Below are positions 1 through 64,000 of a stretch of 64,000 bases of DNA, one piece after another (the stretch's first letter is position 1; the number at the start of each line of letters is the position of its first letter). The notes beneath the pieces were generated by a model, which was not told where the DNA came from, did no database searches, and worked only from the letters and a program-made list of their open reading frames with translations. The stretch spans positions 17,546,001-17,610,000 of the forward strand of contig NC_135251.1 in assembly GCF_964204865.1 (NCBI RefSeq), read 5' to 3'. The translations under genes and the position numbers were made by a program. Source of the stretch: Styela clava (lineage: Eukaryota).

Positions 1-117
1 TATATTAGGACCTTGTGTGTCGCTGTTCGATTACCAGCTTTAGTACCCCGCCACTTTCCTACCCAGTAAAACTGTGTAATTATCATTTCTGGGTAATTTG
101 TACTCGAGTTTTTTTTT

Positions 118-444
118 CGAGCCCGTTCAAAATAATCTATAATATAATTCTTGGCGTTAATCTGTCTCAGTTCCAGTTGGCTATATTTAGGGCGTAAAAA
201 TGAATGTTAAATTTATAACAAAAAAGCTTACCTTCTAACAATCTTATTTTCGCTTCCAAACGTTCCTTTGTCCCCTGTTCGCCCCGATCACCGTTGTGCC
301 TATTTTAAGTATGGTGAGAAATAAACTACTGATTACTGACTGATTACACCAGGCAGACCCCTCCTACCCTCTGGCCCCCGCTTTCCGGGTCTTCCTTGGC
401 ACTGAGCAGCACATCTATGACTCGATGCAGTTTTGTCAGTCATT
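118..444 (-). pseudogene. Fragment of a collagen-discoidin gene (collagen part of coding exon 1 plus start of intron 1)
   Basis: 444..232 encodes MTDKTASSHRCAAQCQGRPGKRGPEGRRGLPGV / GDRGEQGTKERLEAKIRLLE followed by a gtaagc donor, matching exon 1 of the cluster genes. It is interrupted by a ~50-bp insertion (293-343), and the signal peptide and exons 2-5 are absent. Confidence 0.9.
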
Positions 445-448
445 GAAG

Positions 449-3424
449 GTTTGTGATGGTATTGTTGACTGTCGTAACGGCTCGGATGAAACAAAAGAAC
501 TTTGCGGCAGTAAAAGATTTTTCTGTCCAGCCTTTCAAGGTTGATATTGTATAGGCTACACTCCGACTGACGTCCAATTTCCAACATTACCTTTGTTGTG
601 GGAGCGGGGGACAAACTTTTCTGCTGCCCAGGGCGAGTTTCTGATAATGATGTACTTTATACCTAAGTTCATGAATACTTCGGAGGTTAACAAATTATAA
701 ATGTTGTTATATATGAGAATGAATAAATTAAAGGGCAATTAAGAATGAATTGTTTGTATTATAGCGCTAAATCACGCAATGGCCAGGGAAGCCCAATAGC
801 GGGAAATTGAGTGGGATATTGAGCAGTTTTTTATTCAAATAAAAAGAGATCAGACAATGATTCCTCTTTGCAGGGCGTTTATTGCTCGAAGGATTTAATT
901 TGGAGATCCAGTACTATATGCACCATACTGGGAGTATTGTCTGTTCTTTTAAGCGAAACTTCAGTTATTACAATGTTGCTGCTGACAAGTTGCCGAACAT
1001 ATTCAATTTATAGGGTGAGACCTTTTATTATCTCACTATAACTGTATGAATGCGGAAAGCAACGTTTTTTATTTATTGCTATGATATAAATATATACTTT
1101 ATTGTCGTTTACATACCAGATCGTATAAAGATTCGTCAATCTTTTCTAACGTATTATTTCAAAAGTACCAGAAAAGCTGGGATGCCGTTTGAACGTGGCT
1201 GTTATCCAATCACAGAACAAATACATTCAAAATGCATTATGATTTTTTTTTTAATTTTTCATTTTTGGCGTAGGCTAAATCAAAGGCAGGGAAGATTTAG
1301 GACACAAATTGGACTGTACATCCAATTCCCGATTCATTTGAGCTTCAGTCGCAGTAACCTCTAGTAGGCATTCATATATTACATTTGAAGACACCCAAGT
1401 CCTCGATTGTCTGTATATATACATCAAATCGTTCATTGTCTATTCGGGAAAAATTATGGAGAAATTTTGCAATTTGACTATTTCACACTCCATATATACA
1501 TGGTTGGCATACGCGGCCAAAGCATAAAACTGCGCTGTTCTGTTTTGTCAACGAGCCTATATTAATTCATTCGCACTTACGGTAAAATAACTACTAAGTG
1601 GCAATTACTAACAAAATTCTATTTATTAACACCCAGCCTTTCAAATCATCTCGTCATCCACAAAAGAAACTGTAGCCTATTTTTGATGATATTGCTTGCC
1701 TGGGGAATATCCTTCTTAATTGCTACACTTCCGCTGTCTACAAGTTTATCTGGAATGTTCGTTAGCCTCGCAGAATTTGAGTATTCTTCATATTCTTCAA
1801 ACGCAACTGTTACACAAGACAACACTAAAAACACTTTTTACGAGTCTTCTTACATATGATCTGAAACCGAATACGACATTTCCAGGTGATGAGTCTAGCA
1901 GACCTCTGCTTCGAAAAGTGTTGTTATTGACTTTAAAAGCCATATTTTTAGACCACAAGAAAAAAAATCAAGATATATATTGCAGTTATGTTCATCAAAT
2001 ATATTTGATCCGAAACATATGAGCAAAAAATTATGCAAAATTCAATCACTTAATTTTTACTCTATTACTAGTCAAACGATGAGTTTAGCCACAATATACT
2101 GTCCTGTAACTGGAAGTATTCCAATATATATTTATTTAGATAACCTCAAAATTATATTTAAACAGGTTTTATAGACGAGTTTGCAGAACTACGCCATTAT
2201 TTTAAAGATCTTCATGAATAGAAAATCGAATCTCGTTCATTAATATTTTGTTTTCAATTTTCGACAAATTTTCAGTCACCAACTTATTCAATCCAAATCA
2301 AAAAAGTATTTTGACCATGAACATTTCAAGATTAAGAGAACATTTGGGTAAAATAATCATCATATATTTTGCATTTTGCACTGTAAACTGTGTGAACACC
2401 ATTATGTTGAAGTAAAAATGTTCGACAACGCGATGTCGTAGCCGGAGTCGATTTTTTTTTTCAATCTGAATCTGGAGTGAAGACGTTGGTCAACTAGTAA
2501 TCTTCTACTTTTTAAAGAATTGGAAGTCAGGAGTGTGAGATGTAACTTCATTCAAACATTCTCTTTCGCTGTTAACGTTTTCAACTTTTTTGCTTTCGTG
2601 TTTGTTGCATTCTCCTACGTCGCAATTTATATCAAATCAAGCGAAAAAAAAAGTTTAAGAAAACCTTCATCGTCTAATGATATAGACCAGGGCTTCTCAA
2701 CTATTTTTATCAATGGCCCGCAAACAAAACTTCAAAATTATTTGGGTCCGGTCTTTCCAGAAATGATATTTCGGCATCCTTAAACGAGCACTTCTTCGAC
2801 CTACTAATGATTAGTAGCAAATTGAAAGTGTTTATTATGGTGGTATAGTTTTTTTCGTATATATTCAAAACTATGAAAGTCATTTTATAATAGGAAATTC
2901 AAAAAGTGGGGCTAATGATCTAAAATAAATAATTAGGTGCGGTCCAAATCCAATATATACTCGAAAGGTCCGGATTCGGACCGCGGTCCGCCAGTTGAGT
3001 AGCCCTGATATAGACGATGGAAATAGAAGGAAGAGAAATTTCAAATTTTTTTTCGTTCTTCATATTTTTAGAGTGTTCTAGCTTTTTTTTTAATAAATTT
3101 TTTTATTCTCGGATATTTTCAGCAATGCAGCGCAAGATTCTCCGACTCATCCTAACTGACTTCTGTTGTTGGATACCGTTCTGCATCCTGGCCTTCTGTA
3201 AACTAGGAGGAGCAAATGTTTCAAATACTGCATATGTCGTCGCAGCAATCGTGCTTCTACCGATCAACAGTGCACTGAATCCAGTTCTGTATTCAGACCT
3301 GCCAGATGCTTTATATAAGAAAGTGACCACTGGATTCAATGAAATCACAAGGTTGACAAGTTTTTTTTTCACCGCGTCGACCAGTATAAACGTGAGAACA
3401 AATGGTGAAGAAAGTACGTTGTAA
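449..3424 (+). pseudogene. Decayed paralog of the LDLa-repeat GPCR
   Basis: Exon homologs lie at 449-~539 (VCDGIVDCRNGSDETKELCGSKRFFCP), 874-1014 (GVYCSKDLIWRSS..SETSV..CRTY), 1637-1885 (two frameshifts), ~2262-2347 (acceptor lost), ~2545-3030 (hAT MITE inserted) and 3124-3424 (TM6-TM7, intact). No TM1-TM2 exons are recognisable and the 5' half is missing. Confidence 0.9.
2688..3007. mobile_element. hAT-type MITE (320 bp) inserted in a GPCR pseudogene exon
   Basis: TIRs CAGGGCTTCTCAACT / AGTTGAGTAGCCCTG; perfect 8-bp TSD ATATAGAC (2680-2687, 3008-3015). Confidence 0.9.
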
Positions 3425-5768
3425 GGAAGGATGCTGACTGGCTAAAGGAACAATCTAAAAAAAAAAGTTAAGAAAAAAATCTATCTCATGACGAAATGGC
3501 GGAGACTACTATTTGTTCTACATGTAGTGTTATAAAAAAGTAATATCGTTCAAATTTATTTGTACAAAATTCATAAATGTAAATTATATAATTTTTTTTT
3601 TGTATCAAGAAAATCTAGCTCCCAGACTGCAAATGTGTTGATGATCTGGTATTTCACTCAGAGTCTGTAGTTCGTAATTAACGAACGTATACGTACGAAA
3701 CGTATACAGACTCTATACATTACCTGAAGAACATTGAAATCAAATCAGCAGGCGCCATGGGGCCATTGCAGTCAAGCACCGCAAGACTCAAAATTGTCAG
3801 ATTGTGAAACAATTTTTAGTGATTAAATATTAATACCTGGATGCAACTATCCCCTGCATAAATATATATTTTAAATTTGATTGAAAAGAAGATGATGATA
3901 TGTTTGTTTACATACTATAGAGCGAATGCATTACTCCCGGAAACATTTTGGAATGCTTTACCCAGCATGCCAACATCATAATATTTACGAGTACAGTTCC
4001 ATTTCTGATGGGAGAATGTGCATAATTCTTCAAGGTGGTGCGCTTGAAAATTACAATTCTAGATTCCTACTATGTTGCTTTATTGGATAAACGTGCGGTT
4101 ATTCAATAAATTATTCAGATATTAAAAACAGGATCATCCAAATCCACGGACAAATAGCCATGTATACGTAATTTTACTGTGTGGCCCAGTGATTTTTGGA
4201 TGAATAACAAGAGGTGGGAAATTGTGCTGACTTGCGAGGCACATCGTGATCACTAAAATAAGCTGAGGGCACACTTTTTGATGGAATTATTGATTATATA
4301 TATTTGAATCGCATTTTTAATTCGCTATATATAACTAACAGCCAACAGTTTATTCAAACTGAAATGCAAGCACATTCAATTTTCAAAATCTAGCAATAAG
4401 AAAATGCACCCTATTACTTTGAAAGTTTTCGAGTCATTGAGTTTGAAAGCAGGATTTTTGTTGAGAATCTCATCAAAGGCAGCAAACGTCTGTCAAGGAC
4501 CATTTATATTTAATTTTGTTGACCTTCCTATATACATGGAATTTGTTCTGGTAGAGGGGAATTTTTAAGTCAACCAATGTTTTTTCGTGGAACATAATTT
4601 TTTCATTTCCCCATCCTAAATTGCCAGAAGTATATATTACAAATAATATTTTCAGGTAACAAAACTCTATGCAGAATAGTACGAGTCGAAATTTTAACGC
4701 ATTTTATTTGCTTGTGGCTTCCGCTGGCACTGCACGTTTCGGTGACACGCCGTCCGCTTTTTGCCGCCTTCAACATTAACTATAATGTAGTCTAACCCTA
4801 GTGAGTTTTGTTCTTATCTACAGTAGCTCTAGGAGGGCATCATATATATTGCGTTGAATACTGTTTCATTAAGACATCATTACTTGCTGTTTTGAAACTT
4901 ACGGAATGTATCAGCTCGTTTATAACATCAACAAACATCATTTCAACTATAATGAATAATTAAATTTCTATGTGAATTAATTGAAAGTAATTCAATTTTA
5001 TTTCTTATTTTATTGATTTTGACAATAAAAAATAAAAGATTGAATTGGTGGCATCGCATATAACAACATACTGATTCGTACATACTGGAAGAGGAAAGGT
5101 TGTTTTTGCCAATGAAGCTGCGTTTGATGAATGCTTGCAAGATGTAGATTGTAGAAGGTTGTTTGTTGTTAAAACTTAAGACCATGACCTGGTATTTAGC
5201 GTAGAAAAAGTTGTTGGAAGTCTGGTCGGATTTTTTGAATAGAATAAAGATTAAATTGAGATTTATTGGAAATTATTTAAAGATATCTTTAGTGTATATA
5301 TATATAACATTTCGGGAAGTCTTCAAATATATTGAATTGAAGCGATATTGAATTTCTTTCTATATCGGTATTGAAGTTATTTGAAATATCTTGAAATGTC
5401 ATGGTTAATGAGTTTGGTTCTAAGAATTTCTCAGTAGGAAGTCAAGCACTCAATGCACGTCAGTGCATATCACCGACATATATATCGGTGTTTATGACAC
5501 CGATCAAAACTGTTTTTATATTAAAATTTCCGAAACATCGAAGTTCAGTTTCATAACAACTAATATGGAAACGTCTGGAAAATGAATTTCGTTCCGCTCT
5601 GCTATCATTTATTGTGCTTGAGTTCCTTTGTTGTTTTGTTAGCAATTAAATAAAAGAAATTTTCAAAACGTCTTTCTGATAAACTTTATATCAAATTTTC
5701 ACGGCTTATGACAATAGAAGTGGCCATTGTTACTCAAAAAGATGTAGTGAAGAGCGAGTGCAATAGAC

Positions 5769-6073
5769 CAGGGCTACTCAACTATTTTAACCAAAGGTCC
5801 GTTTAGAAAACTTCAAAATTACTGGGATCCGGACAATACAGAATATTTTTTCATTAAATAAACGAAACGTCAAATGATGGCTCGCAAATATAGACACAAT
5901 TGTCGCATATTGGTACCAGTACGACAAACTGTATAGATGTGTATTTAAATTGTATCAAAATCATCTAAAACTAAAACGATGCTTATGCTGTCAAAAGAAA
6001 CAAGCAGACGCGGTCCAAATTAAATGGTCGAAAGGTCCGGATTGGACCGCGGTCCGCCAGTTGAGTAGCCCTG
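5769..6073. mobile_element. hAT-type MITE, same family as 2688-3007
   Basis: TIRs CAGGGCTACTCAACT / AGTTGAGTAGCCCTG; TSD CAATAGAC / GAATAGAC (7 of 8 match); shared subterminal GCGGTCC motifs. Confidence 0.85.
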
Positions 6074-8578
6074 GAATAGACTGTAGTCTGTACATTACTC
6101 TAACAAGTAAATTTCTAAGGGTTTCATAGTTTGATCGTTGGTAAAAAGTACCAAATCAAGTCTCAGTTATACTGTATATTAACTGTTGTTGGTATATATC
6201 AATTTTACTCGACACGTATATAAATTATGTCTTCACCAACGTGTATTAAAATGTGATAGTGTCTTTCGTAGATCATTTAAATAAAATTAACCAAAATTTA
6301 GTTTAATTACTCTGACATGACAATGTACCATGTAGTGTTGTCAGATTAACCTATATCAGCATATTGGTTCCATATGACGTCAAATTCTAAACTATATTCT
6401 AAATTTAAACTGAATTTTAAATTTTATTTAGTTTCATAGCCAACGGCGTCTTACTCTGTAACAGAAGTCCGGCTTAAATTTCAATAAATGTGTCGGTATG
6501 GATTATATTCTAAGCCGCTGTGCGTAAGAATTATGCAGATTAAGACTGGACACAGAGGAAAATAAGTTTTATGCGCGGAGAATATAAAATATTTGACTAC
6601 TTTAATTGTATTTTGAAGTACGTCGTAATGACGAATACGTATCTATATTTATTACACGTCTGAATGTATGTTTTACGTCTCCAATCGGAGACGACGAGTG
6701 TTACAAATGTAAATTACATATTAAAGAGGTAAATGCTCAAGAAGTATGCAGTTTTATACCGTTCAATAATATATATAGAATAGATTTAAATAAAGAAACG
6801 AATGTGTCGATTAAAGTGATATGTTATAGATACGTACGAGTATGCTATTGCATTAGATATGAACGTCTTCCGGAACATATCCTGCTAAGTGTCTTTTTCT
6901 GTCATCGAAAAGAGTTAGAATTAGGCTTGCCTTATACCTGAAGCAAAAAAACACGACAGTGCTGATTGGACAGACCAATCTTGGGTCGATTCCGAGGCTT
7001 AGTAATGGTTTAAATGTTTTCCGTAGAATTGTAGATAACTTACGAGTTACGAGCTTCAAAATAGGCCGTAAATCGTATTAAAATATTGGAAATTTTATCT
7101 CCAACTCCTTGGAAAACTTGCATTTTGTTTGCGCCTACAATTCACTCCTCATCGCAATTGTTTGCAGCCCCTGGGACACATTCTTGCCGTACACTGATCG
7201 CATGTTGTCAACCATATCGTTATGTAAAAAGTTAACACAATAATATATACATTGCAAATACAGTGAGTGACGCGGTGATATGTGCATTACTGTCAATGAT
7301 GAATCAATGTTCAAGGCTACGGTTCCCATGGGACAGTCAGATAATTCAGTTAAGCGTTGGTCACTATCAAAAACACGCAGTTGATTGCGTGGAATTTTAG
7401 AGAATTTAATAAATACGTTTTTTTATCAATACAGGAATTTGTAACTGTTTTATAATCACAAGTTTAATGGGATGTTAATCATAAAACCGTTTTAACAGTT
7501 GTCAACGCAAAGCTACTCTTTTATTATATATATTCGTTTCCCGTTGATCACAATTCATTTCCTGATTGAGCATCAGTCGAAGCTTGCGATAGATGACCTT
7601 TGCATTGATGCATAGCGGAAGCGCATGATTTACAATACGCTATCTTTCCAAGTACGCATTATTCGAAGATTATTCGTGTTTTGAAAAACAAAAAAATTTG
7701 AGCAACCTATTTTAAGAAACTGGCGATCTCGAAATACAGAAGATTAGACACAATTGTGGATATCCACCGTTCGTCACACTTGCTGGACACCAATAGTTTT
7801 GTAAAACGATAATATCCTGCTGGATTAAAGCTGAATTTGATCTAGCAGAATTAAGTTTCTGAAAGAGCCATCAAGCATCTATTATAGATGAGCGTATAGG
7901 AAAACTGTACCGTTTTTGTTATTCTATAAAATACAATTACCTGAAAAGCACTGATCAGTGATAAAGATTTTGCAATAACAATTTCTGTGTACTCACATAC
8001 AGAGACACAGTGCAACTGTGTTGTCAAACGAGTTGGTATACGGAAAGAAAATTAGAATGGGCCTAAAAACTTTTCGAGCTGTTTTATTTGAAGTTACGAA
8101 AAATAAAGGGTTAGGAATAATTTATTCGATTGTTTTTTTCGCTTTCATATGACACAGTTTTCATGCGACTGAAGTGCATTAGACTTATTCCAATTATCAT
8201 ACAAATATTAGGAACTGGAAATATTGTTTATTCCTATTATTTGAAGCAGTTTTGATAACAATCATGCAGTGTCTTGCAATATTAATAACTTGCAGTCAAC
8301 ACCTTACAGCTTTTGGTTGATTATTTTGGATATTTGAGAAGAAAATTGTTACTTGAAACCAACAAAATAAGACAACATAAGAGACTCCGTTTCGTAGTAC
8401 CAATATTCTAAATGGACAAACAAAATATAATATTTCCCGATTATTGGTCACAAGTTTTAAAAAAATTTAATTCGCCTATTCATTTACAGGAAATGGTAGC
8501 GAATACAAGAAAGTACTCAGGATTAGGTTAACTTCATGCACATCTCAAATATTGTGGGAAATAATATCTAAAACAAAA

Positions 8579-11500
8579 ATGAAACTTACCATTATATGGA
8601 TTATTGTTCACTATATTTTGACGGCGAAATTTACGGCACTTGCTAATATAAACGACACAGGTACACACTTATTTCTTTATATTCAATACTGGTCAATTTT
8701 TGCTGGATTTTTGGTTAATTTAATACAAAGGTCATTTAGGCTAATTCCTCGGTCGATAACTTAGGCATTCCAATCGATATAACTAAAAAAAGTTGAAAAT
8801 ACATTTTATTCTGTGAGCGAAAATTGTATTTTTCATTTTGTTCAGAAATACACGAGGTAATCATGATCAAGCCTAGATGTCTTGAAAATGAAACGGTGTT
8901 TCACGCATTATTTTGCAACGATAAACTAAAATGCAAAGATGGGATTCCAATACAAGATGTTTATGCTGAGTGGCAAATGTAAGTATATTTCTATTGTATA
9001 AATTCTTTCGATCCAAGAATATCATGAATTCAGGATATTATATACAAGCAGTCCGAACCCGTTCTTGGAATGTTGTGATATTAAAGCGAACCCTTCTTGT
9101 TTTTACAGCTATAAGTTTGGGTTCCTAAAATGAGGGAACCTATACTTTTAGTGAGTTCAATACAAAAAGAACCTGATTTCTGAAATTTTAAATCCCATCA
9201 CATTGTTTAACTGCCATTATTCGTTCTGCATTCACATCCCTCCCCATATTGTTCGTTAATTTTCTATCTAGAGATTGAAATTTATAGTCTGAATCTGAGC
9301 TTAAATTAATAATGGAATGGTAAACGAATGCTTATGTGTAAATGAATTATTATATTATATTCGGAGGAATTCTTCCATAAAAATCGGTCACTAAATCTTA
9401 TTTTTTATTGTCATAAACGTGTATCATAACGTCTCAGAAAGAGTCAGTTTGTCCGTAGTGTGAGTGAATGCGATCATGACATGCCGTCCGAATCTGTGTC
9501 TGTGGGCAATGATTTATTGTAGTATTGAACTATCGTTTTCACGTTTTCCATTAACATATTCACATATTTTCAATATCAGATGCGAATTGTTGAGGAACAG
9601 CAAAACGCAGTATTGTGTGGTAGAAAGAGACGAAATATGCAAAGAGAAAGTCGTATGTTCAAACATGAATCCATGTGATGCAAGATGTGATTCTCATTAT
9701 AAATGTCAGGTGAAAGATTCGGACGCTTTTGTCCCAAAGAGAGATTTGAGAGTCTCTGGTGATCTCGGAGTTTTCTAAATGTTCTATAAACAGTTTAATC
9801 CATTAACTCCGGATAAGTTTTGACTTGTCGTATAGGTACTCGGTTTTGTAACGAAAGCTTTTTTGTTTCACTCCTGGTAAATCTATGTTTAGACATTCAG
9901 TTGACCTGTTTAGGAATTAGAGCTAAAGTTGGTAAATTTAAATTCCTGGGCTCACATGACTACGTCAATACATCAACTACTAAATTGTACAGAATTAAAT
10001 AAATGCAATCCGGTCGCTTCAGTATTTCGTACTTTTTTAATGTGAAAAATGTATTGTAGAATTCAGAATGTAAGCTTCGTAGCACTGTGTGCAATAAGAA
10101 TGCTTGTGATGGTTGCACAGAAGAAGATCACGAATGGAATAACGGAATCGGATTCAAATGTCGAAGAAATGGCGAGGATTGTGTCCTGCCTCAGCAATTA
10201 ATTCATGATGACATAGCAGACTGTGATGGAGGTGCAGATCTATGTTTTAAAGCGCAGATTACTCGGAAAACTAGTTTAAGGTGAGTTAATCCATTTTGAA
10301 TCTGCATTAATGGTGACTCGTGACCTTTTGAGGTTCTTCTCACGTGACTCGTGTCTCGCTTGACTCACTTCATTCGCATTGTTCGTTCTGAAATTGACCA
10401 TCTTTGCTGTTGAGATTAAATATAAAACTCTCTTACAGGCAGCCTTTTCCTATATTTTACAATTGCAACATTATTGATGCTTAGTTTAATAAATCAAACG
10501 TTTCTTTCCTACTTGAGTAATATTTGATTTATTCTCGTGTATGACGACATCTATAATCTGTTTATCACCCAAATTATTTTAGAAGTTAGGTTTAAGGGGC
10601 AGCATTATCAGAAACTCGCCCCGGGCAGCAGACTAGTTTGGCACGCCCCTGCCCGCGGGCCACGTGTGACTTGAAGCATCATGATCTGTGACTCGAGTCG
10701 CATTTGCTGGAGGGTAATAACAAAAATCGCATTTTGGTATTGTTACATCACTAGCTGAGACACTCGGCAAAGTTGAATAGTGTGCTTGACTGGTCTAAAT
10801 TGTTAACTAGCTTCCTATATCTTCATCGGGAATATCCGCAACAATATAGGCTACATGGAAAACTAAAAATCGAATAGGGAATCTATTACCCTATTGGTTG
10901 GGTATGCCTACTGAAAGGTGTTTCAACCTAACAATACACTCCGTGCCGTGCCTTTTGCAACCAGGCTGGACATTACCACAAAAACTGCTGTCCATATGTC
11001 AGAAAATTTGTAATAACCCTCCTGTACTTTACATTTGGCATAATTTAGTTATTTTGTAACATGAGTTTGGTGAAAAAGCTGACCAATTCATTAGATTTTT
11101 ATATGGATATGGGAGAGAGAATACCACAATGCTTTATTTGTCTGCATGTTCTGTCGTTGCCAAAAGATTATATATAATCAAAATGGCATTTTGGAATCCT
11201 GTGAGCAATGAGCATTTTCCAAAGTTGAGGGGTTTTGCTTTGTGAATATCGATCTTCAAAATTAATTTCGTGTAATTTCCTCGAGACTGAAATCTAGTTG
11301 ATATATATAGAAAGATTTTTGCACGCGTTAGTGAGTTTTTTGGTGTTTTTTACGTGCTATTGAGTTTTGGTGGTTTTTTCTGCTCGTTTCGGCGAGTTGT
11401 TTGGTGTTTTTATGCATGTTTTCGCTTAAATCAATGACAAAGATTATCAATTTGTATGAACAATAAATGTTTCTGTTTTATATTGCGCTGCTTACCTATT

Positions 11501-14500
11501 CTTGACAATATTGTGGCCTTCAGGTGAATTTTTGTGCTATTCATCTTTGTACTTCTCAAAAAGTGAAAAGAGAGAAAAGTTTCCAAGTTAAATAGTAGGA
11601 ATACTTCCGGTAACGTTATAATTATTACCAAGATAAATGCGGGCTAAAACATGACAACGTAACAGTTAATTTTATGATTAATTTGCAGTGGTGAGAAACT
11701 AGTCTTTTTTCGTAGTAGTACTTGACATTAGAATAGTTTTGACTGGAAGGATTTCAAACTGTTACCTTTGGCTTTTTTTCACCTGTCTTGCTTACAATAC
11801 CAGTGACAAAATACAGGGAAATAAAAGATCAGTATTATATTTTTGCGGAAAATATGCTATAGCAAGTTCTTCGTTAATGTAAAAATCGTTTATTCATAAA
11901 TGACATTTAAAACATACTTGACAGGAGTCCTGGGTGAAATATCAAGGAACGAAAATATTATAACAAACCTATGATCATTATGCAAAGCACAATTTTTTTA
12001 ATAATTTAGAACAGAGCTACAACATCGCGGAGATCTCGATCTTTCTAAATGTTTCATGTGCTTGAATGACGACACTGTGATTGCTTCAACAAGTGTTTGT
12101 GACGGAATAATAGATTGTCCGGATCTATCTGACGAATGTCTTTGTGATAAAAGTCGACCTAGCATTTGTGAACAAGTGATTTCATATGATGAAAATGTGA
12201 GAAAATACTGTTTTTAGTTTGTGTGCGGGTTTAGGAACATAGTACGCCGCATGATACTTATCTATGCCATCAGTACTGTAATATTGTTTGCATTTGTACT
12301 TGGCTAACCATATTCACTTAGCGTACTTGAACGTCTTATTTTAAAATCTAATAAACGTTTTTTTCGTTACTGTATGTTAAATTGTCTAATTTATTGTTAT
12401 TTACAGGGATTTCTTTCTATAACTATGGTTGCTCCACCAACTACAGAGACCGGACTTACCATGACATGGTATGTAGTACATCTAACTATTAGTGCTCTCG
12501 GGTATTTATATGTATTAGATTTATATTCTAAAATTCCGAGTACAAGAGTAATTATTGACAAAACTCCCCATTTAAAAAGCATATTCATTGTACTATTGGC
12601 AACAAATGACTTAAGGGCAAAACATAATAGCCCATACAGCGTAGTTTCTCACGTCATAAAGTAACCCTACTGTTTTACCTCACCAATGGCGCCAGTTCGT
12701 TTTCGCGATTACCCGATCTGCAACCTGTGGGTAAGACATCGCATTGCAGTTTTACTTGCCGCAGAATTACATTACCATACATTTTATGGGTTCAGTCTAT
12801 TCTAGAACTTAAAAGAGATGTCACTAAATTTCTATTAAATGTAATGGTGTATGATATCCATATCCCCAAGACCGAAATCCCGAACAATTTTTAATAAAAT
12901 TTTAAATACCAATTTTGGATACTTAAAGCTTGGCTTGGAAAGCACTAAATGAAGATAGTCAGATTTAACAAGCAATACCAAGCTTTTCATTCTAAATTAG
13001 CTTTCGAGAGTTGCAATATTGGTTGTTGCTGTCATTTAAATCGCACATCTTAAAGTTGCATGTACCAATATCGAAAATAACGTAGCGACAAGTAAGATAA
13101 ATTAACCACTGGCCTGGAAGCAATGCTAATCTGAAACAAATATATCGAATCTTATGTTCAACTCTGAAAAAATATTATTCCATAGATATAGGTAAGATTT
13201 CTTTGATTCACCTCAAATGTTGCGCAGTGTGAAAATGGCATGTTCCAAGTAGAAATTATAATTCTGAAACATTCGGGTTACCAGCCATAGAAAAATAGCG
13301 TTGAGTAGCAATGTTACTTAAACCTTAGACTTTAATAGGATACCAGATATCACCTAATACCTTTCAGTCAATCTTCATCTATAGAGCGCTGGAACAAATA
13401 TTGAAAGGAAATTTATTAGTCCCATCACTTATTCCACTTTCTTTCATTAAGGTTTTCAAGTGGAAAATACACAGATTGTAATGTTGGTAACGTGATTTGC
13501 GCAGGGGGAAATTGCATCAATCCAGAGTCAGTTTGTGACGGTACAATAGACTGCCGAGATGATGAAAAGTATAAACGCATATAAATTTATTTTGGTTTAA
13601 TATTTCTTTGCGTCAATAACCACTTTTATCTGTATATAAATTATTTTCATGTTTAGATACGACTTTTGCCGCGGAACTGTACCTTGTTCCAGCGCCATAA
13701 AATACGAAAAGAAATGCAGGTAGTTTAAACAATTGGGTAAATCAGTATGATGAATTATTTTTTTGAATAGAAACTAGTTGAATAAACAGTGAATTTGTGA
13801 GCGATCTTTGTACATTACCCGCTCGAACTTTATGACAGGTTCAAGTTCATCGGGGATAGTTATGTGCTGGACTCTTCACCGCTGTTGGGTCGTCACGTAA
13901 CCATAAACTAATACTATACGCGGCATGGTCTGGTAACCGGTAGAGAAACCGTGGTTTGCCATATGATAAAGCCGACTCATCCATTTCCTCTTCTCTGTGA
14001 TAAACGTAAAAATCTCATGTTAGAATACCCTAAAGAATTATCATGAGTACAGGGTGTGCTAGATTTGATATCGCGTTGGTAAGGTGCGACACCAACCACA
14101 AGGCTGATTATTTTATCACTTAGTTACTGGACTAATCTGCGAGTTAGAATCAATAGTTTTATTTTCATCGTTTTCCTCTCTTGAGAGATGAATAGGAAAT
14201 GGTGTCTCACATTAAAATTGCAATACTCACGTATACATAAAATTAAATAAAAACATTATCTTTATTCAGATGTTCTCGCGGTAGCCACACTTGTATAAAT
14301 ATTCATGGAGTAGCTTGTGACAGTGTGGCAGATTGCCATATTGGGCCACCTTCTTGGGGTTCTATTGTTTCTGCAACTCAAAATTCGTTTCCTGATGATG
14401 AGTGCGAAGCTAGCTGCTTTGAAACCTTTACAAATTTCACGTGTATTCATGAATCAATACAATTGGTAGGGGTTCCAGAGGCATATATCCCATGCGAACA

Positions 14501-17500
14501 TCATTTGGAATTGGATGCCAACGAAAGTATAATAATAACCAAGGTAAGCATCAATTTTTGAAGTATATATTACTTGGTTACTTTGTTCAAAAGATGAGAT
14601 ATCTAATGCAATTTACTCACCAGATATTGCTATATTACTGTCAATACTAGACAGAAATATCAAAACCGATAAATTAGCGAAGTAGGTGAAGATGTAACTG
14701 ATTCCCCGGTTATATGGATTTGAGTGAGCGGAAATCCTATTTATCAACAAATGCCTTTCATTTTATTAAATAACTATGGTATATATAGACTATAGAGTCT
14801 GAATATTTATTTTTGTATGTAAAATATTTTGTTCTGTTGTTTAGCATCTGGAATCGAAGTTTGTCTGTGATGGAAGACTACATTGTCAACAGGGGGATGA
14901 CGAAAAAAATTGTGATAGATTCTTGTGTGATGGGAAAGAGGAAGGTGTTATAAGTATAGAGTATGACGAGGCACGACAATTTATTTCTTTGTGTATCTAA
15001 ACATAGATTTACTTTACGCTATATTCTTTTGTCCAAATCTTTGCAATACATAACTTGATTCCCTATTGTAAACATAGATTTTCTAAACAGTCATTTTCAG
15101 AGTGTTATATCCAGCCATATTTCAATAATTATTGGACACGAAATGGACCTATACTTTGTTGTGTTATAATGTTGTTGTTCTTGGTATTCCTTCCTTGTTG
15201 TTATAACAAAAATCGTCTTTTTTATTCGAACACTGGACCAATTGCATTGAAATTTTTAGTGGTTAAAGATTGTTATTGTTGCAGAGGGCTATTACTTTTA
15301 TTTATTACAAAAAGTTCTGTGGGCTCTATGAGATTTGTTTCTCTTTGAGTGATGACGTCATCAAAATCAAAAACTGCCCACCTTGTGGCGGTTTAGTGGT
15401 CAGTCGAAGGGGGGTAGAGTTCTGAATTACATCCCGTTTGGGGGTATATTTCGCCATGGAATTTAATCAAATTTAAACGGCTCGGTTTTTAGGCCAGAGA
15501 AAATTTGAATTCGTTTTATATAAACACATTACACATTCAAAATCATGCTTTACATGTAAAACAACTCATGTAGTAAATTAAAGATAATTTATTTGAGCAA
15601 CGATTTCATATTATTTAGGTATGTGATGGAATTGAACATTGTAAAAATGGTTCAGATGAATCGATAGAACTTTGTGCGGGAAAGAGATTTCATTGTCCTG
15701 CTCTAGGAGGAAAAAAGGTTAATGAAATATCGCAGTATTACATTTTCATAGTATTTTGATTAAAACCAAACAAAACTTTCAACATATAGTTTTGGCAGTA
15801 AACCTAAGTTGACTTAGGCGATTTTTCGTGAAGAATTTCCAATTCTATAATTTAGATCCTGTTTTACAGCGATTTATGTGTTAGCTTGCCACTGATAACG
15901 CCGAAATATCATTCATCGACATTAAATCTAAATAACATGATTTATAATCAAACTTATTCGTGTCAGCTATATGGAGTACAAAATCTGACATAAAACCTTC
16001 ATATCAGACGTGGTGCATTCGAATAACGCAGTTAAGGTCACTTTGTCCTTGGGCCGAATCATTTCATGCATGACTAAAGTTCCGCTACTATGTTGTTACC
16101 GCCATATTCACCTACAGCGTCACTGCTTTCTATTCAAAAGGAATTATGGAGCAATAAAAACCTGATATTGTTAACTTAAGCAATAATGTTTGACTAAACC
16201 TTTTGGACAGTTATATTTACTTAACATTTTTGTAACAAGATTTCTGTTACTGTTTTAATAGATCCATCACCATAGGATTGTGTACCCATCGTTTGCTGTT
16301 TATGTCAAACTAATTATATTAAAATATTATATTCGAAGGTTAGCATCGATGTTGGATTGAAATGCGATTTTTTGATAGCTTGTGATGACGAAACAGATGA
16401 AATGAACTGCACTGATGGACGATTTTACTGTGAAAATAAAAAGCCATTATTTGTTCTGGCAAGGCAGGTAAAAATCATCTATAATATGAAAAGCTTCGGA
16501 TTAACGCGACGTTACTTAGATGTTACTGGATTACCGTGGTGGGCACAGAATTTATGGCACTCGACTCCACAATGCCAGGAAATTTTAAATTAATTATTGC
16601 AGAATTTGCGTCAGTAATTAGTTGATATATTATCCGTTATTTGTAAGGACACTTTAAGTTTATTTTATATTCCGGCTGTAGCACATAGGTTCTTCAAGAG
16701 CATTTTTCTTATTTGGTGCATGCATTTTCAGAGATTTGATGGTCGTGGTGACTGCACAGATTGGAGTGATGAATGTCCAACAATTGACCAATCAACTTCA
16801 ACTGATGGTTTTTCGTCAAGATATGAACTCATTGCAAATCCTATATTACGGGCTGTTGTGTGGATCATGGGGTTGTTATCTCTTGGTGGAAATGGGGTAT
16901 GTATTTGTATATATATATATATATATGTGAAAATAATTAGGAGAACAGAGAAGAACATAAAATTAACCACAACCAGACACATATTGATCACTAAATGAAT
17001 TGCACTCGCGAAGTTGTAGAACTCGCAACAGTCGCAAGTACATACGTCAGTTCAGTTCACTAATTATCGAAATCAATTAAGATTAGAATTCGTGAAGTAT
17101 GTATTATTAGTTTAGTAAACAATTCCATTTTCATTTTTCTCGTTGTCTAGGTTGTTATTTTCCATGAAGCAAGAAGACTGAGGAATAGCAACAGAAAATT
17201 GACAGCCATTGTAATAGCAAATAGATTGCTGATTTTAAATCTGGCCTTCTCCGACGTCATCATGGGAATATATCTTCTATCGCTTGGGATTGCTGGCCTC
17301 GCCATGCAGGTATAAAAACTCTTTGCCAATACTAAACCAAACTAAGTCTTCACCTTAATGCGATATGTCTCATCATGTATTATCTGATATTATCGACATT
17401 TATTTTGTAGGGCGTATACTGTTCTAAAGACTTGATTTGGAGATCAAGTACAGCATGCACGACATTGGGAATTCTGTCTGTTATTTCAAGTGAAACTTCG

Positions 17501-20016
17501 GTTATAACAATGGTTCTGCTGACTAGCTGTCGGCTTTACGCAATTTTTCAAGTGAGCATTATAATCTTCTTATGATTTATTCAGATATGAATTAGACTCG
17601 GAGAAGTTATCCGAAATCAGATTTAAGGATGTTCTACGTTGACTAATTACTGCATTTATTCATTTCCAGCCATTTAAATCATCTCGTCACCCCAAAAAGA
17701 AAACAGTGTCTTTGATGATCATGATAGCTTGGACGATATCATTTTTAATCGCCATACTACCGCTTTCTACACATTTGTCTGGAATGTTTGTCAGTCACGC
17801 AGAATTTGAATATTCTCCATACTCTTCAAACGCAACAGTCACATTGGATGAGACTAAATCACTTTTTACAAGGCTGTTGACATATGATCTCAAGCCCAAC
17901 ATGACGTTTCCAGGTAAGTTGCCTTGTTAATCCGCCGAAAGAACAAGCTTACTTTTGGTATTTGAAGCTAATAATGTCACAGGTTAACACGAACATGAGG
18001 TTTTGAGGTATACTAATCTATACGGAATTTTTTTCTTCAAGAGACAAATATTTAATGTCATACATGGGTGATCTCATATGATAAGCAATTCATTCACATT
18101 ACATTTATTCTCACAATTTAGTACGAAGTTGTGTAAAATATACACTGTATATTGTGCCCTGATCAAATCTCGTCTGGTATTACGTTTTCTCGCGGACTTG
18201 TATAACAATTTTGATATAACAAATTCCTTTTTTGTAAATCTCGGTATCAGATATTGGAAGCATCGTCCATCTCTGCAATAGTTGGTAGTACCTCCCATTT
18301 TTAATTTAAAAATCATGAATAAAAATTATGTATGTGGATTTAAACTTGCCAAATTTATTCAACTATCATTAGAATGCCGATTTACACTTTTTGCGAGACA
18401 GCTTGTAGGTTGAGAGTTTGTATTTGAATTTAGTAGCTTTGTGTATCAATAAAACAGCATTTTCATGAAAATCCGTTTTTTTTATGACAGATAAATTTTC
18501 CATGAAAAATTTCCAGTCATGGCAAGACATTGAATCCGAATCAATCAAATATTTTCTTCATGAACATTTCAAGATTCAAAAGAAGTTTGGGTAAATACGT
18601 TGTTGATTTCTCATTCCCGTATGTAATCTGTTCCTCATCAACCGCCGCAAAAATCGGCTTTTACGAACGTGACATTCAAGTGAAAAAAATCAAATAGTTA
18701 GTTTCTCCTTTTACCTTTTTTGTTTCACTTTCGATGTTCCACCTACTTCATTTATATGGAAGCGTTCCTCTTACTCATCGTAATCATATATATTAATATT
18801 ATATCATATTTCAGGTTTATTTAGAGAACTTGTGACATATTTACATGTTTATATCTGTAGGAGCGTATGTAAATAATTAAGTTTCATGTGTATTTTAAAC
18901 TTCAGATTCTCCCCGGATCAAATCTGTTGACGTGAATATTTCTCTTTCTCTTTTATACGATTGCATCAATTGTACTTACAACTTAGACGTAGTGAGCTAC
19001 TAAAATTTGAAATGATCAGACTTTTCCTGATCCGACATAGCCTATCAAATTTGCTACAGCGTGGGTCTTGAAGCCGAGAGCTCTGGCACAAATTATCTAT
19101 ATCCATTAGAAAAGCTCACTACAACCACAGACCCAATGTCTGCACAAGTCATTTTTACGATTTCCAAATATTTTTCAGCCCGAGCATTGGTATTTTTGCG
19201 CTTAAAGAATTACCTATGTTATGAAGAAAAAATTTCTAATATCCGACCTCTTTGCAAACAGCAGTTTTCACTAATTTCGTTTGCCAACAATTCGATAGAC
19301 CATATCAATTGCTTTTGCGCCATTTGGCAATCACTTCCTGGCGTTTATTGTACCAAATACATGATTTAGGACATCGAATAATTAGGATACCAAATAATTT
19401 TGTCTTTTATCCTGTCACTTTTCTAGATATTATAGTGTCGACAGCGTTTGCATTCCGAAATTTTTCGTAACCAAAGATGATCGGGCTTGGCCTTTTTCTT
19501 TCTTTGTTAACCTTTTCAACTTTTGTGCGTTCGTCTTCGTTGCATCATCTTACGTTGCAATTTATGTCGAGTCAAGAGAAGGGTCAAAGATCAGAAGAAC
19601 TGCATCACGTGCGGAGAAAGACGATGGAAATAGATGTATGCATTACTTTAGGTTTCTTTTCATTTGGTTGCTAATATCGAAGATTTTTATTGAAAACATT
19701 TTACTGTTTTTCAGCCTTGCAACGAAAAATTCTCCGACTCATCATAACAGACTTCTGTTGTTGGATACCAATCTGTATCCTGGCCTTCTGCAAACTAGGA
19801 GGAGCAAATGTTTCAAATACTGCATATGTCGTCGCAGCAATCGTGCTTCTACCGATTAACAGTGCACTGAATCCAGTTCTGTATTCAGACCTGCCAGATG
19901 CTTTATATAAAAAGCTAAGCCAAAAATTCCATGGAATTGTGAACTTGCCAAGTTCTCGTTCTACCATGTCGACCGTCGTAAATGGACAAACAGACATAGA
20001 AGATAGCAAATTGTGA
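8579..20016 (+). CDS. LDLa-repeat class A GPCR (RXFP/GRL101-like 7TM, no LRR), ~980 aa, 19 coding exons
   Basis: Phase-consistent exons: 8579-8660, 8846-8978, 9580-9709, 10060-10280, 12010-12196, 12407-12468, 13452-13568, 13657-13719, 14270-14543, 14845-14970, 15619-15717, 16339-16467, 16732-16896, 17151-17309, 17411-17551, 17670-17913, 18491-18590, 19427-19635, 19715-20016 (2943 nt). Motifs: signal peptide MKLTIIWIIVHY.., repeated CDG..DC...DE, TM1 GN, TM2 NLAFSD..MGIYL, TM6 TDFCCWIP, TM7 LPINSALNPVLY. One intron requires a GC donor. Confidence 0.85.
13797..14017 (+). mobile_element. Degenerate tRNA-derived SINE in a GPCR intron
   Basis: Reverse-complement similarity to the SINE in intron 4 of the discoidin genes (catggtctggtaacc, ccgtggtttgccatatgat, ttcctc); B-box-like GGTTCAAGTTC. 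Boundaries approximate. Confidence 0.55.
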
Positions 20017-21545
20017 AATCACTGCTGGTTTTATCTATAATGGTTTCGAAACGCAGACATGGAAGTCAGTACATTAACAGAAACGTTTATTGTTACTCGA
20101 CTGATTTGGTCATAAATTTTTTTATTCCGATGATATTATTTTGTACGTTATTGCTTTTTTTCTTATAAAATTAAACCACGGATCTCTCGTGGATCCTGTA
20201 TCTCCTGTTGATAGTATATACATCTACCTCTACAAAACTTTGCTACCTCAGAACATTGGTGATTCACTATATTACACGGTGTGAAATAAAACTCAATTTG
20301 ATTGGCAAGTCAGGATCCAACTGATTGGGGGTATCGTATCTGCTATGCAGTAAAAAAGTTAGGCAGGTAGTTGAGTTTAAAATAAAAATTTTGCGCAGAA
20401 TTTGGTACAAGGTATATCGCGTGCGACACATAAGATCAGCTAACAAATCTTAATAGTAACGATCCTTAAACAAAGATTTGCTTTAACTTATTTAGGTTGT
20501 CAGTTCACTTCTATTCATATATACTTAACTATCACGCATACCTTCAGCCGAAGTCACCAAATCCTCATATGAAATTGCTCTTCCCCAGCATGAATGGCAA
20601 CATCCAATCCACTCTTTGTGGAACTTGAGTGACTTATACCATAAGAGGAATGCGTGCAGTTGCAGCAAGGTATTAGGATACAGTCTTTTGGTAGTAGATT
20701 GAAAAGGGTTTGATATAAAACATTGAAGACGCCAATTTGGTATTTACGTGACTGCAATAGATTATTAGCTTTGTTTTGAATGATGATATCAAAAATATTT
20801 GTCAAATTTGTAATTGCTGAGACTTCTATAAATCGTGTTCCAGTGCAAGAATGACTCATATATAGTAAAGTTATGCATGGCGAAATTGGAATGATGAAAC
20901 GAAGAATTTTTGAGCACTCATTGGGAAACATTCTGAATTTTCTTTCTCATAGAATTCATCCGCTAAGACTTGGTTTCCTCGCTTGCGACTCCAACCTAGT
21001 GCTGAACTTAGTTTTTCCCGGTCGCCTGGGTCAAATTTTGAATGATATATTTCTTGGACCCTTTTTCTGCGTAATGCTCGACATATGTGTCACCATCCTC
21101 CTTCAAGTCCATATCGTGGCATATCGAGTGGTTTCAAGGTCAGCCGTCTGAAGTTATCATCACATGCATTATGCAACTATTCAGGTATGAACACTTGTTA
21201 CGTGCTTGTTTTAGTACCATATGTATCGCTCTTGCTCGGATCACCAGACAACAGCAGTAAAAAACATTAGAGTTAGACGGTTGATAGAAAAAAAAAATGG
21301 AGTTGTTTAGTCTTTACAGTGATACAAATTTTTATAAAGGCAAATAAAAATATTTTGCGACTTCTTCATATCCTGCCGTGGTTATGATTTTGATTTTTCT
21401 TTATTTCCAAGCAATTTCAATATCCTACTAAATTAAATCCCATGTTCCTGAGTTTGTTTGATAATTTAATCCCTTCATAAACCATGGATCAGCGATGTCT
21501 AGTCCGCGGGAGGATTTGCTGCCGTATCTCAACTATACTATAAAC

Positions 21546-22355
21546 CAGTGGTCGGCAACCTTTTTCAAGTGACGGACCGGTAAAGCCTGACCAAACTTTC
21601 GGTGGTCCACCTTTATACAAACGGACTAAGCCTATGCAATAAATTATACACATTAGGAAATTCATGTTGACAATATACTAAAAAACGAAAGTGATGCTAT
21701 TTGATGCGATATCTGTATTTGTTTGCTGGCCATTAACTGTTCCCATATGGTCGACATTGACGCACTACATCCAGACTACTTTGATATTTCCTTTTTGTAG
21801 TTGTCATTATCAATATTGAAAACCAGGCCTCACATTAATAAGATTTCGGGAAAGGTACCGATGCCTATAGTGTAAACCTTCTGACTCTGGTCTGGGTATT
21901 GATTGATGTTTGTTTTGCCAAAACTATTTTTGCCCGATGTGCTAACTTTATGATTATCCGGATTCTGAAGTATAAAATTAGCACTGACTAGGCATGGCCG
22001 GTTAGCAATGAGCCAGTAGTGAAGTAGTCACGTTCTTAGCGAGAATTATTTTGTTGCAGATATCTTATATATACCTAATGAGCATATATGCTCATCGCTT
22101 GTACGGACTGATGAGAAACATTCTTTTAGGGGCGTAGTGGAAACAATTGACCCAGCATTATTGCGACATACTAACATAGCAATTGTTTGTGAATTGTTTG
22201 TCTGGTTGGCTGTTGTTTATTAATCGTAGGGTTTGTGTTTATATTGTAGAAATTTTATTACGGTCTTGTCTGTTTTTGTGTCACCTCTCTGCGGACCGAC
22301 GGTAACCTTTCCGCGGACCGGCGCTGGGCCGCGGCCCGGTGGTTGCCGACCGCTG
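21546..22355. mobile_element. Non-autonomous hAT element (810 bp)
   Basis: TIRs CAGTGGTCGGCAACC / GGTTGCCGACCGCTG; perfect 8-bp TSD CTATAAAC; subterminal CGGACCG motifs. Confidence 0.9.
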
Positions 22356-23886
22356 CTATAAACCATATAATGAAATTTAGGAGTGAATCTAAGCGTATCT
22401 CGAATGCAAAAACCTTCTTGTATTTGTATTTTCACTATTACACAAAAATCACGCAATCGAAGCATATTATGAGCTTGATGGCACAGAAACAAGGGTTCTG
22501 TTAGGCATACGTCTAAAACAACAAGAGAGGACGAAATTCGACAATACCGAAAAACTATAAAAAATGTATTTTTTATTCGAGTTAACGGCATGGCCGTACT
22601 TTATAAATCTTTATCGACCTTCAAGTGTTAGATATTTGAAAAAACTTTTCGAGTTCACGCGCAATAAATGTACGGGGAAAAAGGAGCCGACAAGCGAAAA
22701 GTTGATTTATTATCGCTGAAAAGCGGTTTAAAGCAACACCAAAATGCTTTACTTAGTCCAATTACAAATATCAAAAACTAACTGTTTGTTTGAATCTTTC
22801 TTATTTCTAAAAAATGTCAAATATTACTGACCAATTACGTGGGACAGCATCAAAGATTCCATTCGATAATAAAAAAATGTGGAAATGACACTAAAGGTTT
22901 CGCTATAGAGGGAAAATAAACTCCCATGCTTGTATATATTAGGACCGTGGGTGTCGCTGTTGGATAACCAGTATTGGTTCGCTGCGACTTTCTTCCCCAC
23001 TAAAACTGTGTAATTATCATTTCTAGTAATTTGTACTCGAGTGATTCGTCTATATTGTATTTCTTCTTGAAACCATTTATTTTTCACATTCGTCATATTC
23101 CACTAAATTAAACTCCAATTCGTGGTATAATGTGTGACCCCAGGCAAAACTGTAATGTAATTCGGAACCCCAGAAGGCATTTGTGTTGAAAATGGCTGCC
23201 CTGGAGTAATGGCACAATTTGCTACATTGCGGCTTTCGTATTTTGCGCACTATCGTTGCATATTACCATTTTGTTTAATTCCTAAACTGCCTGGGTGTTT
23301 TTGTCAAATTTGTGACACCAAAAAACGAATAACGTACACTGATATCTCTGGATTGACCGTTCGATCAACGTTGGAATCAGAATTTATTATCAAAGATATT
23401 TATGTTTTCAAATTTGTATCCTTGTTGGCGACTTTTTGACTATATCCACCGGGACCTCTACCAATTTTATACACGACCTAACACAAGTCAAACGCGTTTT
23501 ATTGAAAAAACTAATGCGTTACGCTTATATTTACGAAATTCAAATTTAACACATGATGAAAATAATACAATACTTAAATGCTCATGCACACGGATACGAA
23601 AGTTAATTGGCACCATTTTTTTCGTACGTTAGCAACATCTGAAGCAGTCTACAAAATTTGAAAACTTATCAAAATAAACAACATATTTTATCTACTGTAC
23701 TGATAACAATTGCTGCAAAACTAAACATTTGAAACGCGATTCAGTAGTGAAAATGAGAAAACTAATCGATTTAGTGTTTGATATTGAGCCAAAAGTTGGC
23801 TTTATCTTTCAGTAAAATTTTGTAAATCCTGTAAAGGCTTTTCTCGGTCGTTTGTAAGCCTATTCAATGTCGAATAGCATGGATTC

Positions 23887-26477
23887 TTAGAACATGTCGT
23901 GACATTCGCCTCGAATTACTTCCATTCTCATGCATGGGTGATTATTCCATGATAATGGGTACAAACGAATAAGGCGACAAATCAGAGGTTTGGGAAACAT
24001 GTTAATCACTTTAGAATCCTCATCCGTGTTTCCTACAAAGACCTAAAGTAAAAAAACACATCATTTTGCAAAACACGACAAACGTTATTGTTATGATACC
24101 AATATCAAAAAGATTATAAGGGGAATAGAAATTGATAAATAGAAATGAATAATACAAATTTTGTTGTAATTTCCAGTTTCATCCTGCTTGTATACTTGGG
24201 AACCTGCGAATGAATTATTAGTATAGGATAGGATTTACATATTTATTTCTGGGGAGAGGAAAGCCGATACGGTGGCTTAATCATATGAAAAACCGCGGTC
24301 TCTCGTTCGGTTATCAGACCATGTCAGGTACGGGATTGTTAGCCAGTTATTCTTTTCAGATGCATGGAATTGATAGTGGTGAAAGCCGTAACCGACCAGG
24401 GGTTAAGTTAATCACTCTACGACAGAGAGGAGTCCCGCAATCATCTTACACATAGCTATTCTCGCATGGGATTCGAAACTGCGAACCCACGCAAGGTAAT
24501 CAGAGATGCGGTGGCGGGCGTATTTCTATATACCAATGTTTTTTGTTTAGTTGTTTAATTTCTATAGTGGGGTTACGGGCGATCACTGTAATAGCTTGTT
24601 ATACCGTAGTGATTGCGTGTAGCCAGATTGGTTTTTACCAAATAGAAGCAGCAGATTTTTTTGAATACAATAGCCCTTCATCGTATTATTTTGTTTTTCA
24701 TCCCTCGTGTACGATTATATAAAAGAAAATTGTGCGATACATACTTTGTCGACAGAATTATCCGTTATAGTTCTCAGAGTAGAAGTTGAATTCCCACACG
24801 CTACTTTGTATGTTTTTACCCACTGATTGTGATCCCATCCATATTTAATTGGGCGTCCCTGAGTTACTATTCCACCTATAAATCTCGGACGTTGAAAATC
24901 AACCTGAATCCACGGATGATTTGCTGAAAAATAATACTTTATAAATTTATTAGGATTTTTTTGAAAACTGTATACATGTTTTTACGTGTTTAACGCGAAT
25001 ATTTGCCACCGGATGTTGTTGGACTTGTCAAAATTATCGTTTATTTTTATTTATTTTTTTATTTACCTGATTCAGAGGTTATAATCAAAAAGAGATAGAG
25101 AACCGTTGATTGAGTATACAATTTTACATTCAAATAATGGGACATCGTACTCTTACTAATAATTTAAGTTAGAAAGGGCATGCAATGGTACTCATTTAAA
25201 AAACCTGGAGGGCCTAATTGGAAAGTAAAAAAACTGCAAAGATACAATGGATTATCAAGTGGAATTCAACACAGAAATACTTACTATCGTGTGTGGGGCA
25301 CCAAGCACCTATACTAAATCCAGTTGAAGCTGTATAGAAAACAGCATTTTCATCCATTCGTCCATGATGAGCGGCATGTCGGTAATCATAATCAGATGAT
25401 GCAGTAATCGCATGATCTGGAATATCCCTGTTCTTCATTCCCAATCCACAGTATGATACTGCAATGAATATGAAAGGATTTTCCATTTTATAAATAAGTA
25501 CTTCGATTATGTTCTACTGATCATCTGAGTATTTTCACGGAGTATTAGTTTCCATCGAATTGATCAATTGCAAACAACAATCGTCGCTTCGATCGAACTG
25601 TTGTATTCGATAACTGACTATAGTACTGCATATTTTGAAAATGGCGAATATGAAATATTATATATACGAATAATATAATTTATTTGCTTGACCCCTCTAC
25701 AAATAAGCTCACGACCGACTATGGCTTATATAGAATAGACCATAAGTCATTAACTATTTTCTCATTTCAGTTCCTTTCCTGGGTAAAATGAAATGTAAAA
25801 AATATATTGAATTGTAAATATCTTACGTTTTGGAATAATGTCAACGGTTTTCTTCATTTTTTCTAAAGTATAAATGCAAGAAGAAGAGCTCAATTATCTT
25901 TATTTTCCTATACGTATGTTGTATAATTAATGTTTTAATTTATTCAAATAAACTTCGTTGATAAACACTGTTTTATTATCTACTGGACCTGGTCTAGTAA
26001 AAATTCATTGCCAATTAAAAAACTCGTTCGTTTTTCCAAAATGGTATTTATTCTGTAAATATAAGTTCTGGACAAGTAATAAGCTTGGGTTTCACGCGAT
26101 TCCATAGCGAGCCGTCCGAAATAATCTAAAATGTGATTCATGACGTCAACGTGTCTCGTTTCCAGTTGGCTATATTTAGGACGTAGGAAATGAAATTTCT
26201 ATGCAAAAAATTTACCTTCTAACAATCTTATTTTATCTTCCAGGCTTTCCGTTGTCCCCTCTTGGCCTCTGTCACCTTTTACACCAGGCAGACCCCTCCT
26301 ACCCTCTGGCCCTCGCTTTCCAGGCCTTCCCTGGCACTGATCAGCACAGCTATGACTCGATGCAGTTTTGTCAGTCATTAGAGCAGAACAAAACTCGTAT
26401 ACGTTCGGTATGTCACCTAAAACTGCAGGTATGATCACGACACAGCACCATAATACGACAAAAGATTTATGCGGCAT
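23887..26477 (-). CDS. Secreted collagen-neck-discoidin (F5/8 type C) protein, copy A1, 268 aa
   Basis: Exons 26477-26216, 25862-25827, 25458-25285, 24923-24745, 24042-23887; all GT-AG, 807 nt. Signal peptide, (GXY)9, heptad neck, and discoidin motifs CGLGM..IPD..ITASS, AWC, WIQVDF..GIVTQG, QWVKTYKV, FVGNTD, RLYPLSW..CMRMEV..C. Confidence 0.92.
24223..24522 (-). mobile_element. tRNA-derived SINE in intron 4 of gene A (also in A2 and A3; partial in T, B and C copies)
   Basis: On the - strand there is a B-box-like TTCGAATCC and an (ATCCT)n tail. B-type introns keep the head, with A-box-like TGGCGCAACGTG and GGTACGAATCC (e.g. ~55920-56005). Confidence 0.65.
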
Positions 26478-26619
26478 ATCTATTTTATTTAATATTAACC
26501 GCAATAAAAAAAAGTATATTGTAGAAAATTTGGGCAAATATTTTCATCTTTGAAAAGCTTCCATATGTCCTGATAAATGTAATTTAAAATTGAAATGAAC
26601 ATATCGTTATACGGTTATA

Positions 26620-26980
26620 CCCTCTGTTCAATATGTCAAACATTGTAGTTAACGGCTTTGTTGTATCTTAACTTCCAAACTATTATTTTGCATCATTCCG
26701 AATTTACAAATACTACTCCATGACTAGATGCCGCTAATGTTTTTTTGACTTTGCCATCTTATATATATATATAAATATTAGGTCATCAGGGAAATAACGT
26801 TATATTTCACATTTTTTTCAAATTGAAATGACAATGGTTTTAATGTGTGAATTGAATGAGCTTCAGTATTTTCTCGTGGGAAACTTACATAGCGCTGATT
26901 TTCCTAACCACATCGTATGATTAGATATTATGTTAAAGGCATTTACCGAGCCACTAATAATCCAATAGGTTGGTGGTGAT
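26620..26980 (-). promoter_or_regulatory. Putative promoter and non-coding first exon of gene A1 (repeated upstream of every copy)
   Basis: (TA)n TATA-like box at ~26760-26774; CGTGGGAA at 26875-26882; AACCACA at 26906-26912; CCAAT at ~26962; candidate 5'-UTR donor GG|gtataa at 26620. Confidence 0.5.
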
Positions 26981-27499
26981 TGATTTGATATTTTAAATCA
27001 GTGCTTACGCTAATAAATGTAATTTGTTGAAATCCAAGTAAGACTGGTTACAAACACTCATTTAGTTCAATACCCAAGCACCGCTTATTTTGTGTTTCAG
27101 GGAGGCGAATACTGTGCGTGCGGGAAAGACGATATGTCTGGGCGCATGCTTGACCAAGCTTATTTTTACGAAAAAGTTCACAAGTTTCGTCGCTAATAAT
27201 TATAAGAAACAAACGGGCCGACACGGATGCCTTGACCAATGAACGATCCGTCAACGCAAACTACGATGAACCCGGCATAGGTGATTATATTCGCGGCACT
27301 CCCAGAGAATCGTAGTCTTCTCTCATTGGGCAGTGATAGACCTCCCTTGGGACACACAATAAGACAAAAGTGACCCAATGAGTGCGTTGACGCTTAAGTT
27401 GAGAAACATATAAAATTTTTGCAAATTCCAACTAAACGGTTAAGTACTTATAGGCCTTGAATCTAAAATTCAGTGTAAACTAAGTTCGGTTCAAAGTGG

Positions 27500-28669
27500 T
27501 AGGCCTATTGCAAGGATGGCATTCGATGGAGAAATTTCTAACAATCAGTCGATCGCAAGATATTAAGAAAATGTTAATCGATCTCGGCGATCCGCTGCGC
27601 ATATCCATATATTGTAAACTGTAGTAGTTTTTAGGATAAAAGCTTTGGAATCGTGTGGTAATTGTCACAGCTCAAAAAAGCAACAGAAAGTCATAGCTAT
27701 TTAAAGATGAGAATCACTCAAAAAAATTCAGAAACCCGAAAATCTGCATGCGTGCTTTTTCCGTTCGGCATTCTTTTTTTCGATAAATATTACTATCCAA
27801 ATAAAAGGTTATGAATATTTCTTTGTTTAAACCAGAAAACTGTAAAGAACAGTATAATATTCCTGAGTTCACCTTGACACCCATGAATTTGTTGCGACGC
27901 TGCAGGTGGCTACGAGACGCACAACAAAGTAGGGACCGCAGTGATCTTTACCGGGTGAGGCACAGCAGGATTTTGAGCCTGGTGCGAAGTTCGCAAGGAC
28001 ATTCTCATTGTAATATAAATTCATTTTTTTTGAAGCATTGATCAACTGCAGAGGCATTGATATAATGAACCCAATGAAAATTTTACTTTACAGTCCAGAT
28101 TTATAAAAGAATCATTGTCACAATTCATTCTTGGGCTCTCTTGATAACGTTTACCCATCGATAAGTATACGAGCATTTAAACTGTTGTCCGAATTTTCAA
28201 CCAGTTACTTCTAGCTTCAATTAAAACGAAACAAATAAATCGACTGTGAGCCGCTGCGGAGCTTTGTGTTGCAAAACCTTTTTTAGATGCCTCGTTTGCA
28301 GTCCTGTATTGAAAACGACACAGTAGCAAAATTCTCCCTGGAGTTATATGATTTGACATCTGCATGTTTTTATGTGAGATGTGTACCTTTTTTACGCATA
28401 ATGCGTGCCCAGCACTGCATCTTATTACGGAAATATAAGTTATTAATTTATATTCCACCCATTTCAATTTTTGTCGGCACATTATTTGATAGTTTTTCCT
28501 CATGCGAAATGTTTTTAGGGGGTGCCTTTTTTTTCTAAAGGCATAGTGATTGCTCGACATTACGCAAATATATGTTATTATTTTCTTTTCCACTAATTTC
28601 AGTTTTTGCCGGTCCGCAAAGACATTTTATTTTACCGGTCCGCCAGGGTAGAAAGGTTGGGAACCACTG
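27500..28669. mobile_element. Truncated hAT (Charlie-like) element, right end only; copies at +12,261, +24,522 and ~58.8-60.0 kb
   Basis: Terminus GGTTGGGAACCACTG followed by TTCTAGAG, a typical Charlie-type target; subterminal CCGGTCCGC repeats. No matching left TIR was found and the left boundary is approximate. Confidence 0.6.
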
Positions 28670-29162
28670 TTCTAGAGACATATCGGTGGATTGACCGCTC
28701 AACCAATCTCAATGTTGGAATCAGAAGTTATTATCAAAGATTATTATGCTTTTCATTTATTTTTTCCCTTTTATGTATTTTGTTGGCGGCTTTTTGATTA
28801 TCTCTACTTTGGATCTCTATCAATTTCATACACGATCTAACACAAGTTGAACGAGTTTTATTGAAAATCATTAATGCGTAATGCCTACTTATGAAATTTA
28901 TAAGTGTTATGAAGAACAACAACAAGAAGCAACATCTGAAGCAGTCTACAAAATTTGAAAACTTTGAAAAAAAGAAACAACATATTTTATGATTGCTGAT
29001 AAAACTGAAAATTTGAAACGCGGTTCAATAGTGAAAAGAAAAACAACTAGTCGATTTAGTGTTTGATAATGAGCCAAAAGTTAGCTCAATATTTCAGTAA
29101 AATTCTGAAAAGGCGTTCCTAGGTCGGTTGTAAGCCTATTCAAAGTCGAATAGCATGGATTC

Positions 29163-30051
29163 TTAGAACAAGTCGTGACATTCGCCTCGAATTACTTCCA
29201 TTCTCATGCATTGGTGATATTTCCATGATAATGGGTACAAACAAACAAAGCGACAAATCAGAGGTTTGGGAAACATGTTAATCACTTTAGAATTCTCATC
29301 CGTGTTTCCTGAAAAGACCTATAGTAAAACATAAATAAAAATATTATTTTACAAAATACGACAAACATTATTGTTATACTTTCGATATAAAAAAGCACAA
29401 AAGAAATAGATGAATAGGAAAATAACTGAAAAGTTTATTGTAATTTCCAGATTAATCTTGCTTATATACTTGGAACCTTACGAAGGAAATATTAAGATAG
29501 GATTTGCATATTTAACCCGGGGAGAGGTAAACTGATAAGACGGCTTAATCATATGTCGAACCCCGGCCTCGAGTACGGCTACCAGTCCGCGTCGGGAATG
29601 AAATTAGTTGGCCAGTTATTTGTTTCCGGTTTATAGACTTGTTAGTGGAGAAAGCCGTAACCGACCGGCGCTTACGTGAACCACCCTATACGGCAGCGAA
29701 AAGTTTAGCAATTTTCTCGCACATTTGATACGAATATGCGAACCCACGAATTAGTAACTAATATAGGTAATAATGAATAGCTAATATATTTATATATATA
29801 ATAGTTCTTCATCGTATTACTTTTTTTATCCCTAGTGTGCGTTTATATACAAGAATATTGTACGATACATACTTTGTCAATAGCATTATCCGTTATAGTT
29901 CTCAGAGTAGAAGTTGAATTCCCACACGCTATTTTGCATGTTTTTACCCACTGATTGAAGTCCCATACGTATTTAATTGGGCGTCCCTGTGTTACTATTC
30001 CACCTATAAATCTCGGGCGTTGAAAATCAACCTGAATCCACTGATCATTTG
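29163..30051 (-). pseudogene. Orphan discoidin exons 4-5 (cassette T1)
   Basis: Exons 30051-29873 and 29318-29163 have open frames and intact splice sites. Intron 3 jumps at ~30395 into intron-1 sequence and then into gene B's 3' flank; exons 1-3 are absent. Confidence 0.8.
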
Positions 30052-31167
30052 CTGATAAATATTAATTCGCAAATTCAGTATGATTTTCCTTTTTTTGAAA
30101 CTGTATCAAATTTTTACGTGTTTAACGCAAAATAGTTTCCTCCGGATATTATTGAAGTTGTTATAGTAATCGCTGGCTTTTATAAAATATTTACCTGATT
30201 TGATGGTTATACTCAGAAAAAGATAGATAATCTGTTGGTTCATTACAATTTTTACATGCAAATAATGATACGTCGTACTCCTATTAAAAAATATAGTGCA
30301 TGGAAGGGGCATGGCAAAGGTACTCGCTATATATATATGGAGGGCCTCGTTTAAAAAATAAAACAAAAATGTTGAGATACATCGATTGGAAGTGATCGTT
30401 TTGCAAATTGTTGGACTGAGAGTCATTACTTGAGGAATTATAGGGACCCCAGGAGGCATTTGTGTTAAAAATGGCTGCCCTGGAGTAATGACACAATTCT
30501 CTACATTGCAGCTTTCGTATTTTGCGCACTATCGTTGCATATTACCATTTTATTTAATTCCTAAACTGCCTGGGTGTTTTTGTCAAATTTGTGACACCGA
30601 AAAAACGAATAACATACACTGATATCTCTGGATTGACCGTTCGATCAACGTTGGAATCAGAATTTATTATCAAAGATATTTATGTTTTCAAATTTGTATC
30701 CTTGTTGGCGACTTTTTGACTATATCCACCGGGACCTCTACCAATTTTATACACGACCTAACACAAGTTAAACGAGTTTTATTAAAAAAACTAATGCGTT
30801 ACGCTTATATTTACGAAATTCAAGTTTTAACACATGATGAAAATAGTACAATACTTAAATGCTCATGCACACGAATACGGAAGTTAATTGGCACCATTTT
30901 TTTCGTACGTTAGCAACATCTGAAGCAGTCTACAAAATTTGAAAACTTATCAAAATAAACAACATATTTTATCTACTGTACTGATAACAATTGCTGCAAA
31001 ACTAAACATTTGAAACGCGATTCAGTAGTGAAAATGAGAAAACTAATCGATTTAGTGTTTGATATTGAGCCAAAAGTTGGCTTAATCTTTCAGTAAAATT
31101 GTGTAAATCCTGTGAAGGCTTTTCTAGATCGTCTGTAAGCCTATTCGAAGTCGAATAGCATAGATTC

Positions 31168-33331
31168 TTAGAACATGTCGTGACATTCGCCTCGAATTAC
31201 TTCCATTCTCATGCATATGCCAATATTCCAGGACATTGGATATAAACGAACAAAACGACAAGACAGAGGTTTGGGGAACATGTTAATCACTTTAGAATCC
31301 TCATCCGTGTTTCCTACAAAAACCTAAAGGAAAAACAACATCATTTTACAAAAGAGACGAGAAATTCAGTAATCCCCTCGCACATAATTATCTCACGTGG
31401 GATTCGTACCCACGCAGATAATCAGAGGTGCGGTGGCGAACGTACTCGTAAAGCATAGCACGTTGCGCCACAAATCTAAATCGTAAGAAAATTTCAAAAG
31501 CAACTAATTTCAATACGAATGTTTGCTGTTCAGTTATTTAATTTCCATAGCGGTGTTACGGGCACCATTGAAATGGCATGGTCTGTCGCTGTCAATGTGT
31601 GTAGCTAGATTGGTTTTTACCAGTGAAGTAGTATATTTATTCAAATATAATACCCCTTTTTCGTATTGCTGTTTGTTTTTCATCCTTTGTCTACAATCAT
31701 ATAAAAGAAAATTATACGATACATACTTTGTCGATCTCATTATCCGTTATAGTTCTCAGAGTAGAAGTTGAATTCCCACACGCTACTTTGTATGTTTTTA
31801 CCCGCTGATTGTAGTTCCATCTGTATTTAATTGGGCGGCCCTGAGTTACTATTCCACCTATAAATCTCGGACGTTGAAAATCAATCTGAATCCACTCACC
31901 ATTTGCTGATAAATATTAATTCGCAAATTTAGTATGAGTTTTATATTTTTTAGAAACTGTTAAAATATTTTTACGTTTAATCGTTTACTTTTCAAAATGT
32001 CTACCTGATTGGAAGATTAGAAAAAGGTGAAGAATCGACTGTTAATTCATTACAATTTTACATGGGAATAATAGTACATCGTGCTCCTTAGAAGTGGCAT
32101 GCTATGGGGCTCGTTTAAAAAATATAGAGGGCTTCGTTTGAAATATAAAACGAAATGTTAGGATCCACTTGATGTTAAGATATATCAAGTGAAAGTGAAC
32201 ACAAAAATACCTACTGTTTTGTCCGGAGCACCAGGCACCTACACTAAATCCAGATGAAGCTGTATGGAAAACAGCATTTTCATTCATTCGTCCATGATGA
32301 GCGGCATGTCGGTAATCAGAAACAGATGATGCAGTAATCACATGATCTGGAATATCCCTGCTCTTCATTCCCATTCCACAGTAGGATACTGCAATGGATA
32401 TAAAAGAAATTTTCTATTTATAAATAAGTGCTTCGATTATATTCTACTGATCATCTGATTATTTTTATGGTATGGATATAGAACAAATTTTATTTACCTG
32501 ATTATTTAATTTCGTAGGCCAATAGTCATTATTTTTCTATTTCAGTACCTATCCAGAGTAAAATGAAATGTAAAAAAATACATTGAATTTTAAATTACTT
32601 ACGTTTTGGAATAATGTCAACGGTTTTCTTCATTTTTTCTGAAGTAAAAATCAAGAAGATGCGCTCAGATTATCCTTAATTTCCTTTTTGTATTTTGTAG
32701 AATTAAACAGTTTTAATTTATTCAAATAAATTCTAATAAAATTCCTTGTGTCTCACTGTTTTATTATCCACTGGACACGGCCCAGAAAAAATTAATTGCC
32801 GTTTCAGGAACTTGTTTTACGAATTGTCGGACCGAAAGTCACTGCTCGATGAATTATATCAAAACAATTCATTTTTCATAAAATGTATTCATTCTGTGCA
32901 ATATAAGTTCTGAAAATGTAATATGCTTGGGTTTCACGCAATTCCATATCAAACCCGTCCAAAATAATTCAAAATGTAATGTCCAAAATGTAAATGTAAT
33001 GTCTCAGTTCCAGTTGGCTATATTTAGGGCGTAAAAAATGAATGTTAAATGCATAACAAAAAAGCTTACCTTCTAACAATCTTATTTTCTCCTCCAAGCG
33101 TTCCGTTGTCCCCTCTTCGCCTCTGTCACCTTTTACACCAGGCAGACCCCTCCTACCCTCTGGCCCCCGCTTTCCGGGCCTTCCCTGGCACTGAGCAGCA
33201 CAGTTATGACTCGATGCAGTTTTGTCAGTCATTAGAGCAGAACAAAACTCGTATACGTTCGGTATGTCACTTAAAACTGCAGGTATGATTACGACACAGC
33301 ACCATAATACGACGAAAGATTTATGCGGCAT
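31168..33331 (-). CDS. Secreted collagen-neck-discoidin protein, copy B1, 268 aa
   Basis: Exons 33331-33070, 32638-32603, 32388-32215, 31905-31727, 31323-31168; open frame. Carries a W>R change in the QWV motif. Confidence 0.88.
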
Positions 33332-34031
33332 ATCTATTTTATTCAATATTAATTGCAATTAAAAAAAGTATATTGTAGAAAATTTGGGCAAATATTTTCA
33401 TCTTTGAAAGGCTTCCATATGTCCTGATAAATGTAATTTAAAATTGAAATGAACATATCGTTATACCCTCTGTTTAATATCAAACATTGTAGTTAACGGC
33501 TTTGTTGTATCTTAACTTCCAAACTATTGTTTAGCATCATCCCGAATTTACAAATACCACTCCATGACTAGACGCCGCTAATGTTGTTTTGACCTTGCCA
33601 TCTTATATATATAGAGAGAGAGAGAAATATTAGGTCATCAGGGTACTAACGTTATATTTCACATTTTAGTTTTTCGAAACTGAAATGGAAGTTCAAAAAA
33701 TGCCGAGACAATGGTTTTAATGTGTAAATTGAACGAGCTTCAGTATTTTCTCGTGGGAAACTTACATTGCGCTGTTTTTCCCAACCACATCGCCTGATCG
33801 TAAAGAGATTATATTTTGAAAACATTTACCAAACCACTAAGCCAATAAAGCTTGGTGGTGACTAATTGATATTTTAAATCAGTGCTAACGCTAATAAATG
33901 TAATTTGTTGAGATCCAAGTGAGACTGGTTACAAATACTCATTTATTTCAGTATCCAAGCACCGCTTATTTTGAGTCCCTATGCTTACTCTAATCTGGAA
34001 AGAAGTATTCATCAATATCACCTATATGTAT

Positions 34032-34838
34032 CAGAGTTGGATCAATTGTAATTTGTAATTGTAATTGATGTAATTAATTACAGTTTTTCATGTAATTGTA
34101 ATGTAATCGAGGCATTTTCATTCTGTGTAATTGTAAATGTAATTGTAATTTGCTAAAATTTCGGCTCAATTACACTTTCAAGTACACCAGGGGTCACCAA
34201 ACTAGGGCGTCCTTTCATCTGGCAAATAACACGAAAAAGGGCGAAATATTTTTCCAAGGGGCGTTTCCGAGAATCGCCTTCCTTTTTTTTATTTCGTAAC
34301 ATTAGCCAATCAGCAAGATGCGAAAAAGAGACGTAACAATATGCCTTTTCGCATCCGTTAAGACACTCGGACAGATTTTCAGTCGTGGTTGTAAACATTA
34401 CCTCATTTTGCGATTTCGAATGCTATTCGTTAGATTTTAGTTGTGTTTCGGAAATTTAAGTTTGAATCAAATAAGTGAATCCTCATATTGCCTTCTTAGG
34501 AGTTATAGTTTAATTATAAGTAGTTATCAAAATTAGTCTAGAAATAGCTGTGATAAAATAGGCTAAATCCATGGGAACACTGGCTGTCTGGTTTGATTCT
34601 GTAAATTCTTGCTACGCGAAACTCGGAAATTTTTTGAGGGTAGCGGTAGCATCAAGGGTAAACTGCTTCGCTCTGTGTAACGTGTCCATATATTTGAGCA
34701 TTGCTCTGTTGTAATTGTAAATGTAATGTAATTGTATTTTGATACTTTTTGCACGGAGTAATTGTAATGTAATTGAAATATTTAAGGAAGTAATTGCAAT
34801 TGTAATTGAACTGAATTAATGTAATTGATCCAACTCTG
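34032..34838. mobile_element. hAT-type MITE (807 bp) with TGTAAT subterminal arrays
   Basis: Perfect 16-bp TIR CAGAGTTGGATCAATT; perfect 8-bp TSD ATATGTAT; a second, internal hAT-like end CAGGGGTCACCAAACT at 34188. Confidence 0.9.
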
Positions 34839-34932
34839 ATATGTATCATTTTTTCTTTTGCCTGGAAGGTTTGATAGTTAGACAGTTTGAATGCAAATTA
34901 TATTCAAATTTGTCATTTTTTAAAGAATAAAT

Positions 34933-35815
34933 AATTTAGAATTAAAATGAACATATCGGTATACCCACTGTTCAATGTGTCAAACATTGAAGTTAACGAC
35001 TTTGTTCGTCTGTATCTTAATTTCCCAACTAACATTTTGCATCATCCCGATTTTACAAATACTACTCCTATAACTAGACGCCGCTAATGTTTTTTTGACT
35101 TTGCCATCTTATATGTATATATATAAATATTCGGTCATCAGGGAACTAACGTTATATTTCACATTTTTTTTTAAATTGAAATGGAAGTTCAAAAAATGCC
35201 GAGACAATGGTTTTAATGTGTGAATTGAACGAGCTTCAGTATTTTCTCGTGGGAAACTTACATTGCGCTGATTTTCCTAACCACATCGTACGATTAGATA
35301 ATATGTTAAAGGCCATTACCGAGCCACTAATAATCCAATAGGTTGGTGGTGATTGATTTGATATTTTAAATCAGTGCTAACGCTAATAAATGTAATTTGT
35401 TGAGATTCAAGTGAGCCTGGTTACAAATACTCATTTAGTTAAATATCCAAGAAGCTCTTATTTTGTGCTCCAAGGAGGCGAATACTATGCGTGCGGGAAA
35501 GACGATATGTCTGGGCGCATGCTTGACCAAGCTTATTTTTACATAACAGTTTACAAGTTCCGTCACTAATAATTATAATAAACATGTAACTACGATGAAA
35601 CCCATAGGTAATTATATTCACGGCACTCCTAGAGAATCGTAGTCCACTTCATTGGAAAGATAGCCTTCCTTTGGCTATGTCACAATAAGACAAACGTAAC
35701 CCAATGAGTGACGTCTAAAGTTGAGAAGCATATAAAACTTTTCAAATTCCAAATAAACGGTGTAGTTAGTGAAGTTATCAAGGTTAGTGTAGTAAACTAA
35801 GTTCGAGTCAAAGTG
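34933..35815 (-). promoter_or_regulatory. Orphan duplicate of the cluster promoter and 5'-UTR exon (also ~47194-48076)
   Basis: Colinear with 26590-27500 and most similar to the copy-C promoter (~63010-63175). No coding exon 1 follows it directly. Confidence 0.7.
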
Positions 35816-36146
35816 GGAAAGACAGAAATGCTCATGCACACGAATACGAAAGTCAATTGTCACCATTTTCCTCGTACTTTTAGCAACATCTGAAGTAGTA
35901 TAATTATACAGATTGAAAAAATTTACAAAATTAAACATTATATTCTATCTACTGTAATGATTCTGATTGCTGCTGAAACTGAAAATTTAAAACGCGGATC
36001 AACAGTGAAAAAGAGAAGCAACTGGTCGATTTAATGTTTGATAATGAGTCAAAAGTTGGCTTTATCTTTCAGTAAAATTTTGTAAATCCTGTAAAGGCTT
36101 TTCTCGGTCGTTTGTAAGCCTATTCAATGTCGAATAGCATGGATTC

Positions 36147-38738
36147 TTAGAACATGTCGTGACATTCGCCTCGAATTACTTCCATTCTCATGCATGGGTG
36201 ATTATTCCATGATAATGGGTACAAACGAATAAGGCGACAAATCAGAGGTTTGGGAAACATGTTAATCACTTTAGAATCCTCATCCGTGTTTCCTACAAAG
36301 ACCTAAAGTAAAAAAACACATTATTTTGCAAAACACGACAAACGTTATTGTTATGATATCAATATCAAAAAGATTATAATGGGAATAGAAATTGATAAAT
36401 AGAAATGAATAATACAAATTTTGTTGTAATTTCCAGTTTCATCCTGCTTGTATACTTGGGACCCTGCGAATGAATTATTAGTATAGGATAGGATTTACAT
36501 ATTTATTTCTGGGGAGAGGAAAGCCGATACGGTGGCTTAATCATATGAAAAACCGCGGTCTCTCGTTCAGTTATCAGACCATGTCAGGTACGGGATTGTT
36601 AGCCAGAAATTTGTTTCAGATGCATGGAATTGATAGTGGTGAAAGCCGTAACCGACCAGGGGTTAAGTTAATCACTCTACGACAGAGAGGAGTCCCGCAA
36701 TCATCTTACACATAGCTATTCTCGCATGGGATTCGAAACTGCGAACCCACGCAAGGTAATCAGAGATGCGGTGGCGGGCGTATTTCTATATACCAATGTT
36801 TTTTGTTTAGTTGTTTAATTTCTATAGTGGGGTTACGGGCGATCACTGTGATAGCTTGTTATACCGTAGTGATTGCGTGTAGCCAGATTGGTTTTTACCA
36901 AATAGAAGCAGCAGATTTTTTTGAATACAATAGCCCTTCATCGTATTATTTTGTTTTTCATCCCTCGTGTACGATTATATAAAAGAAAATTGTGCGATAC
37001 ATACTTTGTCGACAGAATTATCCGTTATAGTTCTCAGAGTAGAAGTTGAATTCCCACACGCTACTTTGTATGTTTTTACCCACTGATTGTGGTCCCATCC
37101 ATATTTAATTGGGCGTCCCTGAGTTACTATTCCACCTATAAATCTCGGACGTTGAAAATCAACCTGAATCCACGGATGATTTGCTGAAAAATAATACTTT
37201 ATAAATTTATTAGGATTTTTTTGAAAACTGTATACATGTTTTTACGTGTTTAACGCGAAATAATTGCCACCGGATGTTGTTGGACTTGTCAAAATTATCG
37301 TTTATTTTTATTTTATTTTTTATTTACCTGATTCAGAGGTTATAATCAAAAAGAGATAGAGAACCGTTGATTAAGTATACAATTTTACATTCAAATAAGG
37401 GGACATCGTACTCTTACTAATAATTTAAGTTAGAAAGGGCATGCAATGGTACTCATTTAAAAAACCTGGAGGGCCTAATTGGAAAGTAAAAGAACTGCAA
37501 AGATACAATGGATTATCAAGTGGAATTCAACACGGAAATACTTACTATCGTGTGTGGGGCACCAAGCACCTATACTAAATCCAGTTGAAGCTGTATGGAA
37601 AACAGCATTTTCATCCATTCGTTCATGATGAGCGGCATGTCGGTAATCATAATCAGATGATGCAGTAATCGCATGATCTGGAATATCCCTGTTCTTCATT
37701 CCCAATCCACAGTATGATACTGCAATGAATATGAAAGGATTTTCCATTTTATAAATAAGTACTTCGATTATGTTCTACTGATCATCTGAGTATTTTCACG
37801 GAGTATTAGTTTCCATCGAATTGATCAATTGCAAACAACAATCGTCGCTTCGATCGAACTGTTGTATTCGATAACTGACTATAGTACTGCATATTTTGAA
37901 AATGGCGAATATGAAATATTATATATACGAATAATATAATTTATTTGCTTGACCCCTCTACAAATAAGCTCACGACCGACTATGGCTTATATAGAATAGA
38001 CCATAAGTCATTAACTATTTTCTCATTTCAGTTCCTTTCCTGGGTAAAATGAAATGTAAAAAATATATTGAATTGTAAATATCTTACGTTTTGGAATAAT
38101 GTCAACGGTTTTCTTCATTTTTTCTAAAGTATAAATGCAAGAAGAAGAGCTCAATTATCTTTATTTTCCTATACGTATGTTGTATAATTAATGTTTTAAT
38201 TTATTCAAATAAACTTCGTTGATAAACACTGTTTTATTATCTACTGGACCTGGTCTAGTAAAAATTCATTGCCAATTAAAAAACTCGTTCGTTTTTCCAA
38301 AATGGTATTTATTCTGTAAATATAAGTTCTGGACAAGTAATAAGCTTGGGTTTCACGCGATTCCATAGCGAGCCGTCCGAAATAATCTAAAATGTGATTC
38401 ATGACGTCAACGTGTCTCGTTTCCAGTTGGCTATATTTAGGACGTAGGAAATGAAATTTCTATGCAAAAAATTTACCTTCTAACAATCTTATTTTATCTT
38501 CCAGGCTTTCCGTTGTCCCCTCTTGGCCTCTGTCACCTTTTACACCAGGCAGACCCCTCCTACCCTCTGGCCCTCGCTTTCCAGGCCTTCCCTGGCACTG
38601 ATCAGCACAGCTATGACTCGATGCAGTTTTGTCAGTCATTAGAGCAGAACAAAACTCGTATACGTTCGGTATGTCACCTAAAACTGCAGGTATGATCACG
38701 ACACAGCACCATAATACGACAAAAGATTTATGCGGCAT
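36147..38738 (-). CDS. Collagen-neck-discoidin protein, copy A2
   Basis: Exons 38738-38477, 38123-38088, 37719-37546, 37183-37005, 36302-36147. Differs from A1 by Y>H and G>E in exon 3. Confidence 0.9.
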
Positions 38739-41423
38739 ATCTATTTTATTTAATATTAACCGCAATAAAAAAAAGTATATTGTAGAAAATTTGGGCAAAT
38801 ATTTTCATCTTTGAAAAGCTTCCATATGTCCTGATAAATGTAATTTAAAATTGAAATGAACATATCGTTATACGGTTATACCCTCTGTTCAATATGTCAA
38901 ACATTGTAGTTAACGGCTTTGTTGTATCTTAACTTCCAAACTATTATTTTGCATCATTCCGAATTTACAAATACTACTCCATGACTAGATGCCGCTAATG
39001 TTTTTTTGACTTTGCCATCTTATATATATATATAAATATTAGGTCATCAGGGAAATAACGTTATATTTCACATTTTTTTCAAATTGAAATGACAATGGTT
39101 TTAATGTGTGAATTGAATGAGCTTCAGTATTTTCTCGTGGGAAACTTACATAGCGCTGATTTTCCTAACCACATCGTATGATTAGATATTATGTTAAAGG
39201 CATTTACCGAGCCACTAATAATCCAATAGGTTGGTGGTGATTGATTTGATATTTTAAATCAGTGCTTACGCTAATAAATGTAATTTGTTGAAATCCAAGT
39301 AAGACTGGTTACAAACACTCATTTAGTTCAATACCCAAGCACCGCTTATTTTGTGTTTCAGGGAGGCGAATACTGTGCGTGCGGGAAAGACGATATGTCT
39401 GGGCGCATGCTTGACCAAGCTTATTTTTACGAAAAAGTTCACAAGTTTCGTCGCTAATAATTATAAGAAACAAACGGGCCGACACGGATGCCTTGACCAA
39501 TGAACGATCCGTCAACGCAAACTACGATGAACCCGGCATAGGTGATTATATTCGCGGCACTCCCAGAGAATCGTAGTCTTCTCTCATTGGGCAGTGATAG
39601 ACCTCCCTTGGGACACACAATAAGACAAAAGTGACCCAATGAGTGCGTTGACGCTTAAGTTGAGAAACATATAAAATTTTTGCAAATTCCAACTAAACGG
39701 TTAAGTACTTATAGGCCTTGAATCTAAAATTCAGTGTAAACTAAGTTCGGTTCAAAGTGGTAGGCCTATTGCAAGGATGGCATTCGATGGAGAAATTTCT
39801 AACAATCAGTCGATCGCAAGATATTAAGAAAATGTTAATCGATCTCGGCGATCCGCTGCGCATATCCATATATTGTAAACTGTAGTAGTTTTTAGGATAA
39901 AAGCTTTGGAATCGTGTGGTAATTGTCACAGCTCAAAAAAGCAACAGAAAGTCATAGCTATTTAAAGATGAGAATCACTCAAAAAAATTCAGAAACCCGA
40001 AAATCTGCATGCGTGCTTTTTCCGTTCGGCATTCTTTTTTTCGATAAATATTACTATCCAAATAAAAGGTTATGAATATTTCTTTGTTTAAACCAGAAAA
40101 CTGTAAAGAACAGTATAATATTCCTGAGTTCACCTTGACACCCATGAATTTGTTGCGACGCTGCAGGTGGCTACGAGACGCACAACAAAGTAGGGACCGC
40201 AGTGATCTTTACCGGGTGAGGCACAGCAGGATTTTGAGCCTGGTGCGAAGTTCGCAAGGACATTCTCATTGTAATATAAATTCATTTTTTTTGAAGCATT
40301 GATCAACTGCAGAGGCATTGATATAATGAACCCAATGAAAATTTTACTTTACAGTCCAGATTTATAAAAGAATCATTGTCACAATTCATTCTTGGGCTCT
40401 CTTGATAACGTTTACCCATCGATAAGTATACGAGCATTTAAACTGTTGTCCGAATTTTCAACCAGTTACTTCTAGCTTCAATTAAAACGAAACAAATAAA
40501 TCGACTGTGAGCCGCTGCGGAGCTTTGTGTTGCAAAACCTTTTTTAGATGCCTCGTTTGCAGTCCTGTATTGAAAACGACACAGTAGCAAAATTCTCCCT
40601 GGAGTTATATGATTTGACATCTGCATGTTTTTATGTGAGATGTGTACCTTTTTTACGCATAATGCGTGCCCAGCACTGCATCTTATTACGGAAATATAAG
40701 TTATTAATTTATATTCCACCCATTTCAATTTTTGTCGGCACATTATTTGATAGTTTTTCCTCATGCGAAATGTTTTTAGGGGGTGCCTTTTTTTTCTAAA
40801 GGCATAGTGATTGCTCGACATTACGCAAATATATGTTATTATTTTCTTTTCCACTAATTTCAGTTTTTGCCGGTCCGCAAAGACATTTTATTTTACCGGT
40901 CCGCCAGGGTAGAAAGGTTGGGAACCACTGTTCTAGAGACATATCGGTGGATTGACCGCTCAACCAATCTCAATGTTGGAATCAGAAGTTATTATCAAAG
41001 ATTATTATGCTTTTCATTTATTTTTTCCCTTTTATGTATTTTGTTGGCGGCTTTTTGATTATCTCTACTTTGGATCTCTATCAATTTCATACACGATCTA
41101 ACACAAGTTGAACGAGTTTTATTGAAAATCATTAATGCGTAATGCCTACTTATGAAATTTATAAGTGTTATGAAGAACAACAACAAGAAGCAACATCTGA
41201 AGCAGTCTACAAAATTTGAAAACTTTGAAAAAAAGAAACAACATATTTTATGATTGCTGATAAAACTGAAAATTTGAAACGCGGTTCAATAGTGAAAAGA
41301 AAAACAACTAGTCGATTTAGTGTTTGATAATGAGCCAAAAGTTAGCTCAATATTTCAGTAAAATTCTGAAAAGGCGTTCCTAGGTCGGTTGTAAGCCTAT
41401 TCAAAGTCGAATAGCATGGATTC

Positions 41424-42312
41424 TTAGAACAAGTCGTGACATTCGCCTCGAATTACTTCCATTCTCATGCATTGGTGATATTTCCATGATAATGGGTACA
41501 AACAAACAAAGCGACAAATCAGAGGTTTGGGAAACATGTTAATCACTTTAGAATTCTCATCCGTGTTTCCTGAAAAGACCTATAGTAAAACATAAATAAA
41601 AATATTATTTTACAAAATACGACAAACATTATTGTTATACTTTCGATATAAAAAAGCACAAAAGAAATAGATGAATAGGAAAATAACTGAAAAGTTTATT
41701 GTAATTTCCAGATTAATCTTGCTTATATACTTGGAACCTTACGAAGGAAATATTAAGATAGGATTTGCATATTTAACCCGGGGAGAGGTAAACTGATAAG
41801 ACGGCTTAATCATATGTCGAACCCCGGCCTCGAGTACGGCTACCAGTCCGCGTCGGGAATGAAATTAGTTGGCCAGTTATTTGTTTCCGGTTTATAGACT
41901 TGTTAGTGGAGAAAGCCGTAACCGACCGGCGCTTACGTGAACCACCCTATACGGCAGCGAAAAGTTTAGCAATTTTCTCGCACATTTGATACGAATATGC
42001 GAACCCACGAATTAGTAACTAATATAGGTAATAATGAATAGCTAATATATTTATATATATAATAGTTCTTCATCGTATTACTTTTTTTATCCCTAGTGTG
42101 CGTTTATATACAAGAATATTGTACGATACATACTTTGTCAATAGCATTATCCGTTATAGTTCTCAGAGTAGAAGTTGAATTCCCACACGCTATTTTGCAT
42201 GTTTTTACCCACTGATTGAAGTCCCATACGTATTTAATTGGGCGTCCCTGTGTTACTATTCCACCTATAAATCTCGGGCGTTGAAAATCAACCTGAATCC
42301 ACTGATCATTTG
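41424..42312 (-). pseudogene. Orphan discoidin exons 4-5 (cassette T2)
   Basis: Copy of T1 at +12,261. Confidence 0.8.
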
Positions 42313-43428
42313 CTGATAAATATTAATTCGCAAATTCAGTATGATTTTCCTTTTTTTGAAACTGTATCAAATTTTTACGTGTTTAACGCAAAATAGTTTC
42401 CTCCGGATATTATTGAAGTTGTTATAGTAATCGCTGGCTTTTATAAAATATTTACCTGATTTGATGGTTATACTCAGAAAAAGATAGATAATCTGTTGGT
42501 TCATTACAATTTTTACATGCAAATAATGATACGTCGTACTCCTATTAAAAAATATAGTGCATGGAAGGGGCATGGCAAAGGTACTCGCTATATATATATG
42601 GAGGGCCTCGTTTAAAAAATAAAACAAAAATGTTGAGATACATCGATTGGAAGTGATCGTTTTGCAAATTGTTGGACTGAGAGTCATTACTTGAGGAATT
42701 ATAGGGACCCCAGGAGGCATTTGTGTTAAAAATGGCTGCCCTGGAGTAATGACACAATTCTCTACATTGCAGCTTTCGTATTTTGCGCACTATCGTTGCA
42801 TATTACCATTTTATTTAATTCCTAAACTGCCTGGGTGTTTTTGTCAAATTTGTGACACCGAAAAAACGAATAACATACACTGATATCTCTGGATTGACCG
42901 TTCGATCAACGTTGGAATCAGAATTTATTATCAAAGATATTTATGTTTTCAAATTTGTATCCTTGTTGGCGACTTTTTGACTATATCCACCGGGACCTCT
43001 ACCAATTTTATACACGACCTAACACAAGTTAAACGAGTTTTATTAAAAAAACTAATGCGTTACGCTTATATTTACGAAATTCAAGTTTTAACACATGATG
43101 AAAATAGTACAATACTTAAATGCTCATGCACACGAATACGGAAGTTAATTGGCACCATTTTTTTCGTACGTTAGCAACATCTGAAGCAGTCTACAAAATT
43201 TGAAAACTTATCAAAATAAACAACATATTTTATCTACTGTACTGATAACAATTGCTGCAAAACTAAACATTTGAAACGCGATTCAGTAGTGAAAATGAGA
43301 AAACTAATCGATTTAGTGTTTGATATTGAGCCAAAAGTTGGCTTAATCTTTCAGTAAAATTGTGTAAATCCTGTGAAGGCTTTTCTAGATCGTCTGTAAG
43401 CCTATTCGAAGTCGAATAGCATAGATTC

Positions 43429-45592
43429 TTAGAACATGTCGTGACATTCGCCTCGAATTACTTCCATTCTCATGCATATGCCAATATTCCAGGACATTGG
43501 ATATAAACGAACAAAACGACAAGACAGAGGTTTGGGGAACATGTTAATCACTTTAGAATCCTCATCCGTGTTTCCTACAAAAACCTAAAGGAAAAACAAC
43601 ATCATTTTACAAAAGAGACGAGAAATTCAGTAATCCCCTCGCACATAATTATCTCACGTGGGATTCGTACCCACGCAGATAATCAGAGGTGCGGTGGCGA
43701 ACGTACTCGTAAAGCATAGCACGTTGCGCCACAAATCTAAATCGTAAGAAAATTTCAAAAGCAACTAATTTCAATACGAATGTTTGCTGTTCAGTTATTT
43801 AATTTCCATAGCGGTGTTACGGGCACCATTGAAATGGCATGGTCTGTCGCTGTCAATGTGTGTAGCTAGATTGGTTTTTACCAGTGAAGTAGTATATTTA
43901 TTCAAATATAATACCCCTTTTTCGTATTGCTGTTTGTTTTTCATCCTTTGTCTACAATCATATAAAAGAAAATTATACGATACATACTTTGTCGATCTCA
44001 TTATCCGTTATAGTTCTCAGAGTAGAAGTTGAATTCCCACACGCTACTTTGTATGTTTTTACCCGCTGATTGTAGTTCCATCTGTATTTAATTCGGCGTC
44101 CCTGAGTTACTATTCCACCTATAAATCTCGGACGTTGAAAATCAATCTGAATCCACTCACCATTTGCTGATAAATATTAATTCGCAAATTTAGTATGAGT
44201 TTTATATTTTTTAGAAACTGTTAAAATATTTTTACGTTTAATCGTTTACTTTTCAAAATGTCTACCTGATTGGAAGATTAGAAAAAGGTGAAGAATCGAC
44301 TGTTAATTCATTACAATTTTACATGGGAATAATAGTACATCGTGCTCCTTAGAAGTGGCATGCTATGGGGCTCGTTTAAAAAATATAGAGGGCTTCGTTT
44401 GAAATATAAAACGAAATGTTAGGATCCACTTGATGTTAAGATATATCAAGTGAAAGTGAACACAAAAATACCTACTGTTTTGTCCGGAGCACCAGGCACC
44501 TACACTAAATCCAGATGAAGCTGTATGGAAAACAGCATTTTCATTCATTCGTCCATGATGAGCGGCATGTCGGTAATCAGAAACAGATGATGCAGTAATC
44601 ACATGATCTGGAATATCCCTGCTCTTCATTCCCATTCCACAGTAGGATACTGCAATGGATATAAAAGAAATTTTCTATTTATAAATAAGTGCTTCGATTA
44701 TATTCTACTGATCATCTGATTATTTTTATGGTATGGATATAGAACAAATTTTATTTACCTGATTATTTAATTTCGTAGGCCAATAGTCATTATTTTTCTA
44801 TTTCAGTACCTATCCAGAGTAAAATGAAATGTAAAAAAATACATTGAATTTTAAATTACTTACGTTTTGGAATAATGTCAACGGTTTTCTTCATTTTTTC
44901 TGAAGTAAAAATCAAGAAGATGCGCTCAGATTATCCTTAATTTCCTTTTTGTATTTTGTAGAATTAAACAGTTTTAATTTATTCAAATAAATTCTAATAA
45001 AATTCCTTGTGTCTCACTGTTTTATTATCCACTGGACACGGCCCAGAAAAAATTAATTGCCGTTTCAGGAACTTGTTTTACGAATTGTCGGACCGAAAGT
45101 CACTGCTCGATGAATTATATCAAAACAATTCATTTTTCATAAAATGTATTCATTCTGTGCAATATAAGTTCTGAAAATGTAATATGCTTGGGTTTCACGC
45201 AATTCCATATCAAACCCGTCCAAAATAATTCAAAATGTAATGTCCAAAATGTAAATGTAATGTCTCAGTTCCAGTTGGCTATATTTAGGGCGTAAAAAAT
45301 GAATGTTAAATGCATAACAAAAAAGCTTACCTTCTAACAATCTTATTTTCTCCTCCAAGCGTTCCGTTGTCCCCTCTTCGCCTCTGTCACCTTTTACACC
45401 AGGCAGACCCCTCCTACCCTCTGGCCCCCGCTTTCCGGGCCTTCCCTGGCACTGAGCAGCACAGTTATGACTCGATGCAGTTTTGTCAGTCATTAGAGCA
45501 GAACAAAACTCGTATACGTTCGGTATGTCACTTAAAACTGCAGGTATGATTACGACACAGCACCATAATACGACGAAAGATTTATGCGGCAT
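43429..45592 (-). CDS. Collagen-neck-discoidin protein, copy B2
   Basis: Copy of B1 at +12,261; exon 4 reads QGRRIK rather than QGRPIK. Confidence 0.88.
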
Positions 45593-46292
45593 ATCTATTT
45601 TATTCAATATTAATTGCAATTAAAAAAAGTATATTGTAGAAAATTTGGGCAAATATTTTCATCTTTGAAAGGCTTCCATATGTCCTGATAAATGTAATTT
45701 AAAATTGAAATGAACATATCGTTATACCCTCTGTTTAATATCAAACATTGTAGTTAACGGCTTTGTTGTATCTTAACTTCCAAACTATTGTTTAGCATCA
45801 TCCCGAATTTACAAATACCACTCCATGACTAGACGCCGCTAATGTTGTTTTGACCTTGCCATCTTATATATATAGAGAGAGAGAGAAATATTAGGTCATC
45901 AGGGTACTAACGTTATATTTCACATTTTAGTTTTTCGAAACTGAAATGGAAGTTCAAAAAATGCCGAGACAATGGTTTTAATGTGTAAATTGAACGAGCT
46001 TCAGTATTTTCTCGTGGGAAACTTACATTGCGCTGTTTTTCCCAACCACATCGCCTGATCGTAAAGAGATTATATTTTGAAAACATTTACCAAACCACTA
46101 AGCCAATAAAGCTTGGTGGTGACTAATTGATATTTTAAATCAGTGCTAACGCTAATAAATGTAATTTGTTGAGATCCAAGTGAGACTGGTTACAAATACT
46201 CATTTATTTCAGTATCCAAGCACCGCTTATTTTGAGTCCCTATGCTTACTCTAATCTGGAAAGAAGTATTCATCAATATCACCTATATGTAT

Positions 46293-47099
46293 CAGAGTTG
46301 GATCAATTGTAATTTGTAATTGTAATTGATGTAATTAATTACAGTTTTTCATGTAATTGTAATGTAATCGAGGCATTTTCATTCTGTGTAATTGTAAATG
46401 TAATTGTAATTTGCTAAAATTTCGGCTCAATTACACTTTCAAGTACACCAGGGGTCACCAAACTAGGGCGTCCTTTCATCTGGCAAATAACACGAAAAAG
46501 GGCGAAATATTTTTCCAAGGGGCGTTTCCGAGAATCGCCTTCCTTTTTTTTATTTCGTAACATTAGCCAATCAGCAAGATGCGAAAAAGAGACGTAACAA
46601 TATGCCTTTTCGCATCCGTTAAGACACTCGGACAGATTTTCAGTCGTGGTTGTAAACATTACCTCATTTTGCGATTTCGAATGCTATTCGTTAGATTTTA
46701 GTTGTGTTTCGGAAATTTAAGTTTGAATCAAATAAGTGAATCCTCATATTGCCTTCTTAGGAGTTATAGTTTAATTATAAGTAGTTATCAAAATTAGTCT
46801 AGAAATAGCTGTGATAAAATAGGCTAAATCCATGGGAACACTGGCTGTCTGGTTTGATTCTGTAAATTCTTGCTACGCGAAACTCGGAAATTTTTTGAGG
46901 GTAGCGGTAGCATCAAGGGTAAACTGCTTCGCTCTGTGTAACGTGTCCATATATTTGAGCATTGCTCTGTTGTAATTGTAAATGTAATGTAATTGTATTT
47001 TGATACTTTTTGCACGGAGTAATTGTAATGTAATTGAAATATTTAAGGAAGTAATTGCAATTGTAATTGAACTGAATTAATGTAATTGATCCAACTCTG
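46293..47099. mobile_element. hAT-type MITE, duplicate of 34032-34838
   Basis: Same TIR and TSD; duplicated as part of the 12,261-bp unit. Confidence 0.9.
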
Positions 47100-48407
47100 A
47101 TATGTATCATTTTTTCTTTTGCCTGGAAGGTTTGATAGTTAGACAGTTTGAATGCAAATTATATTCAAATTTGTCATTTTTTAAAGAATAAATAATTTAG
47201 AATTAAAATGAACATATCGGTATACCCACTGTTCAATGTGTCAAACATTGAAGTTAACGACTTTGTTCGTCTGTATCTTAATTTCCCAACTAACATTTTG
47301 CATCATCCCGATTTTACAAATACTACTCCTATAACTAGACGCCGCTAATGTTTTTTTGACTTTGCCATCTTATATGTATATATATAAATATTCGGTCATC
47401 AGGGAACTAACGTTATATTTCACATTTTTTTTTAAATTGAAATGGAAGTTCAAAAAATGCCGAGACAATGGTTTTAATGTGTGAATTGAACGAGCTTCAG
47501 TATTTTCTCGTGGGAAACTTACATTGCGCTGATTTTCCTAACCACATCGTACGATTAGATAATATGTTAAAGGCCATTACCGAGCCACTAATAATCCAAT
47601 AGGTTGGTGGTGATTGATTTGATATTTTAAATCAGTGCTAACGCTAATAAATGTAATTTGTTGAGATTCAAGTGAGCCTGGTTACAAATACTCATTTAGT
47701 TAAATATCCAAGAAGCTCTTATTTTGTGCTCCAAGGAGGCGAATACTATGCGTGCGGGAAAGACGATATGTCTGGGCGCATGCTTGACCAAGCTTATTTT
47801 TACATAACAGTTTACAAGTTCCGTCACTAATAATTATAATAAACATGTAACTACGATGAAACCCATAGGTAATTATATTCACGGCACTCCTAGAGAATCG
47901 TAGTCCACTTCATTGGAAAGATAGCCTTCCTTTGGCTATGTCACAATAAGACAAACGTAACCCAATGAGTGACGTCTAAAGTTGAGAAGCATATAAAACT
48001 TTTCAAATTCCAAATAAACGGTGTAGTTAGTGAAGTTATCAAGGTTAGTGTAGTAAACTAAGTTCGAGTCAAAGTGGGAAAGACAGAAATGCTCATGCAC
48101 ACGAATACGAAAGTCAATTGTCACCATTTTCCTCGTACTTTTAGCAACATCTGAAGTAGTATAATTATACAGATTGAAAAAATTTACAAAATTAAACATT
48201 ATATTCTATCTACTGTAATGATTCTGATTGCTGCTGAAACTGAAAATTTAAAACGCGGATCAACAGTGAAAAAGAGAAGCAACTGGTCGATTTAATGTTT
48301 GATAATGAGTCAAAAGTTGGCTTTATCTTTCAGTAAAATTTTGTAAATCCTGTAAAGGCTTTTCTCGGTCGTTTGTAAGCCTATTCAATGTCGAATAGCA
48401 TGGATTC

Positions 48408-50999
48408 TTAGAACATGTCGTGACATTCGCCTCGAATTACTTCCATTCTCATGCATGGGTGATTATTCCATGATAATGGGTACAAACGAATAAGGCGACA
48501 AATCAGAGGTTTGGGAAACATGTTAATCACTTTAGAATCCTCATCCGTGTTTCCTACAAAGACCTAAAGTAAAAAAACACATTATTTTGCAAAACACGAC
48601 AAACGTTATTGTTATGATATCAATATCAAAAAGATTATAATGGGAATAGAAATTGATAAATAGAAATGAATAATACAAATTTTGTTGTAATTTCCAGTTT
48701 CATCCTGCTTGTATACTTGGGACCCTGCGAATGAATTATTAGTATAGGATAGGATTTACATATTTATTTCTGGGGAGAGGAAAGCCGATACGGTGGCTTA
48801 ATCATATGAAAAACCGCGGTCTCTCGTTCAGTTATCAGACCATGTCAGGTACGGGATTGTTAGCCAGAAATTTGTTTCAGATGCATGGAATTGATAGTGG
48901 TGAAAGCCGTAACCGACCAGGGGTTAAGTTAATCACTCTACGACAGAGAGGAGTCCCGCAATCATCTTACACATAGCTATTCTCGCATGGGATTCGAAAC
49001 TGCGAACCCACGCAAGGTAATCAGAGATGCGGTGGCGGGCGTATTTCTATATACCAATGTTTTTTGTTTAGTTGTTTAATTTCTATAGTGGGGTTACGGG
49101 CGATCACTGTGATAGCTTGTTATACCGTAGTGATTGCGTGTAGCCAGATTGGTTTTTACCAAATAGAAGCAGCAGATTTTTTTGAATACAATAGCCCTTC
49201 ATCGTATTATTTTGTTTTTCATCCCTCGTGTACGATTATATAAAAGAAAATTGTGCGATACATACTTTGTCGACAGAATTATCCGTTATAGTTCTCAGAG
49301 TAGAAGTTGAATTCCCACACGCTACTTTGTATGTTTTTACCCACTGATTGTGGTCCCATCCATATTTAATTGGGCGTCCCTGAGTTACTATTCCACCTAT
49401 AAATCTCGGACGTTGAAAATCAACCTGAATCCACGGATGATTTGCTGAAAAATAATACTTTATAAATTTATTAGGATTTTTTTGAAAACTGTATACATGT
49501 TTTTACGTGTTTAACGCGAAATAATTGCCACCGGATGTTGTTGGACTTGTCAAAATTATCGTTTATTTTTATTTTATTTTTTATTTACCTGATTCAGAGG
49601 TTATAATCAAAAAGAGATAGAGAACCGTTGATTAAGTATACAATTTTACATTCAAATAAGGGGACATCGTACTCTTACTAATAATTTAAGTTAGAAAGGG
49701 CATGCAATGGTACTCATTTAAAAAACCTGGAGGGCCTAATTGGAAAGTAAAAGAACTGCAAAGATACAATGGATTATCAAGTGGAATTCAACACGGAAAT
49801 ACTTACTATCGTGTGTGGGGCACCAAGCACCTATACTAAATCCAGTTGAAGCTGTATGGAAAACAGCATTTTCATCCATTCGTCCATGATGAGCGGCATG
49901 TCGGTAATCATAATCAGATGATGCAGTAATCGCATGATCTGGAATATCCCTGTTCTTCATTCCCAATCCACAGTATGATACTGCAATGAATATGAAAGGA
50001 TTTTCCATTTTATAAATAAGTACTTCGATTATGTTCTACTGATCATCTGAGTATTTTCACGGAGTATTAGTTTCCATCGAATTGATCAATTGCAAACAAC
50101 AATCGTCGCTTCGATCGAACTGTTGTATTCGATAACTGACTATAGTACTGCATATTTTGAAAATGGCGAATATGAAATATTATATATACGAATAATATAA
50201 TTTATTTGCTTGACCCCTCTACAAATAAGCTCACGACCGACTATGGCTTATATAGAATAGACCATAAGTCATTAACTATTTTCTCATTTCAGTTCCTTTC
50301 CTGGGTAAAATGAAATGTAAAAAATATATTGAATTGTAAATATCTTACGTTTTGGAATAATGTCAACGGTTTTCTTCATTTTTTCTAAAGTATAAATGCA
50401 AGAAGAAGAGCTCAATTATCTTTATTTTCCTATACGTATGTTGTATAATTAATGTTTTAATTTATTCAAATAAACTTCGTTGATAAACACTGTTTTATTA
50501 TCTACTGGACCTGGTCTAGTAAAAATTCATTGCCAATTAAAAAACTCGTTCGTTTTTCCAAAATGGTATTTATTCTGTAAATATAAGTTCTGGACAAGTA
50601 ATAAGCTTGGGTTTCACGCGATTCCATAGCGAGCCGTCCGAAATAATCTAAAATGTGATTCATGACGTCAACGTGTCTCGTTTCCAGTTGGCTATATTTA
50701 GGACGTAGGAAATGAAATTTCTATGCAAAAAATTTACCTTCTAACAATCTTATTTTATCTTCCAGGCTTTCCGTTGTCCCCTCTTGGCCTCTGTCACCTT
50801 TTACACCAGGCAGACCCCTCCTACCCTCTGGCCCTCGCTTTCCAGGCCTTCCCTGGCACTGATCAGCACAGCTATGACTCGATGCAGTTTTGTCAGTCAT
50901 TAGAGCAGAACAAAACTCGTATACGTTCGGTATGTCACCTAAAACTGCAGGTATGATCACGACACAGCACCATAATACGACAAAAGATTTATGCGGCAT
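48408..50999 (-). CDS. Collagen-neck-discoidin protein, copy A3
   Basis: Copy of A2 at +12,261, with HHGR retained. Confidence 0.9.
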
Positions 51000-53684
51000 A
51001 TCTATTTTATTTAATATTAACCGCAATAAAAAAAAGTATATTGTAGAAAATTTGGGCAAATATTTTCATCTTTGAAAAGCTTCCATATGTCCTGATAAAT
51101 GTAATTTAAAATTGAAATGAACATATCGTTATACGGTTATACCCTCTGTTCAATATGTCAAACATTGTAGTTAACGGCTTTGTTGTATCTTAACTTCCAA
51201 ACTATTATTTTGCATCATTCCGAATTTACAAATACTACTCCATGACTAGATGCCGCTAATGTTTTTTTGACTTTGCCATCTTATATATATATATAAATAT
51301 TAGGTCATCAGGGAAATAACGTTATATTTCACATTTTTTTCAAATTGAAATGACAATGGTTTTAATGTGTGAATTGAATGAGCTTCAGTATTTTCTCGTG
51401 GGAAACTTACATAGCGCTGATTTTCCTAACCACATCGTATGATTAGATATTATGTTAAAGGCATTTACCGAGCCACTAATAATCCAATAGGTTGGTGGTG
51501 ATTGATTTGATATTTTAAATCAGTGCTTACGCTAATAAATGTAATTTGTTGAAATCCAAGTAAGACTGGTTACAAACACTCATTTAGTTCAATACCCAAG
51601 CACCGCTTATTTTGTGTTTCAGGGAGGCGAATACTGTGCGTGCGGGAAAGACGATATGTCTGGGCGCATGCTTGACCAAGCTTATTTTTACGAAAAAGTT
51701 CACAAGTTTCGTCGCTAATAATTATAAGAAACAAACGGGCCGACACGGATGCCTTGACCAATGAACGATCCGTCAACGCAAACTACGATGAACCCGGCAT
51801 AGGTGATTATATTCGCGGCACTCCCAGAGAATCGTAGTCTTCTCTCATTGGGCAGTGATAGACCTCCCTTGGGACACACAATAAGACAAAAGTGACCCAA
51901 TGAGTGCGTTGACGCTTAAGTTGAGAAACATATAAAATTTTTGCAAATTCCAACTAAACGGTTAAGTACTTATAGGCCTTGAATCTAAAATTCAGTGTAA
52001 ACTAAGTTCGGTTCAAAGTGGTAGGCCTATTGCAAGGATGGCATTCGATGGAGAAATTTCTAACAATCAGTCGATCGCAAGATATTAAGAAAATGTTAAT
52101 CGATCTCGGCGATCCGCTGCGCATATCCATATATTGTAAACTGTAGTAGTTTTTAGGATAAAAGCTTTGGAATCGTGTGGTAATTGTCACAGCTCAAAAA
52201 AGCAACAGAAAGTCATAGCTATTTAAAGATGAGAATCACTCAAAAAAATTCAGAAACCCGAAAATCTGCATGCGTGCTTTTTCCGTTCGGCATTCTTTTT
52301 TTCGATAAATATTACTATCCAAATAAAAGGTTATGAATATTTCTTTGTTTAAACCAGAAAACTGTAAAGAACAGTATAATATTCCTGAGTTCACCTTGAC
52401 ACCCATGAATTTGTTGCGACGCTGCAGGTGGCTACGAGACGCACAACAAAGTAGGGACCGCAGTGATCTTTACCGGGTGAGGCACAGCAGGATTTTGAGC
52501 CTGGTGCGAAGTTCGCAAGGACATTCTCATTGTAATATAAATTCATTTTTTTTGAAGCATTGATCAACTGCAGAGGCATTGATATAATGAACCCAATGAA
52601 AATTTTACTTTACAGTCCAGATTTATAAAAGAATCATTGTCACAATTCATTCTTGGGCTCTCTTGATAACGTTTACCCATCGATAAGTATACGAGCATTT
52701 AAACTGTTGTCCGAATTTTCAACCAGTTACTTCTAGCTTCAATTAAAACGAAACAAATAAATCGACTGTGAGCCGCTGCGGAGCTTTGTGTTGCAAAACC
52801 TTTTTTAGATGCCTCGTTTGCAGTCCTGTATTGAAAACGACACAGTAGCAAAATTCTCCCTGGAGTTATATGATTTGACATCTGCATGTTTTTATGTGAG
52901 ATGTGTACCTTTTTTACGCATAATGCGTGCCCAGCACTGCATCTTATTACGGAAATATAAGTTATTAATTTATATTCCACCCATTTCAATTTTTGTCGGC
53001 ACATTATTTGATAGTTTTTCCTCATGCGAAATGTTTTTAGGGGGTGCCTTTTTTTTCTAAAGGCATAGTGATTGCTCGACATTACGCAAATATATGTTAT
53101 TATTTTCTTTTCCACTAATTTCAGTTTTTGCCGGTCCGCAAAGACATTTTATTTTACCGGTCCGCCAGGGTAGAAAGGTTGGGAACCACTGTTCTAGAGA
53201 CATATCGGTGGATTGACCGCTCAACCAATCTCAATGTTGGAATCAGAAGTTATTATCAAAGATTATTATGCTTTTCATTTATTTTTTCCCTTTTATGTAT
53301 TTTGTTGGCGGCTTTTTGATTATCTCTACTTTGGATCTCTATCAATTTCATACACGATCTAACACAAGTTGAACGAGTTTTATTGAAAATCATTAATGCG
53401 TAATGCCTACTTATGAAATTTATAAGTGTTATGAAGAACAACAACAAGAAGCAACATCTGAAGCAGTCTACAAAATTTGAAAACTTTGAAAAAAAGAAAC
53501 AACATATTTTATGATTGCTGATAAAACTGAAAATTTGAAACGCGGTTCAATAGTGAAAAGAAAAACAACTAGTCGATTTAGTGTTTGATAATGAGCCAAA
53601 AGTTAGCTCAATATTTCAGTAAAATTCTGAAAAGGCGTTCCTAGGTCGGTTGTAAGCCTATTCAAAGTCGAATAGCATGGATTC

Positions 53685-54574
53685 TTAGAACAAGTCGTGA
53701 CATTCGCCTCGAATTACTTCCATTCTCATGCATTGGTGATATTTCCATGATAATGGGTACAAACAAACAAAGCGACAAATCAGAGGTTTGGGAAACATGT
53801 TAATCACTTTAGAATTCTCATCCGTGTTTCCTGAAAAGACCTATAGTAAAACATAAATAAAAATATTATTTTACAAAATACGACAAACATTATTGTTATA
53901 CTTTCGATATAAAAAAGCACAAAAGAAATAGATGAATAGGAAAATAACTGAAAAGTTTATTGTAATTTCCAGATTCATCTTGCTTATATACTTGGAACCT
54001 TACGAAGGAAATATTAAGATAGGATTTGCATATTTAACCCGGGGAGAGGTAAACTGATAAGACGGCTTAATCATATGTCGAACCCCGGCCTCGAGTACGG
54101 CTACCAGTCCGCGTCGGGAATGAAATTAGTTGGCCAGTTATTTGTTTCCGGTTTATAGACTTGTTAGTGGAGAAAGCCGTAACCGACCGGCGCTTACGTG
54201 AACCACCCTATACGGCAGCGAAAAGTTTAGCAATTTTCTCGCACATTTGATACGAATATGCGAACCCACGAATTAGTAACTAATATAGGTAATAATGAAT
54301 AGCTAATATATTTATATATATAATAGTTCTTCATCGTATTACTTTTTTTATCCCTAGTGTGCGTTTATATACAAGAATATTGTACGATACATACTTTGTC
54401 AATAGCATTATCCGGTTATAGTTCTCAGAGTAGAAGTTGAATTCCCACACGCTATTTTGCATGTTTTTACCCACTGATTGAAGTCCCATACGTATTTAAT
54501 TGGGCGTCCCTGTGTTACTATTCCACCTATAAATCTCGGGCGTTGAAAATCAACCTGAATCCACTGATCATTTG
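53685..54574 (-). pseudogene. Orphan discoidin exons 4-5 (cassette T3), frameshifted
   Basis: As T1, but with a 1-bp insertion in exon 4 (tccggttata at 54411-54420 versus tccgttata). Confidence 0.8.
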
Positions 54575-55692
54575 CTGATAAATATTAATTCGCAAATTCA
54601 GTATGATTTTCCTTTTTTTGAAACTGTATCAAATTTTTACGTGTTTAACGCAAAATAGTTTCCTCCGGATATTATTGAAGTTGTTATAGTAATCGCTGGC
54701 TTTTATAAAATATTTACCTGATTTGATGGTTATACTCAGAAAAAGATAGATAATCTGTTGGTTCATTACAATTTTTACATGCAAATAATGATACGTCGTA
54801 CTCCTATTAAAAAATATAGTGCATGGAAGGGGCATGGCAAAGGTACTCGCTATATATATATGGAGGGCCTCGTTTAAAAAATAAAACAAAAATGTTGAGA
54901 TACATCGATTGGAAGTGATCGTTTTGCAAATTGTTGGACTGAGAGTCATTACTTGAGGAATTATAGGGACCCCAGGAGGCATTTGTGTTAAAAATGGCTG
55001 CCCTGGAGTAATGACACAATTCTCTACATTGCAGCTTTCGTATTTTGCGCACTATCGTTGCATATTACCATTTTATTTAATTCCTAAACTGCCTGGGTGT
55101 TTTTGTCAAATTTGTGACACCGAAAAAACGAATAACATACACTGATATCTCTGGATTGACCGTTCGATCAACGTTGGAATCAGAATTTATTATCAAAGAT
55201 ATTTATGTTTTCAAATTTGTATCCTTGTTGGCGACTTTTTGACTATATCCACCGGGACCTCTACCAATTTTATACACGACCTAACACAAGTTAAACGAGT
55301 TTTATTAAAAAAACTAATGCGTTACGCTTATATTTACGAAATTCAAGTTTTAACACATGATGAAAATAGTACAATACTTAAATGCTCATGCACACGAATA
55401 CGGAAGTTAATTGGCACCATTTTTTTCGTACGTTAGCAACATCTGATGCAGTCTACAAAATTTGAAAACTCATCAAAAATAAACAACATATTTTATCTAC
55501 TGTACTGATAACAATTGCTGCTAAAACTAAACATTTGAAACGCGGTTCAGTAGTGAAAATGAGAAAACTAATCGATTTAGTGTTTGATATTGAGCCAAAA
55601 GTTGGCTTAATCTTTCAGTAAAATTGTGTAAATCCTGTGAATGCTTTTCTAGATCGTCTGTAAGCCTATTTGAAGTCGAATAGCATAAATTC

Positions 55693-57866
55693 TTAGAACA
55701 TGTCGTGACATTCGCCTCGAATTACTTCCATTCTCATGCATATGCCAATATTCCAGGACATTGGATATAAACGAACAAAACGACAAGACAGAGGTTTGGG
55801 GAACATGGTAATCACTTTAGAATCCTCATCCGTGTTTCCTACAAAAACCTGAAGTAAAAAAAACATCATTTTACAAAAGAGACGAGAAATTCAGTAATCC
55901 CCTCGCACATAATTATCTCACGTGGGATTCGTACCCACGCAGATAATCAGAGGTGCGGTGGCGAACGTACTCGTAAAGCTTAGCACGTTGCGCCACAACG
56001 CCGAGAACAAATCTAAATCCTAAGAAAATTTCAAAAGCAACTAATTTCAATACGAATGTTTTCTGTTCAGTTATTTAATTTCCATAATGGTGTTACGGGC
56101 ACCATTGAAATGGCATGGTCTGTCGCTGTCAATGTGTGTAGCTAGATTGGTTTTTACCAGTGAAGTAGAAAATTTATTCAAATATAATACCCCTTTTTCG
56201 TATTGCCGTTTGTTTTTCATCTTTTGTCTACAATCATATAAAAGAAAATTATACGATACATACTTTGTCGATCTCATTATCCGTTATAGTTCTCAGAGTA
56301 GAAGTTGAATTCCCACACGCTACTTTGTATGTTTTTACCCACTGATTGAAGTCCCATCCGTATTTAATTGGGCGTCCCTGAGTTACTATTCCACCTATAA
56401 ATCTCGGACGTTGAAAATCAATCTGAATCCACTCACCATTTTCTGATAAATATTAATTCGCAAATTTAGTATGAGTTTTCTATTTTTTAGAAACTGTTAA
56501 AATATTTTTACGTTTAATCGTTTACTTTTCAAAATGTCTACCTGATTGGAAGGTTAGAAAAAGGTGAAGAATCGGCTGTTAATTCATTACAATTTTACAT
56601 GGAAATAATAGTACATCGTGCTCCTTAGAAGTGGCATGCTATGGGGCTCGCTTAAAAACTATGGAGGGCTTCGTTTGAAATATAAAACAAAATGTTAGGA
56701 TCCACTTGATGTTAAGATATATCAAGTGGAAGTGAACACAAAAATACCTACTGTTTTGTCCGGAGCACCAGGCACCTACACTAAATCCATTTGAAGCTGT
56801 ATGGAAAACAGCATTTTCATCCATTCGTCCATGATGAGCGGCATGTTGGTAATTAAAATCAGATGATGCAGTAATCACATGATCTGGAATATCCCTGCTC
56901 TTCATTCCCATTCCACAGTAGGATACTGCAATGGATAAAAAAGAAATTTTCTATTTATAAATAAGTGCTTCGATTATATTCTACTGATCATCTGATTATT
57001 TTTATGGTATGGATATAGAACAAATTTTATTTACCTGATTATTTAATTTTGTAGTCCAATAGTCATTATTTTTCTATTTCAGTACCTATCCAGAGTAAAA
57101 TGAAATGTAAAAAAATACATTGAATTTTAAATTACTTACGTTTTGGAATAATGTCAACGGTTTTCTTCATTTTTTCTGAGGTAAAAATGCAAGAAGATGC
57201 GCTCAGATTATCCTTAATTTCCTTTTCGTATTTTGTAGAATTAAACAGTTTTAATTTATTCAAATAAATTCTAATAAAATTCTTTGTGTCTCACTGTTTT
57301 ATTATCCACTGGACACGGCCCAGAAAAAATTAATTGCCGTTTCAGGGACTTGTTTTGCGAATTGTCGGACCTAAAGTCACTGCTCGATGAATTATATCAA
57401 AACAATTCATTTTTCATAAAATGTATTTATTCTGTGCAATATAAGTTCTGAAAAAGTGATATGCCTGGGTTTCACGCAATTCCATACCAAACCCGTCCAA
57501 AATAATTCAAAATGTAATGTCCAAAATGTAAATGTAATGTCTCAGTTCCAGTTGGCTATATTTAGGGCGTAAAAAATGAATGTTAAATGCATAACAAAAA
57601 AGCTTACCTTCTAACAATCTTATTTTCTCCTCCAAGCGTTCCGTTGTCCCCTCTTCGCCTCTGTCACCTTTTACACCAAGCAGACCCCTCCTACCCTCTG
57701 GCCCCCGCTTTCCGGGCCTTCCCTGGCACTGAGCAGGACAGTTATGACTCGATGCAGTTTTGTCAGTAATTAGAGCAGAACAAAACTCGTATACGTTCGG
57801 TATGTCACCTAAAACTGCAGGTATGATCACGACACACCATAATACGACAAAAGATTTATGCGGCAT
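55693..57866 (-). CDS. Collagen-neck-discoidin protein, diverged copy B3, 267 aa
   Basis: Exons 57866-57608, 57175-57140, 56925-56752, 56442-56264, 55848-55693; open frame. One Cys codon is deleted from the signal peptide and the QWV Trp is retained. Confidence 0.9.
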
Positions 57867-60557
57867 ATCTATTTTATTTAATATTAACTGCAATAAAAAA
57901 AGTATATTGTAGAAAATTTGGGCAAATATTTTCATCTTTGAAAGGCTTCCATATGTCAAACATTGTAGTTAACGGCTTTGTTGTATCTTAACTTCCAAAC
58001 TATTATTTTGCATCATTCCGAATTTACAAATACTACTCCATGACTAGATGCCGCTAATGTTTTTTTGACTTTGCCATCTTATATATATATATAAATATTG
58101 GGTCATCAAGAAACTAACGTTACATTTCACTTTTGTTTTTTAAATTGAAATGACAATGGTTTTAATGTGTGAATTGAACGAGCTTCAGTATTTTCTCGTG
58201 GGAAACTTACATTGCGCTGATTTTCCTAACCACATCGTACGATTAGATAATATGTTAAAGGCCATTACCGAGCCACTAATAATCCAATAGGTTGGTGGTG
58301 ATTGATTTAATATTTTAAATCAGTGCTAACGCTAATAAATGTAATTTGTTGAGATCCAAGTAAGACTGGTTACAAATACTCATTTAGTTCAATATCCAAG
58401 CACAGCTTATTTTATGTTTCAAGGAGGCGAATACTGTGCGTGCGGGAAAGACAATATGTCTGGGCGCATGCTTGACCAAGCTTATTGTTACGAAAAAGTT
58501 CACAAGTTTCGTCACTAATAATTATAAGAAACAAACGGGCCGACACGGATGCCCTGACCAATGAACGATCCGTCAACGCAAACTACGATGAACTCCATAG
58601 GTGAATATATTCGCGGCACTCCTATAGAATCGGTAGTCTTCTTTCATTGGGCAGTGATAGACCTCCCTTGGGACACACAATAAGACAAAAGTAACCCAAT
58701 GAGTGCGTTGACGCTTAAGTTGAGAAACATAAAACTTTTGCAAATTCCAACTAAACGGTTAAATACTTATAGGCCTTGAATCTAAAATTCAGTGTAAACT
58801 AAGTTCGGTTCAAAGTGGGAGGATTATTGGAAGGATGGCATTCGATGGAGAAATTTCTAACAATCAGTCGATCGCAAGATATTAAGAAAATGTTAGTCGA
58901 TCTCGGCGATCCGCTGCGCATATTCATATATTGTAAACTGTAGTAGTTTTTAGGATAAAAGCTTTGGAATCGTGTGGTAATTGTCACAGCTCAAAAAAGC
59001 AACAGAAAGTCATAGCTATTTAAAGATGAGAATCACTCAAAAAAATTCAGAAACCCGAAAATCTGCATGCGTGCTTTTTCCGTTCGGCATTCTTTTTTTT
59101 CGATAAATATTACTATCCAAATAAAAGGTTATGAATATTTCTTTGTTTAAACCAGAAAACTGTCAAGAACAGTATAATATTCCTGAGTTCACCTTGACAC
59201 CCATGAATTTGTTGCGACGCTGCAGGTGGCTACGAGACGCACAACAAAGCATGGACCGCAGAGATCTTTACCGGGTGAGGCACAGCAGGATTTTGAGCCT
59301 GGTGCGAAGTTCGCAAGGACATTCTCATTGTAATATAAATTCTTTTTTTTTTTGAAGCATTGATCAACTGCAGAGGCATTGATATAATGAACCCAATGAA
59401 ACTTTTACTTTACAGTCCAGATTTATAAAAGAATCATTGTCACAATTCATTCTTGAGCTCTCTTGATAACGTTCACCCATCGATAAGTATACGAGCATTC
59501 AAACTGTTTTCCGAATTTTCAACCAGTTACTTCTAGCTTCAATTAAAACGAAATAAATAAATCGACTGTGAGCCGCTGCAGAGCTTTGTGTTGCAAAACC
59601 TTTTTTAGATGCCTCGTTTGAAATCCTGTATTGAAAACGACACAGTAGCAAAATTCTCCCTGGAAGGTATTTGTGTTTGTACATGATTTGACATCTATAT
59701 ACATATATTTATGTGAGATGTGTGCCTTTTTACACATAATCCGTGCCCAGCACTGCATTTTATTACGCAAATATAAGTTATTAATTTATATTCCACCCAT
59801 TCAAATATTTGTCGGCACATTAGTCGATAGTTTTTCCTCATGCGAAATGTTTTTAGGGAGTGCCTTTTTTTTCTAAAGGCATAGTGATTGCTCGACATTA
59901 CGCAAATATATGTTATTATTTTCTTTTCCACTAATTTCAGATTTTGCCGGTCCGCAAGTACATTTTATTTTACCGGTCCTCCAGGGTAGAAAGGTTGGGA
60001 ACCACTGTTCTAGAGACATATCGGTGGATTGACCGTTCAACCAATCTCAATGTTGGAATCAGAAGTTATTATCAAAGATTATTATGCTTTTCATTTATTT
60101 TTTCCCTTTTATGTATTTTGTTGGCGGCTTTTTGATTATCTCTACTTGGACCTCTATCAATTTCATACACGATCTAACACAAGTTGAACGAGTTTTATTG
60201 AAAATCATTAATGCGTTATGCCTACTTATGAAATTTATAAGTGTTATGAAGAAAAAATACAATACTTAGATGCTCATGCACATGGATACGAAAAGTAATT
60301 GTCATCATTTTTCTCGTAAGTTGGCAACATCTGAAGCAGTCTACAAAATTTGAAAACTTTGAAAAAAAGAAACAACATATTTTATGATTGCTGATAAAAC
60401 TGAAAATTTGAAACGCGGTTCAATAGTGAAAAGAAAAACAACTAGTCGATTTAGTGTTTGATAATGAGCCAAAAGTTAGCTTAATATTTCAGTAAAATCC
60501 TGTAAAGGCTTTTCTAGGTCGTTTGTAAGCCTATTCAATGTCGAATAGCATGGATTC

Positions 60558-62892
60558 TTAGAACATGTCGTGACATTCGCCTCGAATTACTTCCATTCTC
60601 ATGCATGAGTGATTATTCCATGATAATGGGTACAAACAAACAAAGCGACAAATCAGAGGTTTGGGAAACATGTTAATCACTTTAGAATTCTCATCCGTGT
60701 TTCCTAAAAAGACCTATAGTAAAAAATAAAAAAAATATCATTTTACAAAATACGACAAACATTATTGTTATAATTTCGATATAAAAAAAGCACAAAAGAA
60801 ATAGATGAATAGGAAAATAACTGCAAATTTTATTGTAATTTCCAGATTCATCTTGCTTATATACTTGGAACCTTACGAAGGAAATATTAAGATAGGATTT
60901 GCATATTTAACCCGGGGAGAGGTAAACTGATAAGACGGCTTAATCATATGTCGAACCCCGGCCTCGAGTACGGCTACCAGTCCGCGCCGGGAATGAAATT
61001 AGTTGGCCAGTTATTTGTTTCCGGTTTATAGACTTGTTAGTGGAGAAAGCCGTAACCGACCGGCGCTTACGTGAACCACCCTATACGGCAGCGAAAAGTT
61101 TAGCAATTTTCTCGCACATTTGATACGAATATGCGAACCCACGAATTAGTAACTAATATAGGTAATAATGAATAGCTAATATATTTATATATATAATAGT
61201 TCTTCATCGTATTACTTTTTTTATCCCTAGTGTGCGTTTATATACAAGAATATTGTACGATACATACTTTGTCAATAGCATTATCCGTTATAGTTCTCAG
61301 AGTAGAAGTTGAATTCCCACACGCTACTTTGTATGTTTTTACCCACTGATTGAAGTCCCATCCGTATTTAATTGGGCGTCCCTGTGTTACTATTCCACCT
61401 ATAAATCTCGGACGTTGAAAATCAACCTGAATCCACTCACGATTTGCTGATAAATAACAATTCGCAAATTTAGTATAAGTTTTTTATTTTTTTATGAAAC
61501 TGTATAATATTTTTACGTGTTTAATGCAAAATAGTTTCCTCTGGATATTAGTGAAGTTGTTATAGTAATCGTTTACTTTTATAACATATTTACCAGATTT
61601 GATGGTTATACTCAGAAAACGGTAAGTATTCTGTTGGTTCATTACATGTTTAAATGCAAATAATGATACGTCGTACTCCTATTAAAATTAAAGTGTATGG
61701 AAGAGCCATGGCAATGGTACTCGTTATAAAATATGATGGGCCTCGTTTGAAAAATAAAACGAAATGTTGAGATCCAATTGATGTTAAGATACATCGAGTG
61801 GATTTGAACACAAAAATACCTACTGTTTTCTCCGGAGCACCAGGCACCTACACTAAATCCATTTGAAGCTGTATGGAAAACAGCATTTTCATCCATTCGT
61901 CCAGGATGAGCGGCATGTTGGTAATTAGAATAAGATGATGCAGTAATCGCATGATCTGGAATATCCCTGCTCTTCATTCCCATTTCACAGTAGGCTATAC
62001 TGCAATGGATATGAAACAAATTTTAATTTTATATAAATAAGTACTTCGATTTAATTTAACGGATAATCCAACTTATTTTTTTTTTTTGAAAAATTAATTT
62101 CAGTGAAACTAGTCAACTGGCCAAACAACAATCGCCGATTCAGTCGAACAGTTATATTCGATATCAGAAACGTGTGACTAGTAGCCTATATAGCATATTT
62201 TGTTGAAAATAGCGAATGTGAAAAGATTTATTATTAAAAAGGTTCTTGACCCCTTTCGAAAACGCTCATGACCGACTGTGGCGTATAGAGACCATAGGTA
62301 AATAATTTTTCCATTTCAGTTCCTATTCTGGGTAATATGAAATCTAAAAAATATACTGAATTGTGAATATCTTACGTTTAGGAATAATGTCAACGGTTTT
62401 CTTCATTTTTTCTAAAGTAAAAATGCAATAAAAAGTGGTAAGATTATCTTCATTTTCCTATATATACGTATTTTGTATAATTAAACAGTTTTAAGTTTAT
62501 TCAAATAACTTCAAAACAGTAAAATTAATTGTGTCTCACTGTTTTATTATCCACTGGACCTGAGCTAGTAAAAAATCATTGTCGTAAAGGACTCGTTTTG
62601 CAAATTGTTGGACTGAAATTCACTACTTGAGGAATTATAGCGAACAATTCATTTTTCATAAATGATATTTATTCTGTGCAATATAAGTTCTGAACAAGTA
62701 ATATGCCTGGGTTTCATGCGATTCCATAGCGAGCCCGTCCAAAGTAATCTAGAATATAATTCATGGCGTCAACGTGTCTCGGTTTCAGTTGGATAAAGCA
62801 GAACAAAACTCGTATACGTTCGGTATGTTACTTAAAACTGCAGGTATGATCACGACACAGCACCATAATATAACAAAAGTTTTATGCGACAT
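60558..62892 (-). pseudogene. Disrupted collagen-discoidin copy C
   Basis: Exons 5 (60713-60558), 4 (61446-61268), 3 (~61999-61824) and 2 (62411-62376) are present. Exon 1 has lost ~210 bp (collagen, neck and donor), giving ..FCSALSN*. There is a 2-bp insertion at the exon-3 acceptor and two transposons in the TATA repeat. Confidence 0.85.
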
Positions 62893-63195
62893 ATCTATTT
62901 CATTTAATAGCAACTGCAACTAATAACAAAGTAGACTGTAGAAAATTGAAGCAAATATTTTTCATCTGTGAAATGCGTCCATATATGTTCTAATATATTA
63001 TGTAATTTAGAATAGAAATGAACATATCAGTATATCCACTGTTCAATGTGTCAAACATTGAAGTTAACGACTTTGTTCGTCTGTATCTTAATTTCCAAAC
63101 TAACATTTTGCATCATCCCGATTTTACAAATACTACTCCTATGACTAGACGCCGCTAATGTTGTTTTGACTTTGCCACATATATATATATATATA

Positions 63196-63526
63196 CCTTG
63201 TTTCCCCGAAAATAAGACCTACCCTGAAAATAAGACCTAGTCAATAGCGCGAGTTTTTTTTTATTTTTTGACCTAGTTGATAGCAAGAAATCTCTTCAAC
63301 GCGTTTCAAATGATTGATCTAAAACGCGTGAGAGAGGAAAACGTGTTATTTAAGTAAATGGATATCGGTTGTCATATTTTTTATATTTAAAAATCTCGTA
63401 ATTCTCTACTTTGTAACATAGTTTTTGATAAATGAAAATAAAAGACATCCCCCGAAAATAAGCCCTAGTGTTATTTTTCGAAAGAAAATTGAAATAAGAC
63501 ACTGTCTTATTTTGGGGGAAACACGG
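63196..63526. mobile_element. Tc1/mariner-superfamily (Tc2/pogo-like) MITE
   Basis: ~23-bp imperfect TIRs CCTTGTTTCCCCGAAAATAAGAC / GTCTTATTTTGGGGGAAACACGG, flanked by TA within a (TA)n tract; absent from the paralogous promoters. Confidence 0.85.
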
Positions 63527-63538
63527 TATATATATATA

Positions 63539-63667
63539 CAGGGTGTCCAAAACGTTCCGCCATATTTCATAGCATTACCAATCGCAAATTTGAATAAATT
63601 TGGTTTATGATGAATGGGGACTATAACATTTCATTATAAAGACTTTATAATCGGGCGAAACTTTTTG
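63539..63667. mobile_element. Mariner-like MITE fragment
   Basis: TA|CAGGGTGTCC left end inside the same (TA)n tract; absent from paralogous promoters; right end degenerate. Confidence 0.55.
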
Positions 63668-64000
63668 GTATATTAGGTCATCAGGGAACTGACGTTATAT
63701 TTCACATTTTGTTTTTTTGAAGTTGAAGTTCAAAAAATGCCGAGACAATGGTATAAATGTGTGAATTAGACGAACCTCAGTATTTTCTCGTGGGAAAATC
63801 ACACTGCGCTGATTTTCCTGACCACATTGTCTGTTTTATTCATATAAAATTTTAAAGGCATCATACCTACCCACTAATCCAATAGGTTTGGTGGTGACTG
63901 ATTGATATTTTAAATCAGGAGGCGAATACTATGCGTGTGGGAAAGACGATATGTCTGGGCGCATGCTTGACCAAGCTTATTTTTACGAAACAGTTCACAA

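Follow-up and report, generated by a model that had tools for sequence, protein, structure and literature searches.

A conserved lysine at the start of a short collagen stalk is a candidate MASP-docking site in a Styela clava family with F5/8 type C heads

Can a secreted ascidian protein with a discoidin-type head dock a MASP through its collagen stalk, as mammalian MBL and ficolins do? The question is raised by a 64,000-nucleotide stretch of Styela clava DNA (contig NC_135251.1, positions 17,546,001 to 17,610,000; hereafter the window), for which an initial annotation reported a motif of the MASP-binding type, P-G-K-x-G-P, in the short collagen stalk of the gene that we call A1 (Table 1). Our reading confirms the motif at that place: the minus strand translates there as GRPGKRGP, which forms triplets 1–3 of the stalk, and the Gly-X-Y register puts Pro in Y and Lys in X, matching the mammalian motif. 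Like the other intact genes of the window, A1 has five exons and GT-AG introns. Its 268-residue product consists of a hydrophobic signal-peptide-like start, three cysteines (C30, C44 and C48), the collagen, a predicted neck helix and one F5/8 type C domain; Pfam recognized Collagen and F5/8 type C only, the latter (PF00754) with an E value of 1.1e-24. RefSeq lists an additional isoform of 256 residues. A monomer model had a pLDDT below 50 over residues 30–65 and is uninformative about the stalk. Splicing was read from 4 of 13 listed runs at 90% likeness, a setting in which close paralogues may contribute and RNA status was guessed: all four introns were joined in contigs of two RNA-like runs and three of the four in a third (three studies), against none of the four in a DNA-like run. 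A single RNA-like contig covers exons 1–5, and exon 1 is uncovered in the RNA-like run X9. Intron 4 of gene A contains a high-copy interspersed repeat (24210–24530), marked in each of the four runs by very high depth and numerous loose ends.

The motif occurs seven times in the window, every time on the minus strand. Its invariance in gene types A, B and B3 and in a fragment at 232–444, to which the initial annotation had drawn attention, is real but near trivial, since copies of the 12,261-bp unit that holds the six intact genes are 98.5–99.3% identical. The 24-mer that encodes GRPGKRGP has two DNA versions among these six genes, and the stalks of types A and B differ at 5 of 80 residues, so that any eight residues would be identical with a probability of about 0.6. 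Because the seven copies are recent duplicates, invariance inside the window is weak evidence. The caveat that the motif can occur by chance is true of the window copies taken alone. Among 1,262 triplets in the long collagens of this genome, Lys stands in X in 63 (5%), P-G-K occurs 14 times (1.1%), P-G-K-x-G-P twice and PGKRG never; at these rates the chance of finding a single P-G-K in a nine-triplet stalk is about 9%, and that of finding P-G-K-x-G-P about 1%. The signal above chance is conservation across distant paralogues and across other head types. Two damaged copies share a breakpoint. In copy D, exon 1 ends after 99 nt; 212 bp of exon 1 and intron 1 are gone from nt 99 of the coding sequence, a deletion that appears as joint 26169–26382 in the DNA-like run X10, and the 164-residue models P0012 and P0014 belong to this copy. 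The isolated fragment 444–232 begins at nt 99 as well, and we found no further exons of the gene near it in the window.

Table 1. Positions of the motif, of gene A1 and of its paralogues in the window
Feature	Position	Strand	Remarks
GRPGKRGP	26307..26330	-	residues 50-57 of gene A1; Lys54 (X position), candidate MASP-docking residue
Gene A1, coding exon 1	26216..26477	-	signal-peptide-like start, Cys region, collagen, neck start; phase-1 donor
Collagen stalk, 9 Gly-X-Y triplets	26250..26330	-	Pfam Collagen E 4.5e-5, under curated cut-off
Gene A1, exon 2 (36 nt), neck helix	25827..25862	-	RefSeq protein, splice joints, model helix 76-93
Gene A1, exon 3, start of F5/8 type C head	25285..25458	-	splice joints, Pfam domain
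Gene A1, exon 4, F5/8 type C head	24745..24923	-	PF00754 E 3.5e-8; splice joints
Gene A1, exon 5, head end and stop	23887..24042	-	PF00754 E 4e-7; splice joints
12,261-bp tandem unit (gene A, 3'-half remnant, gene B), ~2.8 copies	23576..57957	.	
3'-half remnants	29163-30051, 41424-42312, 53685-54574		
Gene B1, intact paralogue	31168..33331	-	motif 33184-33161
Gene A2	36147..38738	-	identical to XP_077976090.1 (P0001); motif 38591-38568
Gene B2	43429..45592	-	motif 45445-45422
Gene A3	48408..50999	-	motif 50852-50829
Gene B3	55693..57866	-	identical to XP_077966304.1 (P0002); motif 57722-57699
Seventh copy D	60558..62892	-	collagen, motif and splice donor deleted; head exons intact
Isolated exon-1 fragment	232..444	-	motif 395-372 (broken fragment); ~50-nt insertion with stops

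A genome search with exon 1 gave at least 94 matches (150 of 202 candidates scored) and one with a head exon gave 70, mostly at the same places; the family comprises some 50 secreted proteins that bear a discoidin-type head on a short collagen stalk. The X position of the anchor triplet is Lys in 45 of 50 distinct stalks of the F5/8C type, a count that comes from a search biased towards the motif and from an anchor rule that favours Lys in five rows; at later X positions Lys is found in 3 of 328. This count excludes identical copies (L002, L003, L005 and L012 with Lys, L041–L043 with Glu), two Lys rows removed by an upstream-stop filter (L044 and L098), the broken Glu copy L062, and L045, in which the site itself is broken; with all of these but L045 added, Lys stands in 51 of 60. 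Fourteen further loci were found via the head alone: six have a stalk, every one with Lys, and eight showed no collagen run in the sequence stretch examined. Across the 50 stalks Pro precedes the lysine in 47, Arg follows it in 40 and the final Pro is kept in 27. Thus P-G-K-x-G-P is present in A1, whereas the core that the family conserves is P-G-K-(R)-G. Lys is followed by R, K, I, T or M and never by an acidic residue. At the motif, Lys is encoded by either of its codons (29 AAA, 16 AAG) and Arg by five, so the constraint acts on the protein. In 24 full-length proteins (32–87% identical to the first), residues 50–56 are 95% conserved, and the corresponding figures are 59% in the remaining collagen and 55% in the head; R51 and R55 score 0.96 and K54 0.92, its two substitutions both being Arg.

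Departures from Lys are confined to a contig-4 subfamily that reads G-S-P-G-E-I-G and to L047, L016 and L049. The Glu subfamily, in which the stalk is two triplets shorter, comprises L039–L043, L045 and L048 (contigs 3 and 4); we suggest regarding it as a natural negative control or a decoy. Its broken copy L040 reads P-G-K-I-G-P, the canonical mammalian-type motif. Outside Styela, we found two proteins of collagen–F5/8C architecture in Clavelina lepadiformis, one with P-G-R-R-G and the other with S-G-K-R-G followed later by F-G-K-H-G, and one further protein retains R-P-G-K-R-G. The conservation of the lysine, proposed earlier as a check on the docking idea, is thus strong within the species and partial beyond it, with Lys in one of the two Clavelina proteins. 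On this thin sample the architecture appears to span two ascidian lineages; the family's own protein cluster in the Atlas, the sole cluster obtained, has 59 members, all Chordata. Paralogues at 32–50% identity on many contigs keep the motif with synonymous variation, and it recurs under three head types. A chance collagen sequence retained by recent duplication, which would suffice for the seven window copies and is made easier by the frequency of P-G-K in long collagens, is largely refuted by these comparisons, and we consider it highly improbable. We conclude that the motif is real and under selection in a large family of proteins that resemble defence collagens.

The same lysine is found on stalks with other heads. 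Among the weaker exon-1 matches, all seven stalks with fibrinogen heads read V-G-K-A/T-G-P, and all three with C-type lectin heads read P-G-K-A-G-P or P-G-K-R-G-A. A motif-blind Pfam Collagen search gave at least 133 matches (150 of 708 candidates scored), for which 30 loci were returned and 20 more picked by eye; in the signal-adjacent stalks from this search, Lys occupies X within triplets 1–3 in 13 of 14, where 0.14 is expected for each. Grouped by eye, five of six families of such stalks carry the early Lys (binomial p of about 3e-4 if independent, an independence that common ancestry of the stalks may deny). Ten of the 13 early-Lys stalks have C-type lectin heads, one has a fibrinogen head and two have heads that were not identified, and several of the C-type lectin heads carry an EPN motif, which in C-type lectins is linked to mannose binding. 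The genome's collectins open their helix with G-R-P-G-K-R-G or G-K-K-G-P. Because the collectin and ficolin stalks here mostly show an early P-G-K-R/K-G, Arg after Lys is the local norm. The initial annotation had cautioned that mammals usually have an aliphatic residue in this place; the Styela stalks do depart from this, with Arg in 40 of 50, but the caution is weakened by the EPN-type collectins of the same genome, which share GRPGKRG. A DNA pattern for PGKRG had 332 matches in the genome against 213 for the reversed control. Two further types of stalk gene were noted in passing. L133, L135 and L156 (contig 3, 19.18–19.22 Mb) encode a signal peptide, 18 triplets starting from GRPGKRG and a neck; no head was located within 8 kb, and a BACK-domain fragment lies downstream. 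In the collectins L136/L154/L157, L162 and L169, which form small tandem groups, the collagen and much or all of the lectin domain lie in one intronless frame.

A position fixed at the very beginning of the helix, whatever the head type, would also suit an N-terminal folding or assembly signal of the short triple helix, inherited with a shuffled stalk exon and unconnected with protease docking. Arg in Y stabilizes the helix and is the key residue for the chaperone HSP47, which, according to passages of PMC8301893, requires Gly-X-Arg and is influenced by position -3; the same passages place GKRGA in a collagen II peptide. Such a signal accounts for the Pro and the Arg but not for the lysine in X, which is the sole residue common to all head types, and the Y residue after it varies (R, K, A, T, M or I). 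PGKRG is, moreover, absent from the 1,262 triplets of the long collagens, and the fourteenth signal-adjacent collagen, L159, which has no Lys and neither a C-type lectin nor a fibrinogen head, lacks the motif. We regard an assembly signal as unlikely. L159 itself (contig 9, 23.236–23.244 Mb) encodes a secreted collagen followed by cysteine-rich modules, by eye of the contactin-associated/collagen C-terminal type, for which Pfam gave no identification.

Another reading takes R-P-G-K-R as a basic patch for heparin or sulfated polysaccharides of haemolymph, tunic or mucus, by comparison with the acetylcholinesterase collagen tail. GRPGKRG is identical to the first seven residues of the ColQ heparin-binding sequence GRPGKRGKQGQK, as given in an excerpt of PMC3539881, and heparin occurs in ascidian haemocytes according to part of PMC5465252; R51 and R55 are highly conserved, and K is replaceable by R. 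The lysines that follow in ColQ are, however, missing from the Styela protein, which has K-R-G-P where ColQ has K-R-G-K (a string present in none of the 50 motifs), and the next X is P, S, N, I or A. Furthermore, Lys is preferred over Arg by 45 to 1, and ficolin stalks, with G-K-A/T, have no dibasic pair. ColQ is also an enzyme anchor without an F5/8 type C head. A polyanion patch is in our estimation distinctly unlikely. A dibasic convertase site is expected to have Arg at P4 or P6; the K-R pair of the motif has Arg at neither, and ficolin stalks read K-A or K-T at this point, so we rejected such a site.

We then considered whether the genome offers a partner for the lysine. CUB-EGF-CUB order was found at five loci, with a protease domain read at three. 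One product, P0099 (XP_039250840.2, MASP-2-like in RefSeq), maps to contig 8, has CUB, EGF, CUB, Sushi and trypsin domains and retains, as E68, D82, D128, S130, N131, E254, D264, D303 and S305, the equivalents of all nine Ca2+ ligands of human MASP-1 (Glu49, Asp57, Asp102, Ser104, Asn105, Glu216, Asp226, Asp263 and Ser265). It is through those ligands that the collagen lysine binds MASP-1, as an excerpt of PMC5300068 states. The loops between the ligands have more acidic residues in P0099 than in the human counterparts, and this acidity would match a basic stalk. On contig 9, one gene combines a tetrabasic junction, a thioester motif, a receptor-binding domain and a C345C match of 20.9 bits against a cut-off of 21.9, and because of these four features we call it C3-like; two other thioester exons were rejected as C3, being CD109/A2M-like, and a third is A2M-like. 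In line with the earlier premise that ascidians have MASPs and C3, this genome contains a C3-like gene as well as MASP genes whose Ca2+/Lys site is intact, and the premise agrees with the part of PMC5465252 that lists MASPs, C3, collectins and ficolins in ascidians.

The lysine might instead dock another CUB or receptor partner, such as a tolloid-like protease, a protease-less MASP relative or a phagocyte receptor, and serve an opsonin or matrix role without C3 cleavage. BMP-1 and mTLL-1 bind MBL via the same Lys55, according to passages of PMC5717261, and the genome has at least 150 CUB matches together with a protease-less CUB-EGF-CUB-CCP gene, P0190. Yet CUB1 of P0190 has lost several Ca2+ ligands, and for the collectin and ficolin stalks that bear this site the established partners are MASPs; we judge another partner rather unlikely. 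P0190 (377 residues; contig 8, 17.326–17.330 Mb, L089:9432 to L090:3581) is a separate gene within the MASP gene cluster, with an architecture that we take to be that of mammalian MAp44. At L087 (contig 8, 17.346–17.356 Mb), a single MASP heavy-chain region is followed by several sets of serine-protease exons, an arrangement suggestive of alternative protease domains, presumably in the manner of MASP-1/3.

We put the probability that GRPGKRGP is a MASP dock on this collagen–F5/8C protein at about one half, on the strength of sequence comparison and of analogy with mammalian defence collagens. Three chains would form a triple helix via the neck, N-terminal cysteines would link the trimers, and variable head loops would bind a target surface, perhaps anionic phospholipid (as with lactadherin and factor VIII C2) or glycan. 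Lys54 would contact the Ca2+-coordinating acids of MASP CUB1/CUB2, and the arginines on either side of it would pair with the CUB loops, which are unusually acidic in the ascidian MASP. Once activated, the MASP would cleave C3, leading to opsonization. In mammals the Lys is essential, Glu after it is not tolerated and the Pro is dispensable (PMC3179595 and passages of PMC2856262). The same passages of PMC2856262 report that moving the site by two triplets is tolerated, as is Ser after Lys, and that the site can be transplanted into SP-A. The ascidian pattern, in which the Lys is fixed, the next residue variable and non-acidic and the Pro optional, fits these rules.

The resemblance to mammalian MBL and ficolins extends to the whole layout: a secreted chain with an N-terminal Cys region, collagen, a neck and one globular head, with Pro(Y)-Gly-Lys(X), required of a MASP-binding defence collagen, in the same register and no acidic residue after the Lys. 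The Styela protein differs in its F5/8 type C head, its nine triplets, an Xaa that is mostly Arg (Arg in A1, not aliphatic or Met), a final Pro that A1 has but only about half of the family keeps, and the position of its predicted docking site in triplets 1–3 instead of mid-stalk. A defence collagen that binds MASP is expected to have its site clear of the N-terminal junction, where a MASP dimer has room, whereas this one lies two residues from Cys48; the MBL site lies beyond the collagen interruption (PMC2592599), and engineered sites sat five triplets from the kink, leaving room, in passages of PMC2856262. With the collectins and ficolins of its own genome (L052, L058-60, L136/154, L158, L160-162 and L169; L053-57, L063 and L164) it shares the layout of the first coding exon and an early G-K, often an identical GRPGKRG; their head domain is different and their MASP binding likewise putative. 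Three further points count against docking: the mammalian motif gives no reason to expect the conservation of R51 and R55, which equals that of K54; the contig-4 subfamily has Glu, and one Clavelina homologue has no Lys; and a single exon may be ancestral to the stalks of every head type, which would then not be independent. We found no ascidian collagen–MASP binding in print. According to the review PMC11312191, it is not yet clear what part the collagen ficolins and MBL of urochordates play in complement, and in amphioxus a ficolin binds MASP without collagen.

With PF00754 in this position, the head is neither the C-type lectin head of a collectin nor the fibrinogen-like head of a ficolin. 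Its closest counterparts in sequence and fold are factor VIII C2, neuropilin b1 and lactadherin C2, at about 30–34% identity and a Foldseek E value of about 1e-14; given this resemblance, sugar recognition is at most putative. The F5/8 type C fold is shared with lactadherin/MFG-E8, the factor V/VIII C domains and the neuropilin b domains, but the Styela protein has no EGF, CUB, A or peptidase domains and carries a single head on a collagen stalk; neither the EGF plus two C domains of lactadherin nor the carboxypeptidase domain of CPXM2 is present in its 268 residues. The labels 'lactadherin-like' and 'inactive carboxypeptidase-like protein X2', the latter given to this protein by RefSeq, arise because databases name from the head alone. 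Differences between the window copies concentrate in head loops (about 122–126, 154–161, 186–192 and 247–253). For A1/B1 the head has a pN/pS of 0.83 against 0.29 for the stalk, and the B1 and B3 heads differ by 13 non-synonymous changes and 1 synonymous change; these numbers, all small, suggest that the head loops evolve faster than the stalk.

To our knowledge, collagenous complement initiators have three heads only: gC1q, C-type lectin and fibrinogen-like. The literature searched, which covered few subscription papers, yielded no description of tunicate collagen–F5/8C proteins or of the motif in ascidians; the early G-K of ascidian collectins may already be on record, and the architecture is likely an undescribed type of defence collagen. 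Somewhat more tentatively than the docking itself, we propose that the family may constitute a fourth class of complement initiator in tunicates, beside C1q, collectins and ficolins, in which some 50 proteins with diversified heads would plug into the same MASP via a stalk module that exon shuffling distributed to lectin and fibrinogen heads as well, and whose ascidian version of the site, R-P-G-K-R-G where the helix begins, is matched by acidic CUB loops. The motif bears on the open point of whether ascidian collagen lectins engage MASP through their collagen. The family is large, apparently expressed and mislabelled, and, if the docking reading is true, it adds a fourth head with the same docking lysine; this would show the stalk–MASP interface to be a modular plug, with which new sensors were recombined in the sister group of the vertebrates.

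Follow-up and report, generated by a model that had tools for sequence, protein, structure and literature searches.

Collagen-stalked discoidin genes in a tandem array of Styela clava, with moderate support for diversifying selection on the discoidin top loops

Introduction

Families with tandemly arranged copies, in which binding loops are under selection, sequence is converted from copy to copy and haplotypes differ in gene content, are known from FREPs, VCBPs and MHC micro-conversion, but the folds involved differ from that of the discoidin family of S. clava described here, whose function is predicted. Among discoidin proteins, lactadherin/MFG-E8 is defined by EGF repeat(s) plus two C domains. 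The S. clava proteins have the discoidin fold in common with lactadherin and the C domains of factor V/VIII, but they contain a single C domain and a collagen stalk and have no EGF repeats. With DDR1/2 and CPXM/AEBP1 they share a cysteine after an Ala-Trp motif and a second one before the last strand, whereas kinase, transmembrane and M14 peptidase domains are missing and the collagen-pocket residues Trp52, Thr56 and Asp69 are replaced.

The second group of relatives are the collectins and ficolins, including MBL, SP-A and ascidian members. These likewise carry a signal peptide, a cysteine-containing N-terminal segment, a short collagen with Gly-Lys-x-Gly-Pro, a helical neck (predicted in S. 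clava) and one C-terminal recognition domain. In contrast to their C-type lectin or fibrinogen heads, or a C1q head, the S. clava head is an FA58C domain. In PMC2856262 the MASP site is defined as Hyp-Gly-Lys-Xaa(aliphatic)-Gly-Pro; the lysine is described as its essential residue, and the residue after it as usually aliphatic in MBL and ficolins. The S. clava family has an arginine at this place, and its collagen comprises only 8-9 triplets. A 'lactadherin' from the same species, Sc-lactadherin, is called an agglutinating glycoprotein in the title of a paper (Guo, Dou, Dong 2019, PMID 31140104).

Results

Organization of the array

The window, the whole stretch of 64,000 nucleotides of S. clava DNA that was analysed, contains ten copies on the minus strand and a fragment:

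209 to 444, minus strand: orphan exon 1 fragment, interrupted
23576 to 57957, no strand: 12,261-bp unit repeated in tandem about 2.8 times, with B-T-A in each unit
23887 to 26477, minus strand: copy A1, intact, 5 exons, 268 aa, matches NCBI protein P0003
26477-26216, 25862-25827, 25458-25285, 24923-24745 and 24042-23887, minus strand: exons of A1
29163 to 30051, minus strand: copy T1, limited to exons 4-5, derived from a C-like gene (1.3% difference from C in intron 4)
31168 to 33331, minus strand: copy B1, intact, 268 aa, NCBI protein P0005
36147 to 38738, minus strand: copy A2, intact, G132E, NCBI protein P0001
41424 to 42312, minus strand: copy T2, exons 4-5 only
43429 to 45592, minus strand: copy B2, intact, P182R, NCBI protein P0013
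48408 to 50999, minus strand: copy A3, intact, NCBI protein P0004
53685 to 54574, minus strand: copy T3, limited to exons 4-5, with exon 4 frameshifted by 1 bp
55693 to 57866, minus strand: copy B3, intact, 267 aa, NCBI protein P0002
60558 to 62892, minus strand: copy C, damaged, exon 1 deleted past about codon 33

The copies within each of the sets A1-3, B1-2 and T1-3 are near-identical products of a triplication whose units, as assembled, agree at 98.5-99.4%; for this reason the ten copies were not treated as independent units. The initial annotation had compared five paralog types, A, B, B3, C and T. Only A, B and B3 turned out to be intact, and the ten copies collapse to these three intact types. 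C and T were rejected as functional paralogs: the deletion in exon 1 of C removes the collagen and the splice donor and leads to a stop after 35 codons, and T1-3 have no exons 1-3. In addition, exon 3 of C begins with a 2-bp insertion. B3 has B-type introns and carries C-type letters at codons 124, 126, 145 and 189.

Spliced A- and B-type transcripts were found in probable RNA runs from three studies; the RNA status of the runs is presumed and supported by the spliced joints. Introns 2, 3 and 4 of the A type were spliced out in contigs of these runs, as were introns 2 and 3 of the B type in run X9. One contig of run X10 spans the exon 1 deletion of C, and both X10 contigs covering the 2-bp insertion site in exon 3 lack the insertion, which may be a private variant or an error. 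A cryptic donor joining the C signal peptide to exon 2 was considered as well; the examined contigs that cross there show letters of other types, and no C-specific splice joint was found among them.

A collagen stalk joined to a discoidin head

The intact genes encode a signal peptide, a cysteine segment, 8-9 Gly-X-Y triplets, a predicted helical neck and a single FA58C/discoidin domain, and thus show the defence-collagen layout of an N-terminal cysteine segment, a Gly-X-Y stalk and a C-terminal globular head. The FA58C domain (PF00754) matched with 87.5 bits at a gathering cut-off of 28.2, and the collagen match scored under its gathering cut-off. Using Foldseek, FVIII C2 and NRP1 b1 were matched with a target TM of 0.8-0.88 (FVIII C2: E 6e-15, about 30% identity), in keeping with the eight-stranded barrel of the FA58C fold. 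In A1 the stalk is located as follows:

26250 to 26330, minus strand: collagen stalk of A1, from Gly50 to residue 76, 9 glycine-led triplets
26307 to 26324, minus strand: Pro52-Gly-Lys-Arg-Gly-Pro57 of A1, a MASP-type motif in which Arg takes the place of the usual aliphatic residue

Pro-Gly-Lys-x-Gly is present in 23 of 26 proteins, with arginine as x in 21 of the 23. Pro-Gly-Lys is not a rare sequence in collagens. Cys30, Cys44 and Cys48 are kept in 22, 22 and 23 of 24 family proteins, respectively. The neck helix is predicted at residues 76-103 with a pLDDT of 52-59; Leu86 is invariant, and a heptad L79-I83-L86-M90 was assigned by eye.

NCBI labels the proteins lactadherin-like or CPXM2-like. 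The Pfam scan of the 268-aa protein matched only FA58C and collagen families. It revealed no EGF repeats and no second C domain, which excludes lactadherin/MFG-E8 membership, and no M14 peptidase domain, which excludes the CPXM2/AEBP1 label. Membership in the collectins or ficolins was rejected as well, because neither a C-type lectin head nor a fibrinogen-like head was matched. The name 'lactadherin-like' probably reflects a domain match only.

Variation is concentrated in the top loops

The variable segments of the discoidin domain are in A1:

25379 to 25393, minus strand: loop L1, variable codons 122-126
24913 to 25297, minus strand: loop L3, variable codons 154-161, interrupted by intron 3 (coding parts 25297-25285 and 24923-24913)
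24820 to 24843, minus strand: loop L4, variable codons 185-192
23935 to 23946, minus strand: loop L6, variable codons 250-253

All loop strings that had been listed for the five types were found in the sequence. L1 reads DYDYR in A, VSDYR in B, DFNYQ in B3 and YSNYQ in C; L3 reads PTHDTNHP (A), SGQNTNGE (B), SGQNKNGE (B3), SGENTNRE (C) and -NDQ (T). L4 is YGWDH in A, YRWNY in B, YGWDF in both B3 and C and YVWDF in T, and L6 is WNNHP in A, WNIGI in B and B3, WNNHS in C and WKYHQ in T. Exon 2 and the three core motifs, described as almost invariant, are identical in amino acids across the five types, apart from the T3 frameshift in the second motif.

The concentration of change in the loops was confirmed and exceeds chance. 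Among 14 database proteins, 13 domain positions show at least three residues, and 11 of them belong to the top loops L1-L4 and L6. These loops hold 37 extra residue states compared with a mean of 20.4, and the value of 37 is reached in 1 of 165 circular shifts, and positions with at least three states make up 11 of 54 top-loop positions versus 1 of 44 other non-strand positions (Fisher p=0.011). Outside the loops, however, positions 214-215 also vary (S/E/A/F at 214), and the B-type tract at 233-248 differs.

The assignment of the variable segments to the spike loops was borne out by HMMER, which aligns them to the corresponding loops of DDR2, NRP1-b1 and FVIII C2; L6 falls on the W2313-H2315 segment of the last. 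The clustering of variable sites in three dimensions rests on this alignment to solved structures. The same comparison bears on a matrix or membrane adaptor, which would bind collagen like DDR/CPX or phosphatidylserine like lactadherin, a role we regard as very unlikely. Exon 3 alone has its best matches in DDR2 and DDR1 (4 of 4 PDB matches), and Cys153, which aligns with DDR2 Cys73, is accompanied by Cys254 in 5 of 5 family proteins that have it, mirroring the Cys73-Cys177 bridge. The invariant Tyr185 and Trp187 of L4 and the FVIII-like position of L6 would also suit an adaptor. However, DDR-type binding is defined by Trp52, Thr56, Asp69, Arg105, Glu113 and the Cys73-Cys177 bridge, and Trp52, Thr56 and Asp69 are replaced, aligning with Y/S/F123, His127 and I/V149. 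A DDR-type collagen-binding discoidin was therefore rejected although Cys73 is kept. The missing EGF, second C and peptidase domains argue against an adaptor as well, and a fixed self ligand would not be expected to favour diversification of the loops.

Tests for selection and the neutral baseline

Selection was analysed with our own GY94 code and per-exon trees. The tests were repeated without C and T, so that the strict test includes only the three intact types. Omega of the loops was 4.0-4.7 compared with about 0.5 elsewhere. The loop test gave p=0.019 when the loops were given their own synonymous rate and p=0.03 when site-rate variation was allowed; with all six loops included, p was 0.036-0.049 for the intact copies. 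For intact copies only, the LRT of M8 against M8a was 10.9 for the whole gene and 15.5 for the domain. The domain of B1/B2 contains seven private nonsynonymous changes (codons 122, 135, 145, 186, 188, 189 and 192) and no shared private synonymous one, although the introns of B1 and B3 differ by 2.6%. Outside the loops, five changes are private to B3 (four substitutions and the loss of one codon); together with the omega of about 0.5 outside the loops this hints at relaxed constraint.

Introns served as a second baseline because a baseline of synonymous sites only overstates selection. They bring up the alternative that the loops are merely tolerant and drift at about the intron rate, while conversion homogenises the rest and broken copies add noise, without any selected repertoire. 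We consider this unlikely, but several results speak for it. Between A and B, 19-25% of the aligned intron sites differ and 36% of the nonsynonymous sites in the loops, so that the loops change at only about 1.8 times the intron rate after correction. The loop-only N:S count of 24:3, with 54:12 expected, was not significant (p=0.26), two of the five types are broken, and in the family at large surface loops vary more than any other part in any case (entropy 1.91 versus 1.1-1.2). In a simulation of a mosaic history, which inflates the site test, the observed statistic was reached in 1 of 60 nulls but the nominal cut-off was passed in 16 of 60, so that support for selection is moderate. On the other hand, the fitted synonymous multiplier of the loops was not raised (0.84, or 0.62 with C and T) and omega still exceeded 1, and the other non-strand positions vary far less than the loops. 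Furthermore, where conversion homogenises the flanks, it would be expected to overwrite loops as short as 12-24 bp too, were selection not acting against this.

Of two unlinked clusters, one repeated the site-level result. In C16 the LRT of M2a against M1a was 29.3, and 10 of 11 sites at a posterior >0.9 fall in L1, L3, L4 or L6, whereas C13 showed no significant difference between M2a and M1a (p=0.12). When the loops as a whole were tested with a synonymous rate of their own, neither of the two clusters gave a significant result (p=0.25 and 0.32). For C13, L040 and L041 of the 7 genes were dropped, having no intact model, and the selection tests took in none of the loci L038, L039 and L047-L050. 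Diversifying selection, as proposed in the initial annotation, thus retains moderate support.

Mosaic loop variants and probable gene conversion between copies

A and B differ at 18 of 174 synonymous sites and at 217 of 961 intron sites (p=1.5e-4), whereas most of the 21 pairs examined in other clusters show roughly the same synonymous and intron divergence. Four informative sites separate B1 from B3, contrary to their intron relationship. Differences between B1 and B3 affect 8 of 54 loop sites versus 35 of 1345 intron sites, and those between C and T 8 of 31 versus 7 of 533. This loop excess also argues against neutral drift, but may in part have been imported by conversion. Loop variants are thus shared between copies in a mosaic pattern, and gene conversion appears to reshuffle them while keeping the exon frame uniform.

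The family in the genome

The layout of collagen stalk and discoidin recurs at no fewer than 51 loci, spread over 11 contigs; a collagen exon-1 match lies at most 5.2 kb upstream for 51 of 70 FA58C exon matches. The weaker exon-1 matches include the ficolin (L051, L052, L056) and collectin (L054) genes of the genome, which have the same exon-1 layout with a candidate phase-1 donor and an invariant G53-K54-x-G56-P57. The 8 new matches of a representatives search that span stalk and head and were looked up all come from S. clava; this search was dominated by multi-repeat proteins, and absence elsewhere is not implied. One Logan protein, P0031, combines collagen and discoidin at 33% identity. A literature search, with subscription papers outside its scope, found no description of the architecture or expansion. 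The initial annotation mentions neither gene conversion nor the collectin/ficolin-type first exon, nor a family of this size (about 50 loci).

Database proteins absent from the window show other loop combinations, with seven L6 variants among 14 proteins. V122 and TTNS variants were decoded by hand in the probable RNA runs X1 and X2, as was a Thr189 in X2 that was found nowhere else. Loop variants segregating within the species would also fit diversity selected for self/non-self or gamete recognition, or for host-cell targets instead of microbes. In PMC10980280, 'Mfgm'-labelled S. clava genes, with ids not mappable to the array copies, mark thyroid-like, epithelial and vascular endothelial clusters, which points in the same direction. 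We judge such a role distinctly unlikely, as a soluble layout of the ficolin/collectin type and about 50 loci on 11 contigs are more in line with pattern recognition than with one allorecognition locus.

Discussion

The reading that we narrowly favour is that the array encodes discoidin-headed, collagen-stalked proteins, predicted to form collectin-like trimers, with selection likely diversifying the top loops for recognition of foreign surfaces. The signal peptide would export the chain, the neck helix and the Gly-X-Y triplets would form the trimer, and the conserved cysteines would link the chains, so that several heads together could engage a patterned surface with avidity. In L1, L3, L4 and L6, point mutations would be favoured and then recombined between copies and alleles by short conversion tracts, and conversion would keep the remaining exon sequence alike. 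The most speculative step is that Lys54 of Pro-Gly-Lys-Arg-Gly-Pro may recruit a MASP-type protease and link binding to C3. The wider proposal that discoidin-headed collagens are an additional class of pattern-recognition proteins linked to complement, comprising >50 genes, with loops diversified by positive selection and micro-conversion and with germline repertoires differing between individuals, is tentative and in our view rather doubtful.

If true, the collagen-stalk design of the lectin pathway would have acquired a fourth type of head in a group closely related to the vertebrates and expanded to a large, fast-evolving repertoire. Because the scaffold is well known and most differences between A, B and B3 lie in four of its loops, the three types form a natural panel for discoidin loop specificity, and the family gives a direct test of germline immune diversity at the level of individuals in an invasive ascidian.

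Structure of the array and its products

The array on the minus strand of the window consists of tandem repeats of one five-exon gene within an AT-rich genome of 377 Mb. Self-alignment resolved about 2.8 tandem units of 12,261 bp with an identity of 98.5–99.4%, and an extra copy, C, lies ahead of these units in gene direction. Using GT-AG boundaries, intact proteins of 267–268 amino acids were deduced from six copies of three types (A1-3, B1-2 and B3), and by inspection these six products are identical to NCBI Styela clava proteins named 'inactive carboxypeptidase-like protein X2'. The copies T1-3 retain exons 4 and 5 only. In copy C the greater part of exon 1 is missing, the collagen part with it, and the reading frame stops after 35 codons; a contig of sequencing run X10 spans this deletion. 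The two C-like database proteins, each a 164-aa model, begin at Met105. Probable RNA runs of three studies yielded contigs in which introns 2–4 of type A are spliced out (intron 2 in a single run); type-B introns 2–3 are spliced out in one such run. Within intron 4 of the copies (window 48744-49036, 54055-54150 and 60886-61083) there is a high-copy interspersed repeat, which is very deep in the run contigs. The neighbours of the array are:

L057, directly ahead of the window start: remnant of a LINE-type reverse transcriptase
Window ~1600-3424 and 9400-20016, plus strand: a pair of related multi-exon genes in which LDL-receptor class A-like exons are combined with a rhodopsin-type 7TM end (weak Pfam matches; paralogy by self-alignment), likely LDLa-GPCRs
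L058 (G000:C2:17610001-17620000, same contig), directly past the window end, plus strand: OST48 gene

The array protein starts with a hydrophobic leader, inferred to be a signal peptide, followed by Cys30, Cys44 and Cys48, nine glycine-led collagen triplets from Gly50 onwards, a predicted helix (residues 76–103) and, C-terminal to it, a single FA58C domain. Because no peptidase or EGF domain was found in this protein, the database names reflect a domain match only. The FA58C domain was modelled with pLDDT values of mostly >=90 (63–75 in loops L2 and L4), and its model matches FVIII C2 and NRP1 b1. A fixed matrix or membrane ligand appears improbable: the extra Cys pair of the DDR type is retained, but the DDR collagen pocket is not conserved. 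The family member P0139 carries an added C-terminal ILEI domain beyond the discoidin domain.

Location of the variable residues

The discoidin fold and its loop-based binding are textbook knowledge. The loop strings listed in the initial annotation were all found in the sequence, and HMMER alignments assign its four variable segments to L1, L3, L4 and L6. According to Carafoli et al. (PMC2807035), L1-L3, L4 and L6 are on top of the barrel and L5 on its side; a study of NRP1 b1 (PMC5947257) likewise describes ligand binding by six loops on the barrel top. The proposed concentration of variable residues in the top loops was borne out: across 14 database proteins belonging to the two clusters, these loops, as placed by alignment, hold 11 of the 13 domain positions at which >=3 residues occur, the other two being 214 and 238. 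This concentration was equalled in 1 of 165 circular shifts. Codons 214-215 (A1 24751-24756), off the top loops, show four residue states (S/E/A/F) and a high posterior for selection.

Tests for selection

Counting minimal changes among the intact copies, the 22 loop codons originally singled out contain 24 nonsynonymous changes at 54 sites, the remaining domain 21 at 339 sites; taken by itself, the N:S ratio of the loops (24:3) does not reach significance (p=0.26). Codon models were fitted with purpose-written likelihood code and a separate tree per exon. With C and T included, M2a versus M1a gave an LRT of 19.5 with sites 160, 161, 189, 214 and 253 above 0.9, and M8 versus M8a, using intact copies only, reached an LRT of 10.9 over the gene and of 15.5 over the domain. 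For a whole-loop set of 35 codons bounded by structural anchors, with L2 omitted as in the initial annotation, omega was 4.0–4.7 versus 0.5 elsewhere (p=0.019 with a separate loop synonymous rate); a six-loop set of 62 codons gave p values of 0.036–0.049. Against a null with site-rate variation p was 0.030 (intact copies) and 0.0025 (all copies). Since the A/B introns differ at 19–25% of sites, depending on the alignment used, the loops evolve at only ~1.8-fold the rate of the introns (p=0.03).

In two unlinked clusters of the family, the sites above 0.9 fall mainly into L1, L3, L4 and L6: 10 of 11 in the C16 cluster (seven genes; strong site test, LRT 29.3) and 10 of 10 in C13 (five genes; weak, LRT 4.3). 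The whole-loop test with its own synonymous rate was not significant in either.

Neutral loops within a converted frame are an unlikely alternative. In simulations with mosaic tract ages and no positive selection, 16 of 60 runs exceeded the nominal cut-off, and 1 of 60 attained the observed LRT of 15.5. The diversifying selection originally proposed is moderately supported: the loop omega and the site-level replication in C16 speak for it, the mosaic nulls and the N:S ratio against it. Some top-loop sites are probably under positive selection.

Gene conversion and segregating variants

Types A and B are distinguished at 18 of 174 synonymous sites, as against 217 of 961 intron sites, whereas both divergences are close in most of 21 gene pairs from other clusters; the exons of the window array therefore look homogenised. 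By introns B1 and B3 are sisters (2.6%); nevertheless B3 groups with C, and B1 with A, at codons 124, 126, 145 and 189. L031 and L034 of the C16 cluster display the opposite pattern, with intron 3 only 2.3% different versus 14% at synonymous sites, which suggests conversion there too.

Seven database proteins without a window counterpart, taken to derive from another individual, carry new loop combinations, with no B type present; L6 variants number seven in total. Hand-decoding of runs X1 and X2 recovered two loop variants of these proteins, and in X2 an additional residue at 189. The new combinations together with the run variants indicate that loop variants segregate and recombine within the species. 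Recognition within the species, a function for which such variants might serve, is nevertheless a rather improbable reading.

The family and its relatives

Searching the genome, exon 4 gave 70 matches and exon 1 gave 85. For 51 of the 70, spread over 11 contigs, one of the 58 best exon-1 matches lies <=5.2 kb upstream in the same orientation; these 51 loci are a lower bound in which broken loci are counted. Database relatives at 42–49% identity have the architecture in common, and in the Atlas a 59-member chordate 'lactadherin-like' cluster lies close to a family member. Eight loci at G000:C4 1.67-3.23 Mb, with nearly identical scores, are apparently a recent segmental expansion.

Among five loci with weaker exon-1 matches, three have fibrinogen-domain exons, one has a C-type lectin exon, and L055, judged from its first exon, is ficolin-like; the other four genes were scanned for further exons. 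In these four genes the parts of the first coding exon follow the same order, and a candidate phase-1 donor is present; aligned with A exon 1, they show G53-K54-x-G56-P57 without variation. One of them, a collectin (collagen, neck and C-type lectin; L054, G000:C1:4593129), and tandem ficolin-like genes (L056, G000:C10:11173875) have first exons laid out as in the discoidin family. Ficolin-like genes with collagen and a fibrinogen domain (L051, L052, L055) form a large tandem array at G000:C19 ~5.0-6.9 Mb, with 24 exon-1 matches, several ~95-100 kb apart.

Ascidians have MASPs. Of 26 family proteins, some being alleles or isoforms of one gene, 23 contain Pro-Gly-Lys-x-Gly. The match to the MASP motif, Hyp-Gly-Lys-Xaa(aliphatic)-Gly-Pro (PMC2856262), is partial, because Xaa is Arg in 21 of these 23. 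Blood cells of S. clava express C3 (PMC10980280).

The collagen-neck-discoidin architecture or its expansion was not found in the non-subscription literature searched. An S. clava 'lactadherin' is reported to have agglutinating activity. Collectins and ficolins resemble the discoidin family in layout, although it belongs to neither. We cautiously favor the array product as a secreted, trimeric, collectin-like recogniser shaped by selected variable loops, conversion and unequal crossing-over. The three heads of the trimer would display the variable top surface; selection would favor new loop residues, short conversions would spread them, and unequal crossing-over would add and remove copies. 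By its layout, a discoidin-headed protein may work like a collectin or ficolin.

What the first reader, a model, noticed from the sequence alone, without database searches (positions are those of the whole stretch)
23887..62892. Candidate new 'defence collagen' family: collectin/ficolin layout with a discoidin (F5/8C) head
Seen: splicing five exons gives a 268-aa secreted protein with a signal peptide, a 3-Cys N-terminal segment (FCSA..SC..QC), nine Gly-X-Y triplets, a heptad neck (TESLEDKIRLLEEKMKKTVD) and one F5/8C domain. Established: the same layout with a CTLD, fibrinogen or gC1q head defines collectins, ficolins and C1q. Discoidin domains bind glycans or anionic phospholipids. Inference: this is a trimeric, disulfide-oligomerised pattern-recognition molecule with a different head domain, expanded in tandem as immune lectins often are. 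Automated annotation would probably call it only 'lactadherin-like'. I do not know of a characterised family with this layout but cannot search to confirm.
Basis: partly seen in the sequence, partly recalled or inferred. Interest (0 to 1): 0.85.

Follow-up and report, generated by a model that had tools for sequence, protein, structure and literature searches.

The report
Collagen-stalked discoidin lectin gene array
A sea squirt (Styela clava) carries a tandem array of genes for small secreted proteins built like our collectins and ficolins but with a discoidin head, a layout shared by other sea squirts and amphioxus whose function is still untested.

Summary
On the minus strand of window 23887-62892 lie six intact five-exon genes, one truncated copy and several relics. 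My 268-aa and 267-aa models are identical to six Styela clava RefSeq proteins, which carry misleading names such as 'inactive carboxypeptidase-like protein X2'.

Each protein has:
- a signal peptide;
- a three-cysteine N-terminal segment;
- nine Gly-X-Y triplets;
- a heptad neck;
- one F5/8C discoidin domain.

The family is large and widespread:
- at least 55 first-exon loci on 11 contigs of this genome;
- secreted relatives in Ciona and Clavelina;
- a membrane-anchored version in amphioxus.

The Gly-X-Y register, the flanking cysteines and the heptad pattern are conserved across these relatives. Paralogues differ mostly in the head loops.

The best reading is a disulfide-linked trimeric, multivalent soluble lectin or agglutinin. 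Trimer formation, ligand, expression of these copies and any link to complement are not shown.
- The trimer prediction gave no verdict.
- A 2019 paper on an agglutinating Styela clava 'lactadherin' could not be read and may already cover a member.

The scan found this family before on other DNA of this genome (s1-817517 and others). Verdict: a new variant of a known kind, of moderate interest.

The parts
23887..26477 (-). Gene A1, 268 aa. Exons 26477-26216, 25862-25827, 25458-25285, 24923-24745 and 24042-23887.
   Evidence: GT-AG at every junction and an open frame. Identical to RefSeq protein P0140.
26415..26477 (-). A1 signal peptide, residues 1-21. Predicted cleavage lies before the conserved D-I-P-N-V-Y-E-F-C motif.
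   Evidence: Hydrophobic helix 5-20 in the model. The mature N-terminus is conserved in 27 paralogues. No signal-peptide predictor was available, so the cleavage site is inferred.
26331..26414 (-). A1 N-terminal segment, residues 22-49, with Cys30, Cys44 and Cys48. Cys48 lies two residues before the first Gly of the stalk.
   Evidence: Cys30, Cys44 and Cys48 are invariant in the 14-sequence Styela alignment. Inter-chain disulfides are inferred.
26250..26330 (-). A1 collagen-like stalk: nine Gly-X-Y triplets, residues 50-76. It includes P-G-K-R-G-P at 26307-26324.
   Evidence: Eight glycines are invariant in Styela paralogues. Pro is the commonest residue at X and at Y, followed at Y by Arg and Lys.
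25827..26249 (-). A1 neck, residues 77-100. It comprises the end of exon 1 (26249-26216) and the 36-nt micro-exon 2 (25862-25827), with intron 1 between them.
   Evidence: Helix 76-96 in the model. Core hydrophobic residues sit at 6 of 7 a/d positions. The family-wide heptad score is 0.62 against 0.26 for shuffles, reached by 0 of 2000 shuffles. Skipping exon 2 is annotated as a 256-aa isoform, P0145.
23887..25458 (-). A1 discoidin (F5/8C) head, exons 3-5, residues 101-268. Cys103 and Cys264 are the family's conserved end-to-end cysteine pair.
   Evidence: PF00754 at 1.1e-24. Model pLDDT is above 90 over most of the head. Foldseek TM-scores, normalised by target length, of 0.81-0.90 to single-domain chains of neuropilin b1, factor VIII and V C2 and lactadherin C2.
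31168..33331 (-). Gene B1, 268 aa. Exons 33331-33070, 32638-32603, 32388-32215, 31905-31727 and 31323-31168.
   Evidence: Equals P0142. Differs from A2 at 35 residues, 29 of them in the head.
36147..38738 (-). Gene A2, 268 aa.
   Evidence: Identical to P0104, XP_077976090.1.
43429..45592 (-). Gene B2, 268 aa.
   Evidence: Equals P0150.
48408..50999 (-). Gene A3, 268 aa.
   Evidence: Equals P0141.
55693..57866 (-). Gene B3, 267 aa.
   Evidence: Identical to P0105, XP_077966304.1.
60558..62892 (-). Copy D. A deletion in exon 1 removes the cysteine, collagen and neck part, and a stop follows E-F-C-S-A-L-S-N. Exons 2-5 are open.
   Evidence: RefSeq models it as a head-only 164-aa protein without a signal peptide, P0149.
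29163..30051 (-). Orphan exon 4 + exon 5 fragment of a D-like copy. The same fragment recurs at 41424-42312 and 53685-54574.
   Evidence: blastn and tblastn. No exons 1-3 lie upstream. In the third copy the exon-4 blastn alignment is one column longer and the tblastn match stops short, which suggests a 1-nt indel.
224..443 (-). Isolated relic of exon 1 (collagen part). It is frame-shifted.
   Evidence: No exons 2-5 lie within 8 kb to the left (locus L001).
23576..57957 (.). A 12,261-bp unit repeated three times at 98.5-99.3% identity. The third unit is incomplete.
   Evidence: k-mer spacing and self-blastn.

Best explanation
Window 23887-62892 is a recent tandem array in Styela clava. It belongs to a family found in tunicates and amphioxus. 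The genes encode small secreted glycoproteins with a signal peptide, a cysteine-bearing N-terminal segment, a nine-triplet collagen stalk, a coiled-coil neck of about three and a half heptads, and one discoidin head.

Inferred mechanism, none of it shown:
- The neck brings three chains together and nucleates a short triple helix.
- The cysteines next to the helix lock the trimer and probably join trimers into larger oligomers.
- The clustered heads bind a repeated surface ligand, glycan or lipid, with high avidity.
- The protein therefore acts as a soluble agglutinin or opsonin, most likely in defence.
- Paralogues differ mainly in the ligand-binding loops, so the array would offer several specificities.
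For: Shown:
- Exact gene models, identical to RefSeq proteins.
- Domain content.
- A canonical discoidin fold.
- At least 55 full-length first-exon loci on 11 contigs.
- The same layout in Ciona, Clavelina and unnamed run assemblies, and a membrane form in amphioxus.
- Species-specific expansions on the tree.
- The Gly register is conserved at 42-50% overall identity. Cysteines always flank the helix: N-terminal C-x3-C-Q-G here, G-x-C-x-C after the helix in other branches.
- X and Y positions are rich in Pro, Arg and Lys.
- The heptad signal was reached by 0 of 2000 shuffles.
- dN/dS between A and B is 0.27 in the stalk and 0.82 in the head. Changes cluster at residues 122-135, 154-161, 186-192 and 251-253.
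- Head positions that differ between A and B are also more variable across the family (p = 0.02).

Inferred:
- These clusters align with the neuropilin b1 and lactadherin loop regions.
- Whole 222-268-aa reading frames of relatives on contigs of about 0.9-1.7 kb suggest spliced mRNA.
- A 2019 paper title reports an agglutinating 'lactadherin' glycoprotein from this species.
Against: - There is no transcript evidence for these copies.
- Nine triplets is very short for a stable triple helix.
- The Pfam collagen score is below its cut-off.
- The trimer prediction did not reach its mark, which counts neither way.
- No ligand can be read from the sequence.
- Lineage-specific expansion and variable loops also occur in non-immune adhesion families.
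- dN/dS in the head is below 1, so positive selection is not shown.
- The three 99.3%-identical units could partly be an assembly effect.
Confidence: 0.55

Rival explanations
1. A matrix or cell-adhesion protein rather than a defence lectin. A trimeric discoidin protein would organise tunic or extracellular matrix, or hold epithelial cells together, as retinoschisin and EDIL3 do.
For: The head is closest to lactadherin, EDIL3, neuropilin and retinoschisin domains. The endostyle atlas reports a 'milk fat globule membrane' marker in thyroid-like epithelium and cites the 2019 paper. Tunic contains collagen and cellulose-like fibres. Amphioxus relatives are membrane-anchored, like the colmedins.
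Against: The proteins are small and soluble. There are dozens of fast-diverging paralogues whose changes concentrate in the binding loops. No RGD motif is conserved.
Confidence: 0.22
2. A phosphatidylserine-binding opsonin for dying cells, that is, a functional lactadherin (MFG-E8) with a collagen stalk in place of the EGF-RGD part.
For: The head is 32-33% identical to both lactadherin C domains. Collagen stalks of defence collagens are bound by phagocyte receptors (general knowledge).
Against: The segment holding the W-G-L membrane spike of lactadherin C2 is a gap in the alignment. That this spike binds membrane is from my memory of the literature. The loops here are rich in His, Tyr, Asp and Trp, not in Leu/Phe pairs. 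There are no EGF domains and there is only one C domain.
Confidence: 0.1
3. The Gly-X-Y run is only a flexible linker and the protein is a monomeric or coiled-coil discoidin protein. Alternatively, the copies in this window are silent duplicates.
For: There are only nine triplets. The Pfam collagen score is below its cut-off. The trimer job gave no verdict. Copy D and several relics show that the array is decaying.
Against: All glycines of the register are kept over long divergence and cysteines always abut the run. Six copies keep open frames and intact splice sites. Stalk dN/dS is 0.27.
Confidence: 0.08

Closest known systems
Collectins (mannose-binding lectin, surfactant proteins A and D)
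   Same: The same order of parts: signal peptide, short cysteine-bearing N-terminal segment, collagen stalk, alpha-helical coiled-coil neck, one C-terminal globular head. Small size. A P-G-K-x-G-P motif in the stalk.
   Different: The head is a discoidin (F5/8C) domain, not a C-type lectin domain. The stalk has 9 triplets, fewer than in collectins (figure from memory: about 20 or more). The motif sits at the very start of the stalk. No function is known.
Ficolins and the C1q/CTRP family
   Same: Collagen stalk plus a globular recognition head, and tandem paralogue expansion in invertebrates.
   Different: Their heads are fibrinogen-like or gC1q. Ficolins and C1q lack a coiled-coil neck.
Lactadherin (MFG-E8) and EDIL3
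   Same: The head is 32-33% identical to their C domains. These are the best non-tunicate sequence hits.
   Different: There are no EGF domains and one head instead of two. The W-G-L spike segment is absent in the alignment. A collagen stalk and neck are present.
Retinoschisin
   Same: A small secreted protein with one discoidin domain and an N-terminal cysteine-bearing oligomerisation segment.
   Different: Retinoschisin forms disulfide-linked octamer rings through its RS1 segment (general knowledge). Here the oligomerising parts are collagen and a coiled coil.
Membrane collagens with a globular head (gliomedin/colmedins, class A scavenger receptors)
   Same: The amphioxus relatives have this design: type II membrane anchor, coiled coil, a basic R-R-Y-R-R motif that looks like a furin site, collagen, cysteine knot and head.
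   Different: Their heads are olfactomedin or SRCR domains. The tunicate proteins in this window are secreted, not anchored.
Styela plicata 'collectin-like' and 'second collagenous' lectins (Nair 2000; Green 2006), and Styela clava 'lactadherin' agglutinin (Guo, Dou and Dong 2019)
   Same: Collagenous lectins, and an agglutinating discoidin-type glycoprotein, from the same genus or species.
   Different: I know them only from citations. Their sequences could not be compared, so identity with this family is open.

Membership tests
F5/8 type C (discoidin) domain proteins, PF00754 | A domain matching PF00754 above its curated cut-off, with the beta-barrel fold and terminal cysteine pair | tested here: met
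   87.5 bits against a cut-off of 28.2. TM-scores, normalised by target length, of 0.81-0.90 to single-domain chains of solved discoidin domains. Cys103 and Cys264 are invariant.
Collectins | C-type lectin carbohydrate-recognition domain as the head | tested here: not met
   Pfam finds only F5_F8_type_C and collagen.
Collectins | N-terminal cysteine segment, collagen-like region and coiled-coil neck in that order | tested here: met
   This rests on sequence and a monomer model only.
Ficolins | Fibrinogen-like head | tested here: not met
   No PF00147 hit.
C1q/TNF-related proteins | gC1q head | tested here: not met
   No PF00386 hit.
Soluble defence collagens (functional class) | Assembly into collagen triple-helical trimers and higher oligomers | tested here: inconclusive
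   The sequence signs are strong. The three-copy prediction scored 0.26, under the mark of 0.32, and gave no verdict.
Soluble defence collagens (functional class) | Binding of microbial or altered-self ligands and recruitment of an effector (MASP/C1r-s or a phagocyte receptor) | not testable with these tools
   Only the motif could be counted. P-G-K-x-G-P occurs in 14 of 27 Styela clade-I proteins, 2 of 2 Styela clade-II and 6 of 6 Ciona proteins. Clavelina has Arg instead of Lys in 15 of 17. Amphioxus has it in 0 of 6.
Lactadherin / MFG-E8 | N-terminal EGF domains and two tandem discoidin domains | tested here: not met
   No EGF hit and a single discoidin domain.
Carboxypeptidase X2 / AEBP1 (the RefSeq name of these genes) | Discoidin domain followed by an M14 carboxypeptidase-like domain | tested here: not met
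   The protein ends four residues after the closing cysteine of the discoidin domain, and there is no M14 hit.
Retinoschisin | RS1 N-terminal segment and octamer rings | tested here: inconclusive
   The match to retinoschisin chains covers only residues 93-261, the head and the end of the neck. The oligomer state was not tested.

The most novel reading that the evidence does not exclude
These proteins are a further kind of complement lectin-pathway recognition molecule in invertebrate chordates, alongside the collectins and ficolins known in vertebrates. Discoidin-headed defence collagens would dock the ascidian MASP through the conserved P-G-K-x-G-P lysine and trigger C3 deposition. The tandem paralogues would supply different binding specificities.
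Probability: 0.15. Interest if true: 0.85.

Novelty: new variant of a known kind. Interest (0 to 1): 0.55.

Why it matters
Collectins, ficolins and C1q show that a collagen stalk plus a recognition head is a repeated solution for innate recognition. A discoidin head on the same chassis, in the closest relatives of vertebrates, would:
- add a new head type to that set;
- give a large, diversified lectin repertoire to test in Ciona, a laboratory model;
- bear on how the lectin pathway and the MFG-E8/EDIL3 discoidin proteins arose.

It also corrects database names that suggest a carboxypeptidase or a lactadherin.

Tried and rejected
The organisms and run types of the unnamed run-assembly proteins (P0012, P0021, P0044, P0208, P0211, P0212) are therefore unknown.
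- Trimer prediction: three copies of residues 45-268 scored 0.25 and 0.26 against a mark of 0.32. This is no verdict and counts neither for nor against. Four earlier tries found the machine busy.
- The joined spliced model was not sent to any search tool. Searches were made exon by exon by reference. Full-length work used protein ids that the tools returned and that proved identical to the model. Exons were joined only inside scripts, for translation, comparison and dN/dS.
- Literature: ten full-text searches found no description of a collagen + discoidin family.
- Guo, Dou and Dong 2019 is not held. The endostyle atlas has no supplements held.
- Neuropilin-type C-end-rule pocket: by my mapping, most aligned positions differ, so I rejected it as a general reading. 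The residue roles are from memory.
- A furin or dibasic cleavage reading of G-K-R inside the stalk was considered and not pursued. There is no Arg at P4, and the site would lie inside a folded helix.
Full report
WHAT IS THERE

The window has 32-38% G+C and no gaps. It is G000 contig C2:17546001-17610000. It comes from the sea squirt Styela clava, because its gene models equal RefSeq proteins of that species.

A 12,261-bp unit is repeated about three times between 23576 and 57957 at 98.5-99.3% identity. Each unit carries, on the minus strand:
- gene A;
- an orphan exon 4 + exon 5 fragment;
- gene B.

A seventh copy, D, follows at 60558-62892. An isolated exon-1 relic lies at 224-443.

GENE MODEL

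Gene A1 has five exons: 26477-26216, 25862-25827, 25458-25285, 24923-24745 and 24042-23887. All introns are GT-AG with phases 1, 1, 1, 0. The exons give 807 nt, or 268 aa.

The six intact models equal RefSeq proteins exactly:
- A2 = P0104 and B3 = P0105.
- A1 = P0140, A3 = P0141, B1 = P0142 and B2 = P0150.

Their RefSeq names do not fit the domain content. The names are 'inactive carboxypeptidase-like protein X2' and, in an older annotation, 'adipocyte enhancer-binding protein 1-like'. Pfam finds one F5/8C domain (1.1e-24) and a sub-threshold collagen hit, and nothing else.

An older RefSeq isoform of 256 aa (P0145) equals skipping of the 36-nt exon 2, which keeps the frame.

Copy D has a deletion in exon 1 that removes the cysteines, stalk and neck. 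RefSeq models it as a 164-aa head without a signal peptide.

How the searches were made: the joined model itself was never handed to a search tool. Searches went exon by exon, by reference. Full-length analyses used protein ids returned by those searches.

ANATOMY OF THE PROTEIN (P0104)

- Residues 1-21: hydrophobic signal segment.
- Residues 22-49: conserved D-I-P-N-V-Y-E-F-C start, with Cys30, Cys44 and Cys48.
- Residues 50-76: nine Gly-X-Y triplets.
- Residues 77-100: neck.
- Residues 101-268: discoidin head, closed by Cys103 and Cys264, with one N-x-T sequon at 202.

The monomer model has a mean pLDDT of 76. The head is above 90 over most of its length. There is a helix at 76-96, and the stalk has no regular structure, as expected for a single chain.

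The head superposes on single-domain chains of neuropilin b1, factor VIII and V C2 and lactadherin C2 with TM-scores, normalised by target length, of 0.81-0.90. It matches them by sequence at about 1e-13 to 1e-29. Nothing solved matches the N-terminal 100 residues.

THE FAMILY

A search of 1.84 billion representatives with exon 1 alone found full-length 255-274-aa Styela proteins. In these the same N-terminal part is joined to a discoidin domain. One 409-aa form has an extra ILEI domain.

In the genome itself, exon 1 finds 94 matches. About 55 of them are near-full-length at E < 1e-8, on 11 contigs, mostly in clusters.

Profile searches then reached further relatives:
- About 17 Clavelina lepadiformis proteins.
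- Six Ciona intestinalis proteins.
- Several unnamed proteins from run and metagenome assemblies.
- Amphioxus proteins in which the collagen + discoidin part follows a type II membrane anchor, a long coiled coil and an R-R-Y-R-R motif.

No vertebrate, echinoderm or cnidarian hit carried five or more triplets. That search is word-limited, so absence is not proven.

On a tree rooted on amphioxus:
- The window genes sit in a Styela-only clade of 27 (SH-aLRT 97).
- Ciona and Clavelina form a separate clade (SH-aLRT 96).
- This pattern indicates expansions within lineages.

SIGNS OF A COLLAGENOUS TRIMER (SEQUENCE ONLY)

1. Eight of the stalk glycines are invariant among Styela paralogues that are only 42-50% identical overall. 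The register holds across genera.
2. Cysteines always abut the helix.
   - In the window's clade the pattern is C-x3-C-Q-G just before it.
   - In other Styela proteins, Ciona, Clavelina and the unnamed ones it is G-x-C-x-C just after it.
   - In amphioxus it is G-G-C-G-G-C after it.
   - Cystine knots at helix ends are typical of trimeric collagens (general knowledge).
3. Pro is the commonest residue at X and at Y, followed at Y by Arg and Lys.
4. The 26-40 residues between stalk and head carry core hydrophobic residues at a/d positions.
   - P0104 has them at 6 of 7 positions.
   - The register relative to the end of the stalk is the same in most sequences.
   - The mean score is 0.62 against 0.26 for shuffles, reached by 0 of 2000 shuffles.

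This is the order of parts seen in collectins. The one direct test I could run, a three-copy prediction, gave no verdict and is not used as evidence.

THE HEAD AND ITS LIGAND

Genes A and B differ at 35 residues, 29 of them in the head.
- dN/dS is 0.27 for residues 1-100 and 0.82 for the head.
- Changes cluster at 122-135, 154-161, 186-192 and 251-253.
- Head positions that differ between A and B are more variable across the family than the rest (p = 0.02).
- In the alignments with neuropilin b1 and lactadherin, these clusters fall in the loops that form the binding end of discoidin domains. Which loops bind ligand is from general knowledge.

This fits diversification of specificity. However, dN/dS is below 1 and the numbers are small.

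The segment that holds the W-G-L membrane spike of lactadherin C2 is a gap here, and a 9-11-residue insertion follows. I therefore rank phosphatidylserine binding below glycan or protein binding. The ligand remains unknown.

THE STALK MOTIF

P-G-K-R-G-P (26307-26324) has the form of the lysine motif by which collectins and ficolins hold their proteases (general knowledge). Counts:
- Present in 14 of 27 Styela clade-I proteins. G-K-x-G is present in 25 of 27.
- Present in 2 of 2 Styela clade-II proteins.
- Present in 6 of 6 Ciona proteins.
- Absent from 2817 background collagen triplets.
- Clavelina has Arg in place of Lys in 15 of 17 proteins.
- Amphioxus lacks it.

As far as I recall, the lysine is essential in mannose-binding lectin. 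The Clavelina state therefore argues against a universal protease-docking role. MASPs and C3 are well documented in ascidians. Docking is untested, and I give it about 15%.

LITERATURE

I found no paper describing this layout in ten searches. A 2017 review of tunicate immunity lists collectins, ficolins, C1q-like proteins and MASPs and never mentions discoidin.

Two leads remain open:
- Collagenous lectins purified from Styela plicata (Nair 2000; Green 2006; cited).
[quoted passage not shown] It is not held in the library.

If that 2019 protein is a family member, an agglutinin function is already shown for one member, and novelty shrinks to recognising the stalk and the breadth of the family.

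EARLIER SCAN NOTES

The scan noted the same family on other DNA of this genome. One follow-up called a member expressed. I treat that as a lead, not as evidence.

VERDICT

- The layout and tandem expansion are real and conserved.
- Assembly, ligand and immune role are well-motivated inferences, not findings.
- I rate it a new variant of a known kind (defence-collagen design with a discoidin head), of moderate interest.

Noticed in passing
window 2500-3424 and 16357-20016, + strand: Two similar sets of exons for a rhodopsin-type receptor. The last exons are near-identical and carry an N-P-x-x-Y motif (3017-3424 and 19690-20016; weak 7tm_1 hit, E 0.0016). One exon has a Cys/Asp-rich pattern reminiscent of an LDL-receptor class A module (16357-16593; no Pfam hit). 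Possibly a duplicated LGR/relaxin-receptor-like gene.
   Followed up: partly
P0056 / P0138 (Styela clava, another chromosome): A family member of 409 aa carries an extra C-terminal ILEI (FAM3-like) domain after the discoidin head (PF15711, 4e-15).
   Followed up: partly
P0261, P0270 and relatives (Branchiostoma): Amphioxus has a membrane-anchored version: type II anchor, long coiled coil, an R-R-Y-R-R motif, 11-12 triplets, a G-G-C-G-G-C knot and a discoidin head. One is named 'MFGE8' in its record.
   Followed up: partly
G000 contig C19, about 5.0-6.9 Mb: About 30 tandem loci match residues 21-71 of exon 1 weakly (E about 2e-4 to 8e-4). They may be another cysteine + collagen family in a large array.
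   Followed up: no
window, introns of genes A and B: Introns of A and B differ by 18-27%, yet synonymous divergence of the exons is only 0.11. This suggests gene conversion between exons or constraint on them.
   Followed up: partly
P0145 (older RefSeq isoform of a gene A copy): Skipping of the 36-nt exon 2 is annotated. It would shorten the neck by 12 residues, nearly two heptads, and could change how the heads are held.
   Followed up: no
P0271 (Amphiura filiformis): A brittle-star protein combines an N-terminal discoidin domain with a C-terminal C1q domain (precomputed PF00754 + PF00386). This is another mix of defence-lectin modules.
   Followed up: no
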